Source: a virus. From it: 47,070 nucleotides of DNA. Positions 1 to 47,070 of the stretch are shown here, piece by piece; within the stretch, counting starts at the first letter, position 1; the number at the start of each line of letters is the position of its first letter. Under the pieces are notes generated by a model, which searched no databases, was not told the origin of the DNA, and saw only the letters and a program-made list of their open reading frames with translations. The DNA lies in IMG/VR virus record IMGVR_UViG_3300027909_000011, positions 1 to 47,070 of that record. One strand, written 5' to 3'. A program made the translations under genes and the position numbers.

Positions 1-127
1 ATCGTAGCATTCCCTACCTTACTTCGAAAGTAAGCATAGGCAAATAAAAGAGCAGAAAAGATGGAGAATGCGAACCCCGCCACGATCATGACGTCAAAGA
101 CATCAACCTTCATAGACCCATCCGTTT
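1..127. repeat. Terminal overlap copy 1 (identical to 46944..47070); circular-closure signature, unit length 46943 bp
   Basis: Bases 1-127 match 46944-47070 base for base. The repeat runs through coding sequence: the 3' end of 110..835 and the 5' end of the 46649..47056 gene. Confidence 0.95.
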
Positions 128-835
128 CACAATGGCGTTAGCATAGGTAGCAATGCTTGAATATGCACCCTGCCTTCGATTCAGGGATTGCCTACTATAC
201 TTCAATGCACCTGGTCCAGCGTACCATGCCACAGCCGCGCCCCATGCACCATATCTAGAGAAATATTGCTGCAACTTGTATCGAGCGATTGCCTCCTGTA
301 ACTTAGGGCTTTGCATAAATTGCGCGGGGCTCACGTCGTACCCGAGAGCCTCATAATCCCAACCTCGTCCCGATCCTTTAATATTACCAGGCATGATCTG
401 GTACTTACCCATAGCACCAGAAGATCGGTTCCTGGCCCCGTAATTTCCTCCGGATTCACGTCCGGCAATAGCGTTAATGAAAGCGGCAAAACTTCCTTTT
501 GCCCCAGGGACGCTAATCCCGCTGTATAAATCTGGTCCTTGACCCTGACCGACCGAAACATTGAATCTCCTGCCCGCTTGTGCGTACATCCTTTCTTGGG
601 CAGCCCTTAACTCCGCAGCCTGTCTTTTGGCTCGTAACATAGACTCAAAGTCGGTTGCTTGACGACCGCCGGTTGTTATCTCATTAAAGCGCCGCCTGTA
701 GCCGGTCATATCTTGTGCAGGATTACGCTTATTCCCCAGCAAAAGAGCTTGAAATGCTCGTTGCCGTTCTTCGCGTTCTGTAGTTTTTTCCTGAGGAATA
801 TACCTTGGGTTAATGTAGGCCATTAGATGAACCAA
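110..835 (-). CDS. Virion-associated lytic transglycosylase (SLT-like lysozyme domain)
   Basis: 241-aa ORF. The C-terminal half carries GRESGGNYGARNRSSGAMGKYQIMPGN (catalytic Glu plus SGAxGxYQ, an SLT signature). It overlaps the upstream M23 gene by 13 bp. Its stop forms an ATGA overlap with the start of the 46649..47056 gene across the circular junction. Confidence 0.75.
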   Translation of the reverse strand: MVHLMAYINPRYIPQEKTTEREERQRAFQALLLGNKRNPAQDMTGYRRRFNEITTGGRQATDFESMLRAKRQAAELRAAQERMYAQAGRRFNVSVGQGQGPDLYSGISVPGAKGSFAAFINAIAGRESGGNYGARNRSSGAMGKYQIMPGNIKGSGRGWDYEALGYDVSPAQFMQSPKLQEAIARYKLQQYFSRYGAWGAAVAWYAGPGALKYSRQSLNRRQGAYSSIATYANAIVKRMGL

Positions 836-1422
836 CTTAATGGATTGACTGGTTGGTTATTGATCCATGTCTCGAAATGTAAGTGAGGACCAGTAGACCA
901 ACCAGTACTTCCTACATAACCAATAGGTGCACCGGCAGCAATACTTTGACCCGGTTTAACATTAAAACCAGACTGATGACCGAACATAAGAGACCGACCA
1001 CCACCAATATCCAGAATAGTCTGATTTCCGTAAATTTTATCCCAACGAGTGCTGCGAACTCTGCCAGCAGCAGGAGCATAAATAGTGGTGCCAGCAGGGG
1101 ATGCCCAATCAATACCAGTATGTGCGCTTTTATGACCTTTCCTATGAACCCCGTACGGAGAAGTGACTCGTAAATCACCCCTTAAAGGATACATAGATAA
1201 GAGTCCGCCAGGGAATCCTCCTTGAAGCCCACCTTGTCTCTGATAGTCTTGTGGTGGAATAGTAGCCGCGAACTCAATCATACGTTGTTGCTGCAACCGA
1301 AGATTTTCTAAGAAATCTCGCTTGATTTTATCCCTAGTTGAACGATTAAATTCAAATCCTGTTTGGCGCGGGCCTTCCTCAGAAATCGCCCTAAGGCGTT
1401 CGAGGTAATCAACGGCTGCCAT
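823..1422 (-). CDS. Peptidase M23 (LytM-type) peptidoglycan endopeptidase, virion-associated
   Basis: 199-aa ORF with HTGIDWASPAGTTIYAP (HxxxD) and GSTGWSTGPHLHFE (HxH) zinc motifs. It is translationally coupled to both neighbours. Confidence 0.8.
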   Translation of the reverse strand: MAAVDYLERLRAISEEGPRQTGFEFNRSTRDKIKRDFLENLRLQQQRMIEFAATIPPQDYQRQGGLQGGFPGGLLSMYPLRGDLRVTSPYGVHRKGHKSAHTGIDWASPAGTTIYAPAAGRVRSTRWDKIYGNQTILDIGGGRSLMFGHQSGFNVKPGQSIAAGAPIGYVGSTGWSTGPHLHFETWINNQPVNPLSWFI

Positions 1423-4400
1423 ACTGTTCCCTTTGCTTCTTACGTTCCTTAGCGCGCTGTTCCTTTAGATCAAATTCACCGCCCTTGATGAATCTTCCTG
1501 TATCCAGGATACCAGCCGCTGTCAAGAAGTTAATGATTCCCGCAGGGTTGTACGGTTTAGTCTCCTTACCTCGCAAATCCCCACCTTCTAGAAGACCAGT
1601 ACCAATTGCTCCTTGCGACAGACGGGATGCATTTGCAAGAATAGGGATGTTCTTATCTGCATATTGAGTATAATCCTCAATAGGTGCACCAGTCATAAAC
1701 TCAGTATCGAAACCTAGTTCCGCTGGGATTTTAGCAAAGGGAGTAACTGAGTTTCCAATTCCCTTAACCGGATTATTGAAGAAATCTTCCATAATATCGG
1801 TTTGGGGGAGTCCAGGATTAATAACACCATATCCAACTTCTTCTGGACTACGGGAAATGGCCCGAGCAAAGCCCGAAGTAGGCAGAATAGTAGGACCAAT
1901 AACGTTGCTTGAGAGCCAGTTGGGGAATAGTTGGTCGTCCGGCCACGGATCAGAGACACTTGAATCTATCCCTTGATACTCTTGAGCGGCGCTCATTCCC
2001 TTCGGATACATAATGAACTTGTGGGGCTTAAGTAGCATACCTTCGATAATAAGAGGAATGGCCTTGCGATTCCAAGAATAGAAGGGAATAACCCGTCTGA
2101 AATACCTACGCTCAGTCGGAGTTAGATCTAATCCATCAGGGTGAAACTTTCGAACCTGACCAGCAGCAGATTCAAATAGTTCCTCTAATGAGGTAACCTT
2201 CTTCGGGGGGTGTTCAAGTCGATAAATGTAGTGGGCAAGACGGAAGTAATGCTCACGACTCTCAGAAAATCCACGAGCAACCTTGGCACCCTTACCCTTT
2301 AGAGGAGCAAAAGGTCCAATCTTACCAGGGTGAAACTTTTCTGCTAACCTATCAAATGCAGTCTCTGTACCAGGAAGGTCTTCCACTACACTAGAGTGCG
2401 GGAATAGTCCATGACGGAAACCCATTTGGTAAACTTGATCAATACTAATTGGATAAGACTTACCACCAGCCTTACCAGTAGCAATAACCCTTGTACCCTT
2501 AGGTATCCTACCTTGGCTTTGCTTAGTAATTTGCTCGATAAGTTCCCGTTCTCGACCCTCACCAAGTAACTCACGGAAGGGCCTCATATCTTCTCCACCA
2601 AGATCAGAATACCTATGGCTATTAGCTTTAATTACTTGCCAAGCCTTAGAGTAGTAGATCGGGTTATTCAGCCCATCCATCCAGGAAAGGAATGAGTCAC
2701 CAAGACCATTCCTAACATGGTGGCTAGGAGCAAAGATAGTTACACCGGCCTTCCAAGTACGGAGAGCCATATCGTACACTTTGAGGAACTTCGAAGTAGC
2801 TAAAGGTTCAGAGAATTTATCAATACCTGTAGCCATTTTACCAATTTGAGGGGCGATATCCTTAGGGAAGAATAACCCATCAATAGCAGGGTGCATCGAA
2901 CTAACCTCGATATACCCATTCCTAGCCTTACGACTTCCCCATACTGCACCCAACTGAGCAAAGGCTGAATACTCTACCATCGCATTTTCTACAGCCTGCG
3001 TTAAGTTAAACGCAAACATGCGAAGGTCTTCCGGATTCTCAGGGCTGTATGATTTCCAACCTTGAAGAATCTCAGGACCAGTAAGCATAATCTTTTTTGA
3101 AGGATTTACCGGATCAGGAACCTTGTCCTCAAACTTGAAGTCCTTAATGCCCACAATACGCATGTGCTTATTAAGATGTGCAACATTCGTACCCGAACGA
3201 GCAATAGCTGTGTTACCTGCAAACTTGCTTGCTAACCCAGATTCCCCAAATAGGTTACCTAGCATCATCTGTAACTGTTCAACTTGCTGAGCATGTGCAG
3301 GATTAGTAGGAATAAACCCACGAACTTCATTCCAGAAGTCCATAGTCTCTTTTGGAGGAATAGCATTAAAGATACGAATAATATCGTGGGCACGAGTAGT
3401 AGCACTAGCCCTGCGAGCACCGATATGCTTCAAAACTAAGGGCCGTAAATCCTTATATCCCGCATTGGGCTTGATCCAAGATAATACGGTGCTAATAATT
3501 CCGCCCTCAGCGGCGGCACTTGCTCGCGCAACATCCGTAGCAGCAGTTCTAACGATTTGTCCGACTGACGTAGCACCCGATACAGGGCCAAATTCAGTCG
3601 TAAGGACATCAGCAGTATGTGCGGATGAAGTTTCAATTCTTGGAGCCTGAGCAGCACGGTCTCCACTCTTTCCTCCCGTAACCCCAGCAGCTAATCTAGT
3701 TTTACCCCTTTGAATAGTGAATTCTACAAGATTCGAAGGATTAACGGCCTGAGGAATCTCACGACGCAACTTATTAAGCATTTCATTCATTGCATCCCGA
3801 GTTTCGGGCATTGCTCCCGCAAATTGAGCCTTACTTTGCCGTGTAATCTGCTCAATAAAGTTTGCCTTGTTAACATCACTAATAGGCGCACCTTCAACGG
3901 TGTTAATCGCCCCGGCTGTAGCCTCAGTTACAGCCTTAGCCGCGTTAGCATCCTCAATAACCCTAGCAGCGTGATCCTTCACCATTAAAGGTGACCAATC
4001 AGTAGCCTCAATCGCGGCCTTTAGTTCTGGTTGCTTAGCAATCTGAGTTAATGCTGCTTTTTCGCCAACAATCGCACGAAGAATGACCGAGGGACTGACC
4101 TTCTTGGTCTTATCACCTAAAATTGCAGCCTGTGCAACCTCACGAGGTAATGTCTCAAGAACATCACTAAGACGTAAGTAAGGAGAGCCAGCCTTAAGTC
4201 CACCACGAGGCTTAAAAATATCACCCTTACGCTCAATCATGCTTTCTTCTGCGTGCCGGACTAATTGCACGTAACGATCAAAGATAGCAGATTGGAATTT
4301 CTCCGGAACTACCCCATAAGTTACCGGATTTGCTTGCAAAACTTGCTGGCGGGCAGGGCTCAGTAACTTATTAGCTACAGCCGACTGCGCTTGTGCGTTA

Positions 4401-5356
4401 TAATTCGAGATTTTAACCGCAGGATTGCCAATATCAGCCGCGATTTTAGCTACAGTGCGCTCCACAGCCTCTCTTGAAGCAGGGGCGAGTGGAAGTAAGT
4501 TCTTATTCGTTAAAAGATCAGTAGCCTCAGGTGACCCCTTAGCAAATTGGTCCAATACTTTCTCGGAATCAGAGGCAATATTAGCCCTCTGAATATCCGG
4601 ATACTTCTTTTCCAAGAATGACGGAAGATTCTGCTTACCAATTTCCGACATTTGCTGCTCGGCAGCGATCAAACCCTCCTGGCGAGGGCTCAGAACCGCC
4701 CCGGACTGGCCCACATCTGCCGCCTCCCGAACGACGGCCTCAGCAGCACCCTCAACCTCGTCCAGTTCTTGAGCACCCTTTTTAAGACCCTTGGCGGCTT
4801 TGATCGGACCCTTTACAGCACCAGCACCGACTAAATTAAGAGGATCAAGAGCAATATCGCCCAACAGACCATACACAACTGCGGACGTATTCTTCTTTTT
4901 CAGTTCCTTTTGTAGATATGCTTCGGCCTCAGGAGTTCCAGGACCTAATTGCTGGTATTCCTCACTCTCCTTAATATGCCTTTCATCGGCCGCCTGTAGC
5001 ACATCAATAAAGGAAGTCTTCTCTTTACCAGATAACCCTTCCCAAGCACCCTTAAGAGGATTCCCACCCTCATTAGCTAAAGTATCAACGGCCTCTGCTA
5101 CTGCATAATTAGGCCGAGAGAGTTTATCCAAAATCCAAAGACCAACACTCTTGGAATGCTGACCAAATGACTTATCTTCTTTGATTAAGGAAGGCGCGGG
5201 CTGAATATCAAAATCAGACCTCGCCTTCCTTAAGATCATGTTTGCAAAATCAGCCTGAGAAGCAGTAGGACGTGTGAGGGATGCAATTAAGTTAGTGGGC
5301 ATACGGGCAGACTGAATGGCGTTAAGCCGTGCGACGTAATCGTCAACATAGGTCAT
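1409..5356 (-). CDS. Large internal virion / ejection protein (T7 gp16-class by size and position)
   Basis: 1315-aa uninterrupted ORF, the largest in the window. It follows two smaller core-like proteins and precedes the virion lysins. No catalytic motif was recognised, so function is inferred from synteny only. Confidence 0.55.
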   Translation of the reverse strand: MTYVDDYVARLNAIQSARMPTNLIASLTRPTASQADFANMILRKARSDFDIQPAPSLIKEDKSFGQHSKSVGLWILDKLSRPNYAVAEAVDTLANEGGNPLKGAWEGLSGKEKTSFIDVLQAADERHIKESEEYQQLGPGTPEAEAYLQKELKKKNTSAVVYGLLGDIALDPLNLVGAGAVKGPIKAAKGLKKGAQELDEVEGAAEAVVREAADVGQSGAVLSPRQEGLIAAEQQMSEIGKQNLPSFLEKKYPDIQRANIASDSEKVLDQFAKGSPEATDLLTNKNLLPLAPASREAVERTVAKIAADIGNPAVKISNYNAQAQSAVANKLLSPARQQVLQANPVTYGVVPEKFQSAIFDRYVQLVRHAEESMIERKGDIFKPRGGLKAGSPYLRLSDVLETLPREVAQAAILGDKTKKVSPSVILRAIVGEKAALTQIAKQPELKAAIEATDWSPLMVKDHAARVIEDANAAKAVTEATAGAINTVEGAPISDVNKANFIEQITRQSKAQFAGAMPETRDAMNEMLNKLRREIPQAVNPSNLVEFTIQRGKTRLAAGVTGGKSGDRAAQAPRIETSSAHTADVLTTEFGPVSGATSVGQIVRTAATDVARASAAAEGGIISTVLSWIKPNAGYKDLRPLVLKHIGARRASATTRAHDIIRIFNAIPPKETMDFWNEVRGFIPTNPAHAQQVEQLQMMLGNLFGESGLASKFAGNTAIARSGTNVAHLNKHMRIVGIKDFKFEDKVPDPVNPSKKIMLTGPEILQGWKSYSPENPEDLRMFAFNLTQAVENAMVEYSAFAQLGAVWGSRKARNGYIEVSSMHPAIDGLFFPKDIAPQIGKMATGIDKFSEPLATSKFLKVYDMALRTWKAGVTIFAPSHHVRNGLGDSFLSWMDGLNNPIYYSKAWQVIKANSHRYSDLGGEDMRPFRELLGEGRERELIEQITKQSQGRIPKGTRVIATGKAGGKSYPISIDQVYQMGFRHGLFPHSSVVEDLPGTETAFDRLAEKFHPGKIGPFAPLKGKGAKVARGFSESREHYFRLAHYIYRLEHPPKKVTSLEELFESAAGQVRKFHPDGLDLTPTERRYFRRVIPFYSWNRKAIPLIIEGMLLKPHKFIMYPKGMSAAQEYQGIDSSVSDPWPDDQLFPNWLSSNVIGPTILPTSGFARAISRSPEEVGYGVINPGLPQTDIMEDFFNNPVKGIGNSVTPFAKIPAELGFDTEFMTGAPIEDYTQYADKNIPILANASRLSQGAIGTGLLEGGDLRGKETKPYNPAGIINFLTAAGILDTGRFIKGGEFDLKEQRAKERKKQREQYGSR

Positions 5357-6750
5357 TAACCTACTCCATAAAGCAACTTATATAGAATCTGTGTAGCCTG
5401 CATGAGAGCATTCTTGCTATTCGGGTCTAATTGCTGAGCCGATTGTGAATCAGCAATTAACCTAGCAAACAATGCCGGGTTCATTTCTACCCCTGCACTA
5501 TTTCCTTCGTTTCGACCCCAAATCTCAGGACGCTCATACATAGCACCTTGAATAACCGAAACAATATCCGATCCGCGACCAGGTGCTAGTTGCTCAGCAA
5601 AGGTAGCCGTCTCTTGCCAGGGATTAAGTTTTTGCTCACCTGCACTTGAGCCGGCACTACCTGCTCCACCACCCTGTAATTGAAGCAGTTTCATAGCTAA
5701 ATCAAGTTGTTGATTCTGAGCCTGAGAACTACGATCAAATAGTGCATTCTGATCAGAGAGATAATCCCGCTGTTGCTGATACCCAAATTGAGTATTTGCT
5801 ACATCACGTTGGTAGGCAGCATCAGCTAATTTAAGCATCAAATCATTAATAGACCCAGCCCTCTGGGACCTAACCCCTGTAAGATCAGTGTTAGATTGAG
5901 CGAGATAATCCTCTAACTGACGACCAATATCTTGACTCGACTCAATACCCTCAGCCCGAGTCGCATTAGCAATTGCTCGATCATAGTCCTGCTGAGCATT
6001 ACCTTGCATTGACATAGCAGCCTGCTGAGCTTGTTGCTCCTGCATTGACATTTGATTAGCAAATCGCATATCACCTTGCTGCTCAGTTAATTCCTCATTT
6101 AAGCCTAAAGACTCAATTCCGAGCCTTTTAGCCTCAGCCCTTTGAGCAGCAGCATCCCTAGCATATCCAGCCGCAATTTGATCACGCTGGTCTTCATACA
6201 GATTCTTAGACTGTGCTTGAGAAGTAGCGTACCTAGTCCTATCGGCTACAGCGCCACGATCCTCAACAGCGCCTAATTGATTATAGAGATTTCGAACAGT
6301 CGACTGACTCGTGGCAGCACGAGACCGAGTTGCCGATTGCTGAGCCAGAATCTGATTGATAATCGGATTAAATTGCTCATTCACGGCCGACATTGCTTGA
6401 TTCTTAAACCTATTAGGATCATAGGTAGGCAGTTGCTGAGGATTAAAGCGAGGCATTTGGGAGGTGCCCTGGGTAAATTGCCGCAACTGAGCAAGAATAG
6501 CCTGTAGAGGATCAACTTGAGGGAGTTGTGGTGTAAACTTCCCCGCTAAAGGACCTCCTGGATCATATTCTGAATAATGACGTGACGTAGGATAGTTAGG
6601 AGGTCCTTGAGGCGTAGGGGGAGAGTGCGTAGACCGTCCGCCTGAAAGGATATTTAACATATCCTGAATTTCATCACGAGTACGGATCAGGTCACGATCC
6701 CGCTCATTGATGTTAATATTCCTACTGCCGCGTTCACCAATGTTTGCCAT
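5356..6750 (-). CDS. Gln-rich internal virion protein (gp15-like position)
   Basis: 464-aa ORF, Q/A-rich and predicted helical. Start and stop are coupled to both neighbours (ATGA-type overlaps). Confidence 0.5.
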   Translation of the reverse strand: MANIGERGSRNININERDRDLIRTRDEIQDMLNILSGGRSTHSPPTPQGPPNYPTSRHYSEYDPGGPLAGKFTPQLPQVDPLQAILAQLRQFTQGTSQMPRFNPQQLPTYDPNRFKNQAMSAVNEQFNPIINQILAQQSATRSRAATSQSTVRNLYNQLGAVEDRGAVADRTRYATSQAQSKNLYEDQRDQIAAGYARDAAAQRAEAKRLGIESLGLNEELTEQQGDMRFANQMSMQEQQAQQAAMSMQGNAQQDYDRAIANATRAEGIESSQDIGRQLEDYLAQSNTDLTGVRSQRAGSINDLMLKLADAAYQRDVANTQFGYQQQRDYLSDQNALFDRSSQAQNQQLDLAMKLLQLQGGGAGSAGSSAGEQKLNPWQETATFAEQLAPGRGSDIVSVIQGAMYERPEIWGRNEGNSAGVEMNPALFARLIADSQSAQQLDPNSKNALMQATQILYKLLYGVG

Positions 6751-7454
6751 TAGATACCATACTTTTCCGTACGACGACGTAGAGCCTCAGCCCGAGCATT
6801 TTGAGACTGAGTACCTTGCTCATTACGGAATTTATTTAGATCATTTGCTAAGCCTTGAATGAAAGCAGTCCTTTGCTCACTCAAGTCACCATATTGATTT
6901 GCATATTGAGAGTTTAAGTCACCGAGACCTTGAGTATATAGGCTTGATTGTAACATTCCACGAGAGGCGAAGTCATTTCGAAGGTCTTCTGTAGCCTCGC
7001 CCTTAGCCAAACCAATATCACGGTACATGTTCTGGTAGTTAGTATTGTAATCACCACGAGATAGAGTCTGATCAGCATTAAAGTCAGAAAGAGCCTTAGC
7101 ATAGGCCGCTAATTGACGCTGATAGGTCGTGTCACCTTTAAGAAATGCATTAACATCCGGCACCATAGGCTTAGCCGGCTTCGGCGGTTGGACTGTCCTA
7201 GCCGTCGGAGGGGTAGAGCGACGAACAGAAGTAGAACGACGCCTACCACCTTCACGACTAACTACACGACGACGCCGGTAACCACGATTACCACCATCAT
7301 CATTACTACTCCTAGACCTACGACTCCTATAAATAGGAACTTGGCTCGCACGTTCAGGCTTTAACTTACGCCGAACCCTCGGCCTAGCCGTATTACGTCG
7401 CACAGTAGCAGGTGCTTGCCTATTACTAGCACCCGCAGAATCAATATCTGCCAT
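6750..7454 (-). CDS. Internal virion protein with an Arg-rich (protamine-like) N-terminal half
   Basis: 234-aa ORF. Residues about 15-95 are dominated by R/S/P runs (RRNTARPRVRRKLKPER...RRRRVVSREGGRRRSTSVRR). It sits in the gp14-like position. Confidence 0.5.
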   Translation of the reverse strand: MADIDSAGASNRQAPATVRRNTARPRVRRKLKPERASQVPIYRSRRSRSSNDDGGNRGYRRRRVVSREGGRRRSTSVRRSTPPTARTVQPPKPAKPMVPDVNAFLKGDTTYQRQLAAYAKALSDFNADQTLSRGDYNTNYQNMYRDIGLAKGEATEDLRNDFASRGMLQSSLYTQGLGDLNSQYANQYGDLSEQRTAFIQGLANDLNKFRNEQGTQSQNARAEALRRRTEKYGI

Positions 7455-7676
7455 TTATACTGTCCTTCCCGGGGGAGTACTGAGATAATCTGCGCTCATA
7501 TAACGCTTTTTCTGATGCGCTTGAATCCTCTTTAGAAGGGCATTATTTCTTTGCCTTGTTTGATACAAGCGATCGCGTTCTGCATAGCCCTCAACATCAG
7601 TTAATGGGCCAATATTAGGAGCCGAAGACATACCCCTGTACGTCTTCGATCCAACCGCATACTTGTTGAAAGCCAT
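7455..7676 (-). CDS. Hypothetical small virion-module protein
   Basis: 73-aa ORF packed tightly between the nozzle-like and core-like genes on the same strand. Confidence 0.5.
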   Translation of the reverse strand: MAFNKYAVGSKTYRGMSSAPNIGPLTDVEGYAERDRLYQTRQRNNALLKRIQAHQKKRYMSADYLSTPPGRTV

Positions 7677-7692
7677 ACCTCTATCCTAGCAC

Positions 7693-9207
7693 TTATGTCA
7701 ATGACTTACTAACATGTTGCTTTGTGCCAATTAAGGTAGTAAAAGTAAAGAATCTCAAAGGTCCTGTCACATTCGTCCCATCGTAACTTAAACTAAGTTG
7801 AAAATTTATCTGCCTAAAACGTAGAGATTTCTGGAATTTGACAAATTTACGCATAGCAGACTGAGAACCAACTACTGTCTGAACGACAAATGGTACAGAC
7901 AATGGCTGATCCCAGGTATTTCCTGCAATACTACCCCACGTAAAAGCCGCCAAATCCCCCCAAGTTACAGAGAAATTGACTACAACAGGTTGCACAATAC
8001 CACTAATTAGTTTAGTAGTTGATACATCTGCACCCCACCACATAAGCCTCTTGTAACGATGGGGTACTCCATAATCATAGTTCTTAGTTTTAATAAGAAC
8101 AAAAATAGTTTCAGGATTCGATCCATCAATGATATCCCTCATACTATGGATATCATTAGAAGATGAATCTGCACTTGCCATAATATAGGTAGGAACAGCA
8201 TTCACTGTACCACGAATAGGAACGGCTACAGGAACACCGGGATACCTAATATCAGCATCCCATCGAGTCCATACTTTTGTTTTCAATCCAAATAAATATA
8301 ATCTATTAAAATATTTGACTAAAAGACGATCGCCGACCACAGCACAATAAGTAGGTGATACCCACGGGGCAGGTTGTGTGGCATCATAGAAAAGAGGAAC
8401 TTTGGCGTTTAATTTAGAAAAGTCATAGTTTACAACTTCATACACATTGTTCCGGTGAAGAACATATAATTGATTTTCATAGGCTGCAACACACCAACGA
8501 GAAGCAACACCAATACCATCTTTAATTTTACGAGTAATAGCATCGGCAGGGTCAGCATCGTAGGCTAATACATACGTAGAATCTTGCTTGAATAAAAGAA
8601 GGTTATCATTATAAACAACGATATCTAGTAACTTCTGCCCATCGCCCTTATTGATGTAAACACTAATAGGGAAAGATGAGAAGTTAGCAGGGGCCGAGCC
8701 CTTAAGCAGCGAAGCGTCAGATCCTGTTTTCTCCACATTAGGAACAATAAATAACCGTTCCTTATGAACTACCGCAGCACCACCACGAGGAATAGCAGCT
8801 ATGGTAGAATAGGTCAAAGAGTCGTTTAATGACCCTCCATCTGTAGCAGAATCAGAAGTAGCAATAATATAAGCAGTATTATCATACTGAACCATAGCAG
8901 TTGCTTTAAGGGTGCCTGTACCCCCAATTGCTGTCCATGCACCACTCTCATAAGACCAAAGTGAAGTAGAATTAATCCCAATGAGTCTAGTATGAGCATC
9001 AGTAATATACCAACCTAGCAATGTCATACCTACACCAGAGCCTGGACTGGCTAAATCAAAGAAGGGTGGGCGTGCAACATACGATCCATCAAGGTCTAAT
9101 TCTGCATTGACAACATCAAGTAATTCCGTATCCTGTAGCGCAGTAGGATCGGAAAGATGATTAATACCCCCAGCAAAAGGGCCAAGACGAATCGGCTCAC
9201 CAGGCAT
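7693..9207 (-). CDS. Tail tubular protein B / nozzle-like protein
   Basis: 504-aa ORF. The N-terminus FAGGINHLSDPTALQDTELLDVVNAELDLDGSYVARPPF follows the T7 gp12 pattern KGGISQQPD...N......G..KRPP. It lies directly downstream of the adaptor-like gene. Confidence 0.55.
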   Translation of the reverse strand: MPGEPIRLGPFAGGINHLSDPTALQDTELLDVVNAELDLDGSYVARPPFFDLASPGSGVGMTLLGWYITDAHTRLIGINSTSLWSYESGAWTAIGGTGTLKATAMVQYDNTAYIIATSDSATDGGSLNDSLTYSTIAAIPRGGAAVVHKERLFIVPNVEKTGSDASLLKGSAPANFSSFPISVYINKGDGQKLLDIVVYNDNLLLFKQDSTYVLAYDADPADAITRKIKDGIGVASRWCVAAYENQLYVLHRNNVYEVVNYDFSKLNAKVPLFYDATQPAPWVSPTYCAVVGDRLLVKYFNRLYLFGLKTKVWTRWDADIRYPGVPVAVPIRGTVNAVPTYIMASADSSSNDIHSMRDIIDGSNPETIFVLIKTKNYDYGVPHRYKRLMWWGADVSTTKLISGIVQPVVVNFSVTWGDLAAFTWGSIAGNTWDQPLSVPFVVQTVVGSQSAMRKFVKFQKSLRFRQINFQLSLSYDGTNVTGPLRFFTFTTLIGTKQHVSKSLT

Positions 9208-9839
9208 TACATATCATCCAATAACACTGTGATGGTCGGATACGTTTCCCGCTCTACAAATTCTTCCCTGGACTTCAAGATGTCTAATCCATCATTGAAT
9301 TGAGATTGCTTCTGATTTGAGGCATCCCAATCCTCATCCGTCTCGTATGCCTGCTGTAGCACATACTCAACAACTCGATTATGGTATTCCTCAGAAAATG
9401 GGATAGTATCAGATAATGAATCAATAGCAGCGGGACGTTGGATATAGAGAATCTTAATCCCATTAGTAATACTCGTATCTGGTTTAGGATATAGCGTAAA
9501 TTCAGTACCCCAACGAGTCCACATATAAGGAGTACCAGTCTGAATTTCCTCAGGATCGTTAGCATTTACATAGGTGTCATATTCAGTACGCTTCATAAAA
9601 GCAATTTTTAGATTATCATAGTAGATAGTCTGCATTGCAAGCATATCAACAGGAAAGGGATAGGTATTGTCCCCAGCCACTGCATTTATAAGAGCCGATG
9701 CTTGAAGAAGACTATTCTTGACGGCAATTTCGCGTACGCCATCGTTGATCCAACGCATGATGTCGTCTTGAGTAATTTGAACCGATGCCTCGTCGCCAAA
9801 TTGACGAAGCACGCGAGTTACAACATCTTGGACATTCAT
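9207..9839 (-). CDS. Head-tail adaptor (tail tubular A / gp11-like position)
   Basis: 210-aa ORF sharing an ATGA overlap with the nozzle-like gene. The call rests on size and position. The C-terminal IPFSEEYHNRVVEYVLQQAY resembles adaptor families. Confidence 0.4.
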   Translation of the reverse strand: MNVQDVVTRVLRQFGDEASVQITQDDIMRWINDGVREIAVKNSLLQASALINAVAGDNTYPFPVDMLAMQTIYYDNLKIAFMKRTEYDTYVNANDPEEIQTGTPYMWTRWGTEFTLYPKPDTSITNGIKILYIQRPAAIDSLSDTIPFSEEYHNRVVEYVLQQAYETDEDWDASNQKQSQFNDGLDILKSREEFVERETYPTITVLLDDM

Positions 9840-10267
9840 TTCGGAATAATCTTCCCATTGTGTCGGAACCTATGCAGAGGCGATGAGGCAACAGTTTTAA
9901 TGAAGTCCTTCCTGAATTCAGCAGCATCTTCTAATTCCTTGCGGCGTACTGCTGCTAAAGCCCGCTCCTCGGCTTCGAGATTATCTAGAACCTCATTCTT
10001 TGTTGTATCCGCAGCATAGATTTTAGCAAGAACTCGATGGTCTAATTCTCCCTGCTTAATAAAGAACATAATATAAGGGGGATTGTTGACTGGATTATGG
10101 CGGACAGCATAGGGAGCCTCATTCTTATTCTCTGTACGCTTTTCCGGAGGAATCCATACAAGTTCAAGTTCAGGGTTGTATTCATTAATAAGTTCAGCGA
10201 TACGGGTATGCTTCTCATCTACCCAATATCCTTGCTCAGTCGGTGTCAGCACTATAGTCCATTCCAA
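9836..10267 (-). CDS. Hypothetical protein
   Basis: 143-aa ORF overlapping both neighbours by a few nt, in the same-strand operon context. Confidence 0.55.
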   Translation of the reverse strand: MEWTIVLTPTEQGYWVDEKHTRIAELINEYNPELELVWIPPEKRTENKNEAPYAVRHNPVNNPPYIMFFIKQGELDHRVLAKIYAADTTKNEVLDNLEAEERALAAVRRKELEDAAEFRKDFIKTVASSPLHRFRHNGKIIPK

Positions 10268-12255
10268 TATACAAACTCGCGGTCACGTAATGAACCCGCA
10301 GGTACTAATTGTACATCATAAAACGCCCATTCCAGGTCTGCTAATGAACGTCCCGATAATCCTGTCTGAGCCTGCCAGTAGACTCGTTGATGATCACTAA
10401 TACTAAAGGAACTAGCAGGAGCCAGACCACTCAACCCTGCATAGTAACTACGCATGAGGTCTGAGATTGTTCCTTGTTGTCCAGTTAGAATCTGTAACTT
10501 GGCGAGTTGCAGATCAGCAATACTCATTATACCTCCCGGCTGCACGCCACCCAAAACCACGTTTTCTGCGACCATACTCAAGAATGCATTATCAATGAAG
10601 ATATTATGAACTTGAGTAAGGTTAACATTGTCCGCAGTCATGGCTAGAACAGCATTAGCAATGATTAGATCGAGTTCCTGAGACAATGTTAAATTATCAG
10701 CAGTTACAGGAATATCAGCATTTTGAATAACTAAGATATGTTCCTGAGTAACATTTAAATTATCTGCTATCATAGCAATATCAGCATTTGAAATTGCTAA
10801 ATTAGCCTCAGTATTTAAAACAACATTCTCAGCAGATACACCTAAAGATGCATCTTGAATAACTAACTGGTGAACTTGAGTAAGGACAACATTTTCAGCA
10901 GAAACACCCAGAGAAGCATCGGCTACAGCCAATTGATGCTCTTGGGTTAGAACAACATTTTCTGCTGATACGCCTAAGGAAGCGTCTGCCGGTGCTAATG
11001 TAGGGGTGGTTACACCAAGGATTTCGATAGCATGACATCTAATAGCAGCGCCGCCAGCACCCGTAGTACCATAATTCCTAGTACCAGCAGCCTGTCCTAG
11101 CCAATAATGAGAGTTTTCTGTATAGTTAGCATCAGCAGAGTTTTCTACAGTATTTGCTCCACCAGGGGTTGGAGTTCCAACCGTTCCAGCATCAAAGTCA
11201 TAAGAAGCAAATCCTACGAAACTATTAGCATCTGCTGCTATAGAGACGACTTGAGTACTAGATGAAGTATAAGAAGTCCCAATATTACCAGTACCACCAG
11301 TACTGGCACCAGGTACTTGTATTGCCCAGGCGTGCCAAGTACCAGGAGTTCCACCGGACCTAGTAAGTGTAATAGTTAATGTGTGACTTCCTGCGCCCGT
11401 AATTGGTACTTTATAAATACCTAACCAGTCATCATTTGTTCCACTAAGGTCTTCTGTTTCATTTACAACAGTACCGATAGACCCTGAGGAGGTAATGACA
11501 ACATCTGTGATATCATTAGAAGAACCGAACTGGTCGCCACCAGCAAACACCCAAACAGTATCTCCATTGGCTAATCCGGTAAGAGCAATAGTCTTAGGAT
11601 TGGCTGTACTTCTAGCAGATTCGACTAGTTGCTTGACATTTGGTCCGGCTTTAGGACAAACAATCTCAGCAAAAGCTAATTGGGCTGCACCTTGAGAACC
11701 ATTTGGACCATTAACCCAGAATTCTCCTCGACCTCCGGAGGCCATTGAGCCAGTACCACCCTGACCAGCGGCATCATCGATCCATAGAGTAATTCTAAGA
11801 CGGTCACCATCAGATAAGGTAGTATCAGTTACATTTGCAGCGGAAACAGAAATCGTATCAGCAGAGCCACCAGCAGTGGTGCCCATTTCAGCGGCACCAT
11901 GATTAACGGTTTCATCTACAATTGTTGATTGAACTGTACCATCACCAGAAGTTCTTTCAATTCTAATAGTGGGAGCAACATTGTTGGCTGTAGCATTCTC
12001 ACGATCCCATAATGAACAAGTAATAGCACCAGCAATAGTCACTCCCCATAACTCAGGAGTGTAGAACGATACTGCCGTTCCATCTGTTCCAGCGGCACCA
12101 TCCGTCATTTGCAATGGAGCAGTTGGGCCAGTAACACTGTTTTTATTGAGATGGGTTGCAGAAGCGCCAGGTGTAAAGTCCGCTTTCCACTTTGTACCTG
12201 AGCCTGCTGTTACACCCGAATCTGCGGCAGCAGAGGTAAGATAGATATTCGACAT
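10252..12255 (-). CDS. Tail fibre / spike-like protein with C-terminal 22-aa tandem repeats
   Basis: 667-aa ORF rich in G/T/S/A. Residues about 423-570 are 6.7 tandem copies of a 22-aa unit (ADASLGVSAENVVLTQEHQLAV...). Confidence 0.6.
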   Translation of the reverse strand: MSNIYLTSAAADSGVTAGSGTKWKADFTPGASATHLNKNSVTGPTAPLQMTDGAAGTDGTAVSFYTPELWGVTIAGAITCSLWDRENATANNVAPTIRIERTSGDGTVQSTIVDETVNHGAAEMGTTAGGSADTISVSAANVTDTTLSDGDRLRITLWIDDAAGQGGTGSMASGGRGEFWVNGPNGSQGAAQLAFAEIVCPKAGPNVKQLVESARSTANPKTIALTGLANGDTVWVFAGGDQFGSSNDITDVVITSSGSIGTVVNETEDLSGTNDDWLGIYKVPITGAGSHTLTITLTRSGGTPGTWHAWAIQVPGASTGGTGNIGTSYTSSSTQVVSIAADANSFVGFASYDFDAGTVGTPTPGGANTVENSADANYTENSHYWLGQAAGTRNYGTTGAGGAAIRCHAIEILGVTTPTLAPADASLGVSAENVVLTQEHQLAVADASLGVSAENVVLTQVHQLVIQDASLGVSAENVVLNTEANLAISNADIAMIADNLNVTQEHILVIQNADIPVTADNLTLSQELDLIIANAVLAMTADNVNLTQVHNIFIDNAFLSMVAENVVLGGVQPGGIMSIADLQLAKLQILTGQQGTISDLMRSYYAGLSGLAPASSFSISDHQRVYWQAQTGLSGRSLADLEWAFYDVQLVPAGSLRDREFVYWNGL
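10546..10989 (-). repeat. Tandem repeat, 6.7 x 66 bp (22 aa) inside the fibre-like gene
   Basis: The first three units are nearly identical at DNA level, and later units diverge: ADASLGVSAENVVLTQEHQLAV / ADASLGVSAENVVLTQVHQLVI / QDASLGVSAENVVLNTEANLAI / SNADIAMIADNLNVTQEHILVI / QNADIPVTADNLTLSQELDLII / ANAVLAMTADNVNLTQVHNIFI / DNAFLSMVAENVVLGG. Confidence 0.9.
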
Positions 12256-12264
12256 ACCTACCCC

Positions 12265-12639
12265 TTATGTTGGATCGCCAGTCTCAATCTTCCACGCTGG
12301 GAAGTTAACAGTATTGGCAGCGGTTAGTGCCTGAGAAGTACAAGTGGTAACGAATCTAAGACTAGAATCAGCAGTTCTAATCAAGGCAATATGAGTAGCA
12401 GTACCAGAAGTATCAACTGTGACTCCATTCTTTGCAGCCATAGTAACTTTTCGACCACTGGTAGTCCCATCTGCTTTAGTATAATCAGTATCAGGAGTCA
12501 TGGCCGCATCGGCTAGAGCAAAGGTAGCATTGGCCTCAGTAAAAGTAGTTGGTTGAGCAGAGCAGGCAACCTGCTTATCGCACTGGTCAATTACATCAGC
12601 CGGTGCATCAAGAACAGCATCAGAGGCTGACTTAGCCAT
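12265..12639 (-). CDS. Hypothetical virion-module protein
   Basis: 124-aa ORF, T/A-rich, lying between the capsid and the fibre-like gene. Confidence 0.55.
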   Translation of the reverse strand: MAKSASDAVLDAPADVIDQCDKQVACSAQPTTFTEANATFALADAAMTPDTDYTKADGTTSGRKVTMAAKNGVTVDTSGTATHIALIRTADSSLRFVTTCTSQALTAANTVNFPAWKIETGDPT

Positions 12640-12856
12640 GACCAGGGCTCTCCGCTTCGTTCTTTAAAGTACTATTGTGGATATCTAATGTAACCTCACT
12701 AACCTGAGGCTTAGAAATGATTTCCTCATCATTAACTGGATCGGCCCAACCTACAGCACAGAAATAATATCCAAGGTGCTCCTGGACATCAACCTCGACA
12801 TCTTTTTCAAACTTATCCCTCTCATGGAGGAAAGTTTGATTAGGCTTAATACGCAT
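12632..12856 (-). CDS. Hypothetical protein (start revised to the internal ATG)
   Basis: The track ORF begins at a TTG inside the hairpin loop. ATG at 12856 is preceded by GGAGAA with a 4-nt spacer, giving MRIKPNQTF... (74 aa). Confidence 0.5.
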   Translation of the reverse strand: MRIKPNQTFLHERDKFEKDVEVDVQEHLGYYFCAVGWADPVNDEEIISKPQVSEVTLDIHNSTLKNEAESPGHG

Positions 12857-12872
12857 TTGATTCTCCAAATAC

Positions 12873-12911
12873 AATAGGGCTACAGGGCCACTCAAACCCT
12901 GTAGCCCTATT
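12873..12911 (-). terminator. 15-bp-stem hairpin downstream of the capsid gene (terminator/attenuator or processing site)
   Basis: AATAGGGCTACAGGG-ccactcaaa-CCCTGTAGCCCTATT. On the coding strand it is followed by GTATTTGG. The stem is built from an inverted pair of the GGCTACAGGG motif. Confidence 0.6.
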
Positions 12912-12927
12912 ATGAGGGGCAGATCGT

Positions 12928-14121
12928 TTAGCCTTCAATTAAGTCGTCAAGGAGACCATGAGAGTTACGACGGTGCGTACCAATCTCCGCGTACATAAAC
13001 ATCCGAGCCTCGTAGGCATCGAAGCCAATAACACGTTGCAGGTAAGAACCGTCTTCATCCATCCAACCCCAATCGTCTTCACGATAGAGCTTGATTTCCT
13101 TCTCATTAACAAACTTCATCTGGTTAAACGGCATATCCACGTCAATAACAACAGGAATATCACCATTATCGGTGGTGAAAGCAAGCCCCTTGAACCCGCC
13201 TTCAAATTCCTGAGTATTGACGAACCGACGATCAGTCTTCAACAGATTGAAGTAGGCACGCCGGACGCCGAGGTTAGAGAAAATAACGGTGGGAGCAGAA
13301 CCATTAACTCGAATGTCATCGGCAACCTTGATCATAAGGGCCTCAGTTAAAGCGCGGGGCGTACCACCGTTATTGTTAATAACGGATTTCCATACCGGCT
13401 CAACAGTCGGGTCAATGTTGTAAAGAGTACCTGTGTCCTTAATGATTGCTCCAAGACCGGTAACCTCTCGGTTAGTGTTACCAGTACGAACCACAACATC
13501 CGTGGCCACAATTGAAGCAGAACCATCAGCACCGTTATAAGTGACAACCTTGGTAGAAGTGTTAATAGCAGTAATTTGCCGGTTAGAGATACGAGTCGTA
13601 ACAAGAGTGATGTCCATGACATCAATCATCATTCCGACTTCGAGGTATTGAACAGTATTAACGGTAATGGTGTTAACACCATCAGCGGTTACCGAAGCAC
13701 GAACACCAGTACCAAATCCATAGAACTGGAAGTTAAGATCTTTAGCGAGGTCCCGCTTAAGTCCCTTAATTTCCTCATCAAGAGCCGAAGCAAAAGCCTG
13801 GTAGTTCTTATCAGCCAACTTCATAGTCTGGCCGGTAAGGTTAATACCACCGTACAGGTACTTTAGACCCACACGGGCGGCAGCAGTCTTTTGCTGACCC
13901 GGAGTCGGAAGGGCTTCGTTTTCATTTCGAGCACCGATACCGTGGTTACGACCGGTCCGAATTGGGAAAGTCACATAACGACCACCAACATCGTTAGTAA
14001 CACCTTCGGAAGTCTTCTCGATACGACGCATTCCGACGACGTCATAGTTTAGCTGGTCTTGCAGATCCTTTTCGTAAATTTCCTTAAGGATTGCGGAGAC
14101 CGTTGAAAGGGTGGCACCCAT
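12928..14121 (-). CDS. Major capsid protein
   Basis: 397-aa ORF immediately after the acidic scaffold-like ORF and the portal, with a strong hairpin downstream. The call rests on synteny and size (HK97-fold class expected). Confidence 0.75.
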   Translation of the reverse strand: MGATLSTVSAILKEIYEKDLQDQLNYDVVGMRRIEKTSEGVTNDVGGRYVTFPIRTGRNHGIGARNENEALPTPGQQKTAAARVGLKYLYGGINLTGQTMKLADKNYQAFASALDEEIKGLKRDLAKDLNFQFYGFGTGVRASVTADGVNTITVNTVQYLEVGMMIDVMDITLVTTRISNRQITAINTSTKVVTYNGADGSASIVATDVVVRTGNTNREVTGLGAIIKDTGTLYNIDPTVEPVWKSVINNNGGTPRALTEALMIKVADDIRVNGSAPTVIFSNLGVRRAYFNLLKTDRRFVNTQEFEGGFKGLAFTTDNGDIPVVIDVDMPFNQMKFVNEKEIKLYREDDWGWMDEDGSYLQRVIGFDAYEARMFMYAEIGTHRRNSHGLLDDLIEG

Positions 14122-14127
14122 CTGGTC

Positions 14128-14967
14128 TTATCCTCCTGGAGCATTAAGACGCGCAAGCGTTTCTGCAATTAATTTCCTGCGATCTTGGCCGGAGAGACCT
14201 GAAACCTGTACTTGCTGGGATGGAGTTCCACCGCCCCCGCCCATAATAACTGGCGCTGTTGAACCGGGGCTACGATGGTTTTGCACTACGTTATTGACGA
14301 AACTCTGATAAGCCTTAACAGCATCATCAATATTCTCGTCGTAATAGTGCATCCGCTGAACTACATAAGCCTCATCGAAATCACCATGCTGCTTTTTAGC
14401 GGCTGCAATTTCTGCATCCAACTCAGCCTCTGCCTTTTGCTGGGCTAATTCCTCTTGCTGAGCAACTGCATATTGTGCTACAGCCCGAGTCATATCGGCA
14501 TATTGCTGGAATCTTGGATCGGCTTCTAGATCAAACGGCTGTTGTCCATCACCAGGGTCGTATTGTTCACCGTCTCCCTGTGGGTCTTCCTGGCCCTGCT
14601 CCAATTCCAACTGGTAATAGTCCATTACATTTTGCACAAATGATGCGGGGTCCTGTTCCAGAGCCTGGAACACTAACATCGCATCATTAATTTGCTTCGG
14701 ATCAATCTTCTGATCCAAGAATGGCTTGTAACCAGCGTATTCAGAGTGTACCTTTTGAATACCTTGAGTATAGTTTTTATCCCACTGCTGCAACTCTGGG
14801 ATAATGAGCTTCTGCAAGTTTTGATCCGGAATCTTACCTAAAAGACCCTGCCATGCAGGATTTAACTTAGGCTCCTCGCCACCATCACCTTGTTGTTGAT
14901 GATCTTGAGGCTGGCCATTGCTAATTCCACCATCTTGGACAGGAGGATCAAAATTTGGCTGTGTCAT
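14128..14967 (-). CDS. Scaffolding protein
   Basis: 279-aa ORF, acidic and Q/D/E/P-rich, predicted helical, lying between the portal and capsid genes. Confidence 0.6.
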   Translation of the reverse strand: MTQPNFDPPVQDGGISNGQPQDHQQQGDGGEEPKLNPAWQGLLGKIPDQNLQKLIIPELQQWDKNYTQGIQKVHSEYAGYKPFLDQKIDPKQINDAMLVFQALEQDPASFVQNVMDYYQLELEQGQEDPQGDGEQYDPGDGQQPFDLEADPRFQQYADMTRAVAQYAVAQQEELAQQKAEAELDAEIAAAKKQHGDFDEAYVVQRMHYYDENIDDAVKAYQSFVNNVVQNHRSPGSTAPVIMGGGGGTPSQQVQVSGLSGQDRRKLIAETLARLNAPGG

Positions 14968-15035
14968 TTCTACTCTTCCTGAGGCTGTGCGGGTGCCCTG
15001 GCCTCTATTACTAGAATACGTGCTTAGTCAATACC

Positions 15036-17213
15036 CTACTCTGACTGTGACGTATCTTCTGGTATTGGATTAGGCCCCGGTGCGGCTCCTGGCTGAGTTG
15101 CTTGAGCCATTTCAGAACCAGGTGGCGCTTGCATTGGGGTATTTACATCAGTTGGAGGAGGCTGATTTCTTTGTTGCTCAGCAATACCAATCATCATTTC
15201 GGCTGTTGGCATTCCACCAATATGCGGGGCAGCAATAGATTCCATATGCTTCTGCACATGGACCTCAAACAGCAATTGCTTTGCAGGATCAAGTTGTTCA
15301 TAAGCCTGAGACTTACGGAACTTATTATGGATGTCAATATGAATAGCGTGATTATCAAATGTGTTGACTGGAATAACAGGTTCAGGCAACAGGGGCTTTC
15401 CAAATTCATCAACCTGAGGCATTGGTTCACCAGTCATTGGATCAGTAGGAAGTTCGAACATCTGCTCAATAAGGGCGTCATCCACATTCTGCATCTTAAG
15501 ATTTTCACGTCGAGCCTGAGCCTGATCAACCTGCACATTCTCGTACAATTTAACAATACCACCCATATCAAGGACTTGCATACCATCCTCAGGAGTGATA
15601 AAGCCCATCTTCATCCAGTCCGTAATTAATGCTTGCTTAGCGGCCTTAGAAGTTGGGAGAGCAGAACCAGCCTCAACACGAATATCTGTATTACCCTTAA
15701 GATCAGAACCTGCAAACATCGCAGCATCCCACGAACCATCAACACCAGTAATCTTGACAATTCTAGGAACATCCCAATACTGACCAATTAGTCCAAGGGA
15801 TTGACGGGCAACCTTTTCAATTCCAGCCTCAATTGAATCAACTTCGTGCGACAGCATAGAATCATCTTGCTCTTGGAGATAACTAATGGCTGTAGCCGCA
15901 GTAACACCAGGAGGAACTGATCCGCGAGTAACTTCATGCTGCCCTGAAAGATCATCAAAATCAGCAGTTAATTGCTGAACTTCATTAAGAACGTAGTTGG
16001 GGAGGGGAACTAAAGGAATAGGTTGCGGAGGTTGGAATCCCATCTTATAAGGAATCCATTGTCCCGGCTCGGTAGTAACCTTTTGGGGATCAGTTGAACC
16101 CATCTGGTAAATCATCTGAGGCTTAGCCATACGATTCTTGGCTTCAACAATTTGTGAACGAGTCCTATTGTATTCCCTTTGGATAGGGATAAGGTCCTCA
16201 ATTACAGATGTAGCATAGTATTTACCAGCAGGAATATGATCAAACTTAGAAATACAATATTCCCCATGCTCATAAGGGAACACAGGATAAAATTGAATAA
16301 TTTGCTCACCCGTCATGGTGACTACGCCACCCTCAGGGAAGTCCTTTAGACCACCAGGCTTAATCCACAACTCATGTACCAGGACTGAGTCATTATCCTG
16401 AGATGATCCCCCCACCAAATTAAGGAAAGCATCATTTAAAATCTCGTTCGCGCCCTTAGTATTTGGCTGGATAACTTGCCCATCCAGAGACTTCGGATAG
16501 TTTAACATCAGCCAGTCGGGAGTATGGGTCGCTGAGTGAATAATATAGGGCTGATCCTCAATTTGCGTTTCTCTTAGATCAGGAACATTAACATGAAAAG
16601 GAGTCAATGGTTTATAACAAATATCGCCTTCATAAGCAGCATCAGGTGCTGGTGTTGATACTTTGTAGTTATCCCAATACGTTTTCACATATCCGGTACC
16701 ACAAACTAACATCCACCATACAGCTTCTTTGAATACAGTATGAAGATTCTTGTCGTAATATAAAGATTCCCAGATTTGTTCACCAGCATTAGCGGCGAAC
16801 ATATCTTCATCTTCTGACGAAGCAGGAACAATACTAGCACTAGGCTTCTGAGACGTTAACTTAGCAAGTTCTCGGCGAATAATAGGACGAACCCTATTAA
16901 CTACCATACGAACACGCCAAGGAGGGGCAGGAGGAACGATTAAACGATTCCCAATGCCCCTAATATTTTGTGGTACAACATTTTGCTTCCCGAAATAGAA
17001 AGCCATATTCATATACCACTGCCGCTCGAATTGTGACCGAGCAGTCTTCATTTTATTATATAGCGTGTTAACAAGACTAGCCAGTTCTTCTGCCTGGCTA
17101 GTCGTTAACTTAACGCTTTCTAACGGATTAGTCGAAGGAAGGACCAAAGAGCCTGAGGGCTGCTTCGCCGTCTGGGTCAAAAGCTTCTTCCCCGATTCCG
17201 ATACTAGACTCAT
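15036..17213 (-). CDS. Portal protein
   Basis: 725-aa ORF upstream of scaffold and capsid. The N-terminal region QFERQWYMNMAFYFGKQNV resembles podoviral portal N-termini. The C-terminus is acidic and Pro-rich. Confidence 0.75.
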   Translation of the reverse strand: MSLVSESGKKLLTQTAKQPSGSLVLPSTNPLESVKLTTSQAEELASLVNTLYNKMKTARSQFERQWYMNMAFYFGKQNVVPQNIRGIGNRLIVPPAPPWRVRMVVNRVRPIIRRELAKLTSQKPSASIVPASSEDEDMFAANAGEQIWESLYYDKNLHTVFKEAVWWMLVCGTGYVKTYWDNYKVSTPAPDAAYEGDICYKPLTPFHVNVPDLRETQIEDQPYIIHSATHTPDWLMLNYPKSLDGQVIQPNTKGANEILNDAFLNLVGGSSQDNDSVLVHELWIKPGGLKDFPEGGVVTMTGEQIIQFYPVFPYEHGEYCISKFDHIPAGKYYATSVIEDLIPIQREYNRTRSQIVEAKNRMAKPQMIYQMGSTDPQKVTTEPGQWIPYKMGFQPPQPIPLVPLPNYVLNEVQQLTADFDDLSGQHEVTRGSVPPGVTAATAISYLQEQDDSMLSHEVDSIEAGIEKVARQSLGLIGQYWDVPRIVKITGVDGSWDAAMFAGSDLKGNTDIRVEAGSALPTSKAAKQALITDWMKMGFITPEDGMQVLDMGGIVKLYENVQVDQAQARRENLKMQNVDDALIEQMFELPTDPMTGEPMPQVDEFGKPLLPEPVIPVNTFDNHAIHIDIHNKFRKSQAYEQLDPAKQLLFEVHVQKHMESIAAPHIGGMPTAEMMIGIAEQQRNQPPPTDVNTPMQAPPGSEMAQATQPGAAPGPNPIPEDTSQSE

Positions 17214-17263
17214 GTGCCTGTGCCCATCTTTGTGCTTCGTCTAGGTCGGACATACTCGGGATT

Positions 17264-17791
17264 TCAGATTGAAAGCCCGTCTGATTTGCGTTTTCTAGTA
17301 TTTGATACGCTAGAGGGTCCTTGCTCGCTAGGAGCAACGACTGCTTGATCAATAAGTTCCTCAATAGATGGTTCGTCTGGATTATCGGGGCTTGACTCTC
17401 CCGATGCATCCGAAATAGAAGTAGTAGCGACATTGATAATATCGTCAGAAGAACTAATACCAAGCAGGCCAGTAGCGCGGAGTTTGGCGATAGCATCATC
17501 TAATGCTGCTTCCTTAACTCGGAAGTTTAAAATATGCTCTCTGAGTTGATCATTCTCGCGCTCAAGAGCCTCAGATTGTTCAGGAGTTAAACAACCCAGG
17601 GTATTTGCAGCCTGAGTAAAGCAGAAGGTGCAGAAATAAACCACACCATAGAACTCAATATCCCAATCAAGATCGACATATTGACGATCATCACTTCTAG
17701 CAGCACCACAAACTACACAAACACCCGGCAGCATACGCGGAGCCTCTAGAACGCGAATTCTAGAGGTCTCCGGGTTTCTAACAAGAGGCAT
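17264..17791 (-). CDS. Zinc-ribbon plus coiled-coil protein, unknown function
   Basis: 175-aa ORF with CVVCG...(26 aa)...CTFC, followed by a helical segment and an acidic, Ser-rich tail. It lies between terL and the portal gene. Confidence 0.55.
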   Translation of the reverse strand: MPLVRNPETSRIRVLEAPRMLPGVCVVCGAARSDDRQYVDLDWDIEFYGVVYFCTFCFTQAANTLGCLTPEQSEALERENDQLREHILNFRVKEAALDDAIAKLRATGLLGISSSDDIINVATTSISDASGESSPDNPDEPSIEELIDQAVVAPSEQGPSSVSNTRKRKSDGLSI

Positions 17792-17793
17792 CT

Positions 17794-18339
17794 CTACTTA
17801 TTCACATACTGAATAGTAGTGCGAGCCTTACCGCGCTCGGTATCGGAAGTATATCCAGAAGTATCCTCTACTCCACCATGCTCCGAAAGAGACTTCGCAG
17901 CAGCAAGAGCATTAACCTTCTGCATATCATTATCCCATGCGGCCTGCTTAGGATCAGGCTTGGTGTGCTCAGAATTAGTCGTATCCACCATTACAGTCTG
18001 GACCGGCTCATTCTTAATCTCTACCTCATCAGAGAAATGAGACTTATCAACATCAGTCTCACGGAGGTATTGCTTAGGAACGAGTAAGGTCCCCGCTGTA
18101 GCCGGAGGATTATCTAAATCCGGCTCACGATCCTCAACTTCTGCACGCCACTCTTCGGCAGCCTTCATTTGCAAATCATCAGCATAAGGTCCACCCGTAC
18201 GCGGAACCTTTCCATGACTCGCATTATAAAGGTCTAATTCCTCTTCGTGCTTTTCCTCGTCAGTACCAGACTCTTCCTCAGTACCAGTACCCTCGACAGG
18301 CTCATCATCCAGCACGGTCTCGTCAGGACTCTCAGACAT
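17794..18339 (-). CDS. Highly acidic protein, unknown function
   Basis: 181-aa ORF. The first about 80 residues are very D/E-rich (MSESPDETVLDDEPVEGTGTEEESGTDEEKHEEE...). ATG is preceded by GAAAGGTG and by two GGCTACAGGG motif copies. Confidence 0.6.
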   Translation of the reverse strand: MSESPDETVLDDEPVEGTGTEEESGTDEEKHEEELDLYNASHGKVPRTGGPYADDLQMKAAEEWRAEVEDREPDLDNPPATAGTLLVPKQYLRETDVDKSHFSDEVEIKNEPVQTVMVDTTNSEHTKPDPKQAAWDNDMQKVNALAAAKSLSEHGGVEDTSGYTSDTERGKARTTIQYVNK

Positions 18340-18392
18340 TGTTCACCTTTCGGCTACAGGGGGCTTAACTACTAGGCTACAGGGCGAGTCAA

Positions 18393-19946
18393 CTACCATT
18401 CTCCACCCATATACTCATCAGGATTTGTGATAAACCATCCATTGGGATCAACTTTGGTATTTGCCTTGAGAAGTCTTTTATCAATTACTGGATGACGATT
18501 AGGACTAAGCAAATCAACCCCGACCGCCGGTAGAAGATGGGTCTCGACCTTTACCTCTGGGATACTCAAAGGAGTCAGGTCAGGCATAACAGTAAAGAAG
18601 TATCGGAGGTCGTCCATAGCGTGATCATCTTTTTTATGCGGAACATCGTATGGATTGTTATCCCGTTGTGATTTCTGATTAGACCAGGTCTTCCATCGAT
18701 ACTTTGGTGCCTCACGGATTAAGTTATCACAGTTGGCGGTCACATGCCATCGAGGAGGACGATCCTCACGGTAATCCATATAGGCGTTTACCTTGTTAAT
18801 ACCGGTGACTACATCATTAACCCCAGCAGCTAATTCGATTCCATGCATCATGTATTCGGCTTGAACTGAGGTACCAGTAACGGGATTACGCTGTGCTAAT
18901 GCAGGATCGCATACTCGCATAACAGGTACGCGGCCACCAAAGGACTGTTCAATAAGCTTAACTTGAGTTGCATGCTCAGCAATAACCATTTCTCGTTCGT
19001 AGTGCTCCATGAAGGTAATAACTTCTCCATCAGGAGACACGAGATGCCAATGCCAAGAGGTAGGATTATTAAAACCATGATCAACAGACGCATAAATATC
19101 CCAGCCTTGGGGCAATTCAGTTAATGGTGGAATTACATGAACCCCAGTATTAAATTTTTTGTAGATAACTCCACCCCGCCGAATGAACTGCCCACTGATA
19201 CGAGCAACTCGATCATCCTCGGGTAAGGAGTTAACGAAATCTTGAATTTCGGATTTCCCAATGTAGGGATTGTCCCAAATAGATACTTCGATGGTTTGGA
19301 TATCACTATCAACGGAACTGATTGAGGGTAGGTAAATATCATCATACATCCATTGCATTCCGAGAACGGGAGTTAATGTCATCCACCAAGAACCACCCGT
19401 ATCGACCAGTCGGGCGATACATTCGATATAGATGTCAAGAGGGGGTTCCTCGTCAAAATGTACAAAATGCCGAGATGTCCCTGCAAATTTTTGAACGTCT
19501 TGTTCATAGGACATAAATTCAACAAACGAGCCGTTTTCGAAGTAAAGGGTTCTTGGCTGGACGTCGTACGCAGAATACCACGAACCTCCCCGCAAGTAGC
19601 TTGGTGGACACCAACGCTGGAATTCTGGAATGATGATTTTGTCAATACCATCGTTAAAGTCAACACCTACGACACGTCCCCTCACAGGAGGTTCGGGCGT
19701 TTTAATATGCTTCTGAGTTCCTTGTAACCAATCGATATCTTCGACAACTCCACCGGTTGTCTTTCCACTACGGTTACCACCAATATAGAGACGCTTCTTT
19801 TTAGGAGAAGTGTGGAATTTTATCTGCTTCTCGTGCGGTACATAACCTAAAATATTAGGGCGGGATGCTTGTATCTGCAACTTCTCTTGAAGTTGCAGAA
19901 TTAAATCATTTGCTGTGAGTTCTGGTTCTCTACTTTTACGAGGCAT
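18393..19946 (-). CDS. terL: Terminase large subunit
   Basis: 517-aa ORF with Walker A GGNRSGKT, Walker B-like HFVHFDEEP, and a C-terminal nuclease-like region (ASVDHGFNNPTSWHW...HAMDDLRY). Confidence 0.9.
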   Translation of the reverse strand: MPRKSREPELTANDLILQLQEKLQIQASRPNILGYVPHEKQIKFHTSPKKKRLYIGGNRSGKTTGGVVEDIDWLQGTQKHIKTPEPPVRGRVVGVDFNDGIDKIIIPEFQRWCPPSYLRGGSWYSAYDVQPRTLYFENGSFVEFMSYEQDVQKFAGTSRHFVHFDEEPPLDIYIECIARLVDTGGSWWMTLTPVLGMQWMYDDIYLPSISSVDSDIQTIEVSIWDNPYIGKSEIQDFVNSLPEDDRVARISGQFIRRGGVIYKKFNTGVHVIPPLTELPQGWDIYASVDHGFNNPTSWHWHLVSPDGEVITFMEHYEREMVIAEHATQVKLIEQSFGGRVPVMRVCDPALAQRNPVTGTSVQAEYMMHGIELAAGVNDVVTGINKVNAYMDYREDRPPRWHVTANCDNLIREAPKYRWKTWSNQKSQRDNNPYDVPHKKDDHAMDDLRYFFTVMPDLTPLSIPEVKVETHLLPAVGVDLLSPNRHPVIDKRLLKANTKVDPNGWFITNPDEYMGGEW

Positions 19947-20284
19947 TACGTTGTACTATCTGTAGCACCTAATTGGACTAAAGCAGCTACAACACTGGCT
20001 AATGCAGCATTACCTGCCTTGGAACCAGTAATTGTAATTCCATCTAGAGCACCCTTATAAGGTAATCCAATCCTATGGTTATGATCCCCAGCGGCCGCCT
20101 GATCATGCTTGGAACCAAGCGAATGATGCTGCGCTGTTTGTGAACTATCAAGATCACTTCGCTCATGGAATGCTTTTACAGTCTGAGCATCAACTGAACC
20201 GGCATCTGATCTGTCAAATTCACCTTTGTACTGATTCCCCCCGACCTGATACTTAGGTAAATCCCTTGGATCATTCATCGTCAT
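19946..20284 (-). CDS. Fibre-associated / minor tail-like protein (HHSLG...GDHNH motif)
   Basis: 112-aa ORF. SDLDSSQTAQHHSLGSKHDQAAAGDHNH matches a motif I recall from actinophage minor tail/fibre proteins (recalled from memory, not searched). Confidence 0.45.
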   Translation of the reverse strand: MTMNDPRDLPKYQVGGNQYKGEFDRSDAGSVDAQTVKAFHERSDLDSSQTAQHHSLGSKHDQAAAGDHNHRIGLPYKGALDGITITGSKAGNAALASVVAALVQLGATDSTT

Positions 20285-20829
20285 GTGAGACTACCTGCCC
20301 AAATAACAGACAACGCCATACCCTCCGCAAATGTATTACCATCTGCGTTAAGCGCAGCACCTGAGTTCTGGAACAAAGCGCCAGTAATAACATCATTAGT
20401 AACAAAAGCGAAGAAATCAGAAATCTTAACTCCGTTAGCACCACCAGTGAAACTAAGGTCTACAATGGATAATAAACTAGTTCCATTCTTACGAATATCT
20501 CCACGACGTACACCTGTAGCATTGGCTGCGAATGAGGCATTTAAACTAACATAATAGATTCCATCTTTTCGAATAGTAATAGCATCGTTAGTAAGGTTTA
20601 CCATTGCCCCCTCAGGACGGGCAGCATAGGTATCAAATCCAGTAGTATTAAAAGCTGCAAGAGTTAAAGCGTTATTAGGAACTGATTGGGCTACTGAAGC
20701 CGTCATCTTTGCTGCGGGAATAAAATTAGCATCAATCTTATCCGAATTTGCATTGATTAAAGCAACTGAAACAAGCTCGGCCCCATCTGGTTTGGATAGG
20801 ATTAACCGAGGCGTCGTAGTGACAGTCAT
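20281..20829 (-). CDS. Fibre / receptor-binding-like protein
   Basis: 182-aa ORF. The N-terminus TTPRLILSKPDGAELVSVALINANSDKIDANF resembles conserved fibre N-termini. The remainder is predicted beta-rich. Confidence 0.4.
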   Translation of the reverse strand: MTVTTTPRLILSKPDGAELVSVALINANSDKIDANFIPAAKMTASVAQSVPNNALTLAAFNTTGFDTYAARPEGAMVNLTNDAITIRKDGIYYVSLNASFAANATGVRRGDIRKNGTSLLSIVDLSFTGGANGVKISDFFAFVTNDVITGALFQNSGAALNADGNTFAEGMALSVIWAGSLT

Positions 20830-21485
20830 AAATTAGCCTCTAACTCAGGAGGGGACTGAACGACTTCAACTCCCATATTAGCACCAGAGTCAAGAGCAGT
20901 AAGTAATTTTAGATCATGAGCAATTGCCATCAAGGCGGCGGGGTCTTGGACATGCGTTGCAATGATTTCAAAGATTCGGTTAATAAGTGCTCTAATATCG
21001 ACGCCTGAGTCCTTACCTGTGTATCGTCCTGTAATCTCGTAATAGAATTTAAGCGCGCCAATATCACCCGATTGTACTCGATCAATGAGCGCAGCATGCG
21101 CTTCTGGGATCGAATCTCCAAGTATTTGTTCCGCTCGCTTTGCATAGTACTCCTTAAAGGAGGAGTTCTGCTTCCATCCATCCCAAATCTTAGTAGTGAT
21201 TCCTAATTCACTTAGTCGCTTTTTATAGCTTCGCCCATCTAATGGGTCTAGCATCGTCTGAATTGCCGTGATCTGGTCTGGTGTTAAATCCCTTCCGGCT
21301 ACAGCCGGCATCCCTCTGGCTTCGAAGGATTTCACTACCAATTCATCACTGAGAATCTCGTTCAATTGCCTAGTTGTCAGATCGAACTTCTCCCGAATTT
21401 CCTCCGGCGGCGGAAGTCGGCCGTCTCCAAACCAGGACATCTCACAATAAGTAATGATACGTTGAGCTAATTGATCTAATTTCAT
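20826..21485 (-). CDS. Hypothetical protein, candidate small terminase / DNA-binding subunit
   Basis: 219-aa helical ORF near the head of the leftward operon. The call is from position and general character (…ALKFYYEITGRY…) only. Confidence 0.35.
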   Translation of the reverse strand: MKLDQLAQRIITYCEMSWFGDGRLPPPEEIREKFDLTTRQLNEILSDELVVKSFEARGMPAVAGRDLTPDQITAIQTMLDPLDGRSYKKRLSELGITTKIWDGWKQNSSFKEYYAKRAEQILGDSIPEAHAALIDRVQSGDIGALKFYYEITGRYTGKDSGVDIRALINRIFEIIATHVQDPAALMAIAHDLKLLTALDSGANMGVEVVQSPPELEANL

Positions 21486-22003
21486 ATCCGACGATACCTT
21501 CCACTAATCCTCCATGTAGTTACTGCATCTTCTAAAGGTGCATAATCCCATTCGATAGCATTACATGCAACTCGGAGTTGTTGAGGAACTCCACGCTGGT
21601 CATTGTTTTCGTAATCCCTGATCGGGTCTGGATGTACGCATATTCTTTTACAAAATCCAATTCTAGATAGTCCTTGAGATTCTCTATAGAATACCAGGGG
21701 ATTCGTATAGCCTGCATATCCACTAAGTACTTCCTTGAAGGATTGATACTCATTAGCGAAAGTTTCTCTTTTATTTTTAACTAATTGGTGATAACTCGAA
21801 ATTAAATCCTTAGTTGATACTCCGTAATACCACCCTAATTGATCTAGAAATCTACGTGGTGGTTCAGTGAATAATGCCTGCTCTAACCGGACAATCATAT
21901 GCCTACTAACACCAATGGTTGCAGCAATCTCTGCTTGGGTGTATCCTGCTGCTACCCGATAGGAGGCCCAGGTATGAACCCCAACCATATCCTCTATAGC
22001 CAC
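21482..22003 (-). CDS. Helix-turn-helix (XRE-like) DNA-binding protein, first gene of the leftward arm
   Basis: HTH segment GYTQAEIAATIGVSRHMIVRLEQ plus a second HTH-like segment LSRIGFCKRICVHPDPIRDYE. The start is moved to GTG 22003, preceded by GGAAGGAG with a 6-nt spacer. The track ATG at 22084 has no ribosome-binding site. Confidence 0.6.
   Translation of the reverse strand: MAIEDMVGVHTWASYRVAAGYTQAEIAATIGVSRHMIVRLEQALFTEPPRRFLDQLGWYYGVSTKDLISSYHQLVKNKRETFANEYQSFKEVLSGYAGYTNPLVFYRESQGLSRIGFCKRICVHPDPIRDYENNDQRGVPQQLRVACNAIEWDYAPLEDAVTTWRISGRYRRI
21919..21947 (+). promoter_or_regulatory. Candidate rightward promoter TTGCAG-N17-TATCCT
   Basis: Read from sequence. It is followed by AGGAGG (21961-21966) and ATG 21974, and it faces the leftward promoter at 22056..22029. 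Confidence 0.3.
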
Positions 22004-22261
22004 AATGCACTCCTTCCTCTCATATCTGATGGTACACGAAACGATATTCTTGTCAAGGAGAAAAGGATAACGAGTGCTACACATCGGGACTACTCGATTC
22101 GGCTACAGGGGGTGTTGTTATTTGCAGTCTGGGATGCAGCGAAGAAAATAGGTGTTACACCAGGAGAGTATATGAAGTCTGCTATAGAAAAGGATTTGGT
22201 ACGTGGCGGTTGGCTTCCTAAATGGTGGTATACAAGGAAATTTGGGCGTGTGCAGGGATAA
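21974..22261 (+). CDS. Candidate ribbon-helix-helix (Arc/CopG-like) protein
   Basis: 95-aa ORF with AGGAGG 7 nt upstream. It occupies otherwise unannotated DNA from 22004 to 22261. YSIRLQGVLLFAVWDAAKKIGVTPGEYMKSAIEKDLVRGG fits a strand-helix-helix layout like Arc. It is uncertain because it overlaps the leftward promoter. Confidence 0.35.
   Translation: MNPNHILYSHNALLPLISDGTRNDILVKEKRITSATHRDYSIRLQGVLLFAVWDAAKKIGVTPGEYMKSAIEKDLVRGGWLPKWWYTRKFGRVQG
22029..22056 (-). promoter_or_regulatory. Leftward promoter TTGACA-N16-TACCAT
   Basis: The minus strand reads TCCTTGACAagaatatcgtttcgtgTACCATcag. It lies about 20 nt upstream of the GGAAGGAG ribosome-binding site and GTG 22003. Confidence 0.55.
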
Positions 22262-22443
22262 AGGGGTGCTACACTATCAATTGTGGGGTTATCTAGTAAT
22301 AGATAGGGGACTACGTCCAGTGGAAAAGGCGCCAAAATTCCCGACAACATGATAATCGATCATACGTTCGATTAAGATGGCAAAGAAATAACGACGCAAT
22401 TAAATGCGCCGTTAATGGTTAATACCTAATGCATCTGCGCCAA

Positions 22444-22461
22444 TCCAATAGTGCCATTCCC
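22444..22461. repeat. Left arm of the inverted repeat bracketing the flavoprotein gene
   Basis: TCCAATAGTGCCATTCCC matches the reverse complement of 23893..23910 at 16 of 18 positions, with a 13-nt perfect core CAATAGTGCCATT. It ends 8 nt beyond the stop codon. Confidence 0.8.
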
Positions 22462-22468
22462 TCACCCT

Positions 22469-23845
22469 TTATGAAAGCTTGGTTGCCAGTACTGCGGTGC
22501 GAGTCGCTAACCTAAACATTGCGACTCTGTTATTGCCAATGTCACTAACACCATTGGCGCTTTCCTCAGAATCGAAATCGATTTCGGCACGCGGACCAAT
22601 ACGGAATCTCTGTGCTTGTCCGAAATCCTCTTCATTGCGCACTGCAATAACACGCGACCGCCTGGCATCGTCGGCATAAATGCGCTCATTGTAGAACCAA
22701 TCCATGCCGGGAATGGTAATGCGATCATTGCCAGTGGCGATTACCACTAGGTCGTATTGACGGCCATTGATCAATACACCACCACTAGGCAATGCAATGG
22801 GAGAAACAACTTGGTTGAATACATTCAACTTCTGATTTCCCATTGCGTCCGGCCGGAGATAGCGACCAATTGCACGATAGCGACCACGGTTCGCCCGACA
22901 GTAATCCTCGTAATCACTCTCTACATTGTTGGCGAACCAATCAAGACGATTCACCGTGTCCAATTCTGCCGCGCTCATGAATGATTGCGGCGCCAATCCG
23001 AGAAATGACTCAACAGCACATTTCCCGGAATCTCCTCCACCAATTACGGCGACATTGCGGAGACCACGCAATGGCCACATTCCCGTCATACGGTTCATGA
23101 ATTGCGGGAATGTAAGAATGGATTCACCATTTGCCCGATCACCATTCTTTGGATCACCGAGACCGGTTGAATCAATTACCCTCTTGGCAAGAATAACGCG
23201 CTCATCATTCGTACCATAACTGCTATAGGTAACTGCGAATGTGTCGTCCCCATCATCCACACTAATTACCTTTGCACTCGGAAATACCCGGGTGTATCCG
23301 GATTGTGCGAATGTCAGCCGGATGATGAATGCCATATCGGCATTCGTTTGGTACTCCGCATTCGAGAGTGCAGACGCTTGAATGGGAGCGCCGGGAAGGT
23401 AATTCAACTGCGCCTCGTTATCACGCGAAATACCCGCAAATCCCCGGCGGTTGCGTGAATTGAGATTGAACACTCCCGGATATGTACCATCCTGACCGGG
23501 AATGGCAAACACCCCACCAATAGTCGGAGCGCTTTCGAGAATTAGCGGCATCTGCTTTCCGAGTAATACCCGGGTTGCCGCATAAACAGCTGCATGGAAA
23601 CCGCTACCAATGATCAATTCATCGGTATTACCCGGAATGTTAACAAGGGAACGGTTAGTGCGAAATGCCCTATCCATTGCCTTGTTTGCCACATCGCGAG
23701 CGCCGGAGTCCAGTGCAATTCCCGTCAACTGCGCCTGCAATTCTGACGGGAATTCATTTACGCGCTCCATAATCATCGATAATCCCGGAGACCGAGTCTC
23801 CCGGACCTTTTCGATAATGCGCGCAACAAGATTACTTGGCTGCAT
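22469..23845 (-). CDS. FAD/NAD(P)-binding flavoprotein (class B monooxygenase-like or pyridine-nucleotide-disulfide-oxidoreductase fold)
   Basis: 458-aa ORF with two dinucleotide-binding motifs (ELIIGSGFHAAVYAA and VAVIGGGDSGKCAVE) and a C-terminal DLVVIATGND motif. This pattern resembles the Lys/Orn N-monooxygenase family. The first about 70 residues are an extension of unknown function. Confidence 0.7.
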   Translation of the reverse strand: MQPSNLVARIIEKVRETRSPGLSMIMERVNEFPSELQAQLTGIALDSGARDVANKAMDRAFRTNRSLVNIPGNTDELIIGSGFHAAVYAATRVLLGKQMPLILESAPTIGGVFAIPGQDGTYPGVFNLNSRNRRGFAGISRDNEAQLNYLPGAPIQASALSNAEYQTNADMAFIIRLTFAQSGYTRVFPSAKVISVDDGDDTFAVTYSSYGTNDERVILAKRVIDSTGLGDPKNGDRANGESILTFPQFMNRMTGMWPLRGLRNVAVIGGGDSGKCAVESFLGLAPQSFMSAAELDTVNRLDWFANNVESDYEDYCRANRGRYRAIGRYLRPDAMGNQKLNVFNQVVSPIALPSGGVLINGRQYDLVVIATGNDRITIPGMDWFYNERIYADDARRSRVIAVRNEEDFGQAQRFRIGPRAEIDFDSEESANGVSDIGNNRVAMFRLATRTAVLATKLS

Positions 23846-23847
23846 TT

Positions 23848-23889
23848 CCCTTACCTTTCATTTCGAATTTAGGCATGACTAGGTAAGGG
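23848..23889 (-). promoter_or_regulatory. 5' leader hairpin sequestering the ribosome-binding site of the flavoprotein gene
   Basis: The mRNA reads CCCTTACCT-(24 nt)-AGGTAAGGG-AA-AUG. The 9-bp perfect stem pairs the only purine-rich Shine-Dalgarno-like element. Confidence 0.45.
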
Positions 23890-23892
23890 TTT

Positions 23893-23910
23893 GGAAATGG
23901 CACTATTGAA
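23893..23910. repeat. Right arm of the inverted repeat bracketing the flavoprotein gene
   Basis: GGAAATGGCACTATTGAA is the reverse-complement partner of 22444..22461. It lies 48 nt upstream of the ATG. Confidence 0.8.
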
Positions 23911-24150
23911 TTGACAAATTGCGTGCGAGCGCGGCAATCCCCGCTAGGTCGTCACCGCTTCGCTGGCTTGGAACATGTTCCAAGCCTAATCGTTTCCATC
24001 GTTGTAGACCAAATTTGTCCCACTATTTGGGCAGCTGTCTCATTTGATTTTTGACTACCCAAAGGTAGACTTGATTCATTACAGAAATACGGACAGTGTC
24101 GGCCGGCACTACTCTCCGTAATGGAGAGTAGTTGGCGCATGCCGCCAGGT

Positions 24151-24320
24151 GGAAACTGTCGGTCGATCTGTCTATCTGTCTATATGCCTGAGCGGAATCT
24201 GTCTGTCGAATTGCTAAATGAAATCACTGTAAGCCGATACCTCTGTCAAAATAGGAATTAATTTAAAATAGCTACAGGGATAATCAGATAACTTTGATTT
24301 CGAACATGACAAACTGTCAG
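24151..24320 (+). repeat. Array of same-orientation CTGTC boxes
   Basis: CTGTC occurs at 24156, 24168, 24176, 24199, 24203, 24243 and 24314. ATCTGTCT occurs three times (24166, 24174, 24197). GTGGAAACTGTCgGTC at 24149-24164 recurs at 25713-25728. Confidence 0.7.
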
Positions 24321-24345
24321 ACAAAGTGACGGAGAGTGCGTAATG

Positions 24346-24371
24346 GTGTAGGGGTATCTATACCCCTACAC
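24346..24371. promoter_or_regulatory. 26-bp palindrome (operator- or origin-like)
   Basis: GTGTAGGGGTAT-ct-ATACCCCTACAC has 12-bp perfect arms. There is no T-run on either side. Confidence 0.6.
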
Positions 24372-24395
24372 AACACCATACCGCCCTATCTCCGG

Positions 24396-24624
24396 TTTGA
24401 CCTCGTTTGACACCACAAAACCGCAGGTCAGGGGCTTGTCGAACACTTTGTCATACATTGTCAGTCAACGCAGTTGACAACCACTACCCTGCATTGCGTG
24501 CATTGCACTACACACAGTAGCATTGACAACTAAACTGACTACACAGAGTAGGTTTGACATGCTCTCCGAACTGGCTTGACCTGGATTGACAGGCTTGTCA
24601 CGAGAGGCAGCATGACCCTTGTCA
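24396..24624 (+). repeat. Array of 12 same-orientation TTGAC/TTGTC boxes (iteron- or -35-like)
   Basis: Boxes start at 24397, 24407, 24436, 24448, 24458, 24474, 24523, 24554, 24576, 24586, 24595 and 24619. Several neighbours are 9-12 bp apart. Confidence 0.7.
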
Positions 24625-24648
24625 CAGGACAGAACTCACCAGTAACTT
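24619..24648 (+). promoter_or_regulatory. Early promoter candidate TTGTCA-N18-TAACTT
   Basis: Read from sequence. The -10 box fits the actinobacterial TANNNT pattern. Confidence 0.45.
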
Positions 24649-24660
24649 AGGGGCTTATCC

Positions 24661-24688
24661 TTTACACTCCGTAGTGAAGTGGTAACTT
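24661..24688 (+). promoter_or_regulatory. Early promoter candidate TTTACA-N16-(TGg)TAACTT
   Basis: It has an extended -10 (TGGTAACTT) and the same TAACTT hexamer as the unit 40 bp upstream. It lies about 55 nt before ATG 24744. Confidence 0.5.
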
Positions 24689-24743
24689 AAAATTATGTCC
24701 TCTACCCCTTGTGTACCACCCGATATGGCTGCATACTTGAGAC

Positions 24744-25580
24744 ATGACCAACCACCCCGAACACACAGAAAAGGATCAGGTCATGACCGAGCAGACCACG
24801 GCTCCTGTAGCCGAAAACCCTGAGGCCACTACCCCGGCAATTGCTGAGGCAGACCTCCCCGATTTGGCTAAGGCCCTGATTATGGCCGCGCGTCCCGTTA
24901 GGGATAATGCGGTCAAGGTCTCAGCTAAGATTTCCGCTGCTGGCAATATCGGCGAGACACTTACCGAGGCAGTCGAAAAGTCCGAGGACCCCGAAATCGT
25001 GGGTTGGCGGACCAAGATCGAAAAGGCAAATGCGCTTATCCTTGACCTGACCAATAAGGCGCAGGAAAAGGTTCGGCCCACTCTCGACATTCCCTCGGAT
25101 GAGGATTTGGAGAAGCTGGATACCGAGTATCGCGAACTTGCCCAGCAAATCAACGCGTACAATAACGTATTCGGCAACGAAGTTTCGCGGTCGGATAACG
25201 TTCCGGATGACGCCAAGGTTTCAATTTACACTTACATTGGCGATTTGCCCGGTCGTAGGCGTGGTGCTCGTCCGGGGCAGGGATCAGGTACAGCCCGGCC
25301 GCGAGTTAAGAGTGTTGAATTCACTCATGACCTCGCGGGCGAAAAGGATTGGCAGAAGGTCGGCACGGACGACTCTTCTACCTTTACTCACCTTGCCGCA
25401 GTAGTTAAGCGAGAGTCCAAGCAAGAGGTTACCGCTGCTGATTTCCACGAGCCGTGGCTTGCTGCATATCCTACGGCTGGCGGCGACTGGCAGAAACTGC
25501 CGGAGGTCACTACCTTTAGTTACTCGACTACCGATTCTGAGGGTAAGACTTTCCAGTACATGGTTCGGGTTACCAAGTAA
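24744..25580 (+). CDS. Early protein of unknown function (acidic N-terminus), apparently monocistronic
   Basis: 278-aa ORF. An alternative start at ATG 24783 is preceded by AAAGGA. The gene is bracketed by promoter candidates upstream and by two hairpins downstream, one of them a canonical terminator. Confidence 0.7.
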   Translation: MTNHPEHTEKDQVMTEQTTAPVAENPEATTPAIAEADLPDLAKALIMAARPVRDNAVKVSAKISAAGNIGETLTEAVEKSEDPEIVGWRTKIEKANALILDLTNKAQEKVRPTLDIPSDEDLEKLDTEYRELAQQINAYNNVFGNEVSRSDNVPDDAKVSIYTYIGDLPGRRRGARPGQGSGTARPRVKSVEFTHDLAGEKDWQKVGTDDSSTFTHLAAVVKRESKQEVTAADFHEPWLAAYPTAGGDWQKLPEVTTFSYSTTDSEGKTFQYMVRVTK

Positions 25581-25593
25581 CCCCAATTGATTT

Positions 25594-25635
25594 GGTCGGC
25601 CCTGTAGCCGAGAGAAATCTCCTACAGGGTCGGCC
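25594..25635 (+). promoter_or_regulatory. 14-bp hairpin built from the CCCTGTAG/CTACAGGG motif pair
   Basis: GGTCGGCCCTGTAG-(14 nt)-CTACAGGGTCGGCC (two G-U pairs in RNA). It starts 14 nt after the stop codon. Confidence 0.5.
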
Positions 25636-25669
25636 AAACCATCACAATGAACCAAACGATATGAAGTTG

Positions 25670-25705
25670 AGGGCAGGGAGTGTTAGCTCCCTGCCCTTTT
25701 CTTTT
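25670..25705 (+). terminator. Rho-independent terminator
   Basis: AGGGCAGGGAG-tgttag-CTCCCTGCCCT followed by TTTCTTTTATT. Confidence 0.85.
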
Positions 25706-25743
25706 ATTCCGCGTGGAAACTGTCTGTCTAGGAGCCATCCGTT

Positions 25744-26364
25744 ATGGAACAGTATGTTGGTATCCCACTCGAAGAAAAGGTAATGAAGTGGGCATACGAT
25801 AATCCGTTCTTCACTCACAAAGACTTAGCCGAAATCTTTCCCAATGAACATTGGCGCCGTATCTATCGTGCCATGAATGAACTTGAGAAGGCTCATCGTA
25901 TTAGATTCACTGGTACATACAAAGGTAAGCAGCGAGTCTTCACGACTCTAGAAGTAAGTGAATTGCCGACGATTCTGGACGCAAAAGGTAACTCGGCGGT
26001 CATTAGTCAGTATGTGAAGAACATGGCGCACCTATATGCCAATCATCCATTGACTTGGAATAGGTTAATGGAGTTGAATGAGTTCCCAATTACCGTTCTG
26101 CGCATGTTCCTCATTCCTCAATTAGAGGGTAAAGAACAGAGGCAACTCTATCATCAGGTAGTCAGTGAGTTAGTTAAATACCGTGCCTCATTGACAAGCC
26201 TGCTAGAATCAGTAGATAGAATTATCAAACACCCGACTATGAGCGGGGATGTTGATCATTTTCTCAGCGTATTTGATGGCGATGATAAAGAACTTCCTTC
26301 GCCCATTGACATGAATAACGCCAAACTCTGGTATAATAAGAATTGGACTCATGAAGATGAGTAA
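25744..26364 (+). CDS. Winged-helix DNA-binding-like protein
   Basis: 206-aa ORF. FTHKDLAEIFPNEHWRRIYRAMNELEKAHRIRFTGTYKGKQRVF fits a helix-turn-helix plus wing. TAGGAG lies upstream. Confidence 0.45.
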   Translation: MEQYVGIPLEEKVMKWAYDNPFFTHKDLAEIFPNEHWRRIYRAMNELEKAHRIRFTGTYKGKQRVFTTLEVSELPTILDAKGNSAVISQYVKNMAHLYANHPLTWNRLMELNEFPITVLRMFLIPQLEGKEQRQLYHQVVSELVKYRASLTSLLESVDRIIKHPTMSGDVDHFLSVFDGDDKELPSPIDMNNAKLWYNKNWTHEDE

Positions 26365-26662
26365 TCCCTATGAAGAGTATGTACTTGCCCAAGTCAAATA
26401 TCATTTAGATCAAGCAGCCGGACATAGAGATAATGCAGCCGATATTTCTGATCAATTAACTGAGGCAAATGAAACTTATGAATGGCCACAAAGATTGGTA
26501 GACGAGCGCATTGCTAATTTATCCGCCGCTAACTATCATGCCACTATGGCTCAAGTATTTGCAATTCAAATTGGCCAATGGTATGAATACGATGGCGAGT
26601 GGGCCGCTCCTCAATGGTTAATCGATCAATGGAAGGCAGAACCAGATGATGGACAAGACTGA
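26351..26662 (+). CDS. Hypothetical protein
   Basis: 103-aa ORF overlapping its neighbours by 14 and 17 nt on the same strand. Confidence 0.55.
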   Translation: MKMSNPYEEYVLAQVKYHLDQAAGHRDNAADISDQLTEANETYEWPQRLVDERIANLSAANYHATMAQVFAIQIGQWYEYDGEWAAPQWLIDQWKAEPDDGQD

Positions 26663-27038
26663 CGGTGAACTTGCGGCTGAACTCAAGGATATGGATGAGA
26701 TTACCCAAATGATCATTACCGTCATTGATGAGCACGGTAATGCCCACAGGATTCCAGATGAAAAGAAACAAGCCGAAGCACTTCATACTAACCTCCTTGT
26801 CATGCAGGAACTAAACCGCCGCGCTGTAGCCAAGCAAAATGCAGAGGGCGAATTGATGGTTTGTTGGGCACGAGGTAGTACAAATGAGGCCGGCAATACT
26901 GACTATGATGCTTGGATTCACGTAGATTGTGATGATGGTCCCCCCGAATGGGATAAGATCATGATTTCCGAAGACATCAAGGCTAAGAAATGTCTTGCCT
27001 GTGGACACACATTAGATCGGACCTTAGACACGGAGTAG
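26646..27038 (+). CDS. Hypothetical protein
   Basis: 130-aa ORF in operon context, with a C-terminal CLACGH motif. Confidence 0.55.
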   Translation: MMDKTDGELAAELKDMDEITQMIITVIDEHGNAHRIPDEKKQAEALHTNLLVMQELNRRAVAKQNAEGELMVCWARGSTNEAGNTDYDAWIHVDCDDGPPEWDKIMISEDIKAKKCLACGHTLDRTLDTE

Positions 27039-27042
27039 GAGA

Positions 27043-27195
27043 ATGCCATACAAATCAGCTAAACAAAGGGCATTCATGCATATCCATCATCCTGAGATTG
27101 CTAGTCGATGGGATGAAAAGTATGGTGGGGAAGTCCATTCGGACTCACCTCGTAAGAAGGCATTAAAGAAGCGGATCGATAAGGGGAAGCAATGA
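27043..27195 (+). CDS. Small basic protein (not in the ORF track, 50 aa)
   Basis: ATG 27043 follows GGAGTAGGAGA. The product is MPYKSAKQRAFMHIHHPEIASRWDEKYGGEVHSDSPRKKALKKRIDKGKQ. Its stop overlaps the next start (ATGA). Confidence 0.45.
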   Translation: MPYKSAKQRAFMHIHHPEIASRWDEKYGGEVHSDSPRKKALKKRIDKGKQ

Positions 27196-27548
27196 CCAGT
27201 AAGTTTCCTATTAGCAATCCCAGCTACACCCGGCCGACGAATTCATCTGGGGATAGCCTACAGGGCGTTGCTAAGCAGATGAGTAGGAAGAAAAAGAAGA
27301 AGGGCGAGGAAGAAGAGGAAGAGACCGAGCCTACTAGGGGATTTGGATTACCAACGGGGACTAAGCGACCCGTACGACCCTTTAAAATGCGCAACACAGA
27401 AGATGCACCGACTCCTAAGACTTCCCCACCTATTACTCCTGGTGTGCGAGGCCACACTTCCGCTCCTAATATTCCTCAACCTGGCGGCCGGAATTTAACC
27501 GCGCGACAGCGGGCAATGCTAAAGAGGCTTCGTGCACGAAAGCGATAA
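27192..27548 (+). CDS. Low-complexity basic protein with a K-run/E-run charge block
   Basis: 118-aa ORF containing SRKKKKKGEEEEEETEP. It is Pro-rich with a basic C-terminus. Confidence 0.5.
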   Translation: MTSKFPISNPSYTRPTNSSGDSLQGVAKQMSRKKKKKGEEEEEETEPTRGFGLPTGTKRPVRPFKMRNTEDAPTPKTSPPITPGVRGHTSAPNIPQPGGRNLTARQRAMLKRLRARKR

Positions 27549-27702
27549 GCGAGAACTAAAAGAAGCAGAGGCTCAGGTTGCTCGTCGGTTGACTTTAAAG
27601 GAGTTGACCGACAAGCAACTTGAACTTATAGAGCAGATTGATGTTCTACATATTCGCCACTCCGCTGTAGCCGAGGAAATCAAGTCCCGGCGTTCGGTTT
27701 AG
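27532..27702 (+). CDS. Small coiled-coil protein (not in the ORF track, 56 aa)
   Basis: GTG 27532 follows AAAGAGG with a 4-nt spacer. The product is VHESDKRELKEAEAQVARRLTLKELTDKQLELIEQIDVLHIRHSAVAEEIKSRRSV. It fills the gap before the promoter. Confidence 0.4.
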   Translation: MHESDKRELKEAEAQVARRLTLKELTDKQLELIEQIDVLHIRHSAVAEEIKSRRSV

Positions 27703-27710
27703 TTTATCGC

Positions 27711-27739
27711 TTGACACCATAGCCAATGTGTGCTACACT
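27711..27739 (+). promoter_or_regulatory. Promoter TTGACA-N17-(TGc)TACACT
   Basis: Near-consensus -35, 17-nt spacer and an extended -10. It lies 37 nt upstream of ATG 27776, with TAAGGAG in between. It is nearly identical in design to 36456..36484. Confidence 0.7.
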
Positions 27740-27775
27740 TGACACATCAAGTTCACACCCTCCTAAGGAGATATA

Positions 27776-28006
27776 ATGAATCAGTTAGTAACAGCCAACG
27801 AGCGAATTGATTTTGGTGGCCAGCCAATTCCACCGAGAAAATCATTTGGCGGTCAGCCAAGAGCCATGTATCTTGAAATCCTCTGTAATGATGAGGAGCA
27901 AGATGAGATTATCAAGATCATGGAAACCAATACCGATCCACAGCCCGAACTGCGCCGCTATCTTGCTGATATGCTCGAACACGGTGCCGAGGTAGATGTT
28001 TGCTAA
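27776..28006 (+). CDS. Hypothetical protein
   Basis: 76-aa ORF with a strong TAAGGAG ribosome-binding site. It is the first gene after the promoter. Confidence 0.65.
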   Translation: MNQLVTANERIDFGGQPIPPRKSFGGQPRAMYLEILCNDEEQDEIIKIMETNTDPQPELRRYLADMLEHGAEVDVC

Positions 28007-28212
28007 TGGTTAAGAAACCGGTTCATTCATCTAAGGATAACGAATCAGGTCTCCGTAAGGGTGCCAAGATTGCCAAGGATAAGGGCGATGAGAAAGCAGC
28101 CAAAAGAGTCGAACGTATCATGAAGCACCGACGTGATAGGGGTGAGGATAGGGCTAAAGAGTATAAGCAAGAGCAATCACGTCCACAGTACAATCCGAGA
28201 GGACCAAATTAA
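28006..28212 (+). CDS. Small basic protein
   Basis: ATG 28006 forms a TAATG overlap with the previous stop (the track start at TTG 28000 is also possible). The product is Lys/Arg-rich. Confidence 0.5.
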   Translation: MVKKPVHSSKDNESGLRKGAKIAKDKGDEKAAKRVERIMKHRRDRGEDRAKEYKQEQSRPQYNPRGPN

Positions 28213-28388
28213 TGGGTCATCTTGCACCACGGTGTCAGTGTTGTGGTGCTGTTTTCGAAGACCCTTACTATTGGAACCTTAACATTCCGCCAAAGTTTTG
28301 CTTCATCTGTCTAAAAGATAACGATAAGAAAGAGAAGCGTAAGAAGCCGAAGCGAATGGAAACTGAGGAATACGAGTATACACAGTGA
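28212..28388 (+). CDS. Zinc-ribbon protein (not in the ORF track, 58 aa)
   Basis: The start forms a TAATG overlap. The product is MGHLAPRCQCCGAVFEDPYYWNLNIPPKFCFICLKDNDKKEKRKKPKRMETEEYEYTQ (CxxC...CxxC). Its stop overlaps the next GTG start. Confidence 0.45.
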   Translation: MGHLAPRCQCCGAVFEDPYYWNLNIPPKFCFICLKDNDKKEKRKKPKRMETEEYEYTQ

Positions 28389-28630
28389 CACGAAATGCAT
28401 GGTATAAAGCACCCCCAAAATTGACCTGGCTTGAATACCTAGAGCAAGCTAAATTCCGAACCGAACAAAACTACGACACACTCGACTCAGGATTTGCTAT
28501 CAATCCTAAGGCTGACGTTCTTGTATCCGAAATTGGACCTAAGACTCGTTACCGTATGTGGATGATGCAGGAATTCCTTAAGTGGCTTGAGGTCGAAATC
28601 GAAAAGGCAAAGAATAAGGAGAAAGCGTGA
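28385..28630 (+). CDS. Hypothetical protein
   Basis: 81-aa ORF with a GTG start, coupled to both neighbours. Confidence 0.5.
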   Translation: MTRNAWYKAPPKLTWLEYLEQAKFRTEQNYDTLDSGFAINPKADVLVSEIGPKTRYRMWMMQEFLKWLEVEIEKAKNKEKA

Positions 28631-29085
28631 CCGATACGCAGTTCTACTACACAGGTATTTCCTACGCTACAGAGAAATCTGATAAGTTACCCAACGGTGG
28701 CTATCGAGGTAACTTCAAAATCGCCAAGTTTAATGATTTCTTGCCAGCCAAGAATGCCCTCATTGCGGCTATGATGAATGCAATGGAAGACATTGCGGTT
28801 GATCAGCCTGACAACTGGGAACAAATCGTTCTAGACCTGCTTCAAATGCTCACTGAGATTGATGCAGAATTGACTCCCGAGAAGTTAGTAGATCACACTG
28901 CATTTGTCAATGCGGGTGAATACATTCATTTGTTCTGTTCTTCTGAATGGCCACCTGAGGGATTAGAGGACGCCACACCGGATAACACTAATCCGTATTG
29001 GGAAATTGTTGCAGACCACTCGGAATGCACTGAAAATCACTGTACCTTAGAGGATGCGAAGAAGGATGGCAACGACGACAAATAA
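28627..29085 (+). CDS. Hypothetical acidic protein
   Basis: 152-aa ORF with a GTG start forming a GTGA overlap. Confidence 0.55.
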   Translation: MTDTQFYYTGISYATEKSDKLPNGGYRGNFKIAKFNDFLPAKNALIAAMMNAMEDIAVDQPDNWEQIVLDLLQMLTEIDAELTPEKLVDHTAFVNAGEYIHLFCSSEWPPEGLEDATPDNTNPYWEIVADHSECTENHCTLEDAKKDGNDDK

Positions 29086-29407
29086 AACCCCTGACGACTT
29101 TTCCCTTGAAATCTCTCAGGAGATAATTAACCTAACTCACGACCTATCCATTCCTAGTCTTGTACTCTTCTACGACAAAGCACGCACGAAACTATTTGCT
29201 CTTCTCAAGGCATTGTCCATATATGAAAAGGTTAGGTACGATATCGATAAAGAATTGGATGACCGCGAGACTGTAGATAGTGTAGAGCATTTCTTGCTCA
29301 AACGTCAGTACACTCTACACACCAAAGACGAAACTGCAATTCAACTACTCAACTATTTACACATTCTCGAAGGTGAAGAAAATGGCCAGGAACAAAAGGC
29401 TAGTTGA
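29054..29407 (+). CDS. Hypothetical protein
   Basis: 117-aa ORF. An alternative start is ATG 29066. Confidence 0.5.
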   Translation: MRRRMATTTNKTPDDFSLEISQEIINLTHDLSIPSLVLFYDKARTKLFALLKALSIYEKVRYDIDKELDDRETVDSVEHFLLKRQYTLHTKDETAIQLLNYLHILEGEENGQEQKAS

Positions 29408-29564
29408 CCCCGGTAGCGGAAGCAAGTCAGGTCCGGTTAAGGCTATAAAGGCAGACCCGAAGGCTTGGGGATATGCCAAAAAGCATGGAGGCAATAAGGT
29501 TCTCCGTCCTAATAGTGATGGTTCGGTGACCATTACTAACAAGGATAGGAAGACTCGTGGCTAA
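29382..29564 (+). CDS. Small basic protein
   Basis: ATG 29382 follows GAAGGTGA (the track start at GTG 29373 is also possible). The product begins MARNKRLVDPGSGSKSGPVK... Confidence 0.45.
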   Translation: MARNKRLVDPGSGSKSGPVKAIKADPKAWGYAKKHGGNKVLRPNSDGSVTITNKDRKTRG

Positions 29565-29883
29565 AAAGCCGAAGTTGCATATCCATGTTCAGGGTGAGGT
29601 TATCTACAACTATGGTGCTGGCGTTCAGGTAGATCGTAAATGGCAACACAATACTAAGGCACTTAGTGTCTGGGCCATTATGTATGAGCAGATGACTAAG
29701 TTGAAGAACTTCAAAGCACTCCATACACTTAGTGTTGATTATATCTTTCTAAAGAACGAGGCTACAGAGGAACTCGATATCGACGTTACCCCTCTTGAGG
29801 ATGTCAACACAACTATTAGGATGAAAATCTATTCCTGCTGGTGTGATAAGAAGTGGGAGACGAAAGGAAGTCCGCCGTTCTAA
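29557..29883 (+). CDS. Hypothetical protein
   Basis: 108-aa ORF. GTG start is preceded by AGGAAG with a 5-nt spacer. Confidence 0.5.
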   Translation: MAKKPKLHIHVQGEVIYNYGAGVQVDRKWQHNTKALSVWAIMYEQMTKLKNFKALHTLSVDYIFLKNEATEELDIDVTPLEDVNTTIRMKIYSCWCDKKWETKGSPPF

Positions 29884-30203
29884 TGTTTTACATCAATCAG
29901 TGGATGCCTGAGACTAAACATCATGGAGCCGATGGTGTCTCTATGGAATTCGAAACTTGGGATGAGGCCAAGAGGCAACTACTTATTGTATTTAATACTA
30001 TTGGCCCGGTATTGATGCTTACAGATCGCTACAGGGCTATTTTAATGGCTCTCGACCGCCTCAAGTTGGATAAGACTCGTGGTCCTAGATTCTTTTGCGA
30101 AAGTCTAGGCTATAAGTGGAGCATTACTGACGACTACCCTGAATACAAAATCATTACTAAAGAGGAGGCAATTCGTGAGGCTAGAGAGCAAGGTCTACAT
30201 TAA
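29883..30203 (+). CDS. Hypothetical protein
   Basis: ATG 29883 forms a TAATG overlap with the previous stop (the track start at GTG 29853 is less likely). Confidence 0.5.
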   Translation: MFYINQWMPETKHHGADGVSMEFETWDEAKRQLLIVFNTIGPVLMLTDRYRAILMALDRLKLDKTRGPRFFCESLGYKWSITDDYPEYKIITKEEAIREAREQGLH

Positions 30204-30552
30204 CGTATTCATTCCCTTTGGTCCTGCACAATGGAAGGACAAGAGGGGCGTATCAGTCCTAATGGATAGTTATGCTATGGCAAGCCATAACCTTAAGCAT
30301 GTCATCCAGGATTGTGGGATTATCGCCCTTCTTGAAGACATCAAGAACCAGGACCCTGAACTTTCTACCTTGGGTTCATTTCAAGACGCTGAGGATTCAT
30401 TGACTTCTAATGAAGATGGAGAGCCGTGGTCATTTACGGCTAAGAATGGGATCGAGTGGTCCCTTACCGCCGAGGCTAAATATCAGATTATCCCTGAGGA
30501 ATTGTGGTCCAGGGGAGAAGAAGGAGCAAAGGAGTTTCTAAGTGGCGGATGA
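30175..30552 (+). CDS. Hypothetical protein
   Basis: 125-aa ORF. GTG start is preceded by AGGAGG with a 6-nt spacer. Confidence 0.55.
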   Translation: MRLESKVYINVFIPFGPAQWKDKRGVSVLMDSYAMASHNLKHVIQDCGIIALLEDIKNQDPELSTLGSFQDAEDSLTSNEDGEPWSFTAKNGIEWSLTAEAKYQIIPEELWSRGEEGAKEFLSGG

Positions 30553-32488
30553 GCGGGAGGTTGCCTCTGCATTAGAGGCAACCAGAAAGATGTTGGCTGA
30601 ACTAAAGGATGAGATTGGTTCCTACACAGTTCAGCGCGACAAACTTGGCTACGATATAATTTCCAAGCGTAAAGAACTAAACACAATGGAGTCAGCGCGA
30701 CTGGAAATTAACAATAAGATCGCGGAATATCGCGATAAGATGAAGACCATCGAACATGATATCTTGGAGAAAGAGAGAGACCTAGCAAAGCAGGCTGAAC
30801 AGAAGCGGATTCGCGAAGAGTATGAACGCCAAAACGCCATCTTCAACGAACAACTTAAGGCTTTTGAGTGGGGCGACAAGGCTCTACCACATCAAATCGA
30901 GGGTGCTAAAGCCTTGGCTATTGCTAAGCGCGGCGTTCTCGGAGATAAGCGTGGTTTGGGTAAAACGCTCACCTCAATTGCCTGGTTGGATCTTATTGGT
31001 GCCAAGAAAGTACTCGCGATTGTACCGAATGATGTCATGGGCAACTTCGAACGAGAAGTGCTGCGATGGGCACCCCATCGATCTGTCGTCATCATCGGGG
31101 GCTATAATAAGATTCAGAGGAATGCGCTCCTTGATGTTTTTAAGCTACAGGAGGACATCTTCCTCATTATCAATTATGAGGCATGGCGACGTGATAGCAC
31201 TCTGCTACAGAGGCTCATCGACGTTAGGTTCGATACGGTCATTGCGGATGAAGCACATATCATAAAGGAAATGAAGACTAACGCTTATCAGGGCATTGAG
31301 AGACTTCTAACTCAGAAGAACGAATGTCCTAAGTGTCAGTCTACTAATCACGGCACTGCACAAGATAAGGATTACGGACTCCCTATCTACAAGTGCTTTA
31401 AATGCGACTACATTCAAACTGAGCATAACGAGTTCAATTCAGTTAAGAACTTCGTTCCTATGACCGGTACTCCTATCCTTAACAAGCCACAGGATATCTT
31501 CCCCCTGCTTCATCTGGTTAACCCTGTGTTATTTGATGACAAGGATGATTTCCTATACGATTACTGTGAGAGGGATATTTGGTCTAACAAATGGAAATTT
31601 AAGCCTGGTGGCATCGACCGCCTTGCCAATAAGTTGAGGGGTTTCTATGTAGCACGAGACCGTTTCTCGGCTGGCGTGATCATTCCTCAGCAGACTGTGC
31701 AAATCCATGATATTCCATTCGATAAGGAATTGTACCCGAAGCAGTGGGAAGGCTATCAACTGCTTAGGCAGAAGTCTGCTATGGTGATGGATGATTTGCT
31801 TAAGCATGGCAATAAGGGAGTGAGTCCAGTAATGGCCGCGATCGCCCTTATTACTCGGCAAAGGCAAATGATGACCTGGCCTAAGGGTATCATGATGAAG
31901 GACCCGGAGACTAAGCAAATTCTATTCGAGTCTGAGGTTGATGAGTCAATTAAGTTGGACTACATCATTCATCCAAAGGGAACAGGTCTACTCCCTCTCT
32001 ATGTAAAGGATGAACAAGAGCGTGTTGTTGTTTTCTCGCAGTTTGTCCAACCTCTTATCGAACTTGAACGTCGAATCAAGAATGCAGGTATTTCGGTCGC
32101 ACGATACGACGGTTCAACTACTCCTGCTCAGGCACAAGCAATCCAAATGGACTTCGATAGAGCTTATCAAAAGCCAGATGAACCTCCAAAGTGGGATGTG
32201 TTACTCGCTCACTATAAGAAGGGGGGAGTCGGGCTCAACCTTAATGCTGCTACTCAGACAATCATCCTTGATGAAGAATGGAATCCCGGGAAGGAAGATC
32301 AAGCATTTGGTCGTACTGACCGCATGGGCCAAACGGAGGAAACCACGGTCCATATCCTTCGCGTTGCCAAGACAATTGATTCCTGGATGGCGGGCCTCAT
32401 TAAGATGAAGGGCGAAATGATTGCAGGATTTGAGACCAGAATGGATTTGGAGCAGGAGTTGATTAAAATCCTGACAATGGACGAATGA
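30542..32488 (+). CDS. SNF2-family helicase/ATPase with an N-terminal coiled coil and an inserted zinc ribbon
   Basis: 648-aa ORF. It has the LPHQIEGAKAL...GLGKT region, DEAH box (IADEAHIIKE), MTGTPILNKPQDIF, and the C-terminal helicase lobe VVVFSQF...GGVGLNLNAATQTIILDEEWNPGKEDQAFGRTDRMGQ. CPKCQ...CFKCDY lies between motifs II and III. Confidence 0.85.
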   Translation: MADEREVASALEATRKMLAELKDEIGSYTVQRDKLGYDIISKRKELNTMESARLEINNKIAEYRDKMKTIEHDILEKERDLAKQAEQKRIREEYERQNAIFNEQLKAFEWGDKALPHQIEGAKALAIAKRGVLGDKRGLGKTLTSIAWLDLIGAKKVLAIVPNDVMGNFEREVLRWAPHRSVVIIGGYNKIQRNALLDVFKLQEDIFLIINYEAWRRDSTLLQRLIDVRFDTVIADEAHIIKEMKTNAYQGIERLLTQKNECPKCQSTNHGTAQDKDYGLPIYKCFKCDYIQTEHNEFNSVKNFVPMTGTPILNKPQDIFPLLHLVNPVLFDDKDDFLYDYCERDIWSNKWKFKPGGIDRLANKLRGFYVARDRFSAGVIIPQQTVQIHDIPFDKELYPKQWEGYQLLRQKSAMVMDDLLKHGNKGVSPVMAAIALITRQRQMMTWPKGIMMKDPETKQILFESEVDESIKLDYIIHPKGTGLLPLYVKDEQERVVVFSQFVQPLIELERRIKNAGISVARYDGSTTPAQAQAIQMDFDRAYQKPDEPPKWDVLLAHYKKGGVGLNLNAATQTIILDEEWNPGKEDQAFGRTDRMGQTEETTVHILRVAKTIDSWMAGLIKMKGEMIAGFETRMDLEQELIKILTMDE

Positions 32489-32751
32489 GTAACTTCTCAG
32501 CCCGGGAATTTAAGGTGAAGGTCAGAGATTGGTACACCAACTTTGGCCCAGGTCATACGACTATAGGCCGATACGATGTTCTGGACCATGATCCAAGCAA
32601 TCCAGCCTGTATTTGCATTGATAATCCCGAAACATCAGGATTTTGGAAGTTCAAGACAAATCTAGACGAGTATGATTTCGTACTCATGAATGAAAAGGAG
32701 TTAAAGATTTTCCTATGGAAGATGTGGGACTTCTACGCCAAGAGAGGTTAG
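32485..32751 (+). CDS. Hypothetical protein
   Basis: 88-aa ORF with an ATGA overlap with the SNF2 stop. Confidence 0.55.
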   Translation: MSNFSAREFKVKVRDWYTNFGPGHTTIGRYDVLDHDPSNPACICIDNPETSGFWKFKTNLDEYDFVLMNEKELKIFLWKMWDFYAKRG

Positions 32752-33023
32752 TTTGCACTCACTGCGGTAATGAAATCCTCGGCGCAGGAGAGAAGTTTTG
32801 CAGTAGACGTTGCAGAAAAAGATGGCACGAAAAGCAACGTAGACTACACCATAGAGCAGAGAGACAGAGAGATAAACTAATTCCATGCCATACACCTTGG
32901 AAAAAGATATTCGTAACTTTAGATGATGCCGTGGCTGGAGGAGATAAGGCTAAGGAGCCTTATCTCTGCCCATCCTGCGGGTATTTCCATAACAAAACGA
33001 GAGCAGAGTATAGGACGAGGTAA
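32715..33023 (+). CDS. Cys-rich basic (zinc-finger-like) protein
   Basis: 102-aa ORF containing CTHCG...CSRRC and CPSCGYFH. The exact start is uncertain because it overlaps the previous gene by 37 nt. Confidence 0.5.
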   Translation: MEDVGLLRQERLVCTHCGNEILGAGEKFCSRRCRKRWHEKQRRLHHRAERQRDKLIPCHTPWKKIFVTLDDAVAGGDKAKEPYLCPSCGYFHNKTRAEYRTR

Positions 33024-33646
33024 TGAGGAAAGTAATTGGTCTGGTGCTGCTGGCGACCCTGGCGTGCACCCCTGACCTAGACCGTCTGGACCGCCCGCCA
33101 TCGTTCACGCCCGAGCCGCTGGCGTCCGTTCCCTCTGCCTCGGTACCTCCGGACACCCCGGAACCTAGCAGAGTTAAAACTAAATCCCCCAAGAAGGTTA
33201 TATTTGTCTACGCACCAAATTTGGATAAAAGTTGGGGTTTAGATCAAGTAATTTCCGACTGGAATAAAGCGAAATATACCAGACTAGTTGAGACAGATGC
33301 TAAGTGCAAGTCGACTGTAGCCTGTGTCACAATCACAGTAGGTTATTTCTCACCTAATCACGTTGGTAGAACTAAATTTGGAGTCGAACAGTGGCAAAAT
33401 ACAATTACTCTCGACCCCTCAGCCGAATTTCATCAACCGACGGTCTGTCACGAATTGGGACATATTCTAGGACTTGGACACATTACTAATTCTACAAGAA
33501 CCTGTATGGGTATGTGGGACATCCCTAGCCCTAAGACCGCAACCGCCTTTGACATCTGCTGGCTCAACCAGCACGGACGATGGGACCTCGAAAAAGCCTA
33601 CTACTCAAGTCACGAAACTGTTGACGCTCAAATGGTACGCTGCTAG
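33023..33646 (+). CDS. Lipoprotein zinc metalloprotease (metzincin-type HExxHxxGxxH)
   Basis: 207-aa ORF. It has a signal peptide with lipobox (MRKVIGLVLLATLAC), a Pro-rich linker, the zinc motif VCHELGHILGLGH and a downstream Met-turn-like CMGMW. Confidence 0.7.
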   Translation: MRKVIGLVLLATLACTPDLDRLDRPPSFTPEPLASVPSASVPPDTPEPSRVKTKSPKKVIFVYAPNLDKSWGLDQVISDWNKAKYTRLVETDAKCKSTVACVTITVGYFSPNHVGRTKFGVEQWQNTITLDPSAEFHQPTVCHELGHILGLGHITNSTRTCMGMWDIPSPKTATAFDICWLNQHGRWDLEKAYYSSHETVDAQMVRC

Positions 33647-33653
33647 TCTTAGT

Positions 33654-33698
33654 GGCTACAGGACCACCCATAAGGGTAAAAGGGTTGCCCCTGTAGCC
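33654..33698 (+). promoter_or_regulatory. Hairpin formed by a GGCTACAGG / CCTGTAGCC pair after the metalloprotease gene
   Basis: GGCTACAGG-(27 nt)-CCTGTAGCC, starting 8 nt after the stop codon. A third motif copy lies at 33755-33765, 24 nt before ATG 33789. Confidence 0.45.
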
Positions 33699-33788
33699 TC
33701 GTCACCTTCTACCAGTGACCTTCCAAGTCGGGAAACTGGTAAAAGCTCTCACTTGGCTACAGGGGCAACAAGCATTTTAGGGATAAAA

Positions 33789-34349
33789 ATGAAAACAAAC
33801 TTCTTTTATGACACTGAATTTCTAGAGGATGGGCAAACGATCGACTTAATCAGTTTCGGGATGATTTGCTTAGAAACTGGTGAAGAGTTCTATGCAGTTA
33901 ATCGAGATGCTGATTGGGAACGGATCAGGCGTCATGATTGGTTGATGGAGAACGTAGTTCCTAGTCTGCCTGTTAGTTGGGATAGTTCTGGTCTGCTTAA
34001 TTTCCACCACAGTGTTGAGTTTGCAGATATTCTTCCTAAGGAAGTAATTCGAACCTCATTGATGGATTTTGTAGACCGTAATCAAAAGGATGGGACAAAG
34101 AATAGATTTTGGGCTTGGTATGGTGACTATGATCATGTCGCTATGGCTCAACTGTTTGGCCCTATGATCGGAATTCCTCAGAACTTTCCGAAGTTCACAA
34201 TGGATTTGAGGCAGTATGCTGAACATCTGGATAATCCCTCTCTACCTGATCAAGCCGAGGGAGAACACAACGCATTGGAGGATGCACGCCACAATATTGT
34301 ACGTTATAAGTTCCTAAAAGAGATTGAAAAAGAAAAATGGCGGAAGTAA
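33789..34349 (+). CDS. DEDDh 3'-5' exonuclease (DnaQ-like fold)
   Basis: Start moved to ATG 33789 (MKTNFFYDTEF...). Motifs are Exo I FFYDTEF, Exo II WAWYGDYDHVAM and Exo III HNALEDARHN. The longer track ORF from 33474 overlaps the metalloprotease gene and the motif-rich spacer. Confidence 0.75.
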   Translation: MKTNFFYDTEFLEDGQTIDLISFGMICLETGEEFYAVNRDADWERIRRHDWLMENVVPSLPVSWDSSGLLNFHHSVEFADILPKEVIRTSLMDFVDRNQKDGTKNRFWAWYGDYDHVAMAQLFGPMIGIPQNFPKFTMDLRQYAEHLDNPSLPDQAEGEHNALEDARHNIVRYKFLKEIEKEKWRK

Positions 34350-34423
34350 TCATATTACTAATAATTGTAGGTCTGATTGCAATCGTTATGGCTATGCCAG
34401 ACCATAACGATTGGGACCTATAA
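34337..34423 (+). CDS. Tiny single-pass membrane peptide (28 aa, not in the track)
   Basis: The product is MAEVIILLIIVGLIAIVMAMPDHNDWDL. It fills the gap between genes, and its stop is adjacent to the next start. Confidence 0.3.
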   Translation: MAEVIILLIIVGLIAIVMAMPDHNDWDL

Positions 34424-34684
34424 GTGAAGATGTTCTACCAAGGCTCTATCACTCCAATACAAAATCTAAAGATCATTGACCGGTATGCTAGTTTGATAGG
34501 TGTATCAGGAATGCCTGAAAATTACGAAGACTTCGATTTCAACCCTAATCCAATCTGGGACTCTATGCGCGATTTCAAACTTCCAAGTGGGGGCATTCTA
34601 GTTAGAGGAAAGGAGATTAAGTTCCCTATTGAAATCGAACCAGTAAAGAAACCACGCGCTAGGGTTCGAAGAAAGACCACGTAA
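34424..34684 (+). CDS. Hypothetical protein
   Basis: 86-aa ORF starting at GTG 34424 or ATG 34430. Confidence 0.5.
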   Translation: MKMFYQGSITPIQNLKIIDRYASLIGVSGMPENYEDFDFNPNPIWDSMRDFKLPSGGILVRGKEIKFPIEIEPVKKPRARVRRKTT

Positions 34685-34694
34685 GAGGTTAATC

Positions 34695-35000
34695 GTGAAA
34701 CGCGGCTATTTAGAGCGATATGAAGACATCTCTGGTGTATCAGGTACCGGTAGGGTCGCCGAATTGGCGATTAGTTCAGATGGGAGAGTTGCAGTATTCT
34801 GGCCAGCACCACTCGATTCTGTAGCATCTTATAGTGATATCGAGAAGGTAAAGAAAATTCATGGCCATAATGGACGAACGGCTATCGTAATATTAGATGA
34901 AGAAGCCGAGAGTCACGAGCACTGTGTAGATTGTCACGACGTTGGTAAATACTGTGTAGATCACGACAACATCTGTCTAGCATGTATGGAGCACATCTAA
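34695..35000 (+). CDS. Hypothetical protein with a Cys/His-rich C-terminus
   Basis: 101-aa ORF. GTG start follows AAGAGG. The C-terminus reads HEHCVDCHDVGKYCVDHDNICLACMEH. Confidence 0.55.
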   Translation: MKRGYLERYEDISGVSGTGRVAELAISSDGRVAVFWPAPLDSVASYSDIEKVKKIHGHNGRTAIVILDEEAESHEHCVDCHDVGKYCVDHDNICLACMEHI

Positions 35001-35396
35001 ATGAAATCTCTCAAAGAGATGAGTGAAGAAGTATACAACAATTGTGTAGAAAAGGGTTGGGACCCTGACCCTAATCGTACATTTGGAGATGAATGTGCAC
35101 TTCTTCATTCTGAAATTTCCGAGGCCCTAGAAGCATATAGGGATTGGAAATTTGAAGATGTCACACCACCTGAGCCTTTGCAGCATTCAGGTAAATGTCC
35201 CGCTTCCTGGGATCATCGTAATTCTTGTATTGGATGTCTGCCTAAGCCTGAGGGTGTAGGTTCTGAATTTGCTGACATTCTTATTCGTTTGGTTCATTAT
35301 GCTCGTGTTCACAATATCGACCTAGAATATGAATACGAACGTAAGATGGCTTACAATCGTACTCGTTCGTTCCGTCACGGCGGACGTAATCTTTAA
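35001..35396 (+). CDS. MazG-like nucleotide pyrophosphohydrolase
   Basis: 131-aa ORF. ALLHSEISEALEAYRD and EFADILIRLVHYARVHNIDLEYEYERKMAYNRTR match the MazG/all-alpha NTP-PPase helix pattern. A Cys-containing insert lies between them. Confidence 0.65.
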   Translation: MKSLKEMSEEVYNNCVEKGWDPDPNRTFGDECALLHSEISEALEAYRDWKFEDVTPPEPLQHSGKCPASWDHRNSCIGCLPKPEGVGSEFADILIRLVHYARVHNIDLEYEYERKMAYNRTRSFRHGGRNL

Positions 35397-35400
35397 TTAA

Positions 35401-35925
35401 ATGGCATGTCCAAGTTGTGGGGCAGGGTTACATTGGGAATGTAGATCAGACCCATGTTGTTGTTCGAGTGACCCTGCCCCTGTAGCCGAGGAAGAAATTA
35501 ATGATAGAAAGCATCAGCGAAGATTCACAAGGGACGCTAACCTTAAAGATCAGCAGAGCACAGGTAGAAAAAGAGCTGCCAGGGATTATCCCCTTGATCG
35601 AACAGCACCTTGCGAATGGCAAGGGCTTCGATTTGCAGGTGGGGGACAAAACCCAATTACTGGTTGTACCCAAGGATTACAGCAAGCGAGACATCACGGT
35701 CCTGATAAAAATACCCTCAATAACAGTGAGGGGAATGTCCATCGAATCTGCCATAAGTGTCACAACCGTTGGCACACCCTTAACGATGATGGATATTTGG
35801 AACGAATGGGTGAAGCCGGTTATGGAGCGACACATGATGCCACCACCAAAGCCGGAATGGATGAATTAATAGAGTCTGAAATGTATTGGCAAAGAAACAA
35901 AACGATTAAAGTACACGGAGATTGA
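35401..35925 (+). CDS. HNH endonuclease
   Basis: 174-aa ORF with an N-terminal Cys cluster and the HNH core ARHHGPDKNTLNNSEGNVHRICHKCHNRWH. Confidence 0.75.
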   Translation: MACPSCGAGLHWECRSDPCCCSSDPAPVAEEEINDRKHQRRFTRDANLKDQQSTGRKRAARDYPLDRTAPCEWQGLRFAGGGQNPITGCTQGLQQARHHGPDKNTLNNSEGNVHRICHKCHNRWHTLNDDGYLERMGEAGYGATHDATTKAGMDELIESEMYWQRNKTIKVHGD

Positions 35926-35927
35926 TA

Positions 35928-36311
35928 ATGATGACACTTTATGACCATGCTCGAACAGAATTGGAATTACTAGGTGAAGAACCGGAAGTTATCGACTGGT
36001 TTATCCGTGTTATTGATGAATTTGCGTCATTTGGCCATTCTGGGGGATCAGCCTCAATCTGCATCCCGATCCTTAACAAACTCCTGCGTTTTGAAAACCT
36101 CACCCCTCTTACAGATGATCCGAAAGAATGGATCGATGTAGCCGAATACTCAGGATTTAAATGGTGGCAGAATGCCCGTAATGGGGAGGCATTCTCGAAA
36201 GATGGAGGAAAGACATACACATTGCTTAGTGAGCGTAAATTTAAGTCATGGAAAAATCTTTGGTTAGCCAGAACACCAGTCCATAAATCTGAGAAGAAAC
36301 AAAATGCCTAG
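35928..36311 (+). CDS. Hypothetical protein
   Basis: ATG 35928 is preceded by GGAG with a 7-nt spacer. The track start at TTG 35922 overlaps the HNH stop. Confidence 0.55.
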   Translation: MMTLYDHARTELELLGEEPEVIDWFIRVIDEFASFGHSGGSASICIPILNKLLRFENLTPLTDDPKEWIDVAEYSGFKWWQNARNGEAFSKDGGKTYTLLSERKFKSWKNLWLARTPVHKSEKKQNA

Positions 36312-36459
36312 ATGGATGATTTGGGTAATCGGCTTATTTCTTGCGTACTTTCTTTGGAGAGCACCAACAGCCGCAGCCGATGCAGTAACAGGTATAGCCA
36401 ACGGTGTTGGATCATTCTTTGATTCAATCACAATCTTTCTAAGACGAGTTATCACTTGA
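36304..36459 (+). CDS. Small membrane protein (51 aa, not in the track)
   Basis: The product is MPRWMIWVIGLFLAYFLWRAPTAAADAVTGIANGVGSFFDSITIFLRRVIT, with one clear TM helix. Its start overlaps the previous stop. Confidence 0.35.
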   Translation: MPRWMIWVIGLFLAYFLWRAPTAAADAVTGIANGVGSFFDSITIFLRRVIT

Positions 36460-36484
36460 CACACCATCTAGTGTGTGCTACACT
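36456..36484 (+). promoter_or_regulatory. Promoter TTGACA-N17-(TGc)TACACT
   Basis: CACTTGACAcaccatctagtgtgtgcTACACTaga has the same design and the same 9-mer TGCTACACT as 27711..27739. It lies 23 nt upstream of ATG 36507, which has a GAAAGGA ribosome-binding site. Confidence 0.65.
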
Positions 36485-36506
36485 AGATGTATTGAAAGGA
36501 ACCCCG

Positions 36507-36758
36507 ATGCCGGGTATCGATTGGATTCATTTGCCGCAGGAAGTTGAAGATGCGGTATGTATGTGCCGAAGTAAAGGAAAGGAGGACAGGAAGGGATATT
36601 CACTTGACCCGAAATCAGGATATTGGGTTCATGACTGCGGAAAGCCAGAGTTAAGAGTCGCAGTCCAAAAGTGTGATCTTTGTGACAAAGTCTTCGTACC
36701 AAAAACCTACAAAGAGGTTAAATACTCCTACATGGGAATCTCTTGCTATGACCATTGA
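36507..36758 (+). CDS. Cys-rich (zinc-finger-like) protein
   Basis: Start moved to ATG 36507, because the track TTG start is the -35 box itself. The product is MPGIDWIHLPQEVEDAVCMCRSKG...HDCGKPE...CDLCDKVF... Confidence 0.55.
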   Translation: MPGIDWIHLPQEVEDAVCMCRSKGKEDRKGYSLDPKSGYWVHDCGKPELRVAVQKCDLCDKVFVPKTYKEVKYSYMGISCYDH

Positions 36759-37671
36759 TCTTATCCCCACTGAGTTAGGTGATGCACGCATTATCTCAAA
36801 TACTGAGGTTGACAACTTCGGTACTTGTGAGCGCAAGCACCTTTTCTCTTTTATCTTCAACAAAGAACCACGCCAGCCCGGACGTTCTCTTGGTATTGGT
36901 ATTCTCGGACACGAGATATTGGCCGTCTACTACCGTGCCATCAAGGCAGGAATGAGTAAGGATGAAGCGGAGAGGGAAGCACTTAAAGACCTCACGCAAA
37001 TGTTCATGGATGGTAACAATGATCCAGAAGTGCTTTCAATGGTCCACGCCCTCGTCACCCGATACATTGCCCAAGACGTCATCCCAGCAACGTGCGAAAT
37101 CATCGCAGTAGAGGAAGACTTTTACCTACCGATTAACAAAGAGTTTTGGTACGGTATGCGTCTCGATCTACTCGTCCGGGCTAAGGTGGGGAGGGAACGT
37201 GGCAAGTACATTCTGGTGGACCACAAATTCACCTATGATTTCTACACGGACGACGACCTCAAACTCAATCCGCAACTGCCAAAGTATGTTTCCGCTATCA
37301 GGTATGCTGGCATCCCGGTCAGTAATGGATATATTAATCAGTTGCGAACGAGGTTCCATGCGGGTCTCATTCCAAAGAAGTCTGATACTGATTTATTTAA
37401 TCGTGCTTCAATCAATCTTACAGAAGAAAGAGTCAAAAGTTCTCTGAACTACCAAATGATCCTTAGTAAGAGGATCATCGATCGCCAGAAGTTACCCCTA
37501 GAATTGCAGTTAGAAGAGGCCGTCCCGAAACTGAATAAGATGGTCTGTCGTAACTGTCCATTTAAACTGCCCTGTGAAATGATGAATGAGGGACGAGATA
37601 TTACTCGCACCCTTGAGGCTCATTACAAACCACGCTCTTACGGATACACAAAGGTAGAACTCGATGGATAA
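36748..37671 (+). CDS. PD-(D/E)xK nuclease, Cas4/RecB-family exonuclease with a four-Cys cluster
   Basis: Start at ATG 36748. The nuclease core is RLDLLVR...ILVDHKFT, with QLPKY (QhxxY). One N-terminal Cys (FGTCERKH) plus the C-terminal CRNCPFKLPC fit a Cas4-type Fe-S cluster. Confidence 0.7.
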   Translation: MTIDLIPTELGDARIISNTEVDNFGTCERKHLFSFIFNKEPRQPGRSLGIGILGHEILAVYYRAIKAGMSKDEAEREALKDLTQMFMDGNNDPEVLSMVHALVTRYIAQDVIPATCEIIAVEEDFYLPINKEFWYGMRLDLLVRAKVGRERGKYILVDHKFTYDFYTDDDLKLNPQLPKYVSAIRYAGIPVSNGYINQLRTRFHAGLIPKKSDTDLFNRASINLTEERVKSSLNYQMILSKRIIDRQKLPLELQLEEAVPKLNKMVCRNCPFKLPCEMMNEGRDITRTLEAHYKPRSYGYTKVELDG

Positions 37672-38527
37672 CGCTCGGCTACAGGCGCTGAATGATGCGT
37701 TTTTTGATCCAGACGAGCCCGATTATTGGAAGGGCCTTATCTATGGACGAGGAGGAGTGGGTAAGACTATCGCGGGAGGTTCGCTTTTCGAGAGCATCTT
37801 ATATCTTGCTGTTGATCCTGGTGGTAGTTCTAGTTTCCGCAATCATCCAGAATTAGGTTGGAAAACTCGAATTATCCCAATGCGGTACAAGGGCCTGTCG
37901 CAATTAGAAGCCTTGTCCGATGCATTTCTGGAACGAGTTGAGGGCTTCGATCATTTCGATACTCTGATGGTCGATACCGCTACTAATACTGGTGTACTTG
38001 ATCTTGATCTTGTGACTCGGGAACGAATGGGTTACAAGAAAAGGAAGGGTGATAACTTCGATTTCATGGACGACATGCTCGGAGTCTATAATCAGAACAC
38101 ATTCAGGCTAAAGGCTGCATACCTTAAGCTAATGTTGGCTCCGGTCAATATCGTTCTAATCGCCCATGATCGTGTATTCGATGACAAAGACGACACTGGC
38201 TATAAACTCATCCAACCAAAGTTCACACCAGAAGTTTATAAGACCATTGAGGGATACTGTACTCAGGTAATCCGTATGACTACGGCACGGCAAAAGGGTA
38301 GTGACGACAATGCCACGCCTGTGTATACTAGGAGAATGCAATTCCACCCCTCAGGAAATATAGTCGCCAAATCTCGCATCGGAGGATTGCCCGTAATTCA
38401 AGATGACCCCAACTTACGAGAGATTCTAACTAAGTGGCAAGAAGAAGGTTCCCCAACTTCACCACTTGATCCAAAGAAAATTGAAGAACAAAAGCTGGAA
38501 CTCGCTTCCTTCGGATTAGGACAATAA
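37664..38527 (+). CDS. RecA-like ATPase (AAA_24 / Sak4-like)
   Basis: 287-aa ORF with Walker A LIYGRGGVGKT and Walker B-like TLMVDTAT. It sits next to a DUF669-like gene, as in many phage recombination modules. Confidence 0.65.
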   Translation: MDNARLQALNDAFFDPDEPDYWKGLIYGRGGVGKTIAGGSLFESILYLAVDPGGSSSFRNHPELGWKTRIIPMRYKGLSQLEALSDAFLERVEGFDHFDTLMVDTATNTGVLDLDLVTRERMGYKKRKGDNFDFMDDMLGVYNQNTFRLKAAYLKLMLAPVNIVLIAHDRVFDDKDDTGYKLIQPKFTPEVYKTIEGYCTQVIRMTTARQKGSDDNATPVYTRRMQFHPSGNIVAKSRIGGLPVIQDDPNLREILTKWQEEGSPTSPLDPKKIEEQKLELASFGLGQ

Positions 38528-38528
38528 C

Positions 38529-39005
38529 ATGAGCCTTTTTGGCGAACTAGATGTTGCTGGTGCAAATGCTAACCCTTTCTTCCTTCCTGATGATACTTAT
38601 AAGTGCAAGATCATCGAGGCAGTAAAGCGGATTGCGAAGTCTAGTGGTAACCCTGGTCTCGCTATTACTTACCAGGTTATTGAGGGCCCCAAGAAGGGTC
38701 GCAAGATCAAGGAATGGAAGACCATTCCCCATCCTTACGAACTTGAGGGCTACAAGTCTGAGGAAGACCTCAAGAAGAAGAAGGGTGCTGACGACGAGGT
38801 TAAGGAAAAGGCTGAGCAGCAGATTTCCTTCCTTAAGCAGCGCATGGTTTCTCTTGGTATTCCTGATGAGATGCAGAACTCAGTGGAATCCAAGCATTTC
38901 CTTGAGGTCGGTTTAGTTGACGTGACGATTAAGAACTCCGAGGATCGCGTCAATGTGCAAAGCGTAAAGTTGGTGGAGGATAGCGCCGCTGACCCTTTCG
39001 CCTAG
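38529..39005 (+). CDS. DUF669-like protein (candidate ssDNA-binding protein)
   Basis: 158-aa ORF. The N-terminus NPFFLPDDTYKCKIIEA...GNPGLAITYQVIEGP and its position after the Sak4-like ATPase match the DUF669 pattern (recalled from memory, not searched). Confidence 0.45.
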   Translation: MSLFGELDVAGANANPFFLPDDTYKCKIIEAVKRIAKSSGNPGLAITYQVIEGPKKGRKIKEWKTIPHPYELEGYKSEEDLKKKKGADDEVKEKAEQQISFLKQRMVSLGIPDEMQNSVESKHFLEVGLVDVTIKNSEDRVNVQSVKLVEDSAADPFA

Positions 39006-39412
39006 GAACCACTGTAGAGTTCTAACAGGACGGGACTGGCGGCCCAGATGCTCCTGTTAGATCAAGAGGGTGGACTAGCTAAATACAAGGAAGGACTGGG
39101 CCCCGTCGATTTGCCGGGAATAAGCCACGCAGTCACTTAGCCAGGTTGCTAGTCAGTAAATGAAGTACTCTGGGTACAAACTACCAGCCCTCTCTTTAAT
39201 TCAATAGAGGAACGCCATCGCAGGGCGGTTTACGGTTCCTACCTGCGATGGGGTTGGAGATAATGATTTTGCCAACTGCCATTATCTCCAACGGCTACAG
39301 GGCTTTAGGATAGGACTTCCCGGAAACTGTGAAATAAGGGATACGTCGGGACCTAAAGTACTGCCCTTGGTGGATTCGACCCCACCTAAAGGTCACTGGC
39401 CCTGTAGCACAA
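39006..39412 (+). ncRNA. Candidate structured non-coding RNA or leader region upstream of tRNA-Leu
   Basis: 407 nt without an ORF. It has perfect stems of 10 bp (39021-30/39052-61), 10 bp (39215-24/39242-51) and 13 bp (39253-65/39280-92). A long-range stem (39294-39309 with 39385-39408) is built on the GGCTACAGGG/CCCTGTAGC pair. Confidence 0.3.
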
Positions 39413-39495
39413 GCCGATGTGGCGGAATGGTAGACGCAGCGGACTTAAAATCCGTGGTACACTAGTACATAAGGGTTCGAATCCCTTCATCGGTA
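39413..39495 (+). tRNA. tRNA-Leu(UAA): tRNA-Leu (anticodon UAA), class II with a long variable arm
   Basis: Folded by hand: acceptor GCCGATG/CATCGGT, anticodon arm GCGGA-CTTAAAA-TCCGT, 15-nt variable arm with a GTAC stem, T arm AAGGG-TTCGAAT-CCCTT. No CCA is encoded. Confidence 0.85.
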
Positions 39496-39517
39496 CGTCC
39501 ATCAATAAAGGAGAGAA

Positions 39518-40147
39518 ATGAAGAATAAAATCGTACTCGTCCTCGTTGCAGCGGTTGCTTTTTTCGGATTATCGACATTAGCAAGCACTGCGGCTGAGGC
39601 ACCTACAGTCACCACAAAGGTTACAGCCGAAGTTATTCACCCCTATTGGGATCAGGCTCGATGGCGTGATTGGCATAATGGTGGACCTGTCCCTTGGGTT
39701 TGTGTAGATAATCACTCACCTTTTGCTCTGCAAGTAATGGCAGAGCAATGGGACTACCAGATGAATGATGGCTATCTTTATTATGAAGATGGCAATAACT
39801 GCGCCAGTTTCTGGGAACGCGAAACTATTGATGTATTTGGTTCAGACTATCCAGGTGGTCCTTGTAGTTGGAAGTCAGTTACTTATGATGGCAATTACTA
39901 TGCCAATGTCAATATGTATATCAATACTGCAGACTCGATGGCTAGTACCTGCTTCTACTCCACCATTGCTAGTAATCACCGCAAGTCCGTAGCAATTGGT
40001 CAAGGACTAGGAGCCCAAACTTTCACTAAAATTTACTATGATGGTGAATGGCATCCAGGTGGTATTCATGTAATGGACAACGACCAAATCTGCTGTGTGT
40101 CCTATGCACAACAGCCTGATGGTCTGAATTGGGATTGGCGATACTAG
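39518..40147 (+). CDS. Secreted Trp/Tyr/Cys-rich protein, unknown function
   Basis: 209-aa ORF with a strong AAGGAG ribosome-binding site and a signal peptide (MKNKIVLVLVAAVAFFGLSTLASTAAEA). The mature part contains 8 Cys. It is flanked by two tRNA genes. Confidence 0.65.
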   Translation: MKNKIVLVLVAAVAFFGLSTLASTAAEAPTVTTKVTAEVIHPYWDQARWRDWHNGGPVPWVCVDNHSPFALQVMAEQWDYQMNDGYLYYEDGNNCASFWERETIDVFGSDYPGGPCSWKSVTYDGNYYANVNMYINTADSMASTCFYSTIASNHRKSVAIGQGLGAQTFTKIYYDGEWHPGGIHVMDNDQICCVSYAQQPDGLNWDWRY

Positions 40148-40156
40148 CAAGGCATA

Positions 40157-40228
40157 TGGGGATTAGTGTAATTGGCAGCACGAGAGATTTTGGATCTCTT
40201 AGTTAAGGTTCGAGTCCTTAATCCCCAG
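40157..40228 (+). tRNA. tRNA-Gln(UUG): tRNA-Gln (anticodon UUG)
   Basis: Folded by hand: acceptor TGGGGAT/ATCCCCA, D arm GTGT-AATTGGCA-GCAC, anticodon arm AGAGA-TTTTGGA-TCTCT, T arm TAAGG-TTCGAGT-CCTTA. Confidence 0.8.
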
Positions 40229-40261
40229 CGAGTAACACCCCAACTCGAAGGAAGGAGGGAA

Positions 40262-40375
40262 ATGAACGAGAAGGGAGTAGTGTACAACTCTGTTTTAATC
40301 ACAGTTGTTTTAGTACTTGCGGTTGTCGCATTAATCGTCTTCATTGTAGCCAATCTCGATGTTAACGTGAAGTAG
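40262..40375 (+). CDS. Small single-pass membrane protein (holin-like position)
   Basis: ATG 40262 follows GAAGGAGGGA. The product is MNEKGVVYNSVLITVVLVLAVVALIVFIVANLDVNVK (37 aa). It lies directly upstream of the endolysin. The longer track ORF from 40172 overlaps tRNA-Gln. Confidence 0.55.
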   Translation: MNEKGVVYNSVLITVVLVLAVVALIVFIVANLDVNVK

Positions 40376-40380
40376 GAAGA

Positions 40381-41334
40381 ATGCCTTGGTATCCAGGTGC
40401 TATAATTAAAAAGGTTACCAGGTTCAACCCTGGTGGCTCTAACGCATCGAAGCGTAAAAAGGGACGTGGAGTATGTAACCACGTCGCGGTCTCCGAGGCA
40501 GCCTCTTTATTCAATTACTTTAATCAACCTGGTAACCCCTGTAGCCATTTCTATGTACGTAGAGACGGCACCGTAGAACAGTATGTAGATACTGATTATG
40601 TCGCCCCTTGTAATTTGGATGGTAACCCTACTCTTTTGAGTATTGAGACTCAAGGAGGAGTTAATTCTCCCGAGACTGAGCCTTGGACCTCTGCCCAATT
40701 AAATTCTCAAATCAATCTTCACATTTGGCTACAGGGGGTCGACGGATTCCCAATTCAGTTAATGACCGATTCAAGGCCAGAGACTAAGGGTATTGGCTGG
40801 CATGAGTTAGGTATAGAACCTCACGTAGTGAGTGGCGGGGAACTCTGGTCCAGTGCCTATGGCAAGATTTGTCCGGGAAACAAGAAGATTGAACAAATCA
40901 AAACTGTCATCTATCCAGGAGTAAAGGAAGGCGGGGCAGATATGGACCTCACAGAGCAAAATCTAGATGACATCGCCCTAAGGGTTTGGAACTTCCTTAT
41001 TGCTGGCGAACAAGCTAAGACTCTTATGATGCGCCTTAATCCTGGACCAGATGCATTTGATGCCAGTGTCAGAGAGTCATCCTGGACTAAGGTAACTAGT
41101 TCACCTGTAGATGGCAGTGACATTAGCGTTCTTCAACTATTGCGTCTAGCCTATTCTGAGGCTCGTGCTGCGGCTAATGAACCACCTGTTACCATTGACT
41201 ATGCAGAACTCTCCACAATGATTTCTGAACAACTCGCACAAGACCTCGTCATTCCTCCTGTCACTCAAGAACAGATCGAATCCTCTCTCATTGCCGTCTT
41301 CAATAAGACGGGTTTTGTCGTCAACCCTGCTTGA
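40381..41334 (+). CDS. Endolysin, N-acetylmuramoyl-L-alanine amidase (Amidase_2/PGRP-type) with a C-terminal domain
   Basis: 317-aa ORF. NHVAVSE...CSHFYVRRDGTVEQYVD...LSIETQGG...GIGWHELG...KICPGNKKI fits the zinc amidase_2 pattern. Confidence 0.7.
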   Translation: MPWYPGAIIKKVTRFNPGGSNASKRKKGRGVCNHVAVSEAASLFNYFNQPGNPCSHFYVRRDGTVEQYVDTDYVAPCNLDGNPTLLSIETQGGVNSPETEPWTSAQLNSQINLHIWLQGVDGFPIQLMTDSRPETKGIGWHELGIEPHVVSGGELWSSAYGKICPGNKKIEQIKTVIYPGVKEGGADMDLTEQNLDDIALRVWNFLIAGEQAKTLMMRLNPGPDAFDASVRESSWTKVTSSPVDGSDISVLQLLRLAYSEARAAANEPPVTIDYAELSTMISEQLAQDLVIPPVTQEQIESSLIAVFNKTGFVVNPA

Positions 41335-41349
41335 CAACCGTGGTACACT
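41331..41349 (+). promoter_or_regulatory. Extended -10-like element TGGTACACT (TTGACA only 7 nt upstream) before the primase gene
   Basis: It shares TACACTAG with the 36479 promoter. The -35/-10 spacing is not canonical. Confidence 0.3.
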
Positions 41350-41404
41350 AGAAGGGTCAGCACATAAGGTTGGCCCTTTTAGTCAATGAAAGGGGAGAAG
41401 AGAC

Positions 41405-43186
41405 TTGACAGATGGCGTGATTAGTTTACGCCCGGAAGTCGAGTTGGATGAATTCTTTGAGTTTATGTGGGGTAAGAACTCTGGCTTTGTATATGCCCCA
41501 ATTAAATCGCCAGAAAGCGAGGACAAAGAAGGTGAGTGGGGAACCTTCTTTTTTCAATGGCCAGAGCAACGCACAGAACTCGTCCAGCACGTACTGACGT
41601 ACACTCCTGTAGCCGAGTGTTATTTTGGTCCAGCATTGTATCGTTCTCCAACGGAGGTATCAAAGGAGAATATCTATGGGTCCCAAGTATTATGGGCTGA
41701 ATTCGATGGTAACGCCCCTAAACCTGATGTCATCGGTGACAAGATTCCCCATCCCTCCCTCCGAATCAAATCGTCTAACGAGGGCCATGAGCATTTCTAC
41801 TGGCATCTTGACGATTTTCAGTCCGACCAAGAATTTATCGAAAGTACGAATCGAGCTATTACCTATACACTACATGCCGATTCGAGCGGTTGGGATTCCA
41901 CCCAAATATTACGGCCGCCTGGGACGAAAAATCATAAGCGTGGTAAGTTTGTCAGGGTTGTCTCACAAAACAGTGCTGAATATACAAAAGATCACTTCTC
42001 ACGACTTACTGTTCCCAAACAACTCGCTAAAGACTCCATCGAACTTGATGAAGTACCCGATGTATTATCAGTAGTAGCCAAGTATAAGTGGCCGACAGAA
42101 GAGTTCTTATTCTTCCGTAAGAATGAAATGGCAGTAGGGACTCGGTCCTCTGCCTTGATGCGCCTTGCCTACGTCTGTGCTGAACTGCGCATGTCTGACG
42201 AGGAAGCATTTTCGGTGCTATACAACGCCGATGAGCGGTGGCAAAAATTTGTAGGACGTAGGGACAGGGACAAGCGACTTCTTGACCTAATCAATAGAGC
42301 ACGGCACAAGTATCCACTTGATCCCGAAATAGTAGTAGATGATTTACAGGTATTGAGTTGGAATGAACTAAAAGAACAGGAAGTTTACGTAGACTGGTTA
42401 ATCCCTGGTATACTACAGCGACAGGGGCTATTGCTAATCTCTGGTAAGCCTGGGGTTGGCAAGACTCAGTTAATGATCCAAATGCTTATGTGCCAGGCTA
42501 TAGGTAAGCCAATGTTCCATTGGGAGATTACCCAACCTCGTAAGGTAATGTTCGTTTCTATGGAGATGAATGTTGTTGAGTTAAAGGTGATCCACCAAGA
42601 AATGGATTCGGTACTAACTGATGACGAACGAGCCTTACTCCAAGAAAACTTTAGATTCGTACCTATTGGACAGAGCCTCTTATTCGATTCAGATACTGAC
42701 AGAGCCAAAATACTACGAATGCTTGATCGCTACAAACCGGAGATTTCATCTTTCGACTCACTATCTAAGACTACTAAGGCGGCGCTCGATGAAACCAACT
42801 CTAAAGCTGTCATGGATTTTGCTGACGAAATGCGATTCAACTACGACACCACAGTCGGACTCATCCACCATAATAGAAAAGCCCAAGTAGGAAATCGCCG
42901 GCCCAAAGAACTAGACGACATCTATGGATCATTCTATCTAACCGCCAATCCTACCACAGTAATGAATATGTGGGCCAACGACAAGTCAATGGATATTGAA
43001 CTCAGTTTTCCTAAAGTCCGTCTCGCAAAACAACCAAAGAAACTTCACATTATGCGACAGCCCCGCGGATTAGTATTCGAGGAGATTGCCCCGAATGCTC
43101 TGATTAGGGAGAAGCCTGTAGATGACGGACCCAATGAGGGTGATCAACAAGAGCCCCCTTCTGGAAAAGCCAATCTCCAACTCTAA
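41405..43186 (+). CDS. Bifunctional AEP primase-polymerase / RepA-DnaB-like helicase
   Basis: 593-aa ORF with a TTG start after AGGGGAG. AEP motifs are LWAEFDG, SNEGHEHFYWHL and ILRPPGTKNHK. The C-terminal part has Walker A SGKPGVGKT, FVSMEM and LIHHNRK. Confidence 0.8.
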   Translation: MTDGVISLRPEVELDEFFEFMWGKNSGFVYAPIKSPESEDKEGEWGTFFFQWPEQRTELVQHVLTYTPVAECYFGPALYRSPTEVSKENIYGSQVLWAEFDGNAPKPDVIGDKIPHPSLRIKSSNEGHEHFYWHLDDFQSDQEFIESTNRAITYTLHADSSGWDSTQILRPPGTKNHKRGKFVRVVSQNSAEYTKDHFSRLTVPKQLAKDSIELDEVPDVLSVVAKYKWPTEEFLFFRKNEMAVGTRSSALMRLAYVCAELRMSDEEAFSVLYNADERWQKFVGRRDRDKRLLDLINRARHKYPLDPEIVVDDLQVLSWNELKEQEVYVDWLIPGILQRQGLLLISGKPGVGKTQLMIQMLMCQAIGKPMFHWEITQPRKVMFVSMEMNVVELKVIHQEMDSVLTDDERALLQENFRFVPIGQSLLFDSDTDRAKILRMLDRYKPEISSFDSLSKTTKAALDETNSKAVMDFADEMRFNYDTTVGLIHHNRKAQVGNRRPKELDDIYGSFYLTANPTTVMNMWANDKSMDIELSFPKVRLAKQPKKLHIMRQPRGLVFEEIAPNALIREKPVDDGPNEGDQQEPPSGKANLQL

Positions 43187-43217
43187 AGAGGACAGTGAAT
43201 TCCAAATCTTTCTGGGA

Positions 43218-44924
43218 ATGGCACGCTTACCCCAAGTTAAGCGGCTACACGTTGACACGGAGTCCAACGGGCAGAGCCTCAAGGATGGGCGTGGATATAC
43301 AATCGGTACCTCTATTGACTTTGCTGTTGATGAATCCGTTGCGTACTCGTACTATTTTCCATTCCGGCATAAAATCAACAATATATCTCTATCGTACAGG
43401 GATGAACTAAAAGAACTAATTGAGAAAGGGGGCAAGAAGATTGTTTGTCATCATACTCGTCATGATATGTTGGCTTTGCGTTCTCTTGGTATTACTTGCC
43501 CTTTGGACTTTGATGATACTATGCTTCTCGCGCACTCAGTCGATGAGAACAAACTCTCCTATAGACTCGATTACGTCGCCAAAGAACTCGGATTACCAGG
43601 TAAAGCCAGAGACAAGCATTTTGACCAAGCCATTAAACTCCTTGGTTGGGACGGAATGCCACCTAGTAGCATGGGCGAATATGCGGCCACCGACGCCACC
43701 CTTCTCCGACCTATATACGACCACTATAAACCCATCTATGACAGTGAGGATCAAACCAACGGAGAACTTTGGGAATACGATAAACGCTTTATGCTATTAC
43801 TCAACAACATTGAATTAACAGGAGCCAAGGTTGATTTAGAGTTAGCCGCTAGGGAACTCGAACGTGGGGAATCCAGAATGAAGGAAATCTCCAAAGAACT
43901 CGGACTCAACCCTGGCTCTAGGAATGACCTTGAAGAACTACTAATTACCAAACTGGATTTACCCATTGTCAAGAAATCGAAAAAGACGGATAATCCATCC
44001 TTCGATAAGAAGGCTATGGAAGTTTATGAAGGTTATCTTGAGAAACTCAACTCTCCTGTAGCACAGCTAGTTTTGGAGTATCGTGGCTACCAAAAAGCGA
44101 CATCTTCGTATTGGAAGGCGTATCTCAATCATGTCTCACCGGATGGCAGGATTAGACCAAATTTCAATTTACATCGTACGGTCACCCACCGTTTATCGTG
44201 TGATACACCTAACACACAGCAAATCCCCCGAATCTCGACTAAGCCCTGGCATGGTAGCGTCAAGCAAGGCTTTATTGCGGAGGATGGGTACGTCCTTATC
44301 GAAGCGGATTACTCGCAACTAGAATTTCGCTTAGGGGCAGCATATGCGCAACAAACGGATCTTATCGAGATATTCAACGATCCCGACCGCGACATTTTTA
44401 CTGAAATGTCGATCGACCTGGGAATGCTTAGACACGATACAAAAACTCTCAACTATACCATTCAGTTTGGTGGGGGAGTCACGCGGATCAGTGAAGCGTT
44501 TAACATTCCAAAGGAGAACGCTAAGTTCATCAGGGACAATTACTTTAATACTTACACAGGATTCCGTAAGATTATCCAAATGGCGTCCCAGACATGTCAA
44601 GGTCAGGGATTTGTACGAACATGGACCGGCAGGCGACGCCACTTTGAAGATCCATACGGAGAAGCTCATAAAGCATTTAATGCTGTTATCCAAGGAGGCG
44701 CTGCTGATATAGTTAAACGACAAATGATTCGTCTTGCCGATGCGATTGGTTGGGATAATCCTGAGTGCAGGATGATTCTCCAAGTACATGACTCAATTGT
44801 TTTTGAGATTATCAAGGGCAAAGTTGAGTACTACAGCCGTATTATCAAGAAAGTCCTAGAAGACGTTGTCCCTGACTTTGGTGTTGCATTCAAAGTTGAT
44901 GTTCACGAATGGGGTAAGGAATAA
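43218..44924 (+). CDS. DNA polymerase, family A (Pol I-like) with a 3'-5' exonuclease domain
   Basis: Exonuclease motifs are HVDTES and YAATDA. Polymerase motifs are A LIEADYSQLEFRL, B RHDTKTLNYTIQFGGG and C ILQVHDSIVFE. The start is uncertain: ATG 43218, or in-frame ATG 43134 overlapping the primase gene. Confidence 0.85.
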   Translation: MARLPQVKRLHVDTESNGQSLKDGRGYTIGTSIDFAVDESVAYSYYFPFRHKINNISLSYRDELKELIEKGGKKIVCHHTRHDMLALRSLGITCPLDFDDTMLLAHSVDENKLSYRLDYVAKELGLPGKARDKHFDQAIKLLGWDGMPPSSMGEYAATDATLLRPIYDHYKPIYDSEDQTNGELWEYDKRFMLLLNNIELTGAKVDLELAARELERGESRMKEISKELGLNPGSRNDLEELLITKLDLPIVKKSKKTDNPSFDKKAMEVYEGYLEKLNSPVAQLVLEYRGYQKATSSYWKAYLNHVSPDGRIRPNFNLHRTVTHRLSCDTPNTQQIPRISTKPWHGSVKQGFIAEDGYVLIEADYSQLEFRLGAAYAQQTDLIEIFNDPDRDIFTEMSIDLGMLRHDTKTLNYTIQFGGGVTRISEAFNIPKENAKFIRDNYFNTYTGFRKIIQMASQTCQGQGFVRTWTGRRRHFEDPYGEAHKAFNAVIQGGAADIVKRQMIRLADAIGWDNPECRMILQVHDSIVFEIIKGKVEYYSRIIKKVLEDVVPDFGVAFKVDVHEWGKE

Positions 44925-45139
44925 TGGGATTTGGCACTCAGCAAGAGATTGAGCAAGAGTTTCTCACTAAGCCTTGGAAGTATATTCCAGATGATTTAGT
45001 CGGAGGCACATGTATTGTACTTGAAGAAGAAACTAAAACCCCAGCTACAGGAGCCTACATAGTTGTTAACTTTATCTACCCTGCGGTCGCCGCTCATGTA
45101 TGCACAATCCATAACGAAAGCCTAATCGATGTCCCGTAA
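44924..45139 (+). CDS. Hypothetical protein
   Basis: 71-aa ORF whose start forms a TAATG overlap with the polymerase stop. Confidence 0.5.
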   Translation: MGFGTQQEIEQEFLTKPWKYIPDDLVGGTCIVLEEETKTPATGAYIVVNFIYPAVAAHVCTIHNESLIDVP

Positions 45140-45290
45140 TGATGCACTATGTATTCATGATATCATCGCTGAATGGTGCTGGACATGCAAGCATGAGAAC
45201 CCTGATAGTATTCGTTCTATGAAGCGGGTTCTCATAGAGGAGAATAAGAAGATTTCGGAGAACATCCTCAAATGGCCAACAAAGAATTAG
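45129..45290 (+). CDS. Small Cys-containing protein (53 aa, not in the track)
   Basis: The product is MSRNDALCIHDIIAEWCWTCKHENPDSIRSMKRVLIEENKKISENILKWPTKN. It bridges an otherwise unannotated gap and overlaps both neighbours. Confidence 0.35.
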   Translation: MSRNDALCIHDIIAEWCWTCKHENPDSIRSMKRVLIEENKKISENILKWPTKN

Positions 45291-45712
45291 CGTATATCTC
45301 ATTCGATCCTGGCAAGGCTACAGGGTGGGCAAAATGGAATGAGGCCGGCGATTTCATTGACATGGGTACCGCCTGGGATCATGACCAACTTTGTGACTTG
45401 TTAGAAGACCTACTATTGAAACCTCATGGTTTTATTTATGAGAGTTTTACTCTCGATCCCGACACACCGCAGGGTGGCTCAGATATGCCAGCCTCGATAG
45501 CCATAGGCATTATCATGGCTCATGGCCATTTCAATCGATGTGAAATGATCAAACAACCATCCTCAATCAAGGAGACAGCAGAGAAGTGGGGTGTATCAAC
45601 TAAGGGAATGAGCCACGATAAAACTCACGTATTGGACGCCTACAATCACGGAATCTACTATTTCGTATCTCAGGGTATCAAGGAAATAGACCTTAGGGGT
45701 GTGAAACTGTGA
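45272..45712 (+). CDS. RuvC-like Holliday junction resolvase
   Basis: 146-aa ORF. It has YISFDPGKATGWAKW (first catalytic Asp), IYESF (Glu) and THVLDAYNHG (the C-terminal HxxDA). Confidence 0.65.
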   Translation: MANKELAYISFDPGKATGWAKWNEAGDFIDMGTAWDHDQLCDLLEDLLLKPHGFIYESFTLDPDTPQGGSDMPASIAIGIIMAHGHFNRCEMIKQPSSIKETAEKWGVSTKGMSHDKTHVLDAYNHGIYYFVSQGIKEIDLRGVKL

Positions 45713-46209
45713 GGGAAAGCACCAAAAACGCTCGACACGATGCCGCTATCGCCGAACTATTAGGCATCAGCGTAGAAGAAGTTCAATCTCAGAGAATTAA
45801 AGAAGAAAGGGATGCAAAAGCCCGGGAAGCCCAAGCCGTCTTACTTTTCCTTGAGCACCCGGACAAATTTATCAGCAAGTTTTGTGATAAGTGCCACCAA
45901 ATCTTTATGACATCTTATCAGTTTGTATCCGTATGTTCCTCTAAGTGCCGAATTGCTGCTCTGGCAGATGTTGGCATTGATTGGAACCCTATGAGGACAG
46001 CGGACGAAAGATGGAAGCGTGCACAGATTCCTGTTGATTACACGATTCCACCTGATGCTTTGGCGATTCTTATGCAATTAGCCCAAGATCAGACTCAGCG
46101 GCCTCCTTCCGAGAACGGTCAAGGTAATCAACAATTGAAAATCGACTCTCGTACAGACCTAGAGATTTGGCTTGACGAATTAGATCCGCTTGAAGTTGAG
46201 GAGAATTAG
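45709..46209 (+). CDS. Hypothetical protein with a Cys motif
   Basis: 166-aa ORF with a GTG start forming a GTGA overlap. It contains CDKCHQ...CSSKC. Its last 140 nt overlap the convergent whiB ORF. Confidence 0.5.
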   Translation: MRESTKNARHDAAIAELLGISVEEVQSQRIKEERDAKAREAQAVLLFLEHPDKFISKFCDKCHQIFMTSYQFVSVCSSKCRIAALADVGIDWNPMRTADERWKRAQIPVDYTIPPDALAILMQLAQDQTQRPPSENGQGNQQLKIDSRTDLEIWLDELDPLEVEEN

Positions 46210-46411
46210 ATATCATTGAATGACGCTCTTTGAATGTGGTTCCACCCCAGATACCCCATTCATCATAAATCAGAGCATACTGAAAGCACTCGCTCGCTAC
46301 AGGGCATGTATTACAGATACGCTTAGCACGTTTTGGGTTTGTCTTAAAGGGCTCAGAAAATTCAGGTTCACGACAAACTGCTTCTAACCGCCACTCCTGA
46401 ATGGCTCTCAT
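46070..46411 (-). CDS. whiB: WhiB-family Fe-S transcription factor
   Basis: Four Cys (C...CNTCPVASEC) followed by GIWGGTTFKER. Start moved to ATG 46411 (MRAIQEW...), because upstream codons are encoded by the 16-bp palindrome. There is a roughly 46-aa C-terminal extension. Confidence 0.8.
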   Translation of the reverse strand: MRAIQEWRLEAVCREPEFSEPFKTNPKRAKRICNTCPVASECFQYALIYDEWGIWGGTTFKERHSMISNSPQLQADLIRQAKSLGLYESRFSIVDYLDRSRKEAAESDLGLIA

Positions 46412-46420
46412 AAGACAAAG

Positions 46421-46457
46421 ATAACCCCTCTTGACACCACCTGTCAAGAGGGGTTAT
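46421..46457 (-). terminator. 16-bp perfect palindrome: terminator-like hairpin that also contains promoter-like boxes for whiB
   Basis: ATAACCCCTCTTGACA-ccacc-TGTCAAGAGGGGTTAT. On the minus strand it is followed by CTTTGTCTT. The same strand reads TTGACA-N18-TATCTT-N6-ATG(whiB). Confidence 0.5.
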
Positions 46458-46464
46458 TCATCTG

Positions 46465-46707
46465 TTATACAGTAGATTTAGTATTATACCCGGCTACAAA
46501 AGCAAGTCCAGTAGATACGATAAGGAATACCATTCCAACTACTGGATCAGGTACACTGTCTGTCTTCCAAAGATATTCGTCAAGGACCCATACTAAGAAA
46601 GTTGAGATAACTGTTCCTGTACCTGCACCTACGGTGGCGCCAACAACCTTACGTTCCACCTTCGGAGTGTTGGTGTTGATGTTGTCGGGGGGTAATGGTA
46701 GTGACAT
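46465..46707 (-). CDS. Two-TM membrane protein (holin-like)
   Basis: 80-aa ORF with hydrophobic segments GATVGAGTGTVISTFLVWVL and VVGMVFLIVSTGLAFVAGY. Its start overlaps the upstream gene by 59 nt, so the start is uncertain. Confidence 0.5.
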   Translation of the reverse strand: MSLPLPPDNINTNTPKVERKVVGATVGAGTGTVISTFLVWVLDEYLWKTDSVPDPVVGMVFLIVSTGLAFVAGYNTKSTV

Positions 46708-47056
46708 TTGCGATCATTCCGTCTCTAATGACATTAAGGGAAGCAAGCATTTCATGCATCAAGGAGTTCAATGCAGCAAGTTCTGTCTTGCCTGTAACTA
46801 ATCCCTCCAAATAATGGTTGCGGTCGCTAAGCATCTTAATGTCACTCTCTTGTGAGGCAGACTTTGCTTGTAGCATAGTATTCTCACTTGTGAGAGTATC
46901 CACTCGACCTGTTAAGGCTTCAATTAATTTGCCTTGTTGCTCAATCGTAGCATTCCCTACCTTACTTCGAAAGTAAGCATAGGCAAATAAAAGAGCAGAA
47001 AAGATGGAGAATGCGAACCCCGCCACGATCATGACGTCAAAGACATCAACCTTCAT
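46649..47056 (-). CDS. N-terminal TM anchor plus coiled-coil protein
   Basis: 135-aa ORF. It begins MKVDVFDVMIVAGFAFSIFSALLFAYAYF and continues with a heptad-like helical region. Its ATG overlaps the stop of the SLT gene across the circular junction. Confidence 0.55.
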   Translation of the reverse strand: MKVDVFDVMIVAGFAFSIFSALLFAYAYFRSKVGNATIEQQGKLIEALTGRVDTLTSENTMLQAKSASQESDIKMLSDRNHYLEGLVTGKTELAALNSLMHEMLASLNVIRDGMIANVTTITPRQHQHQHSEGGT

Positions 47057-47070
47057 AGACCCATCCGTTT
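46944..47070. repeat. Terminal overlap copy 2 (identical to 1..127)
   Basis: Base-for-base identity read directly from the sequence. Confidence 0.95.

Follow-up and report, generated by a model that had tools for sequence, protein, structure and literature searches.

The window, a stretch of 47,070 nucleotides from soil, holds a complete podophage genome (about 46.9 kb) that shares synteny with the actinobacterial Jasminevirus group. The cultured relatives, which include Arthrobacter, Microbacterium and Cellulosimicrobium phages, all infect Micrococcales; because of this and of the synteny, the window phage probably has an actinobacterial host, as a preliminary description of the sequence had suggested. 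Copies of a short word are dispersed over the entire genome, alongside a replication module, a recombination module and a gene for an XRE-family helix-turn-helix (HTH) protein (Table 1).

Table 1. Single and grouped copies of the word and candidate genes in the window. 9-mer, full GGCTACAGG; 7-mer, core GCTACAG; single copies are from the automated recount.
Feature	Position	Strand	Remarks
9-mer	695..703	-	inside ORF 110-835
9-mer	2826..2834	-	inside ORF 1409-5356
7-mer	3916..3922	-	
7-mer	4374..4380	+	
7-mer	4449..4455	+	
7-mer	4994..5000	-	
7-mer	6245..6251	+	
7-mer	6989..6995	-	
9-mer	8224..8232	+	core at same position in 7/10 aligned relatives
7-mer	8841..8847	-	
7-mer	9133..9139	-	
7-mer	9354..9360	-	
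7-mer	10922..10928	+	
7-mer	11988..11994	-	
Hairpin of two inverted 9-mers (12878+, 12898-)	12868..12916	-	directly 3' of major capsid gene
7-mer	14477..14483	+	
7-mer	15890..15896	-	in portal gene; also from alignment of relatives
7-mer	18096..18102	-	
Two direct 9-mers (18352, 18375)	18352..18383	+	TerL / 17794-18339 intergenic spacer
7-mer	19960..19966	-	14 nt upstream of TerL start codon
7-mer	20514..20520	-	
7-mer	21298..21304	+	
XRE-family HTH protein	21482..22084	-	alternative candidate reader; domain match; conserved in relatives
9-mer	22101..22109	+	just upstream of XRE-HTH gene start
7-mer	24271..24277	+	divergent intergenic region
9-mer	24804..24812	-	
Hairpin with word in stem	25583..25646	+	9-mer at 25601, CTACAGGG in opposite arm; 3' of gene 24744-25580
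7-mer	26824..26830	-	
7-mer	27665..27671	-	
7-mer	28666..28672	+	
7-mer	29761..29767	+	
7-mer	30028..30034	+	
7-mer	31144..31150	+	in SNF2 helicase gene
7-mer	31204..31210	+	in SNF2 helicase gene
7-mer	33315..33321	-	
Three 9-mers (33654+, 33690-, 33755+)	33654..33769	+	spacer before RNase H gene
7-mer	34819..34825	-	
9-mer	35479..35487	-	
PD-(D/E)XK exonuclease (36673-37671) and AAA_24 ATPase (37664-38527)	36673..38527	+	recombination module co-occurring with word
9-mer	37677..37685	+	
9-mer	39293..39301	+	intergenic
7-mer	39402..39408	-	just upstream of tRNA-Leu
9-mer	40538..40546	-	
9-mer	40727..40735	+	
Primase-helicase	41405..43186	+	candidate reader; N-terminal AEP (archaeo-eukaryotic primase) catalytic domain and helix bundle like RepB', then AAA_25/DnaB-like helicase
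9-mer	41606..41614	-	inside primase-helicase gene
Family A DNA polymerase (PolA)	43122..44924	+	replication module co-occurring with word
7-mer	44056..44062	-	in PolA gene
7-mer	45044..45050	+	
9-mer	45316..45324	+	
7-mer	46296..46302	+	

Abundance and arrangement of the word

An automated recount of the whole window returned 20 copies of the 9-mer GGCTACAGG/CCTGTAGCC on both strands, the same 20 at the same coordinates as in the preliminary description, and 51 of the core GCTACAG, for which about 49 had been counted by eye. In dinucleotide shuffles the 9-mer had a mean of 0.30 copies and a maximum of 3, the core was expected 4.25 times, and a third-order Markov background predicted 0.5 and 5.9 copies of 9-mer and core, respectively. 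Enrichment of the 9-mer accordingly ranges from about 40-fold (Markov) to 65-fold (shuffle), a range that includes the roughly 50-fold first estimated, and forms of the word top the frequency ranking of 8-, 9- and 10-mers in the window. A codon-preserving shuffle yielded 14.6 copies of the core and 4.9 of the 9-mer, figures that include 7 and 4 intergenic copies, respectively, which the shuffle cannot move; when 43 avoided restriction-type hexamers and AGCT were forbidden as well, the values were 15.3 and 5.9. Neither codon-preserving shuffling nor the Markov background, both proposed beforehand as checks, reproduces the observed counts, and the over-representation of GGCTACAGG/GCTACAG is real, beyond codon usage and restriction-site avoidance.

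The earlier proposal of selection at the nucleotide rather than the protein level agrees with these shuffles, and the use of different reading frames extends to all five stop-free frames, the sixth containing TAG. GCTACAG is divided 25+/26- between the strands, in line with the reported lack of strand or arm bias. The flanks, described as conserved, extend the word to CTGTAGCCGA in 10 instances and to the 15-mer TTCGGCTACAGGGGG in two.

Three intergenic inverted pairs, already described as hairpin-forming, gave strong hairpins by computed folding energy. The one behind the major capsid gene has perfect arms of 15 nt (dG -32.7 kcal/mol, z -7.3) and a homologue in the relative L001, and is a probable terminator or RNA-stabilising stem; the one behind gene 24744-25580 reaches -34.9 kcal/mol (z -7.4). 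Ahead of the RNase H gene, the word at 33690 can pair with either neighbour, 33654+ or 33755+, giving two mutually exclusive hairpins with dG of -22.9 kcal/mol (z -2.4) and -47.1 kcal/mol (z -6.7); within the long ORF, the RNase H match begins at residue 105. No hairpin resulted from folding the direct 9-mers at 18352 and 18375. In places short of non-coding DNA, a pair of inverted copies would be packed as one hairpin, probably doubling as a terminator. A general role in RNA processing or termination, one of the functions first considered, is unsupported because orientation relative to transcription is balanced (28 sense, 23 antisense). A nicking target, also considered, is hard to reconcile with closely spaced copies on opposite strands, which would presumably break the genome.

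Dialects of the word across the phage family

Each of the six complete genomes contains a 7-mer of its own in 44-51 copies. In the relatives these words, all ending in ACAG like GCTACAG, are CCCACAG in Jasmine and Adat, GCGACAG in DS1, TTTACAG in Shocker and CCTACAG in MW202795. The dialects of the other genomes are present in these six at background counts only. In 68 uncultured contigs (36-64% GC), picked solely for encoding the family's primase domain, an NNACAG word reached -log10P >= 4 in 48, most of the others showing 2-2.5-fold enrichment, and on the primase tree contigs of like dialect group together. The pooled non-redundant sequence of the clade (247 kb) contains GCTACAGG 201 times where 11.9 copies are expected, with its single-mismatch variants near expectation, and CTACAGG is the same word in phages from 37% to 61% GC.

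Jasmine and Adat share 91% identity; of 42 sites compared between them, 37 show full conservation, versus 62% of all 7-mers (P = 1.5e-4), and the flanks of these sites are conserved at the genome average. In relatives at about 70% identity, sites are conserved above background, yet most have moved. These comparisons indicate that the sites are under purifying selection, with turnover between lineages.

GGCTACAGG is likely the lineage dialect of a signature word of a large family of actinobacterial podophages of about 45 kb, Jasminevirus and its relatives. This word consists of a variable 5' part and a constant ACAG(G), present in about 44-51 copies per genome (approximately 1 per kb) on both strands, in and between genes, and selected at the DNA level; its density is maintained while sites are replaced over long evolutionary distances. 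The phage lineage rather than the host sets the word, which goes together with the replication and recombination module. The preliminary description knew of no element with this sequence, and our literature search likewise found no published description of the ACAG-ending word, which looks like a recognition signal not described before. A single sequence could not reveal that the word belongs, as one dialect, to a system that spans the family and goes with a particular replication module.

The primase-helicase as candidate reader

A structural relative whose portal is 48% identical lacks the word and has no homologue of the primase-helicase, PolA, the exonuclease or the AAA_24 ATPase; its own primase-helicase is of the D5 type. 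The word co-occurs with every gene of the replication module, and the association therefore cannot single out one of them, which weakens any assignment to the primase-helicase. The N-terminal part of this protein contains the motifs EFDGN, GHEH.YW and SGWD.TQVLRPPGT.NHK, and its model (pLDDT 88) found RepB' (3h20, E 1.4e-9) and S-2L PrimPol (6zp9) as best structural matches; the C-terminal part matches AAA_25/DnaB-like helicases. In an exploratory comparison of five replication proteins, which ignores kinship and includes just 10 CG-dialect sequences, the split between CT and CG dialects is associated most strongly with the alignment column of primase residue 282, a helix-bundle position (F28/Y4 in CT, Y10/0 in CG; z 17 versus at most 9.3 elsewhere). 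RepB' is a sequence-specific primase, and primases of its kind are known to need specific template sequences. The primase-polymerase-helicase of phage NrS-1 requires an 8-nt template recognition sequence (PMC7102993).

We tentatively propose that the reader of the word is the family's replicative primase-helicase, a predicted recognition that we hold to be somewhat less than an even bet; a family word read by the primase is our best overall explanation, with a probability of about 0.4. The enzyme would recognise the word as template, creating dispersed priming sites, and the dialect would co-evolve with the helix bundle. Were priming confined to the word, it would be needed on both strands at about the spacing of Okazaki fragments, which some 23-26 copies per strand, one per 2 kb, would fit. 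Several observations speak against this proposal. The copies show no strand switch, which lagging-strand sites flanking one bidirectional origin should produce, and their spacing departs from random towards evenness only weakly and inconsistently. A genome-wide priming code is without precedent, since NrS-1 has two copies of its word, serving as origin, versus about 50 dispersed copies here; the primase pentamers of T7 are almost unenriched in its genome, whereas the phage word is strongly enriched. A primer copied from the conserved ACAG end would, moreover, presumably start with a pyrimidine unless initiation were internal. The word may instead act as a Chi-like signal or as the site of a different DNA-binding protein of the phage.

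Alternative explanations

A different phage protein that binds duplex DNA, such as the XRE-type HTH protein acting as a monomer, could organise or coat the genome, or act as a stoperator-like global regulator of transcription, which we consider rather unlikely. An asymmetric site of 7-9 bp fits a monomeric HTH and orientation independence fits duplex recognition; relatives retain the XRE-HTH protein in the same place, and several copies of the word lie 12-25 nt upstream of start codons. Mycobacteriophage stoperators are likewise asymmetric, vary from one lineage to another and number about 24-36 per genome (PMC6550527, PMC9283540), but the word, unlike stoperators, has 86% of its copies in coding sequence and a balanced orientation. 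Furthermore, no integrase, and no repressor besides the XRE-HTH protein, was recognised in the phage genome, and the word tracks the replication module, not the structural arm that houses the HTH gene.

It is unlikely that the word is a Chi-like signal taming a helicase-nuclease (host AdnAB/RecBCD or the phage PD-(D/E)XK system), thereby protecting replicating or restricted DNA and promoting recombination-dependent replication. Its length of 7-8 nt and its density would fit, heavy restriction pressure acts on the phage, and the word co-occurs with the exonuclease/AAA_24 module. To our knowledge, however, no Chi has been described for actinobacterial AdnAB; enrichment is absent from unrelated phages that share these hosts and from an Arthrobacter-type plasmid; CTACAGG is shared across 37% to 61% GC; and the AT-rich CCTTTACAG would be odd as host Chi in high-GC Microbacterium. 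Phages LLS (23 Chi sites, 1 per 1.86 kb) and P1 (50 sites, 1 per 1.9 kb) are rich in Chi, which is their most frequent octamer and is overlapped by the runner-up, much like the word in the window phage (PMC12315714, PMC3784561). According to PMC12315714, phage Chi sites are strongly oriented (20 of 23 and 32 of 32), in contrast to 25+/26- here, and Chi-rich phages lack a recombination module of their own, whereas the window phage has one.

An origin as a host-wide iterated element (DNA uptake sequence, HIP1-like or REP-like), as raised in the preliminary description, is very improbable. The word does resemble DUS/USS and HIP1 in its density of about 1 copy per kb, presence on both strands and in all frames, inverted-pair terminators and dialects. 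Yet scans of 185,579 species genomes and 241 million metagenome records revealed no cellular contig that combines the paired (hairpin) word with a high word density, and every dense match was a relative of the window phage. The word is not enriched in the unrelated phages Gordon and SorJuana (Jasmine's host strain) or BonaeVitae (Shocker's host species), nor in the Arthrobacter-type megaplasmid pTC1 of Paenarthrobacter (5 versus 8.6 expected in the 50 kb counted), and it tracks the phage replication module.

A source of the word in restriction-site avoidance or mutation bias, with CTACAG as sink, is least credible. In its favour, three of four CTNCAG words (CTGCAG, CTTCAG, CTCCAG) are almost eliminated (CTGCAG 2 versus 27 expected, CTGAAG 1 versus 33, CTGGAG 2 versus 25), CTACAG being left (65 versus 19), and the shortfall of about 80 copies is of similar size to the surplus of about 46. 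The site-forbidding codon shuffle, with 15 GCTACAG (51 observed) and 5.9 9-mers (20 observed), however, largely refutes such a source for the 7-9-mer. In addition, the flanks are specific (G before 51 of 65 CTACAG), L123 does not avoid CTTCAG yet shows the strongest enrichment, the dialects CCCACAG and TTTACAG are not neighbours of avoided sites, and single-mismatch variants are not generally depleted. Avoidance may contribute a little to the 6-mer.

A dispersed word in the window and its dialects in related phages

The preliminary description had counted 20 copies of the 9-mer GGCTACAGG/CCTGTAGCC in the window; our recount returned the same number with every coordinate matched, whereas dinucleotide shuffles give 0.30 copies on average and never more than 3. 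The 7-nt core, GCTACAG, occurs 51 times where 4.25 copies are expected, and a third-order Markov model predicts only 5.9 copies of the core and 0.5 of the 9-mer. Together with its overlaps the word provides, by a wide margin, the commonest 8-, 9- and 10-mers of the window. The extended consensus in the window reads t-c-G-GCTACAG-G-g-g, and when the clade is pooled the information is concentrated in G-CTACAG-G, with soft G flanks. The reported absence of strand and arm bias holds, as 25 copies lie on the plus and 26 on the minus strand with no switch between the arms; orientation relative to transcription is likewise balanced (28 sense, 23 antisense), and every reading frame in which the word is free of a stop, five in all, is used. 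Intergenic DNA is touched by 14% of the copies (20% for the full 9-mer), the other 86% being single words inside ORFs without indels. In the window, the highly conserved genes for the major capsid protein and the large terminase contain no core copy, and the capsid gene of relatives contains at most one.

A codon-preserving shuffle, proposed at the outset as a check that could refute the observation, was run by permuting synonymous codons within each gene. It did not reproduce the observed counts, yielding 14.6 copies of the 7-mer and 4.9 of the 9-mer, totals that include 7 and 4 immovable intergenic copies, respectively. For intragenic copies, about 44 were observed against 7.5 expected for the 7-mer, and 16 against 1 for the 9-mer. 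Codon usage and protein repeats are thereby ruled out as the cause. Spacing is significantly even in the window (CV 0.72, P about 0.009), marginally so in Jasmine and Adat, and not in DS1 and several other relatives; evenness was dropped as a general property because of this inconsistency.

The first 127 nt of the window are identical to its last 127 nt, so the assembly is circular and complete, with a genome length of about 46,943 bp. The relatives Jasmine and Shocker have direct terminal repeats. The genome (45% GC) is organized into two divergent arms and encodes a P22/SU10-type portal, an SU10-type capsid protein and a large terminase, the replication proteins AAA_25 "primase/helicase" and family A polymerase (PolA), and also an SNF2 helicase, RNase H, a PD-(D/E)XK exonuclease, an AAA_24 ATPase, an SSB and an amidase. 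Its two tRNAs both decode A-ending codons, as would suit a phage of 45% GC whose host is presumably GC-rich. Comparison with deposited phages at the DNA level gave no close match, and a single-protein search with PolA across viral contigs gave no match at all. The window is nevertheless syntenic with the cultured podophages Jasmine and Adat (Arthrobacter), DS1 (Cellulosimicrobium) and Shocker (Microbacterium), with a portal identity of about 40%, and related contigs in metagenome assemblies and the viral-OTU set number hundreds, most of them probably from soil. The phages of this family are apparently lytic.

Features of the window, with the free energy and z-score of the three intergenic stems
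Feature	Coordinates	Remarks
Identical first and last 127 nt	1-127 and 46944-47070	
Hairpin	12868-12916	directly 3' of capsid gene; -32.7 kcal/mol, z -7.3
Major capsid gene	12928-14121	
Direct pair of words	18352/18375	no fold
Large terminase gene	18393-19946	
XRE-HTH protein gene	21482-22084 (-)	
Hairpin	25583-25646	intergenic; -34.9 kcal/mol, z -7.4
Spacer upstream of RNase H gene	33654-33769	three copies of the word
Hairpin	33678-33775	intergenic; -47.1 kcal/mol, z -6.7
tRNA-Leu(taa)	39413-39496	
tRNA-Gln(ttg)	40157-40229	
Primase-helicase gene	41405-43186 (+)	

The word proved to be a family trait. CCTGTAGC is enriched in all close relatives (portal at least 57% identical), and GCTACAGG occurs 201 times against 11.9 expected in 247 kb of pooled non-redundant clade sequence. 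Other members of the family carry words of their own, in which ACAG(G) is common to all and the preceding 2-4 bases are lineage-specific; that of Shocker is especially striking, being AT-rich despite a genome of 63% GC.

Dialects of the word in relatives of the window phage
Genome	Word	Observed	Expected
Jasmine	CCCACAG	47	3.3
Adat	CCCACAG	44	3.0
DS1	GCGACAG	47	7.4
Shocker	TTTACAG (full word CCTTTACAG)	45	0.3
MW202795 (uncultured)	CCTACAG	47	5.6

When six complete genomes were cross-tabulated, each held its own 7-mer 44-51 times and the other dialects 0-14 times. The near-constant number of own words (51, 47, 44, 47, 45 and 47 in the window and in the retrieved genomes L177, L178, L179, L180 and L185) holds despite differing words and a GC content that ranges from 44% to 63%. 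We also fetched viral contigs solely by conserved motifs of the family primase domain, which gave 68 loci of at least 9 kb (GC 36-64%). An NNACAG hexamer was over-represented at a -log10P of at least 4 in 48 of them (CTACAG in 30, CGACAG in 15, CCACAG in 2 and TTACAG in 1), most of the remainder showed the same words at 2-2.5-fold, and the dialects group together on the primase tree. No such word was found in the identically processed controls, namely the phages Gordon, SorJuana and T7, word-less relatives and a megaplasmid. Protein-level repeats do not account for the word of the window; they do explain the top words of three distant relatives (L065, L067 and L089), which were excluded. The top 8-mers of these loci (CCAGTAGC, CCAGTTGC and CACCGCCA) are confined to one gene, where they encode collagen-like or Gly/Pro-rich repeats, and are not dispersed.

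Turnover of sites and the link to the replication module

Between Jasmine and Adat, which are 91% identical, 37 of 42 CCCACAG sites are intact as compared with 62% of all 7-mers (P = 1.5e-4), and the 10-nt flanks of the sites are conserved at the genome average. At about 70% identity the conservation of sites still exceeds background (5/10 versus 9.7%, P = 0.0014, and 7/17 versus 19%), yet most sites differ between lineages, and relatives show substitutions and no indels at homologous positions (GCTACTG or GCCACTG for GCTACAG of the window). Density is thus maintained while positions turn over. In Shocker, for which encoding the word is costly, 42% of the copies touch non-coding DNA (14% in the window), which makes up 5% of the Shocker genome, the pattern expected if a required number of sites were put where they are cheapest to encode.

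Relatives in the structural module (portal 46-51% identical) that have no dispersed word do exist. One of these, reassembled from overlapping loci over 43.5 of 45.1 kb, contains terminase, portal and capsid homologues, and within those 43.5 kb no homologue of the AAA_25 primase-helicase, PolA, the PD-(D/E)XK exonuclease or the AAA_24 ATPase; its own primase-helicase is of the D5_N/DUF5906/Pox_D5 kind. Since this relative lacks both the word and these genes, the word is tied to the module for replication and recombination. Gordon, whose primase/polymerase is of the DUF5906 type, also has no word. Presence of the word tracks the family primase (48 of 68 loci, with the word-less relative and Gordon having neither), but the whole replication module co-varies with it, and the association is not specific to the primase. 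The word is selected, phage-lineage-specific, independent of orientation, present at about one copy per kb and linked to the replication module, and we consider it a phage-intrinsic recognition word with a probability of about 0.8.

Our favoured candidate for the protein that reads the word is the primase-helicase. Its N-terminal 312 residues had no sequence match in Pfam or the PDB; they carry motifs like those of archaeo-eukaryotic primases (AEP), namely EFDGN, S..GHEH.YW and D.SGWD.TQVLRPPGT.NHK, and orthologues give weak Prim-Pol and RepB_primase matches in Pfam. An AlphaFold model (pLDDT 88) shows a catalytic domain followed by a helix bundle, and its best fold match is RepB', the sequence-specific RSF1010 primase (E 1.4e-9), including the complex with initiator DNA; the model also matches the AEP domain of cyanophage S-2L PrimPol. 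Judged from this modelled fold, the window is predicted to encode a primase of the sequence-specific type, with a RepB'-like AEP fold and a helix bundle fused to an AAA_25 helicase. In an exploratory comparison uncorrected for phylogeny, residue 282 of the helix bundle is phenylalanine in 28 and tyrosine in 4 primases of CT-dialect genomes, and tyrosine in 10 and phenylalanine in none of those of the CG dialect. This is the strongest column over five replication proteins (z 17, versus at most 9.3 elsewhere), and columns above z 5 make up 6.1% of the helix bundle and 1.6% of the catalytic core, both again uncorrected for phylogeny. We regard this apparent covariation in aligned sequences as a lead and not as proof.

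RepB' initiates at ssi sites only, and the pRN1 primase reads GTG through its helix bundle. The nearest parallels are the sequence-specific AEP primases RSF1010 RepB' (ssiA/ssiB), pRN1 ORF904 (GTG) and that of phage NrS-1; the primase domain of the window has the RepB'-like arrangement of catalytic domain and helix bundle and, like the NrS-1 enzyme, is fused to a helicase. Enzymes of this group can make a primer only where the template offers a particular sequence, at most 8 nt long, and the primase-polymerase-helicase of NrS-1 requires an 8-nt template word (PMC7102993). The NrS-1 helicase is described as similar to the AAA+ helicases E1 and SV40 T-antigen (PMC7102993), whereas that of the window is AAA_25/DnaB-like. 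The known words of AEP primases, however, number one or two per replicon and lie at origins, in contrast to the roughly 50 copies on both strands of the window.

That the primase-helicase would start primers at the word alone is possible but somewhat short of an even chance. Under such a scheme both strands would need the word at about Okazaki-fragment spacing, that is, some 25 copies per strand or one per 2 kb, and changes in the word would go hand in hand with changes in the helix bundle of the primase. Several observations speak against it: the strands show no switch around a putative origin, spacing is only weakly and inconsistently even, and NrS-1 has two copies of its word. In the pentamers at which T7 gp4 primes the lagging strand (GGGTC, TGGTC and GTGTC), the 3' part is likewise fixed and the 5' part variable. 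Words this short can arise by chance; their enrichment in T7, which has no signature word, is only 1.1-1.6-fold, and they were rejected as a precedent for enrichment of primase sites. We know of no genome-wide priming code of this kind. The fuller proposal, which we consider unlikely, is of a self-written "priming code": a large family of actinobacterial podophages with a highly sequence-specific RepB'-like primase-helicase, whose lineages would each have written a 7-9-nt word some 46 times on both strands, in NNN-ACAGG dialects that co-evolve with the helix bundle (e.g. 282 F/Y), and whose replication would be restricted to DNA bearing the own word. If true, it would amount to a built-in discrimination of self from non-self and possibly to a barrier to recombination between lineages.

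Alternative readings of the word

The main rival to the primase is some other phage DNA-binding protein, such as the XRE-HTH protein, acting on the word as on a stoperator. Stoperators lie for the most part between genes, follow the direction of transcription and belong with a lysogeny repressor. Those of Cluster A mycobacteriophages resemble the family word in being phage-intrinsic, asymmetric, present in dozens of copies per ~50-kb actinophage genome, variable by lineage and read by a phage protein (PMC6550527, PMC9283540). They are, however, 13-14 bp long (PMC9283540), against 7-9 bp for a word that is mostly intragenic and unoriented in apparently lytic phages; its location and orientation do not fit this reading and, although the XRE-HTH protein is present, no integrase or immunity cassette was recognised in the window. 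The balanced orientation and mostly intragenic location likewise led us to reject a promoter, start-associated or terminator role for all copies.

A Chi-like recombination signal would share with the word its density and its rank as most frequent octamer, as in the Chi-rich phages LLS and P1; in LLS, P1 and MD8, Chi occurs about once per 1-2 kb, is selected and shifts in position (PMC12315714). Chi belongs to the host, is strongly oriented (20/23 in LLS and 32/32 in MD8) and is enriched in phages without a recombination module, whereas the word of the window is phage-specific and unoriented (25+/26-) and accompanied by the phage's own module of PD-(D/E)XK exonuclease, AAA_24 ATPase and SSB. 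Modest biases in Jasmine (14/33) and Shocker (29/16) run in opposite directions, and other phages of the same host have no such word.

That the word is a host-derived iterated element, as had been suggested in the preliminary description, is unlikely. The DUS dialects of Neisseria, the USS of Pasteurellaceae and the HIP1 of cyanobacteria offer close formal parallels, being 8-12 nt long, present about once per kb on both strands, located in coding DNA in all frames, used as terminators when in inverted pairs and divided into lineage-specific dialects. These are features of cellular genomes, whereas neither the cellular DNA examined nor other phages infecting the same hosts carry the family word. 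We scanned collections of viral sequences, genomes and metagenomes for the hairpin form, GGCTACAGGG-N3-33-CCCTGTAGCC: among 185,579 species (one genome each) it was found at 47 scattered, unrelated loci, and among 241 million metagenome records every word-dense contig was a relative of the window phage. Gordon and SorJuana, which grow on the same Arthrobacter strain as Jasmine, have 3 copies of CCCACAG versus 3.7 expected and 3 versus 5.5, respectively; BonaeVitae, which like Shocker infects M. paraoxydans, lacks TTTACAG over 17 kb; CCCACAG has 5 copies versus 8.6 expected in 50 kb of pTC1, a Paenarthrobacter megaplasmid; and 8 kb of Arthrobacter chromosome showed no enrichment of CCCACAG. CTACAGG is moreover kept in common by family members that span 37% to 61% GC. 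This assessment draws on the hairpin scans, the same-host phages, 50 kb of pTC1, 8 kb of Arthrobacter chromosome and the GC range. HIP1 itself, or a cyanobacterial host, was set aside, as GCGATCGC has just 2 copies.

Some scan matches merit a comment of their own. L130 is a eukaryotic copia retroelement and not a host copy of the word, and L020 and L009 represent REP-like families unrelated to it. At 1195-2004 of L020 (a Patescibacteria MAG contig), two identical hairpins, GAGGCTACAGGGTGTCACCCTGTAGCCTC, flank a lone minus-strand gene, an arrangement that resembles the REP/RAYT type. L009 and L049 (both Pseudomonas karstica) and L043 (an Acetobacteraceae MAG) contain local REP-like families that include the same 10-mer as a hairpin, with 6-11 copies of the 9-mer per 8 kb; these are chance look-alikes in genomes of 58-61% GC.

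Restriction avoidance is extreme in the window, and the word might have been its by-product, CTACAG serving as a passive sink for lost CTNCAG hexamers. AGCT occurs 98 times versus 384 expected; AGGCCT, CCATGG, GGATCC, CTCGAG, GAGCTC, GCTAGC and CACGTG are lacking altogether; CTGAAG has 1 copy versus 33 expected, CTGCAG 2 versus 27 and CTGGAG 2 versus 25; and GAGATC, CCTAGG, ACTGGG and CACCTC are also nearly missing. Three of the four CTNCAG hexamers (CTGCAG, CTTCAG and CTCCAG) are nearly eliminated, which made a sink seem attractive. Yet a synonymous-codon Markov chain that refuses swaps creating AGCT or any of 43 avoided hexamers yields only 15.3 copies of GCTACAG (51 observed) and 5.9 of the 9-mer (20 observed), the flank is specific (G precedes 51 of 65 CTACAG), and the relative L123, in which CTTCAG is not avoided, has the highest density of the word. 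Single-mismatch variants of GCTACAGG occur at 0.6-1.7 times expectation, restriction neighbours excepted; as they are not depleted, biased repair that turns near-matches into the word, on the model of HIP1 or VSP, does not apply. On these grounds both the sink and the repair-conversion models are rejected for the 7-9-mer. The cultured relatives Jasmine, Adat, DS1 and Shocker avoid restriction-type words as well, in sets that overlap but differ from genome to genome.

Mobile hairpin elements of the REP/MITE type, which are insertions of a structured unit and essentially intergenic, do not fit: 86% of the copies are single intragenic words, and sites differ from the homologous sequence of relatives by substitutions, with no indels.

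Hairpins, novelty and possible wider occurrence

The intergenic inverted pairs pointed out at the start are real, and three of them form very stable stems (see table of features). In the spacer upstream of the RNase H gene two mutually exclusive hairpins can form, as the middle copy at 33690 can pair with that at 33654 instead; these alternatives could constitute a switch or an origin-like structure. Only the three hairpins look like terminators. Since inverted pairs are incidental in the cultured relatives, hairpin formation looks secondary, a way of fitting two sites and a terminator into scarce non-coding DNA, and not like the primary function of the word.

Among genome-wide words, Chi, the uptake sequences, KOPS and HIP1 are cellular traits, and phages were known to borrow such words (Chi) or to use longer, oriented, intergenic stoperators. 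The word described here belongs to the known class of genome-wide over-represented recognition words; what is new is that a phage family itself encodes and maintains the word, in dialects and in link with a RepB'-like primase-helicase. A whole family keeps its own short word at a nearly constant number (44-51 in six complete genomes), with heritable dialects, paying for it inside coding sequence and tying it to a particular replication module. A search of the literature on the word sequence, Jasminevirus and the phages Jasmine and Shocker found no description of the word or the phenomenon, and the Jasmine genome paper does not mention it (PMC5513430). Should the primase reading hold, it would mean that the sequence of a whole genome can be put under a code by its replicative primase, and it would explain how such enzymes discriminate phage from host DNA. 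Because Jasmine, Adat and Shocker are cultured on standard SEA-PHAGES host strains, the question is directly testable. The word is, in addition, a simple metagenome marker for an abundant family of soil phages and its sublineages.

SorJuana (L182, KU160666), an Arthrobacter phage that is unrelated to the family and infects the host of Jasmine, has a dispersed word of its own, GGCACAC(C), with 41 copies versus 6 expected, spread across 27 one-kb bins, and encodes PolA, a DUF3987-type primase and a Cas4-like exonuclease. Dispersed words may thus not be confined to the family.

Follow-up and report, generated by a model that had tools for sequence, protein, structure and literature searches.

In the window, the whole 47-kb stretch of viral DNA analysed here, the terminase and structural genes occupy the minus strand below position 22,350, and the early genes are read from the plus strand beginning at 24,744. 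As the original prediction had stated, a gene for a 458-residue protein stands alone between this late operon and the early genes (Table 1), and the open reading frame with its translation also confirmed the predicted motifs of the product, GSGFHA at residues 80–85, GGGDSG at 269–274 and IATG at 369–372. The early/late junction that holds the gene spans 2.4 kb in this phage, against 457 nt in the related contig L029 and about 140 nt in L021. The composition of the gene is mildly atypical for the genome: in a comparison that had been proposed together with the prediction, its GC content was 50.2% against 45.2 ± 2.6% for the other genes, and its codon-usage distance was the largest among the long genes. 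No lysogeny genes were found in this phage, and neither the gene, as protein or as DNA, nor 24 kb of the window had a match in a phage isolate database.

Table 1. Features at the early/late junction; positions are those of the window.
Feature	Position	Strand	Remarks
Terminator-like hairpin and T-run	22379..22414	-	27 nt beyond the downstream arm; precedes the next gene (22350); consensus scan and fold
Downstream arm of inverted repeat	22441..22469		Starts at the final base of the stop codon
CDS of FAD/NAD(P)H two-Rossmann flavoenzyme (putative), uncharacterised mobile-element-associated family	22469..23845	-	ORF, family alignment, AlphaFold2, Foldseek
Leader hairpin CCCUUACCU / AGGUAAGGG, predicted to bury the Shine-Dalgarno sequence	23848..23889	-	5' half shares 5 nt with the end of the upstream arm
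Upstream arm of inverted repeat	23885..23913		Ends 39 nt before the ATG
Lineage motif TTGTCAATTCAATAGTGCC (plus strand GGCACTATTGAATTGACAA)	23899..23917	-	Overlaps the upstream arm; common to L029, which has no such gene
Perfect 22-bp palindrome GGCTTGGAACA|TGTTCCAAGCC	23965..23986		52 nt upstream of the upstream arm

The gene and its leader are framed by an inverted repeat, the arms of which measure 29 nt each and are complementary at 25 of the 29 positions. It had been described as a pair of 18-mers, and these (TCCAATAGTGCCATTCCC at 22,445–22,462 and GGAAATGGCACTATTGAA at 23,893–23,910) do match at 16 of 18 positions with a perfect core of 13 nt; their distances from the stop codon and the ATG, given as 8 and 48 nt, were counted as 6 and 47 nt, and the 18-mers lie inside the longer arms. 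The pair is unique in the window and is the best inverted repeat at separations of 200–3000 nt across the whole 47 kb. The best value in 24 block shuffles of the window was 21–22 of 29, so that the real repeat lies above every shuffle. Ten independent assemblies of the phage, 99.9% identical, have invariant arms and a single orientation of the segment. The extended arm sequence has no match elsewhere in IMG/VR, and none of 59 terminase relatives carries gene-bracketing repeats at 23/26 or better. A metagenome scan for close relatives returned only 39–49% homologues, and the searches revealed no relative in which the gene and the arms occur together.

Because the repeat frames exactly one gene with its leader, and 29 nt is a length typical of invertase sites and transposon ends, the arms might be terminal inverted repeats, and the segment between them, with the gene, might be mobile or invertible. 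This is highly improbable and close to refuted, since no transposase, integrase or invertase domain was found in the segment or among 50 window proteins, no target-site duplication lies outside the arms, all ten assemblies have the one orientation, homologues elsewhere lack the repeats, and the same ends occur nowhere else in IMG/VR. A homologue of the gene was found in none of the 59 terminase relatives fetched. Two of these, L029 and L021, cover the early/late junction, which is compact and lacks the gene in both; a search of viral contigs for the other side of the junction, with the early protein p278 as the query, found no relatives. We conclude that the gene is a genuine accessory unit and not a self-contained mobile cassette. 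Of the original idea of an inserted cassette, the accessory gene is upheld, and the repeats as the boundaries of a mobile unit are not.

The upstream arm overlaps a motif that was found in just one other phage contig, L029. There it occurs as CACACTATTGAATTG(A/T)CAA at positions 1069–1087 and 2359–2377, and the two copies (CACTATTGAATTG(A/T)CAA) are direct repeats around an early gene, whereas the copies here are inverted. An IMG/VR search with the motif gave 12 matches, approximately the number estimated by chance, the L029 contig excepted. The motif accounts for half of the repeat, and it is conserved although the proteins of L029 have no more than 36–54% identity to those of the present phage. 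Flanking repeats are absent at 17 other loci of homologues, and the core of the repeat is present in L029 in the absence of the gene. The original prediction had named observations of both kinds as refuting the cassette idea; the repeats are accordingly not a property of the gene, and their proposed role as cassette ends is not supported. The motif precedes the ATG by 55 nt in this phage, and the corresponding distance in L029 is 57 nt. The downstream arm is less like the L029 motif (13/17) despite its ancestral position, and the two arms agree over 12 further positions that are absent from L029. These 12 positions are not explained by a simple copy of an operator or promoter and, like the weaker match of the downstream arm and the occurrence of the motif in just one other contig, they speak against the explanation favoured below.

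Additional signals were detected around the gene. The fold of positions 23,843–23,892, which include the leader hairpin, has a free energy of −16.2 kcal/mol (z-score −5.0), none of 200 shuffles was equally stable, and the hairpin was also seen in the full-length fold. The terminator-like hairpin downstream is suggestive only, because the scan count was not above that of shuffled sequences. A scan that covered sigma-70-type promoters detected none for the gene on its strand, and no consistent −10 hexamer follows the TTGACA of either arm.

The AlphaFold2 model of the protein (pLDDT 85, pTM 0.87) contains two Rossmann-type dinucleotide-binding domains in one chain. The top Foldseek matches were SidA, PvdA, DfoA, KtzI, FMO and Bdr, with a probability of 1.0 for the first five; the best of them, N-hydroxylating monooxygenases and FMOs, had E-values of about 1e-12 and TM-scores of about 0.5. 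Among 48 family members, G80, G82 and E104 of the FAD motif are invariant and A85 nearly so, E104 being the acidic residue at the end of the second strand. In the NADPH motif, G269, G271 and D272 are invariant and S273 nearly invariant, as is the adjacent Cys276. The ATG motif lies within YDLVVIATGN, with G372 invariant and D365 nearly invariant. The family alignment as a whole shows invariant GxGxxA...E104, GG, GxGxSG and ATG motifs.

These features are shared with the N-hydroxylating class B monooxygenases (SidA, PvdA, DfoA and KtzI; Pfam PF13434, Lys_Orn_oxgnase) and the bacterial FMOs, which likewise have two Rossmann domains, GxGxxA with an acidic residue, GG, a GxGxS(A/G)-type NADPH motif and D-x3-I-ATG; we take the GxGxSA type in the N-hydroxylases, and ATG, to be among the motifs that define this class, whose members hydroxylate with NADPH and O2 through a C4a-hydroperoxyflavin. 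The protein differs from them in that the identity is only about 12–16% and no Pfam model matches at its threshold (Pyr_redox_2, 18.3 bits with a cut-off of 26.1; FAD_oxidored, 15.9 bits). It also has an additional conserved helical N-terminal domain of 70 residues and an invariant Arg-rich segment, FNLNSRNRRG...LNYLPGAPIQ (residues 126–156), which is modelled with low confidence. Its family lies outside siderophore and natural-product clusters, unlike the N-hydroxylases, and is found on mobile elements and phages. Membership in a sequence model was judged by the Pfam gathering score for PF13434, FMO-like or Pyr_redox_3; no member of set A1 reached any monooxygenase model, and one distant family member scored 19.5 bits with Lys_Orn_oxgnase (cut-off 21.3). 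The family profile matched FMO 4a9w in the PDB with an E-value of about 0.01, and a search of the PDB with the single protein sequence gave no match. PHROG, NCBIfam and PADLOC models, with which known defence and anti-defence functions were looked for, did not match the protein, and when ten long family members were compared with Pfam to detect fused domains hinting at the substrate, no informative one emerged.

The FAD/NADPH two-domain fold is also that of Bdr/YpdA (bacillithiol disulfide reductase) and of thioredoxin-reductase-like FNRs (7a76 and 8c16), and the best superposition normalised to the target was with this group (TMt 0.70, rmsd 5.7 Å); the nearly invariant Cys276 of the family is a further point of comparison. 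The identity is about 15%, the window protein is 130 residues longer, and no sequence-level relationship was detected, so that reductase and monooxygenase chemistry are not separable here. With moderate confidence, as part of our overall explanation and on the basis of the model, we regard the protein as an enzyme that depends on FAD and NAD(P)H and has a fold like that of class B or N-hydroxylating monooxygenases. The predicted resemblance to these flavoproteins is supported by the structure searches; of the searches that had been proposed, the structural ones support the class, and membership in a sequence model was not borne out, the scores being below the cut-offs.

A search of 1.84 billion representatives yielded 694 clusters at E ≤ 1e-3, and at E ≤ 1e-30 there were 320; by these sequence comparisons the family is discrete and uncharacterised, with about 700 clusters. 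The closest relative of the protein is P0002 (68% identity), from a contig of 1959 nt (JGI 3300041966). Almost all cellular members belong to Micromonosporaceae, where they are located in conjugative-element-like modules beside genes for ArdC-like, DprA-like and relaxase (Replic_Relax) proteins, together with DUF4192, GGDEF and M23 genes. Among the clustered Micromonosporaceae loci, an ArdC-like gene occurs in 15, a DprA-like gene in 11, Replic_Relax in 7 and an M23 peptidase gene in 10, which is an association only. The closer metagenomic relatives adjoin ArdC/PolyVal and AAA_25 genes, with ArdC/PolyVal beside a 59%-identical one. Other members are scattered singly in unrelated phages, and no neighbour gene was conserved across 12 IMG/VR phage contigs with homologues. 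The GC contents of the conjugative elements and phages bearing the family range from 46 to 72%. In the literature, we found no description of the family, of a characterised member or of gene-bracketing repeats in phages. Such a family, lacking a model in Pfam, NCBIfam, PHROGs and PADLOC, is a defined target for biochemistry.

Our best explanation, held with moderate confidence, is that the locus is an acquired single-gene accessory unit of the moron type between inverted copies of the junction motif of the phage. The gene would have been acquired horizontally by an SU10-like lytic podovirus from soil and placed where its early and late genes diverge, and the flanking repeat would be two inverted copies of the lineage junction motif instead of the gene's own baggage. 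The upstream copy, the better conserved one, is most likely responsible for expressing the gene or for regulating it, as suggested by the nearly equal distance between the motif and the ATG of the early gene in L029; since no sigma-70-like promoter was found, this role is proposed from the position of the motif. The downstream copy would be in the ancestral position and orientation beside the late-side operon. The duplication most likely arose from insertion or inversion of the gene by recombination at the motif, a history that is inferred and not observed, as the motif is present in two genomes only and the near-identical assemblies are uninformative on how the arrangement arose. The enzyme may act in establishment or counter-defence. 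If so, it would be a rare redox enzyme used in this way, common to conjugative elements and phages.

Morons, after Hendrix and colleagues, are reportedly accessory genes that occur singly between conserved genes and bring their own expression signals. The present gene resembles them in being missing at the same junction in relatives, in its mildly atypical composition and in the terminator-like hairpin that follows it. Classical morons are known from temperate phages, where the prophage expresses them; no lysogeny genes, in contrast, were seen in the present phage, no promoter of the gene's own was identified, and morons are not characterised by a flanking inverted repeat. Regulatory cassettes flanked by repeats are found at module boundaries, such as the PeSL promoter/stem-loop repeats of T4-type phages and the lambdoid boundary sequences, and are similar in that accessory or early genes have at their edges a short recurring motif specific to the lineage. 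They differ in having no sequence relationship to the present motif, which is inverted here and was found in two genomes only. The repeat illustrates the framing of an acquired gene by a junction motif particular to one lineage.

It is quite unlikely that the repeat is instead a neutral scar of an insertion or inversion, or a fortuitous match, with no present function. In favour of this reading, the pair is the single one of its kind in the genome, and its conservation is not demonstrable outside this one phage species. This reading is opposed by the match at 25 of 29 positions, which exceeded every shuffle, by the conservation of half of the repeat in the distantly related L029, and by the precise placement of the arms at the stop codon and the leader.

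The original prediction also held that the repeats could pair the two ends of the RNA, and the folds agree with this. Both the minimum free energy and the centroid folds of the 1.5-kb transcript retain a long-range helix of 26 bp between the arms, and the transcript could thus close into a 5'–3' helix. Selection of the repeat at the RNA level, with both arms on one mRNA and a helix of about 26 bp enclosing the leader and the gene, is a possible but less probable reading; the stem could serve as an RNase III site, protect the mRNA ends or be a partner of the leader hairpin that sequesters the Shine-Dalgarno sequence. Both transition mismatches, two of the four, are G.U when read on the gene strand, so that 27 of 29 positions pair, but this is weak evidence, as two such positions would both be G.U by chance with a probability of 1/4. 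The downstream arm adjoins the stop codon, 39 nt remain for the ribosome-binding region on the other side, and the upstream arm shares its end with the leader hairpin. However, a thermodynamic fold would show any 27-bp complement, and most of the upstream arm would not be transcribed if the conserved motif is a promoter. The arms, being invariant, show no covariation in the ten assemblies, and the absence of comparable brackets from the 59 relatives also argues against this reading. The only Rfam match was a sub-threshold one to isrP. Known gene-enclosing stems include the RNase III stems around 16S and 23S rRNA and the 5'–3' fold-back of hok mRNA. The present arms resemble them in that the flanks of one functional unit can pair over more than 20 bp across a distance of 1.4 kb; they differ in that the unit is a protein-coding phage mRNA, seen here as sequence and predicted fold.

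Similar geometry was observed in a distant phage, L077, in which the homologue is enclosed by a 59-nt repeat. Ten consecutive genes of L077 each have their own unique bracket of 26–33 nt, so that bracketing is a property of the gene run and not of the flavoenzyme gene. The G.U mismatches in L077 favour the coding strand by 15 to 6 (one-sided binomial p about 0.04), in line with an RNA stem. Together, the present repeat and L077 suggest, as an idea open to testing, that single genes are enclosed by long-range RNA stems in some phages. We doubt, but put forward tentatively, a broader reading in which a new family of mobile-element flavoenzymes acts in the establishment of incoming DNA, in phage infection or conjugative entry, for example by oxidising or N-hydroxylating a host small molecule or immune signal as counter-defence, and the brackets here and in L077 package individual accessory genes as closed RNA loops, a mode not described before. 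If none of these readings holds, the gene would be an ordinary accessory gene. Farther upstream, the perfect palindrome listed in Table 1 is a candidate operator and may have a regulatory role at the junction.

The 458-aa open reading frame of the flavoenzyme gene, on translation, contained the two Rossmann motifs and the ATG motif of the original prediction (GSGFHA, residues 80–85; GGGDSG, 269–274; and IATG, 369–372). The two 18-mers said to frame the gene were also found (16/18 match, 13-nt perfect core), which confirms the observation, and the inverted repeat exceeds the length described, with 29-nt arms complementary at 25 of 29 positions. The arm pair occurs once in the window and is the top inverted repeat of the entire 47 kb (separation 200–3000 nt); the best inverted repeat in 24 block shuffles reached only 21–22/29. 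The phage is also represented by ten other assemblies, which come from separate JGI, ENA, and Logan sample accessions and are 99.9% identical over 3.6 kb, with both arms unchanged and in a single orientation. Read outward from the gene, the arms (23885–23905, plus; 22449–22469, minus) resemble a ribosome-binding site and start codon, AAGGGTnnGGnA ATG GCA CTA TTG, opening mini-ORFs of 5 and 12 codons (MALLN*, MALLDWRRCIRY*); such a unit may have come from a gene's 5' end.

Coordinates of the flavoenzyme gene, its repeat arms, and other features of the window
Feature	Position	Strand	Remark
Flavoenzyme gene	22469–23845	minus	
Downstream arm	22441–22469		First base is the last base of the stop codon
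Upstream arm	23885–23913		Ends 39 nt before the ATG
Perfect 22-bp palindrome	23965–23986		GGCTTGGAACA|TGTTCCAAGCC; control region
10-bp hairpin	24108–24133		ACTACTCTCC/GGAGAGTAGT; control region
12-bp perfect hairpin	24346–24371		GTGTAGGGGTAT/ATACCCCTACAC; control region
TTGAC/TTGTC array	24397–24625	plus	12 words in 230 nt
Tad3-like gene	35922–36311	plus	129 aa
tRNA-Leu(UAA)	39413–39496	plus	Early/middle region
tRNA-Gln(UUG)	40157–40229	plus	Early/middle region

Late and structural genes lie below 22350 on the minus strand, and from 24744 onward the plus strand carries the early genes, so that the flavoenzyme gene, adjoined by an 830-nt non-coding control region, is the first gene of the late-side strand. 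Comparison with relatives supports the accessory nature of the gene. None of the 59 loci fetched by terminase (31–63% identity), about two dozen of which include 2 kb or more of sequence before the late-side HTH or small-terminase genes, carries a homologue. The junction is compact in two of these relatives: 457 nt separate the early gene p278 from the HTH gene in L029, and a divergent gene starts ~140 nt from the orf86 homologue in L021, as against 2.4 kb in the window phage. The gene is also atypical in composition, with a GC content of 50.2% versus 45.2 ± 2.6% in the other genes and the largest codon-usage distance of any gene with 300 codons or more. These values fit a gene that was acquired from a donor of higher GC and has since been partly ameliorated.

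The upstream arm has a core (gene-strand TTGTCAATTCAATAGTG) that is present in two copies in L029, a phage without the flavoenzyme gene. One of them precedes the start codon of the p278 homologue by 57 nt, compared with 55 nt between motif and flavoenzyme ATG here. The second copy, 1.3 kb off in direct orientation, completes a pair that brackets the early gene. By our estimate, chance would not be expected to give the junction regions of both phages an exact match of 17 nt; identity between their proteins is only 36–54%, and by eye their leaders share no evident similarity outside the motif. The motif has 12 occurrences in IMG/VR, a number that, the L029 contig apart, is close to our estimate for chance. 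The downstream arm has the position and orientation of the L029 junction copy, adjoining the late-side operon and reading toward the late side, and across the inserted gene from it lies the inverted copy, the upstream arm. At 17 other homologue loci, no flanking inverted repeat rose above shuffled controls. The presence of the motif in the gene-less L029 and of homologues at loci without repeats indicates that the repeats are junction signals of the phage lineage and not of the gene, and the proposal of a mobile cassette with its own repeats fails on the same two findings, both of which the original prediction had named as refuting it.

We rank first, with about even confidence, the explanation that an acquired accessory gene sits between two copies of the lineage's junction motif, the upstream copy of which would control its expression. 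That the repeat is a neutral scar left by the insertion event ranks third and is unlikely. A mobile or invertible segment, ranked last, is very improbable and was rejected: no target-site duplication surrounds the arms, none of 50 window proteins showed an integrase or recombinase domain, and no second orientation was seen in the 10 assemblies.

The second-ranked explanation, a closing RNA stem as the selected function, is one that we hold only tentatively. Two of the four arm mismatches become G·U on the sense strand, giving 27/29 pairs, and when the 1.5-kb transcript is folded, a 26-bp helix joining the 5' and 3' ends is retained in the minimum-energy structure and in the centroid alike. Just 3' of this helix, a 9-bp leader hairpin (CCCUUACCU / AGGUAAGGG; z-score −5.0, with 0 of 200 shuffles equally stable), whose 5' half overlaps the upstream arm in its final 5 nt, is predicted to bury the Shine-Dalgarno sequence, and beyond the downstream arm lies a terminator-like hairpin. 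The same geometry recurs in L077, a distant 72-kb viral contig (IMGVR_UViG_3300036863_000086), where a 43%-identical homologue lies inside a 59-nt repeat (49/59 match) with one arm ending 34 nt short of the ATG and the second arm starting 17 nt past the stop. There, at 5095–11835, at least 10 consecutive genes or segments are each enclosed in their own unique inverted repeat (brackets of 26–33 nt, with a full range of 26–59 nt; 83–96% complementary); neighboring arms abut directly, and G·U mismatches favor the coding strand over the other by 15 to 6. From its sequence, this run resembles a series of RNA stems that each enclose a gene, a phage strategy of which we found no description in the literature searched, and it shows that such stems are not tied to the flavoenzyme gene. 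Against an RNA stem here, however, no brackets at 23/26 or better were found in relatives of the window phage, and if the conserved motif is a promoter, the arms are not co-transcribed.

The protein had no match in PHROG, NCBIfam, or PADLOC, and only sub-threshold Pfam matches (Pyr_redox_2 and FAD_oxidored). Database searching yielded 355 homologues, and when 1.84 billion cluster representatives were searched with a profile, 694 clusters scored at E ≤ 1e-3, 554 at 1e-10, and 320 at 1e-30, counts indicating a discrete family that does not merge at the sequence level into the very large monooxygenase families. Invariant or nearly so in a 48-member alignment are the FAD motif (G80, G82, A85, and E104), the GG motif (G110 and G111), the NADPH motif (G269, G271, D272, and S273), the ATG motif (D365 and G372), a helical N-terminal domain of 70 residues, and an Arg-rich segment (FNLNSRNRRG...LNYLPGAPIQ). 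The last lies in the only low-confidence region (residues 130–162) of the AlphaFold2 model (pLDDT 85, pTM 0.87). The closest solved structures (E ~1e-12, TM ~0.5) include N-hydroxylating monooxygenases (DfoA, SidA, PvdA, KtzI, and putrescine N-hydroxylase), bacterial FMOs, and an oxidase domain of a polyketide synthase; bacillithiol disulfide reductase Bdr superposed best relative to its own length (TMt 0.70). The predicted likeness to class B or N-hydroxylating monooxygenases thus holds for the fold class but not for membership of a named family; the enzyme may act as a monooxygenase or as a reductase. Some members, including P0242 (1010 aa), P0174 (819 aa), P0198 (810 aa), and P0265 (747 aa), bear N- or C-terminal extensions of 200–560 residues that matched no Pfam model and might be clues to substrate or partner.

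Named cellular homologues (44–49% identity) are almost all from Micromonosporaceae, often in several copies per genome. Their same-strand neighbors, encoding ArdC-like anti-restriction (15 loci), DprA-like (11), GGDEF (26), DUF4192 (15), Replic_Relax (7), and M23 peptidase (10) proteins, constitute the make-up of an integrated conjugative-type element. Several of these genomes hold two or three flavoenzyme copies; on a Micromonospora aurantiaca contig (JBEYBB010000012.1, 5300–20600), a module of DUF3846, DUF4192, GGDEF, small ORFs, and flavoenzyme stands twice in tandem within 15 kb, its two enzymes being diverged paralogues each ~48% identical to the window protein. The closest relatives (55–68% identity) lie on small high-GC metagenomic contigs with many short ORFs and ArdC/PolyVal or AAA_25 genes. 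Two 59%-identical homologues on high-GC contigs (L015:750–790 and L011:12–52) have a common hairpin just upstream of the ATG (ACAGCTATGCG...CGTTTAGTTGT), the apical stem of which differs yet remains complementary (GGGCCCGGAC/GTCCGGGCCC versus CGCACGG/CCGTGCG); it may represent a structure conserved in the leader or as a terminator. Twelve IMG/VR viral contigs (45–135 kb, 51–72% GC) hold homologues at 33–45% identity and share no common neighbor gene; the flavoenzyme gene thus travels on its own from one mobile element to another. The association with conjugative elements makes a role in establishment or counter-defence the most interesting possibility.

The portal, adaptor, and capsid proteins of the window phage match SU10 models, its terminase is 46% identical to those of Arthrobacter phages, and it encodes a family A DNA polymerase and an SNF2 helicase; no DNA-level likeness to the isolate phage collection was found. 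The Tad3-like protein hits the Pfam model 'Type I Thoeris inhibitor Tad3' (PF25185; E 3e-36, 124 bits, cut-off 27), giving the phage at least one recognizable anti-defence gene. The TTGAC/TTGTC words, often spaced ~10 nt apart in the control region that separates the first early gene from the flavoenzyme gene, are followed by no consistent −10 element and could be iterons, an origin, or a regulator-binding array. The 9-mer CCTGTAGCC occurs in 20 copies on both strands of the window, compared with 0.33 expected from shuffles, at sites including 12878–12906, 18352–18383, 22101–22109, 24804–24812, 33654–33698, 33755–33763, and 35479–35487. Several copies pair as inverted repeats in intergenic spaces, and the 9-mer might act as a terminator stem, a site for a regulator, or some other signal.

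Follow-up and report, generated by a model that had tools for sequence, protein, structure and literature searches.

A conserved, repeat-rich, gene-free module in the genome of a Jasmine-like podovirus is more likely a packaged-DNA end with early promoters than a replication origin

Gene content and layout of the locus

The window, i.e., the whole stretch of DNA analyzed in this study (47,070 nucleotides), is, judged by its predicted proteins, the genome of a Jasmine-like podovirus of an actinobacterium. Phages with related capsid and terminase proteins infect Arthrobacter, Microbacterium, and Cellulosimicrobium, identity to the cultured members is 43-46% for the capsid protein and 37-46% for TerL, and the gene order agrees with that of Jasmine, Adat, Shocker, and DS1. 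The genome also displays the traits of the group: homologs of its capsid, portal, and terminase proteins, a pair of divergent arms, and, where the arms converge, a WhiB-like gene. No gene for an RNA polymerase of the phage's own was found among the window proteins. The genes and gene-associated elements relevant to this study are as follows:

20826-21485, small terminase subunit gene
21482-22003, XRE-HTH gene
21974-22261, + strand, p81, a small gene
22320-22353, + strand, TGGAA...GACAACATGAT block that closely follows p81, a candidate for the outer boundary (E) of a terminal repeat
22469-23845, - strand, oxidoreductase-like gene of the Rossmann type (458 aa); it has a terminator of its own at 22389-22414 (- strand)
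24783-25580, + strand, first early gene (265 aa)
25670-25697, + strand, intrinsic terminator, followed by a third copy of motif M1 at 25713-25728
25744-26364, + strand, gene of a 206-aa protein with a probable N-terminal winged helix
41405-43186, primase-helicase gene
46070-46411, WhiB gene (Pfam PF02467, 54.5 bits), at the convergence of the arms

The contig ends overlap by 127 bp, which closes the contig into a 46,943-bp circle, and the earlier note had argued from the position of the convergence roughly opposite the divergence on this circle. That argument rests on the assembly overlap, which is most likely an assembly artefact and whose size we assume to equal the k-mer length of the assembler. 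The genomes of the cultured relatives are linear molecules, and their terminal repeats (1330, 1551, and 484 bp) lie where the arms diverge (PMC5513430). The analysis covered assembled contigs, and circular closure is uninformative on the ends of the packaged DNA.

The coding strand does switch near 24-25 kb, as had been noted, but the ancestral point of divergence lies within the overlap of the XRE-HTH gene with p81 (21974-22003). The 458-aa gene on the - strand is missing from this locus in most of the relatives covering it (absent in L064, L067, L072, and L079-L087; present in L074). Homologs of the 458-aa gene occur in other phage contexts and in Micromonosporaceae genomes, and the gene was dropped as a guide to the role of the neighboring region, its homologs being found in unrelated contexts.

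To the right of this region, the 265-aa protein resembles, weakly and in its N-terminal part, the product of the Lsr2-like gene that lies within the terminal repeat of Jasmine (63 aligned columns in hhalign, probability 56%, E = 1e-4). The 206-aa protein (family A6) shows similarity to a family of about 205 aa (A8; hhalign probability 43%, E = 2.5e-4), which in turn matches MarR/Lrp-type winged-helix chains (E about 1e-4). PDB and family searches gave generic winged-helix hints only, and the single-sequence AlphaFold model of the 206-aa protein (pLDDT 40) was unusable.

Features of the gene-free region

The region between the 458-aa gene and the first early gene was confirmed as gene-free, but its right limit had to be moved: the first + strand gene begins at ATG 24783 and not at 24744, since its homologs begin there and an AAAGGA ribosome-binding site lies just before, which corrects the gene-free stretch to 23846-24782. 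No protein-level similarity was found between the stretch and the corresponding spacers of relatives, a six-frame comparison with the small early genes of relatives revealed no decayed genes in the stretch, and a 1-bp indel polymorphism among near-identical contigs lies within its only 62-aa ORF. There are four such contigs with one SNP and one indel between them, too few for conservation analysis. The following features were located:

23901-23917, - strand, motif M2 (TTGTCAATTCAATAGTG), preceding the 458-aa gene start by about 55 nt
23965-23986, no strand, perfect 22-bp palindrome with the halves GGCTTGGAACA and TGTTCCAAGCC, absent from the earlier note
24044-24071, + strand, P0, weak rightward promoter-like site (TTGATT-N16-TAGACT), consensus match only
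24108-24132, no strand, hairpin (10+5+10) with a perfect stem
24149-24164 and 24192-24207, + strand, M1 copies GTGGAAACTGTCGGTC and GCGGAATCTGTCTGTC, on either side of TCTGTCTATCTGTCTA
24156, 24168, 24176, 24199, 24203, 24243, and 24314, + strand, seven CTGTC boxes, with ATCTGTCT three times
24247-24270, + strand, 24-bp AT-rich tract merging into TAAAATAGCTACAGG (whole element 24247-24278)
24346-24371, no strand, perfect 26-bp palindrome (12+2+12)
24394-24624, + strand, TTTGACA-type box arrays on both sides of the core
24394-24412 and 24573-24591, 19-nt double-box repeats
24397-24624, 12 TTGAC/TTGTC boxes, with spacings that include 10, 12, 10, 10, and 9 bp
24417-24434, + strand, family-wide core AAAACCGCAGGTCAGGGG (18 nt)
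24507-24528 and 24538-24559, 22-nt repeats with CTAC-N5-GTAG mini-hairpins
24619-24648, + strand, P1 (TTGTCA-N18-TAACTT)
24661-24688, + strand, P2 (TTTACA-N16-TAACTT)
24643 and 24683, TAACTT elements
24709-24737, + strand, P3 (TTGTGT-N17-CATACT)

All elements described previously were thus recovered, and at densities far beyond chance. The stretch contains 12 TTGWC boxes in 228 bp, compared with at most four elsewhere in the genome and a maximum of six in 200 shuffles, and seven CTGTC boxes in 163 bp, compared with three elsewhere and four in shuffles. Three of the nine perfect inverted repeats of the genome with arms of at least 10 nt fall in the 0.9-kb stretch (shuffle mean 0.28), as do five of the six TTGWC-N3-7-TTGWC pairs on the + strand and both of those on the - strand. 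Since shuffled sequences and the rest of the genome give far fewer, a chance origin of the box clusters can be excluded, and these data support a non-coding, non-random, and functional stretch.

Although all 12 boxes are present as reported, the TTGTC copies to the right of 24434 are, by comparison with relatives, more plausibly TTTGACA boxes in inverted form (TGTCAAA type) than members of a same-orientation array; the full range of spacings between the box cores is 9-49 bp. The two tandem units sharing TAACTT correspond to P1 and P2 and are read as early promoters, to which P3 was added. Each TTGACA as a separate sigma-70 promoter was ruled out, a -10 element at a distance of 16-19 nt being present only for P1. 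The 1-bp indel within the ORF also changes the spacer of P0.

Conservation of the module among relatives

The stretch showed no DNA similarity to known phages, searches of IMG/VR with the flanking proteins returned no close relatives, and neither the palindrome, in an exact-pattern scan, nor P3, in a metagenome scan, gave any match. The earlier note had made its proposal depend on conservation of the arrays, and the same module is indeed present in relatives, at least 10 of which carry its motifs in the same order. Toward the early genes, this order comprises the TGGAA motif, a promoter, the AATAG motif, a perfect palindrome, short boxes, the core AAAACCGCAGGTCAGGGG, further boxes, and promoters; in the window, the collinear series lies at 24149/24192, 24264, 24346, 24417, and 24619-24737. 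The module was seen in the window, L079-L084, Jasmine, and Adat; L083 and L085 have a partial form with the core, the boxes, and a repeat that is imperfect.

The individual motifs are likewise shared. The CTGTC array of the earlier note corresponds to the element at 24149-24207 (+ strand), i.e., to two copies of M1 (consensus TGGAA); three sites with at most one mismatch to GGAAACTGTCTGTC were found (24151, 24194, and 25715), an exact copy occurs in the relative L065, and members of the M1 family are also found after terminators. The hairpin at 24108-24132 occupies the place where relatives have a terminator hairpin, directly before M1. M2 (consensus TTGAGAAyTnAATAG), which we regard as a promoter-like family motif, precedes start codons by 50-60 nt in L067, L084, and L086, and is also found within the module in L079-L085 and in the terminal repeats of Jasmine and Adat. 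The AT-rich tract corresponds to the motif AATTCAATAG / GCTACAGG common to relatives, the whole element 24247-24278 matching their M2-like and M3 (GCTACAGG) motifs. P3 is kept in L064, L065, L067, and L079-L087.

The 10-mer CCGCAGGTCA of the core occurs 13 times in the 1 Mb of DNA compared, where about two occurrences are expected. Ten of the 13 belong to nine phages (the window, L018, L019, L024, L033 with two occurrences, L062, L079, L083, and L085), in which they lie outside genes in the early region, the remaining three falling in coding or unexamined DNA. L080 and L081 contain the core variant CCGCTGGTCA, and the Adat core at the equivalent place is AAAAACCGC-TAGATCTA-GGGG, compared with AAAACCGC-AGGTCA-GGGG in the window. 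In five phages (L079, L080, L081, L084, and the window phage), the perfect inverted repeat begins 73-75 nt before the CCGC of the core.

While the core is constant, the flanking boxes vary by lineage (TTTGACA, CTACTTG, TGGATC, GATCAC, and CACTTTG). L083 and L085 carry 13-15 TTGAC/GTCAA boxes around the core, and more distant relatives have other boxes in an inverted arrangement. Candidate assignments to known motifs (PhoB/OmpR-type sites, lambda CII-type direct-repeat sites, and T7-primase GTC sites) were dropped because relatives place quite different boxes around the same core. Box type showed no clear signal of covariation with the small terminase, XRE-HTH, p81, 265-aa, or 206-aa proteins, and in L018, L019, and L062 small-terminase identity does not follow box identity. 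A gene of the ~205-aa winged-helix type directly follows the core-plus-box module in all relatives, and this synteny makes the 206-aa protein a candidate reader of the boxes.

A candidate terminal-repeat boundary

In an alignment, the columns of the sequence at 22320-22353, just after p81, correspond one to one to those of the right ends mapped in Shocker, Jasmine, and Adat, and to the metagenome contig L082 from its first base. In all three cultured phages, the mapped end begins with (C/A)TGGAA...CAACATG, the outer end motif TGGAA-N13-18-CAACATG is represented in the window by this sequence, and the block is kept in all eight relatives whose contigs cover this place. The left virion DNA end was mapped experimentally within the inverted repeat of the module in Jasmine and Adat (between ACCCCTCTACCAT and CACTTCGTTAAGGTAGAGGGGT) and at the center of GACC/GGTC in Shocker. 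In five phages, the distance from boundary E to the center of the palindrome is 1.80-2.15 kb, despite different genes between them.

Taken together, these data make the stretch most likely a packaged-DNA end, with a terminal-repeat boundary and protein-binding arrays, plus early promoters, rather than an origin. In its full form, to which we assign somewhat better than even chances, this interpretation holds that 22320 to about 24358 constitutes a terminal repeat of ~2 kb with the palindrome as its inner boundary, that the core and arrays serve end recognition, and that P1-P3 are early promoters. By comparison with relatives, we infer that the window phage has the same ends as Jasmine, Adat, and Shocker, which protein binds the boxes, and that the arrays serve packaging rather than staged DNA entry or regulation.

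Virion DNA would begin at ~22320 with GTGGAAAAGG...GACAACATGAT (boundary E), and the terminal repeat would span about 2.04 kb, comprising the 458-aa gene and then M2, M1, and M3, before stopping in the perfect palindrome at 24346-24371, the candidate inner boundary S and site of end formation. The core (24417-24434) would thus be placed about 60 bp past the palindrome, with TTTGACA-type boxes on its flanks. A phage DNA-binding protein, possibly the small terminase subunit or the 206-aa winged-helix protein, would load on the boxes, and the core, together with the fixed offset of 73-75 bp (about seven helical turns), would place cleavage or end duplication at the palindrome in concatemers. Host RNA polymerase would start early transcription just downstream, at P1-P3. 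In lambda-type cos sites, cosN is conserved and cosB is specific, and by this pattern the combination of a constant core with lineage-specific boxes was counted in favor of packaging.

The window palindrome and the Jasmine inverted repeat are equivalent in position and not in sequence, because both the spacer (2 nt in the window vs. 13 nt in Jasmine) and the orientation of the arms differ, the arms being C-rich first in Jasmine and G-rich first in the window. The module also lies after the first early gene in relatives and before it in the window. The true boundaries could instead be other M1 copies (24149, 24192, or 25713) or other inverted repeats (23965 or 24108).

Actinobacterial podoviruses have been little studied. 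Jasmine was described in 2017 as the first sequenced representative, and its terminal repeat was reported, the sequence elements flanking the repeat not being discussed in the excerpted text of that paper (PMC5513430). If the terminal-repeat interpretation is true, it would provide a sequence rule for genome ends, one marked by TGGAA...CAACATG and the other by a palindrome that lies ~60 bp away from the core, by which metagenomic "circular" contigs of the clade could be linearised correctly. It would also supply a defined set of cis elements, in a strict geometry (73-75 bp), with which the formation of exact terminal repeats could be studied, and it would caution against calling repeat-rich divergence regions origins on skew alone.

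Alternative roles of the module

The alternative that fits best is an operator array, which we consider unlikely but worth weighing and which is not mutually exclusive with a terminal repeat. The TTTGACA-type boxes would bind the 206-aa, XRE-HTH, or p81 protein, whereby P1-P3 would be repressed or timed, and the switch would have additional protein sites in the core and the palindrome. The position of the module directly before the ~205-aa winged-helix gene in every relative agrees with such a role, as do the lineage specificity shared by the boxes and the winged-helix or regulator proteins, the location of the window arrays at about -30 to -250 of P1, and, in relatives, the placement of boxes between a strong TTGACGTGTA...TAnnnT promoter and the gene, which resembles a roadblock geometry. 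However, the core sequence is kept although the winged-helix proteins are barely alignable between subclades, and its orientation relative to the gene flips between subclades, which would not be expected of a promoter-linked operator. Neither the fixed palindrome-to-core spacing nor the mapped DNA ends in the equivalent module of Jasmine and Adat would be explained. A multi-operator switch of the lambda type is not supported: the boxes are asymmetric 5-7-mers, unlike the tandem ~17-bp palindromes that in such switches overlap divergent promoters between repressor and cro-like genes, the XRE-HTH gene and its divergent partner overlap each other 2 kb from the boxes, and no integrase or repressor module was found in the proteins scanned.

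A replication origin, the role first suggested for this region, appears distinctly unlikely. In this scheme, a phage initiator such as the winged-helix protein would use the boxes as iterons, unwinding would occur at the AT-rich tract or at the palindrome, and the primase-helicase would be loaded there. Clustered same-orientation boxes, an AT-rich tract, and a palindrome are indeed shared with iteron origins (lambda ori and plasmid oriV with Rep), and so, in relatives, is an adjacent gene for a DNA-binding winged-helix protein. Distant relatives have no more than 90-150 nt between the module and that gene downstream, a distance that suits an operator or an origin as well as it suits a packaged-DNA end. 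Relatives also have a strong promoter 250-330 nt upstream of the module, an arrangement comparable to transcription-primed origins, of which T7 and T4 are examples. Cumulative GC skew reaches its minimum at 24-25 kb, but this minimum coincides with the coding-strand switch and is therefore not independent evidence. Iterons are regular and 17-22 bp long, whereas the window boxes are 5-7 bp long and irregularly spaced, the longer repeats (19 and 22 nt) occur in two copies only, and no set of at least three direct repeats of ~17-22 bp with regular ~22-bp spacing was found in the stretch. The AT-rich tract is 24 bp long and a shared sequence motif, with no extended unwinding element, and the core is G+C-rich, which also argues against an origin. 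Matches to the actinobacterial DnaA box TTGTCCACA (at most two mismatches) are not enriched, with 121 genome-wide vs. 133 expected and three weak matches in the stretch. Moreover, the replication genes are 17-19 kb away. The winged-helix gene that follows the module in relatives may encode a linked initiator; its product shows no similarity to known initiators. The proposed origin layout is left without independent support.

A more speculative proposal, which we rate as about equally doubtful, is that the core, palindrome, and boxes form a new element coupling genome entry with the start of replication in actinobacterial podoviruses, and not a packaging site. Entry would start with the terminal repeat, from which the cargo (an Lsr2-like or oxidoreductase-like protein) would be expressed, and the module would hold the DNA until the winged-helix protein of the next gene releases it and recruits the primase-helicase. 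To our knowledge, neither T5-like two-step entry nor such a combined origin is known in actinobacterial podoviruses.

We regard as very unlikely a T5-like stop or pause signal for staged DNA entry. Transfer would begin with the repeat, whose genes would be expressed, and would pause at the arrays and palindromes of the inner boundary until the products of those genes act. In T5, the injection stop signal lies within 1.6 kb of non-coding DNA where the left terminal repeat ends on its inner side, and this description also fits the module, which can be likened to T5 iss/repeat region 3 because both are long gene-free stretches at such a boundary, a putative one in the window; the ordered repeat and palindrome series is conserved in relatives, as a region of the T5 type requires. 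On the other hand, T5 is an Escherichia coli siphovirus with 10-kb repeats and paired DnaA boxes; such boxes inside inverted repeats, which define the T5 signal, were not found in the stretch, and there is no sequence similarity. The reading also relies on the terminal-repeat boundary that we infer for the window. We know of no two-step entry reported for podoviruses of this group. The Jasmine repeat does carry a complete Lsr2-like gene ahead of the arrays (PMC5513430), in agreement with staged entry.

A structured RNA, either a long leader or a non-coding transcript, that starts at P0 (or, in relatives, at their strong promoter) and folds through the palindrome and box pairs is the least plausible role and a very remote one: about 500 nt are untranslated downstream of that promoter, and inverted boxes can pair around the core in some relatives, but two alignments (the second weak, with palindromes out of register) gave no consensus structure and no covarying pairs, a 2-nt loop is unfavorable, box distances vary, and an Rfam search of the stretch returned chance-level matches only and no family.

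Comparison with known phage systems

Packaging sites of other phages share the general architecture of the putative terminal-repeat boundary. The P1 pac site has TGATCA/G hexamers on both sides, SPP1 has pacL-pacC-pacR, lambda has cosN plus cosB, and between the cos sites of lambda and phage 21 the boxes change by lineage and the center is kept. Like the window module, these sites consist of a conserved center with several short protein-binding boxes on both flanks, and the GATC-containing boxes of the relatives L033 and L024 recall P1 pac. In contrast, the P1, SPP1, and lambda sites lie in or beside the small-terminase gene, whereas the window site is 2.9-3.8 kb from it; the putative cut in the window would be about 60 bp from the core and not within it; and the window phage would make exact terminal repeats, whereas the other sites produce headful or cohesive ends.

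T7 is closer in the type of ends. Short-repeat arrays, SRL and SRR, reportedly adjoin its terminal repeat (attributed to Dunn and Studier, 1983), and T7 resembles the window phage as a podovirus with exact terminal repeats, adjoining arrays of ~7-bp boxes, and strong early promoters for the host polymerase near the entering end. The T7 repeats are, however, 160 bp long and lack a conserved core with a palindrome at fixed spacing, and T7 later uses its own RNA polymerase, whereas the window encodes none.

The closest likeness is to Jasmine, Adat, and Shocker, which share with the window the gene layout and genome size. Jasmine and Adat also have a similar G+C content (that of Shocker is 63%) and the same motif order from the TGGAA motif through the AAAACCGC...GGGG core to a TTGACA-type promoter; the TGGAA...CAACATG block at the mapped right end of Jasmine, Adat, and Shocker is also present in the window. 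The proteins of these three phages are nevertheless only 37-46% identical to those of the window, the boxes are TATCC in Jasmine and Adat and TTTGACA in the window, and the inverted-repeat spacer is 13 nt in Adat, as in Jasmine, compared with 2 nt in the window. The presumed repeat of the window would also differ in cargo, a reversed 458-aa oxidoreductase-like gene having been swapped for the Lsr2-like gene of Jasmine and Adat, and the Lsr2-like relative in the window is located after the module and not in the repeat.

Genome organization and relatives

The 127-bp end overlap closes the 47,070-base window into a 46,943-bp circle, in which structural genes occupy the minus strand and early and replication genes the plus strand:

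110-23845, minus: structural genes
12928-14121, minus: capsid
15036-17213, minus: portal
18393-19946, minus: TerL
20826-21485, minus: small terminase candidate
21482-22003, minus: XRE-HTH gene (Pfam HTH_31 and HTH_3)
21974-22261, plus: p81, 95-aa gene product, possibly ribbon-helix-helix
22469-23845, minus: 458-aa gene
23846-24782: gene-free region under study (the region)
24783 onward, plus: early and replication genes (SNF2 helicase, PD-(D/E)XK nuclease, Sak4-like ATPase, primase-helicase, family-A polymerase)
39413-39496: tRNA-Leu
40157-40229: tRNA-Gln
46070-46411: WhiB-like gene (Pfam, 54.5 bits)

In addition, a 667-aa structural gene contains a 66-bp tandem repeat (10815-10983, minus; 2.6 copies, 71% matches).

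The cultured relatives are exclusively actinobacterial podoviruses, namely Arthrobacter phages Jasmine and Adat, Microbacterium phage Shocker, and Cellulosimicrobium phage DS1, sharing 43-46% identity in the capsid and 37-46% in TerL; a low G+C content (approximately 46%) is common to the window, Jasmine, and Adat. Contigs near-identical to the window came from JGI metagenomes. The TerL query yielded 59 viral contigs and an alignment-based metagenome scan nine loci with the first early gene, while few relatives were found for proteins flanking the region. Fetched contigs are designated by L numbers.

The earlier note placed the divergence of the transcription arms within the region; however, they diverge at 21974-22003, where the XRE-HTH gene and p81 overlap head to head. 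Lying on opposite strands, each gene starts within the other (30-bp overlap), as also in L064 and L067, and in other relatives the two are adjacent and divergent. The 458-aa gene, located on the minus strand between this point and the region, is missing at the equivalent place in L064, L067, L072, and L079-L087 and found there in L074. Its product matches no Pfam family, and two Rossmann-type GxGxxG motifs were recognized by eye in the translation. The approximately 350 homologues include ones in Micromonosporaceae genomes (Micromonospora, Dactylosporangium, and Actinoplanes; 46-50% identity) and in unrelated phage contexts, including several contigs. One of these, L068, has a 0.9-kb non-coding stretch after the homologue with arrays of its own, comprising six TTCCAAC copies and A-rich (A)6-7CGA-type runs (1470-1640 and 2140-2340).

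Repeats and shared motifs

All repeat features listed in the earlier note are present. Twelve TTGWC boxes lie within 228 bp, compared with at most four elsewhere in the genome and at most six in 200 shuffles, and seven CTGTC boxes within 163 bp, compared with three and four, respectively. Pairs of TTGWC boxes are nearly restricted to the region. Of nine perfect inverted repeats in the genome with arms of at least 10 nt, three fall within its 0.9 kb (shuffle mean, 0.28), including an overlooked perfect 22-bp palindrome at 23965-23986. The stretch is indeed gene-free, with its right limit moved to the first early gene at 24783: six-frame comparison with relatives gave no similarity, and near-identical contigs show a 1-bp indel polymorphism within the sole ORF (62 aa).

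At the sequence level, comparison with relatives resolves the region into a series of clade-wide motifs:

23901-23917, minus: M2, upstream of the 458-aa gene
24149, 24192, and 25713: M1 copies
24271: M3, GCTACAGG, following M2
24346-24371: perfect inverted repeat (the palindrome)
24417-24434: core, AAAACCGCAGGTCAGGGG
24619-24737, plus: tandem promoters downstream of the boxes, namely P1 (TTGTCA-N18-TAACTT), P2 (TTTACA-N16-TAACTT, with TGn), and P3 (TTGTGT-N17-CATACT; kept in all relatives)

M1, to which the CTGTC array corresponds, reads TGGAAAAAC-N3-TGGAwww...CTGTCTGTC in relatives, where it follows a terminator and occurs on either side of the first early gene; DS1 has TGGAAAC...TGGAAAC behind a terminator. 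Three sites match GGAAACTGTCTGTC with at most one mismatch, and the exact M1 14-mer recurs in L065. M2 (TTGwsAAyTnAATAG) precedes several start codons by 50-60 nt and is found within the relatives' module and in the Jasmine and Adat repeats; the 458-aa gene of the window appears as a reverse-orientation insertion with its own M2 and terminator. The AT-rich tract reported previously is explained by M3 and M2-like TAAAATAG motifs. A further M2-like motif, AATTCAATAGAG (39198-39214, plus), lies approximately 200 nt upstream of tRNA-Leu.

The palindrome has counterparts in L079 (AGGGGCCCT-N7-AGGGCCCCT), L080 and L081 (both GTGTGACCCTC-TATAA-GGGTCACAC), and L084, and in all five phages its start precedes that of the core by 73-75 nt. 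Fetched DNA totalling 1 Mb contains 13 copies of the 10-mer CCGCAGGTCA (approximately two expected), ten of them in non-coding early-region DNA of nine phages. Short boxes always flank the core, mostly inverted across it, and their sequence varies by lineage. The window, L083, and L085 have 13-15 TTTGACA boxes each, and L079 and L081 fewer of them; the boxes read CTACTTG in L019 and L062, TGGATC in L024, GATCAC in L033, and CACTTTG in L018. The TTGAC/TTGTC array is thus conserved in relatives, but the TTGTC boxes on its right, previously read as same-orientation, are better described as inverted TGTCAAA-type copies. In relatives, the palindrome-core-box part follows the first early gene, immediately upstream of a putative winged-helix gene (approximately 205 aa), whereas in the window the first early gene separates the two.

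L067 and L079-L084 carry a near-invariant strong promoter, TTGACGTGTAyCA-N10-TAnnnT (e.g., L080 3654-3682), between M1 and the palindrome-core module; it is missing from the window, where P3 shares its GTGTACCA part.

Correspondence with mapped DNA ends

In the database records, Jasmine, Adat, and Shocker have linear genomes; their exact terminal repeats, placed where the arms diverge, measure 1330, 1551, and 484 bp, respectively. That of Jasmine was determined experimentally and carries an Lsr2-like gene (PMC5513430); in a limited literature search, no discussion of sequence elements beside it was found in that article. The order of elements in Jasmine and Adat, taken in the early direction, is a TGGAA motif, a promoter, TTGAGAACTnAATAG, an inverted repeat with 11-bp arms, GGATAG boxes, a core-like centre, inverted boxes, a TTGACA-N17-TACGCT promoter, and the early genes, as in the window clade. 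The core centre reads AAAAACCGC-TAGATCTA-GGGG in Adat and AAAACCGC-AGGTCA-GGGG in the window. The mapped left end of Jasmine and Adat falls within the inverted-repeat spacer (...ACCCCTCTACCAT|CACTTCG...), approximately 66-71 nt from the core, compared with approximately 59 nt from palindrome centre to core in the window; that of Shocker is the centre of GACC|GGTC.

The right ends start, in the early direction, with CTGGAAC...GGCAACATG for Jasmine and Adat and with ATGGAATC...TTACAACATGAT for Shocker. They match column for column the conserved block after p81 in the window clade (window 22320 GTGGAAAAGG...GACAACATGAT 22353), with which the first base of contig L082 likewise aligns. This block and the palindrome centre are 2038 bp apart in the window; the corresponding values for four relatives are 2145, 2002, 2099, and 1801 bp, with differing intervening genes.

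Given the shared motif order, the mapped ends of cultured relatives, and the block-palindrome distance, we therefore read 22320 to approximately 24358 as a probable direct terminal repeat. The palindrome would form its inner boundary, and the adjacent core and box arrays a recognition site where a DNA-binding protein of the phage may assemble; the conserved 73-75 bp (approximately seven helical turns) would position the cut or nick that makes and duplicates the end, and P1-P3 would lie just inside unique DNA, like the Jasmine TTGACA promoter. The anatomy, the statistics, the conservation, and the coincidence with mapped ends in cultured relatives are observed, and the ends of the window phage, the packaging role, and the identity of the box-binding protein are inferred. 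The combination of a constant core and boxes that vary by lineage is typical of cos and pac sites (lambda cosN/cosB, P1 pac, and SPP1 pac), to which the region may be likened. The nearest known counterpart is the junction region of Jasmine, Adat, and Shocker, which is unannotated; among described systems, the T5 repeat region and cos/pac sites come closest.

The non-coding block after p81 (TGGAA-N18-GACAACATGAT; window 22305-22368, L064, L067, L074, L075, and L079-L087) is retained even where the relatives' proteins are only 35-45% identical. Six independent metagenome contig ends coincide with TGGAA (M1-type) sites: L065, L082, and L085 start 1-2 nt before the site, and L072, L073, and L004 (window 25747) stop 15-34 nt past it. 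These could mark genuine ends or nicks in the DNA, or places where assembly broke off at cassettes that vary among co-occurring strains.

Alternative functions

The constant adjacency to the winged-helix gene and the lineage-specific boxes would also fit an operator array for the winged-helix protein. We consider this unlikely as the sole explanation, as it accounts for neither the invariant core, its flipped orientation between subclades, nor the DNA ends; operator and end functions may, however, coexist. The replication origin proposed in the earlier note is rather improbable: the GC-skew minimum does lie at the region, but it coincides with the coding-strand switch, and the region lacks 17-22 bp iterons, DnaA boxes, and a long AT-rich element. 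A T5-like injection stop is an attractive analogue in layout but seems improbable indeed, and an RNA element is the least probable, none having been detected, with the second alignment test weak.

Hairpin polymorphism and the longest hairpin

Downstream of the first early gene, the terminator hairpin (25670-25697) shows a flip polymorphism, its inner part being inverted relative to the otherwise near-identical L004 (GAGTGTTAGCTC in the window, GAGCTAACACTC in L004). The longest perfect hairpin of the genome (46421-46457; 16-bp arms, ATAACCCCTCTTGACA-CCACC-TGTCAAGAGGGGTTAT) lies 9 nt upstream of the WhiB-like gene and bears an inverted pair of TTGACACCAC, the same box that flanks the core at 24407.
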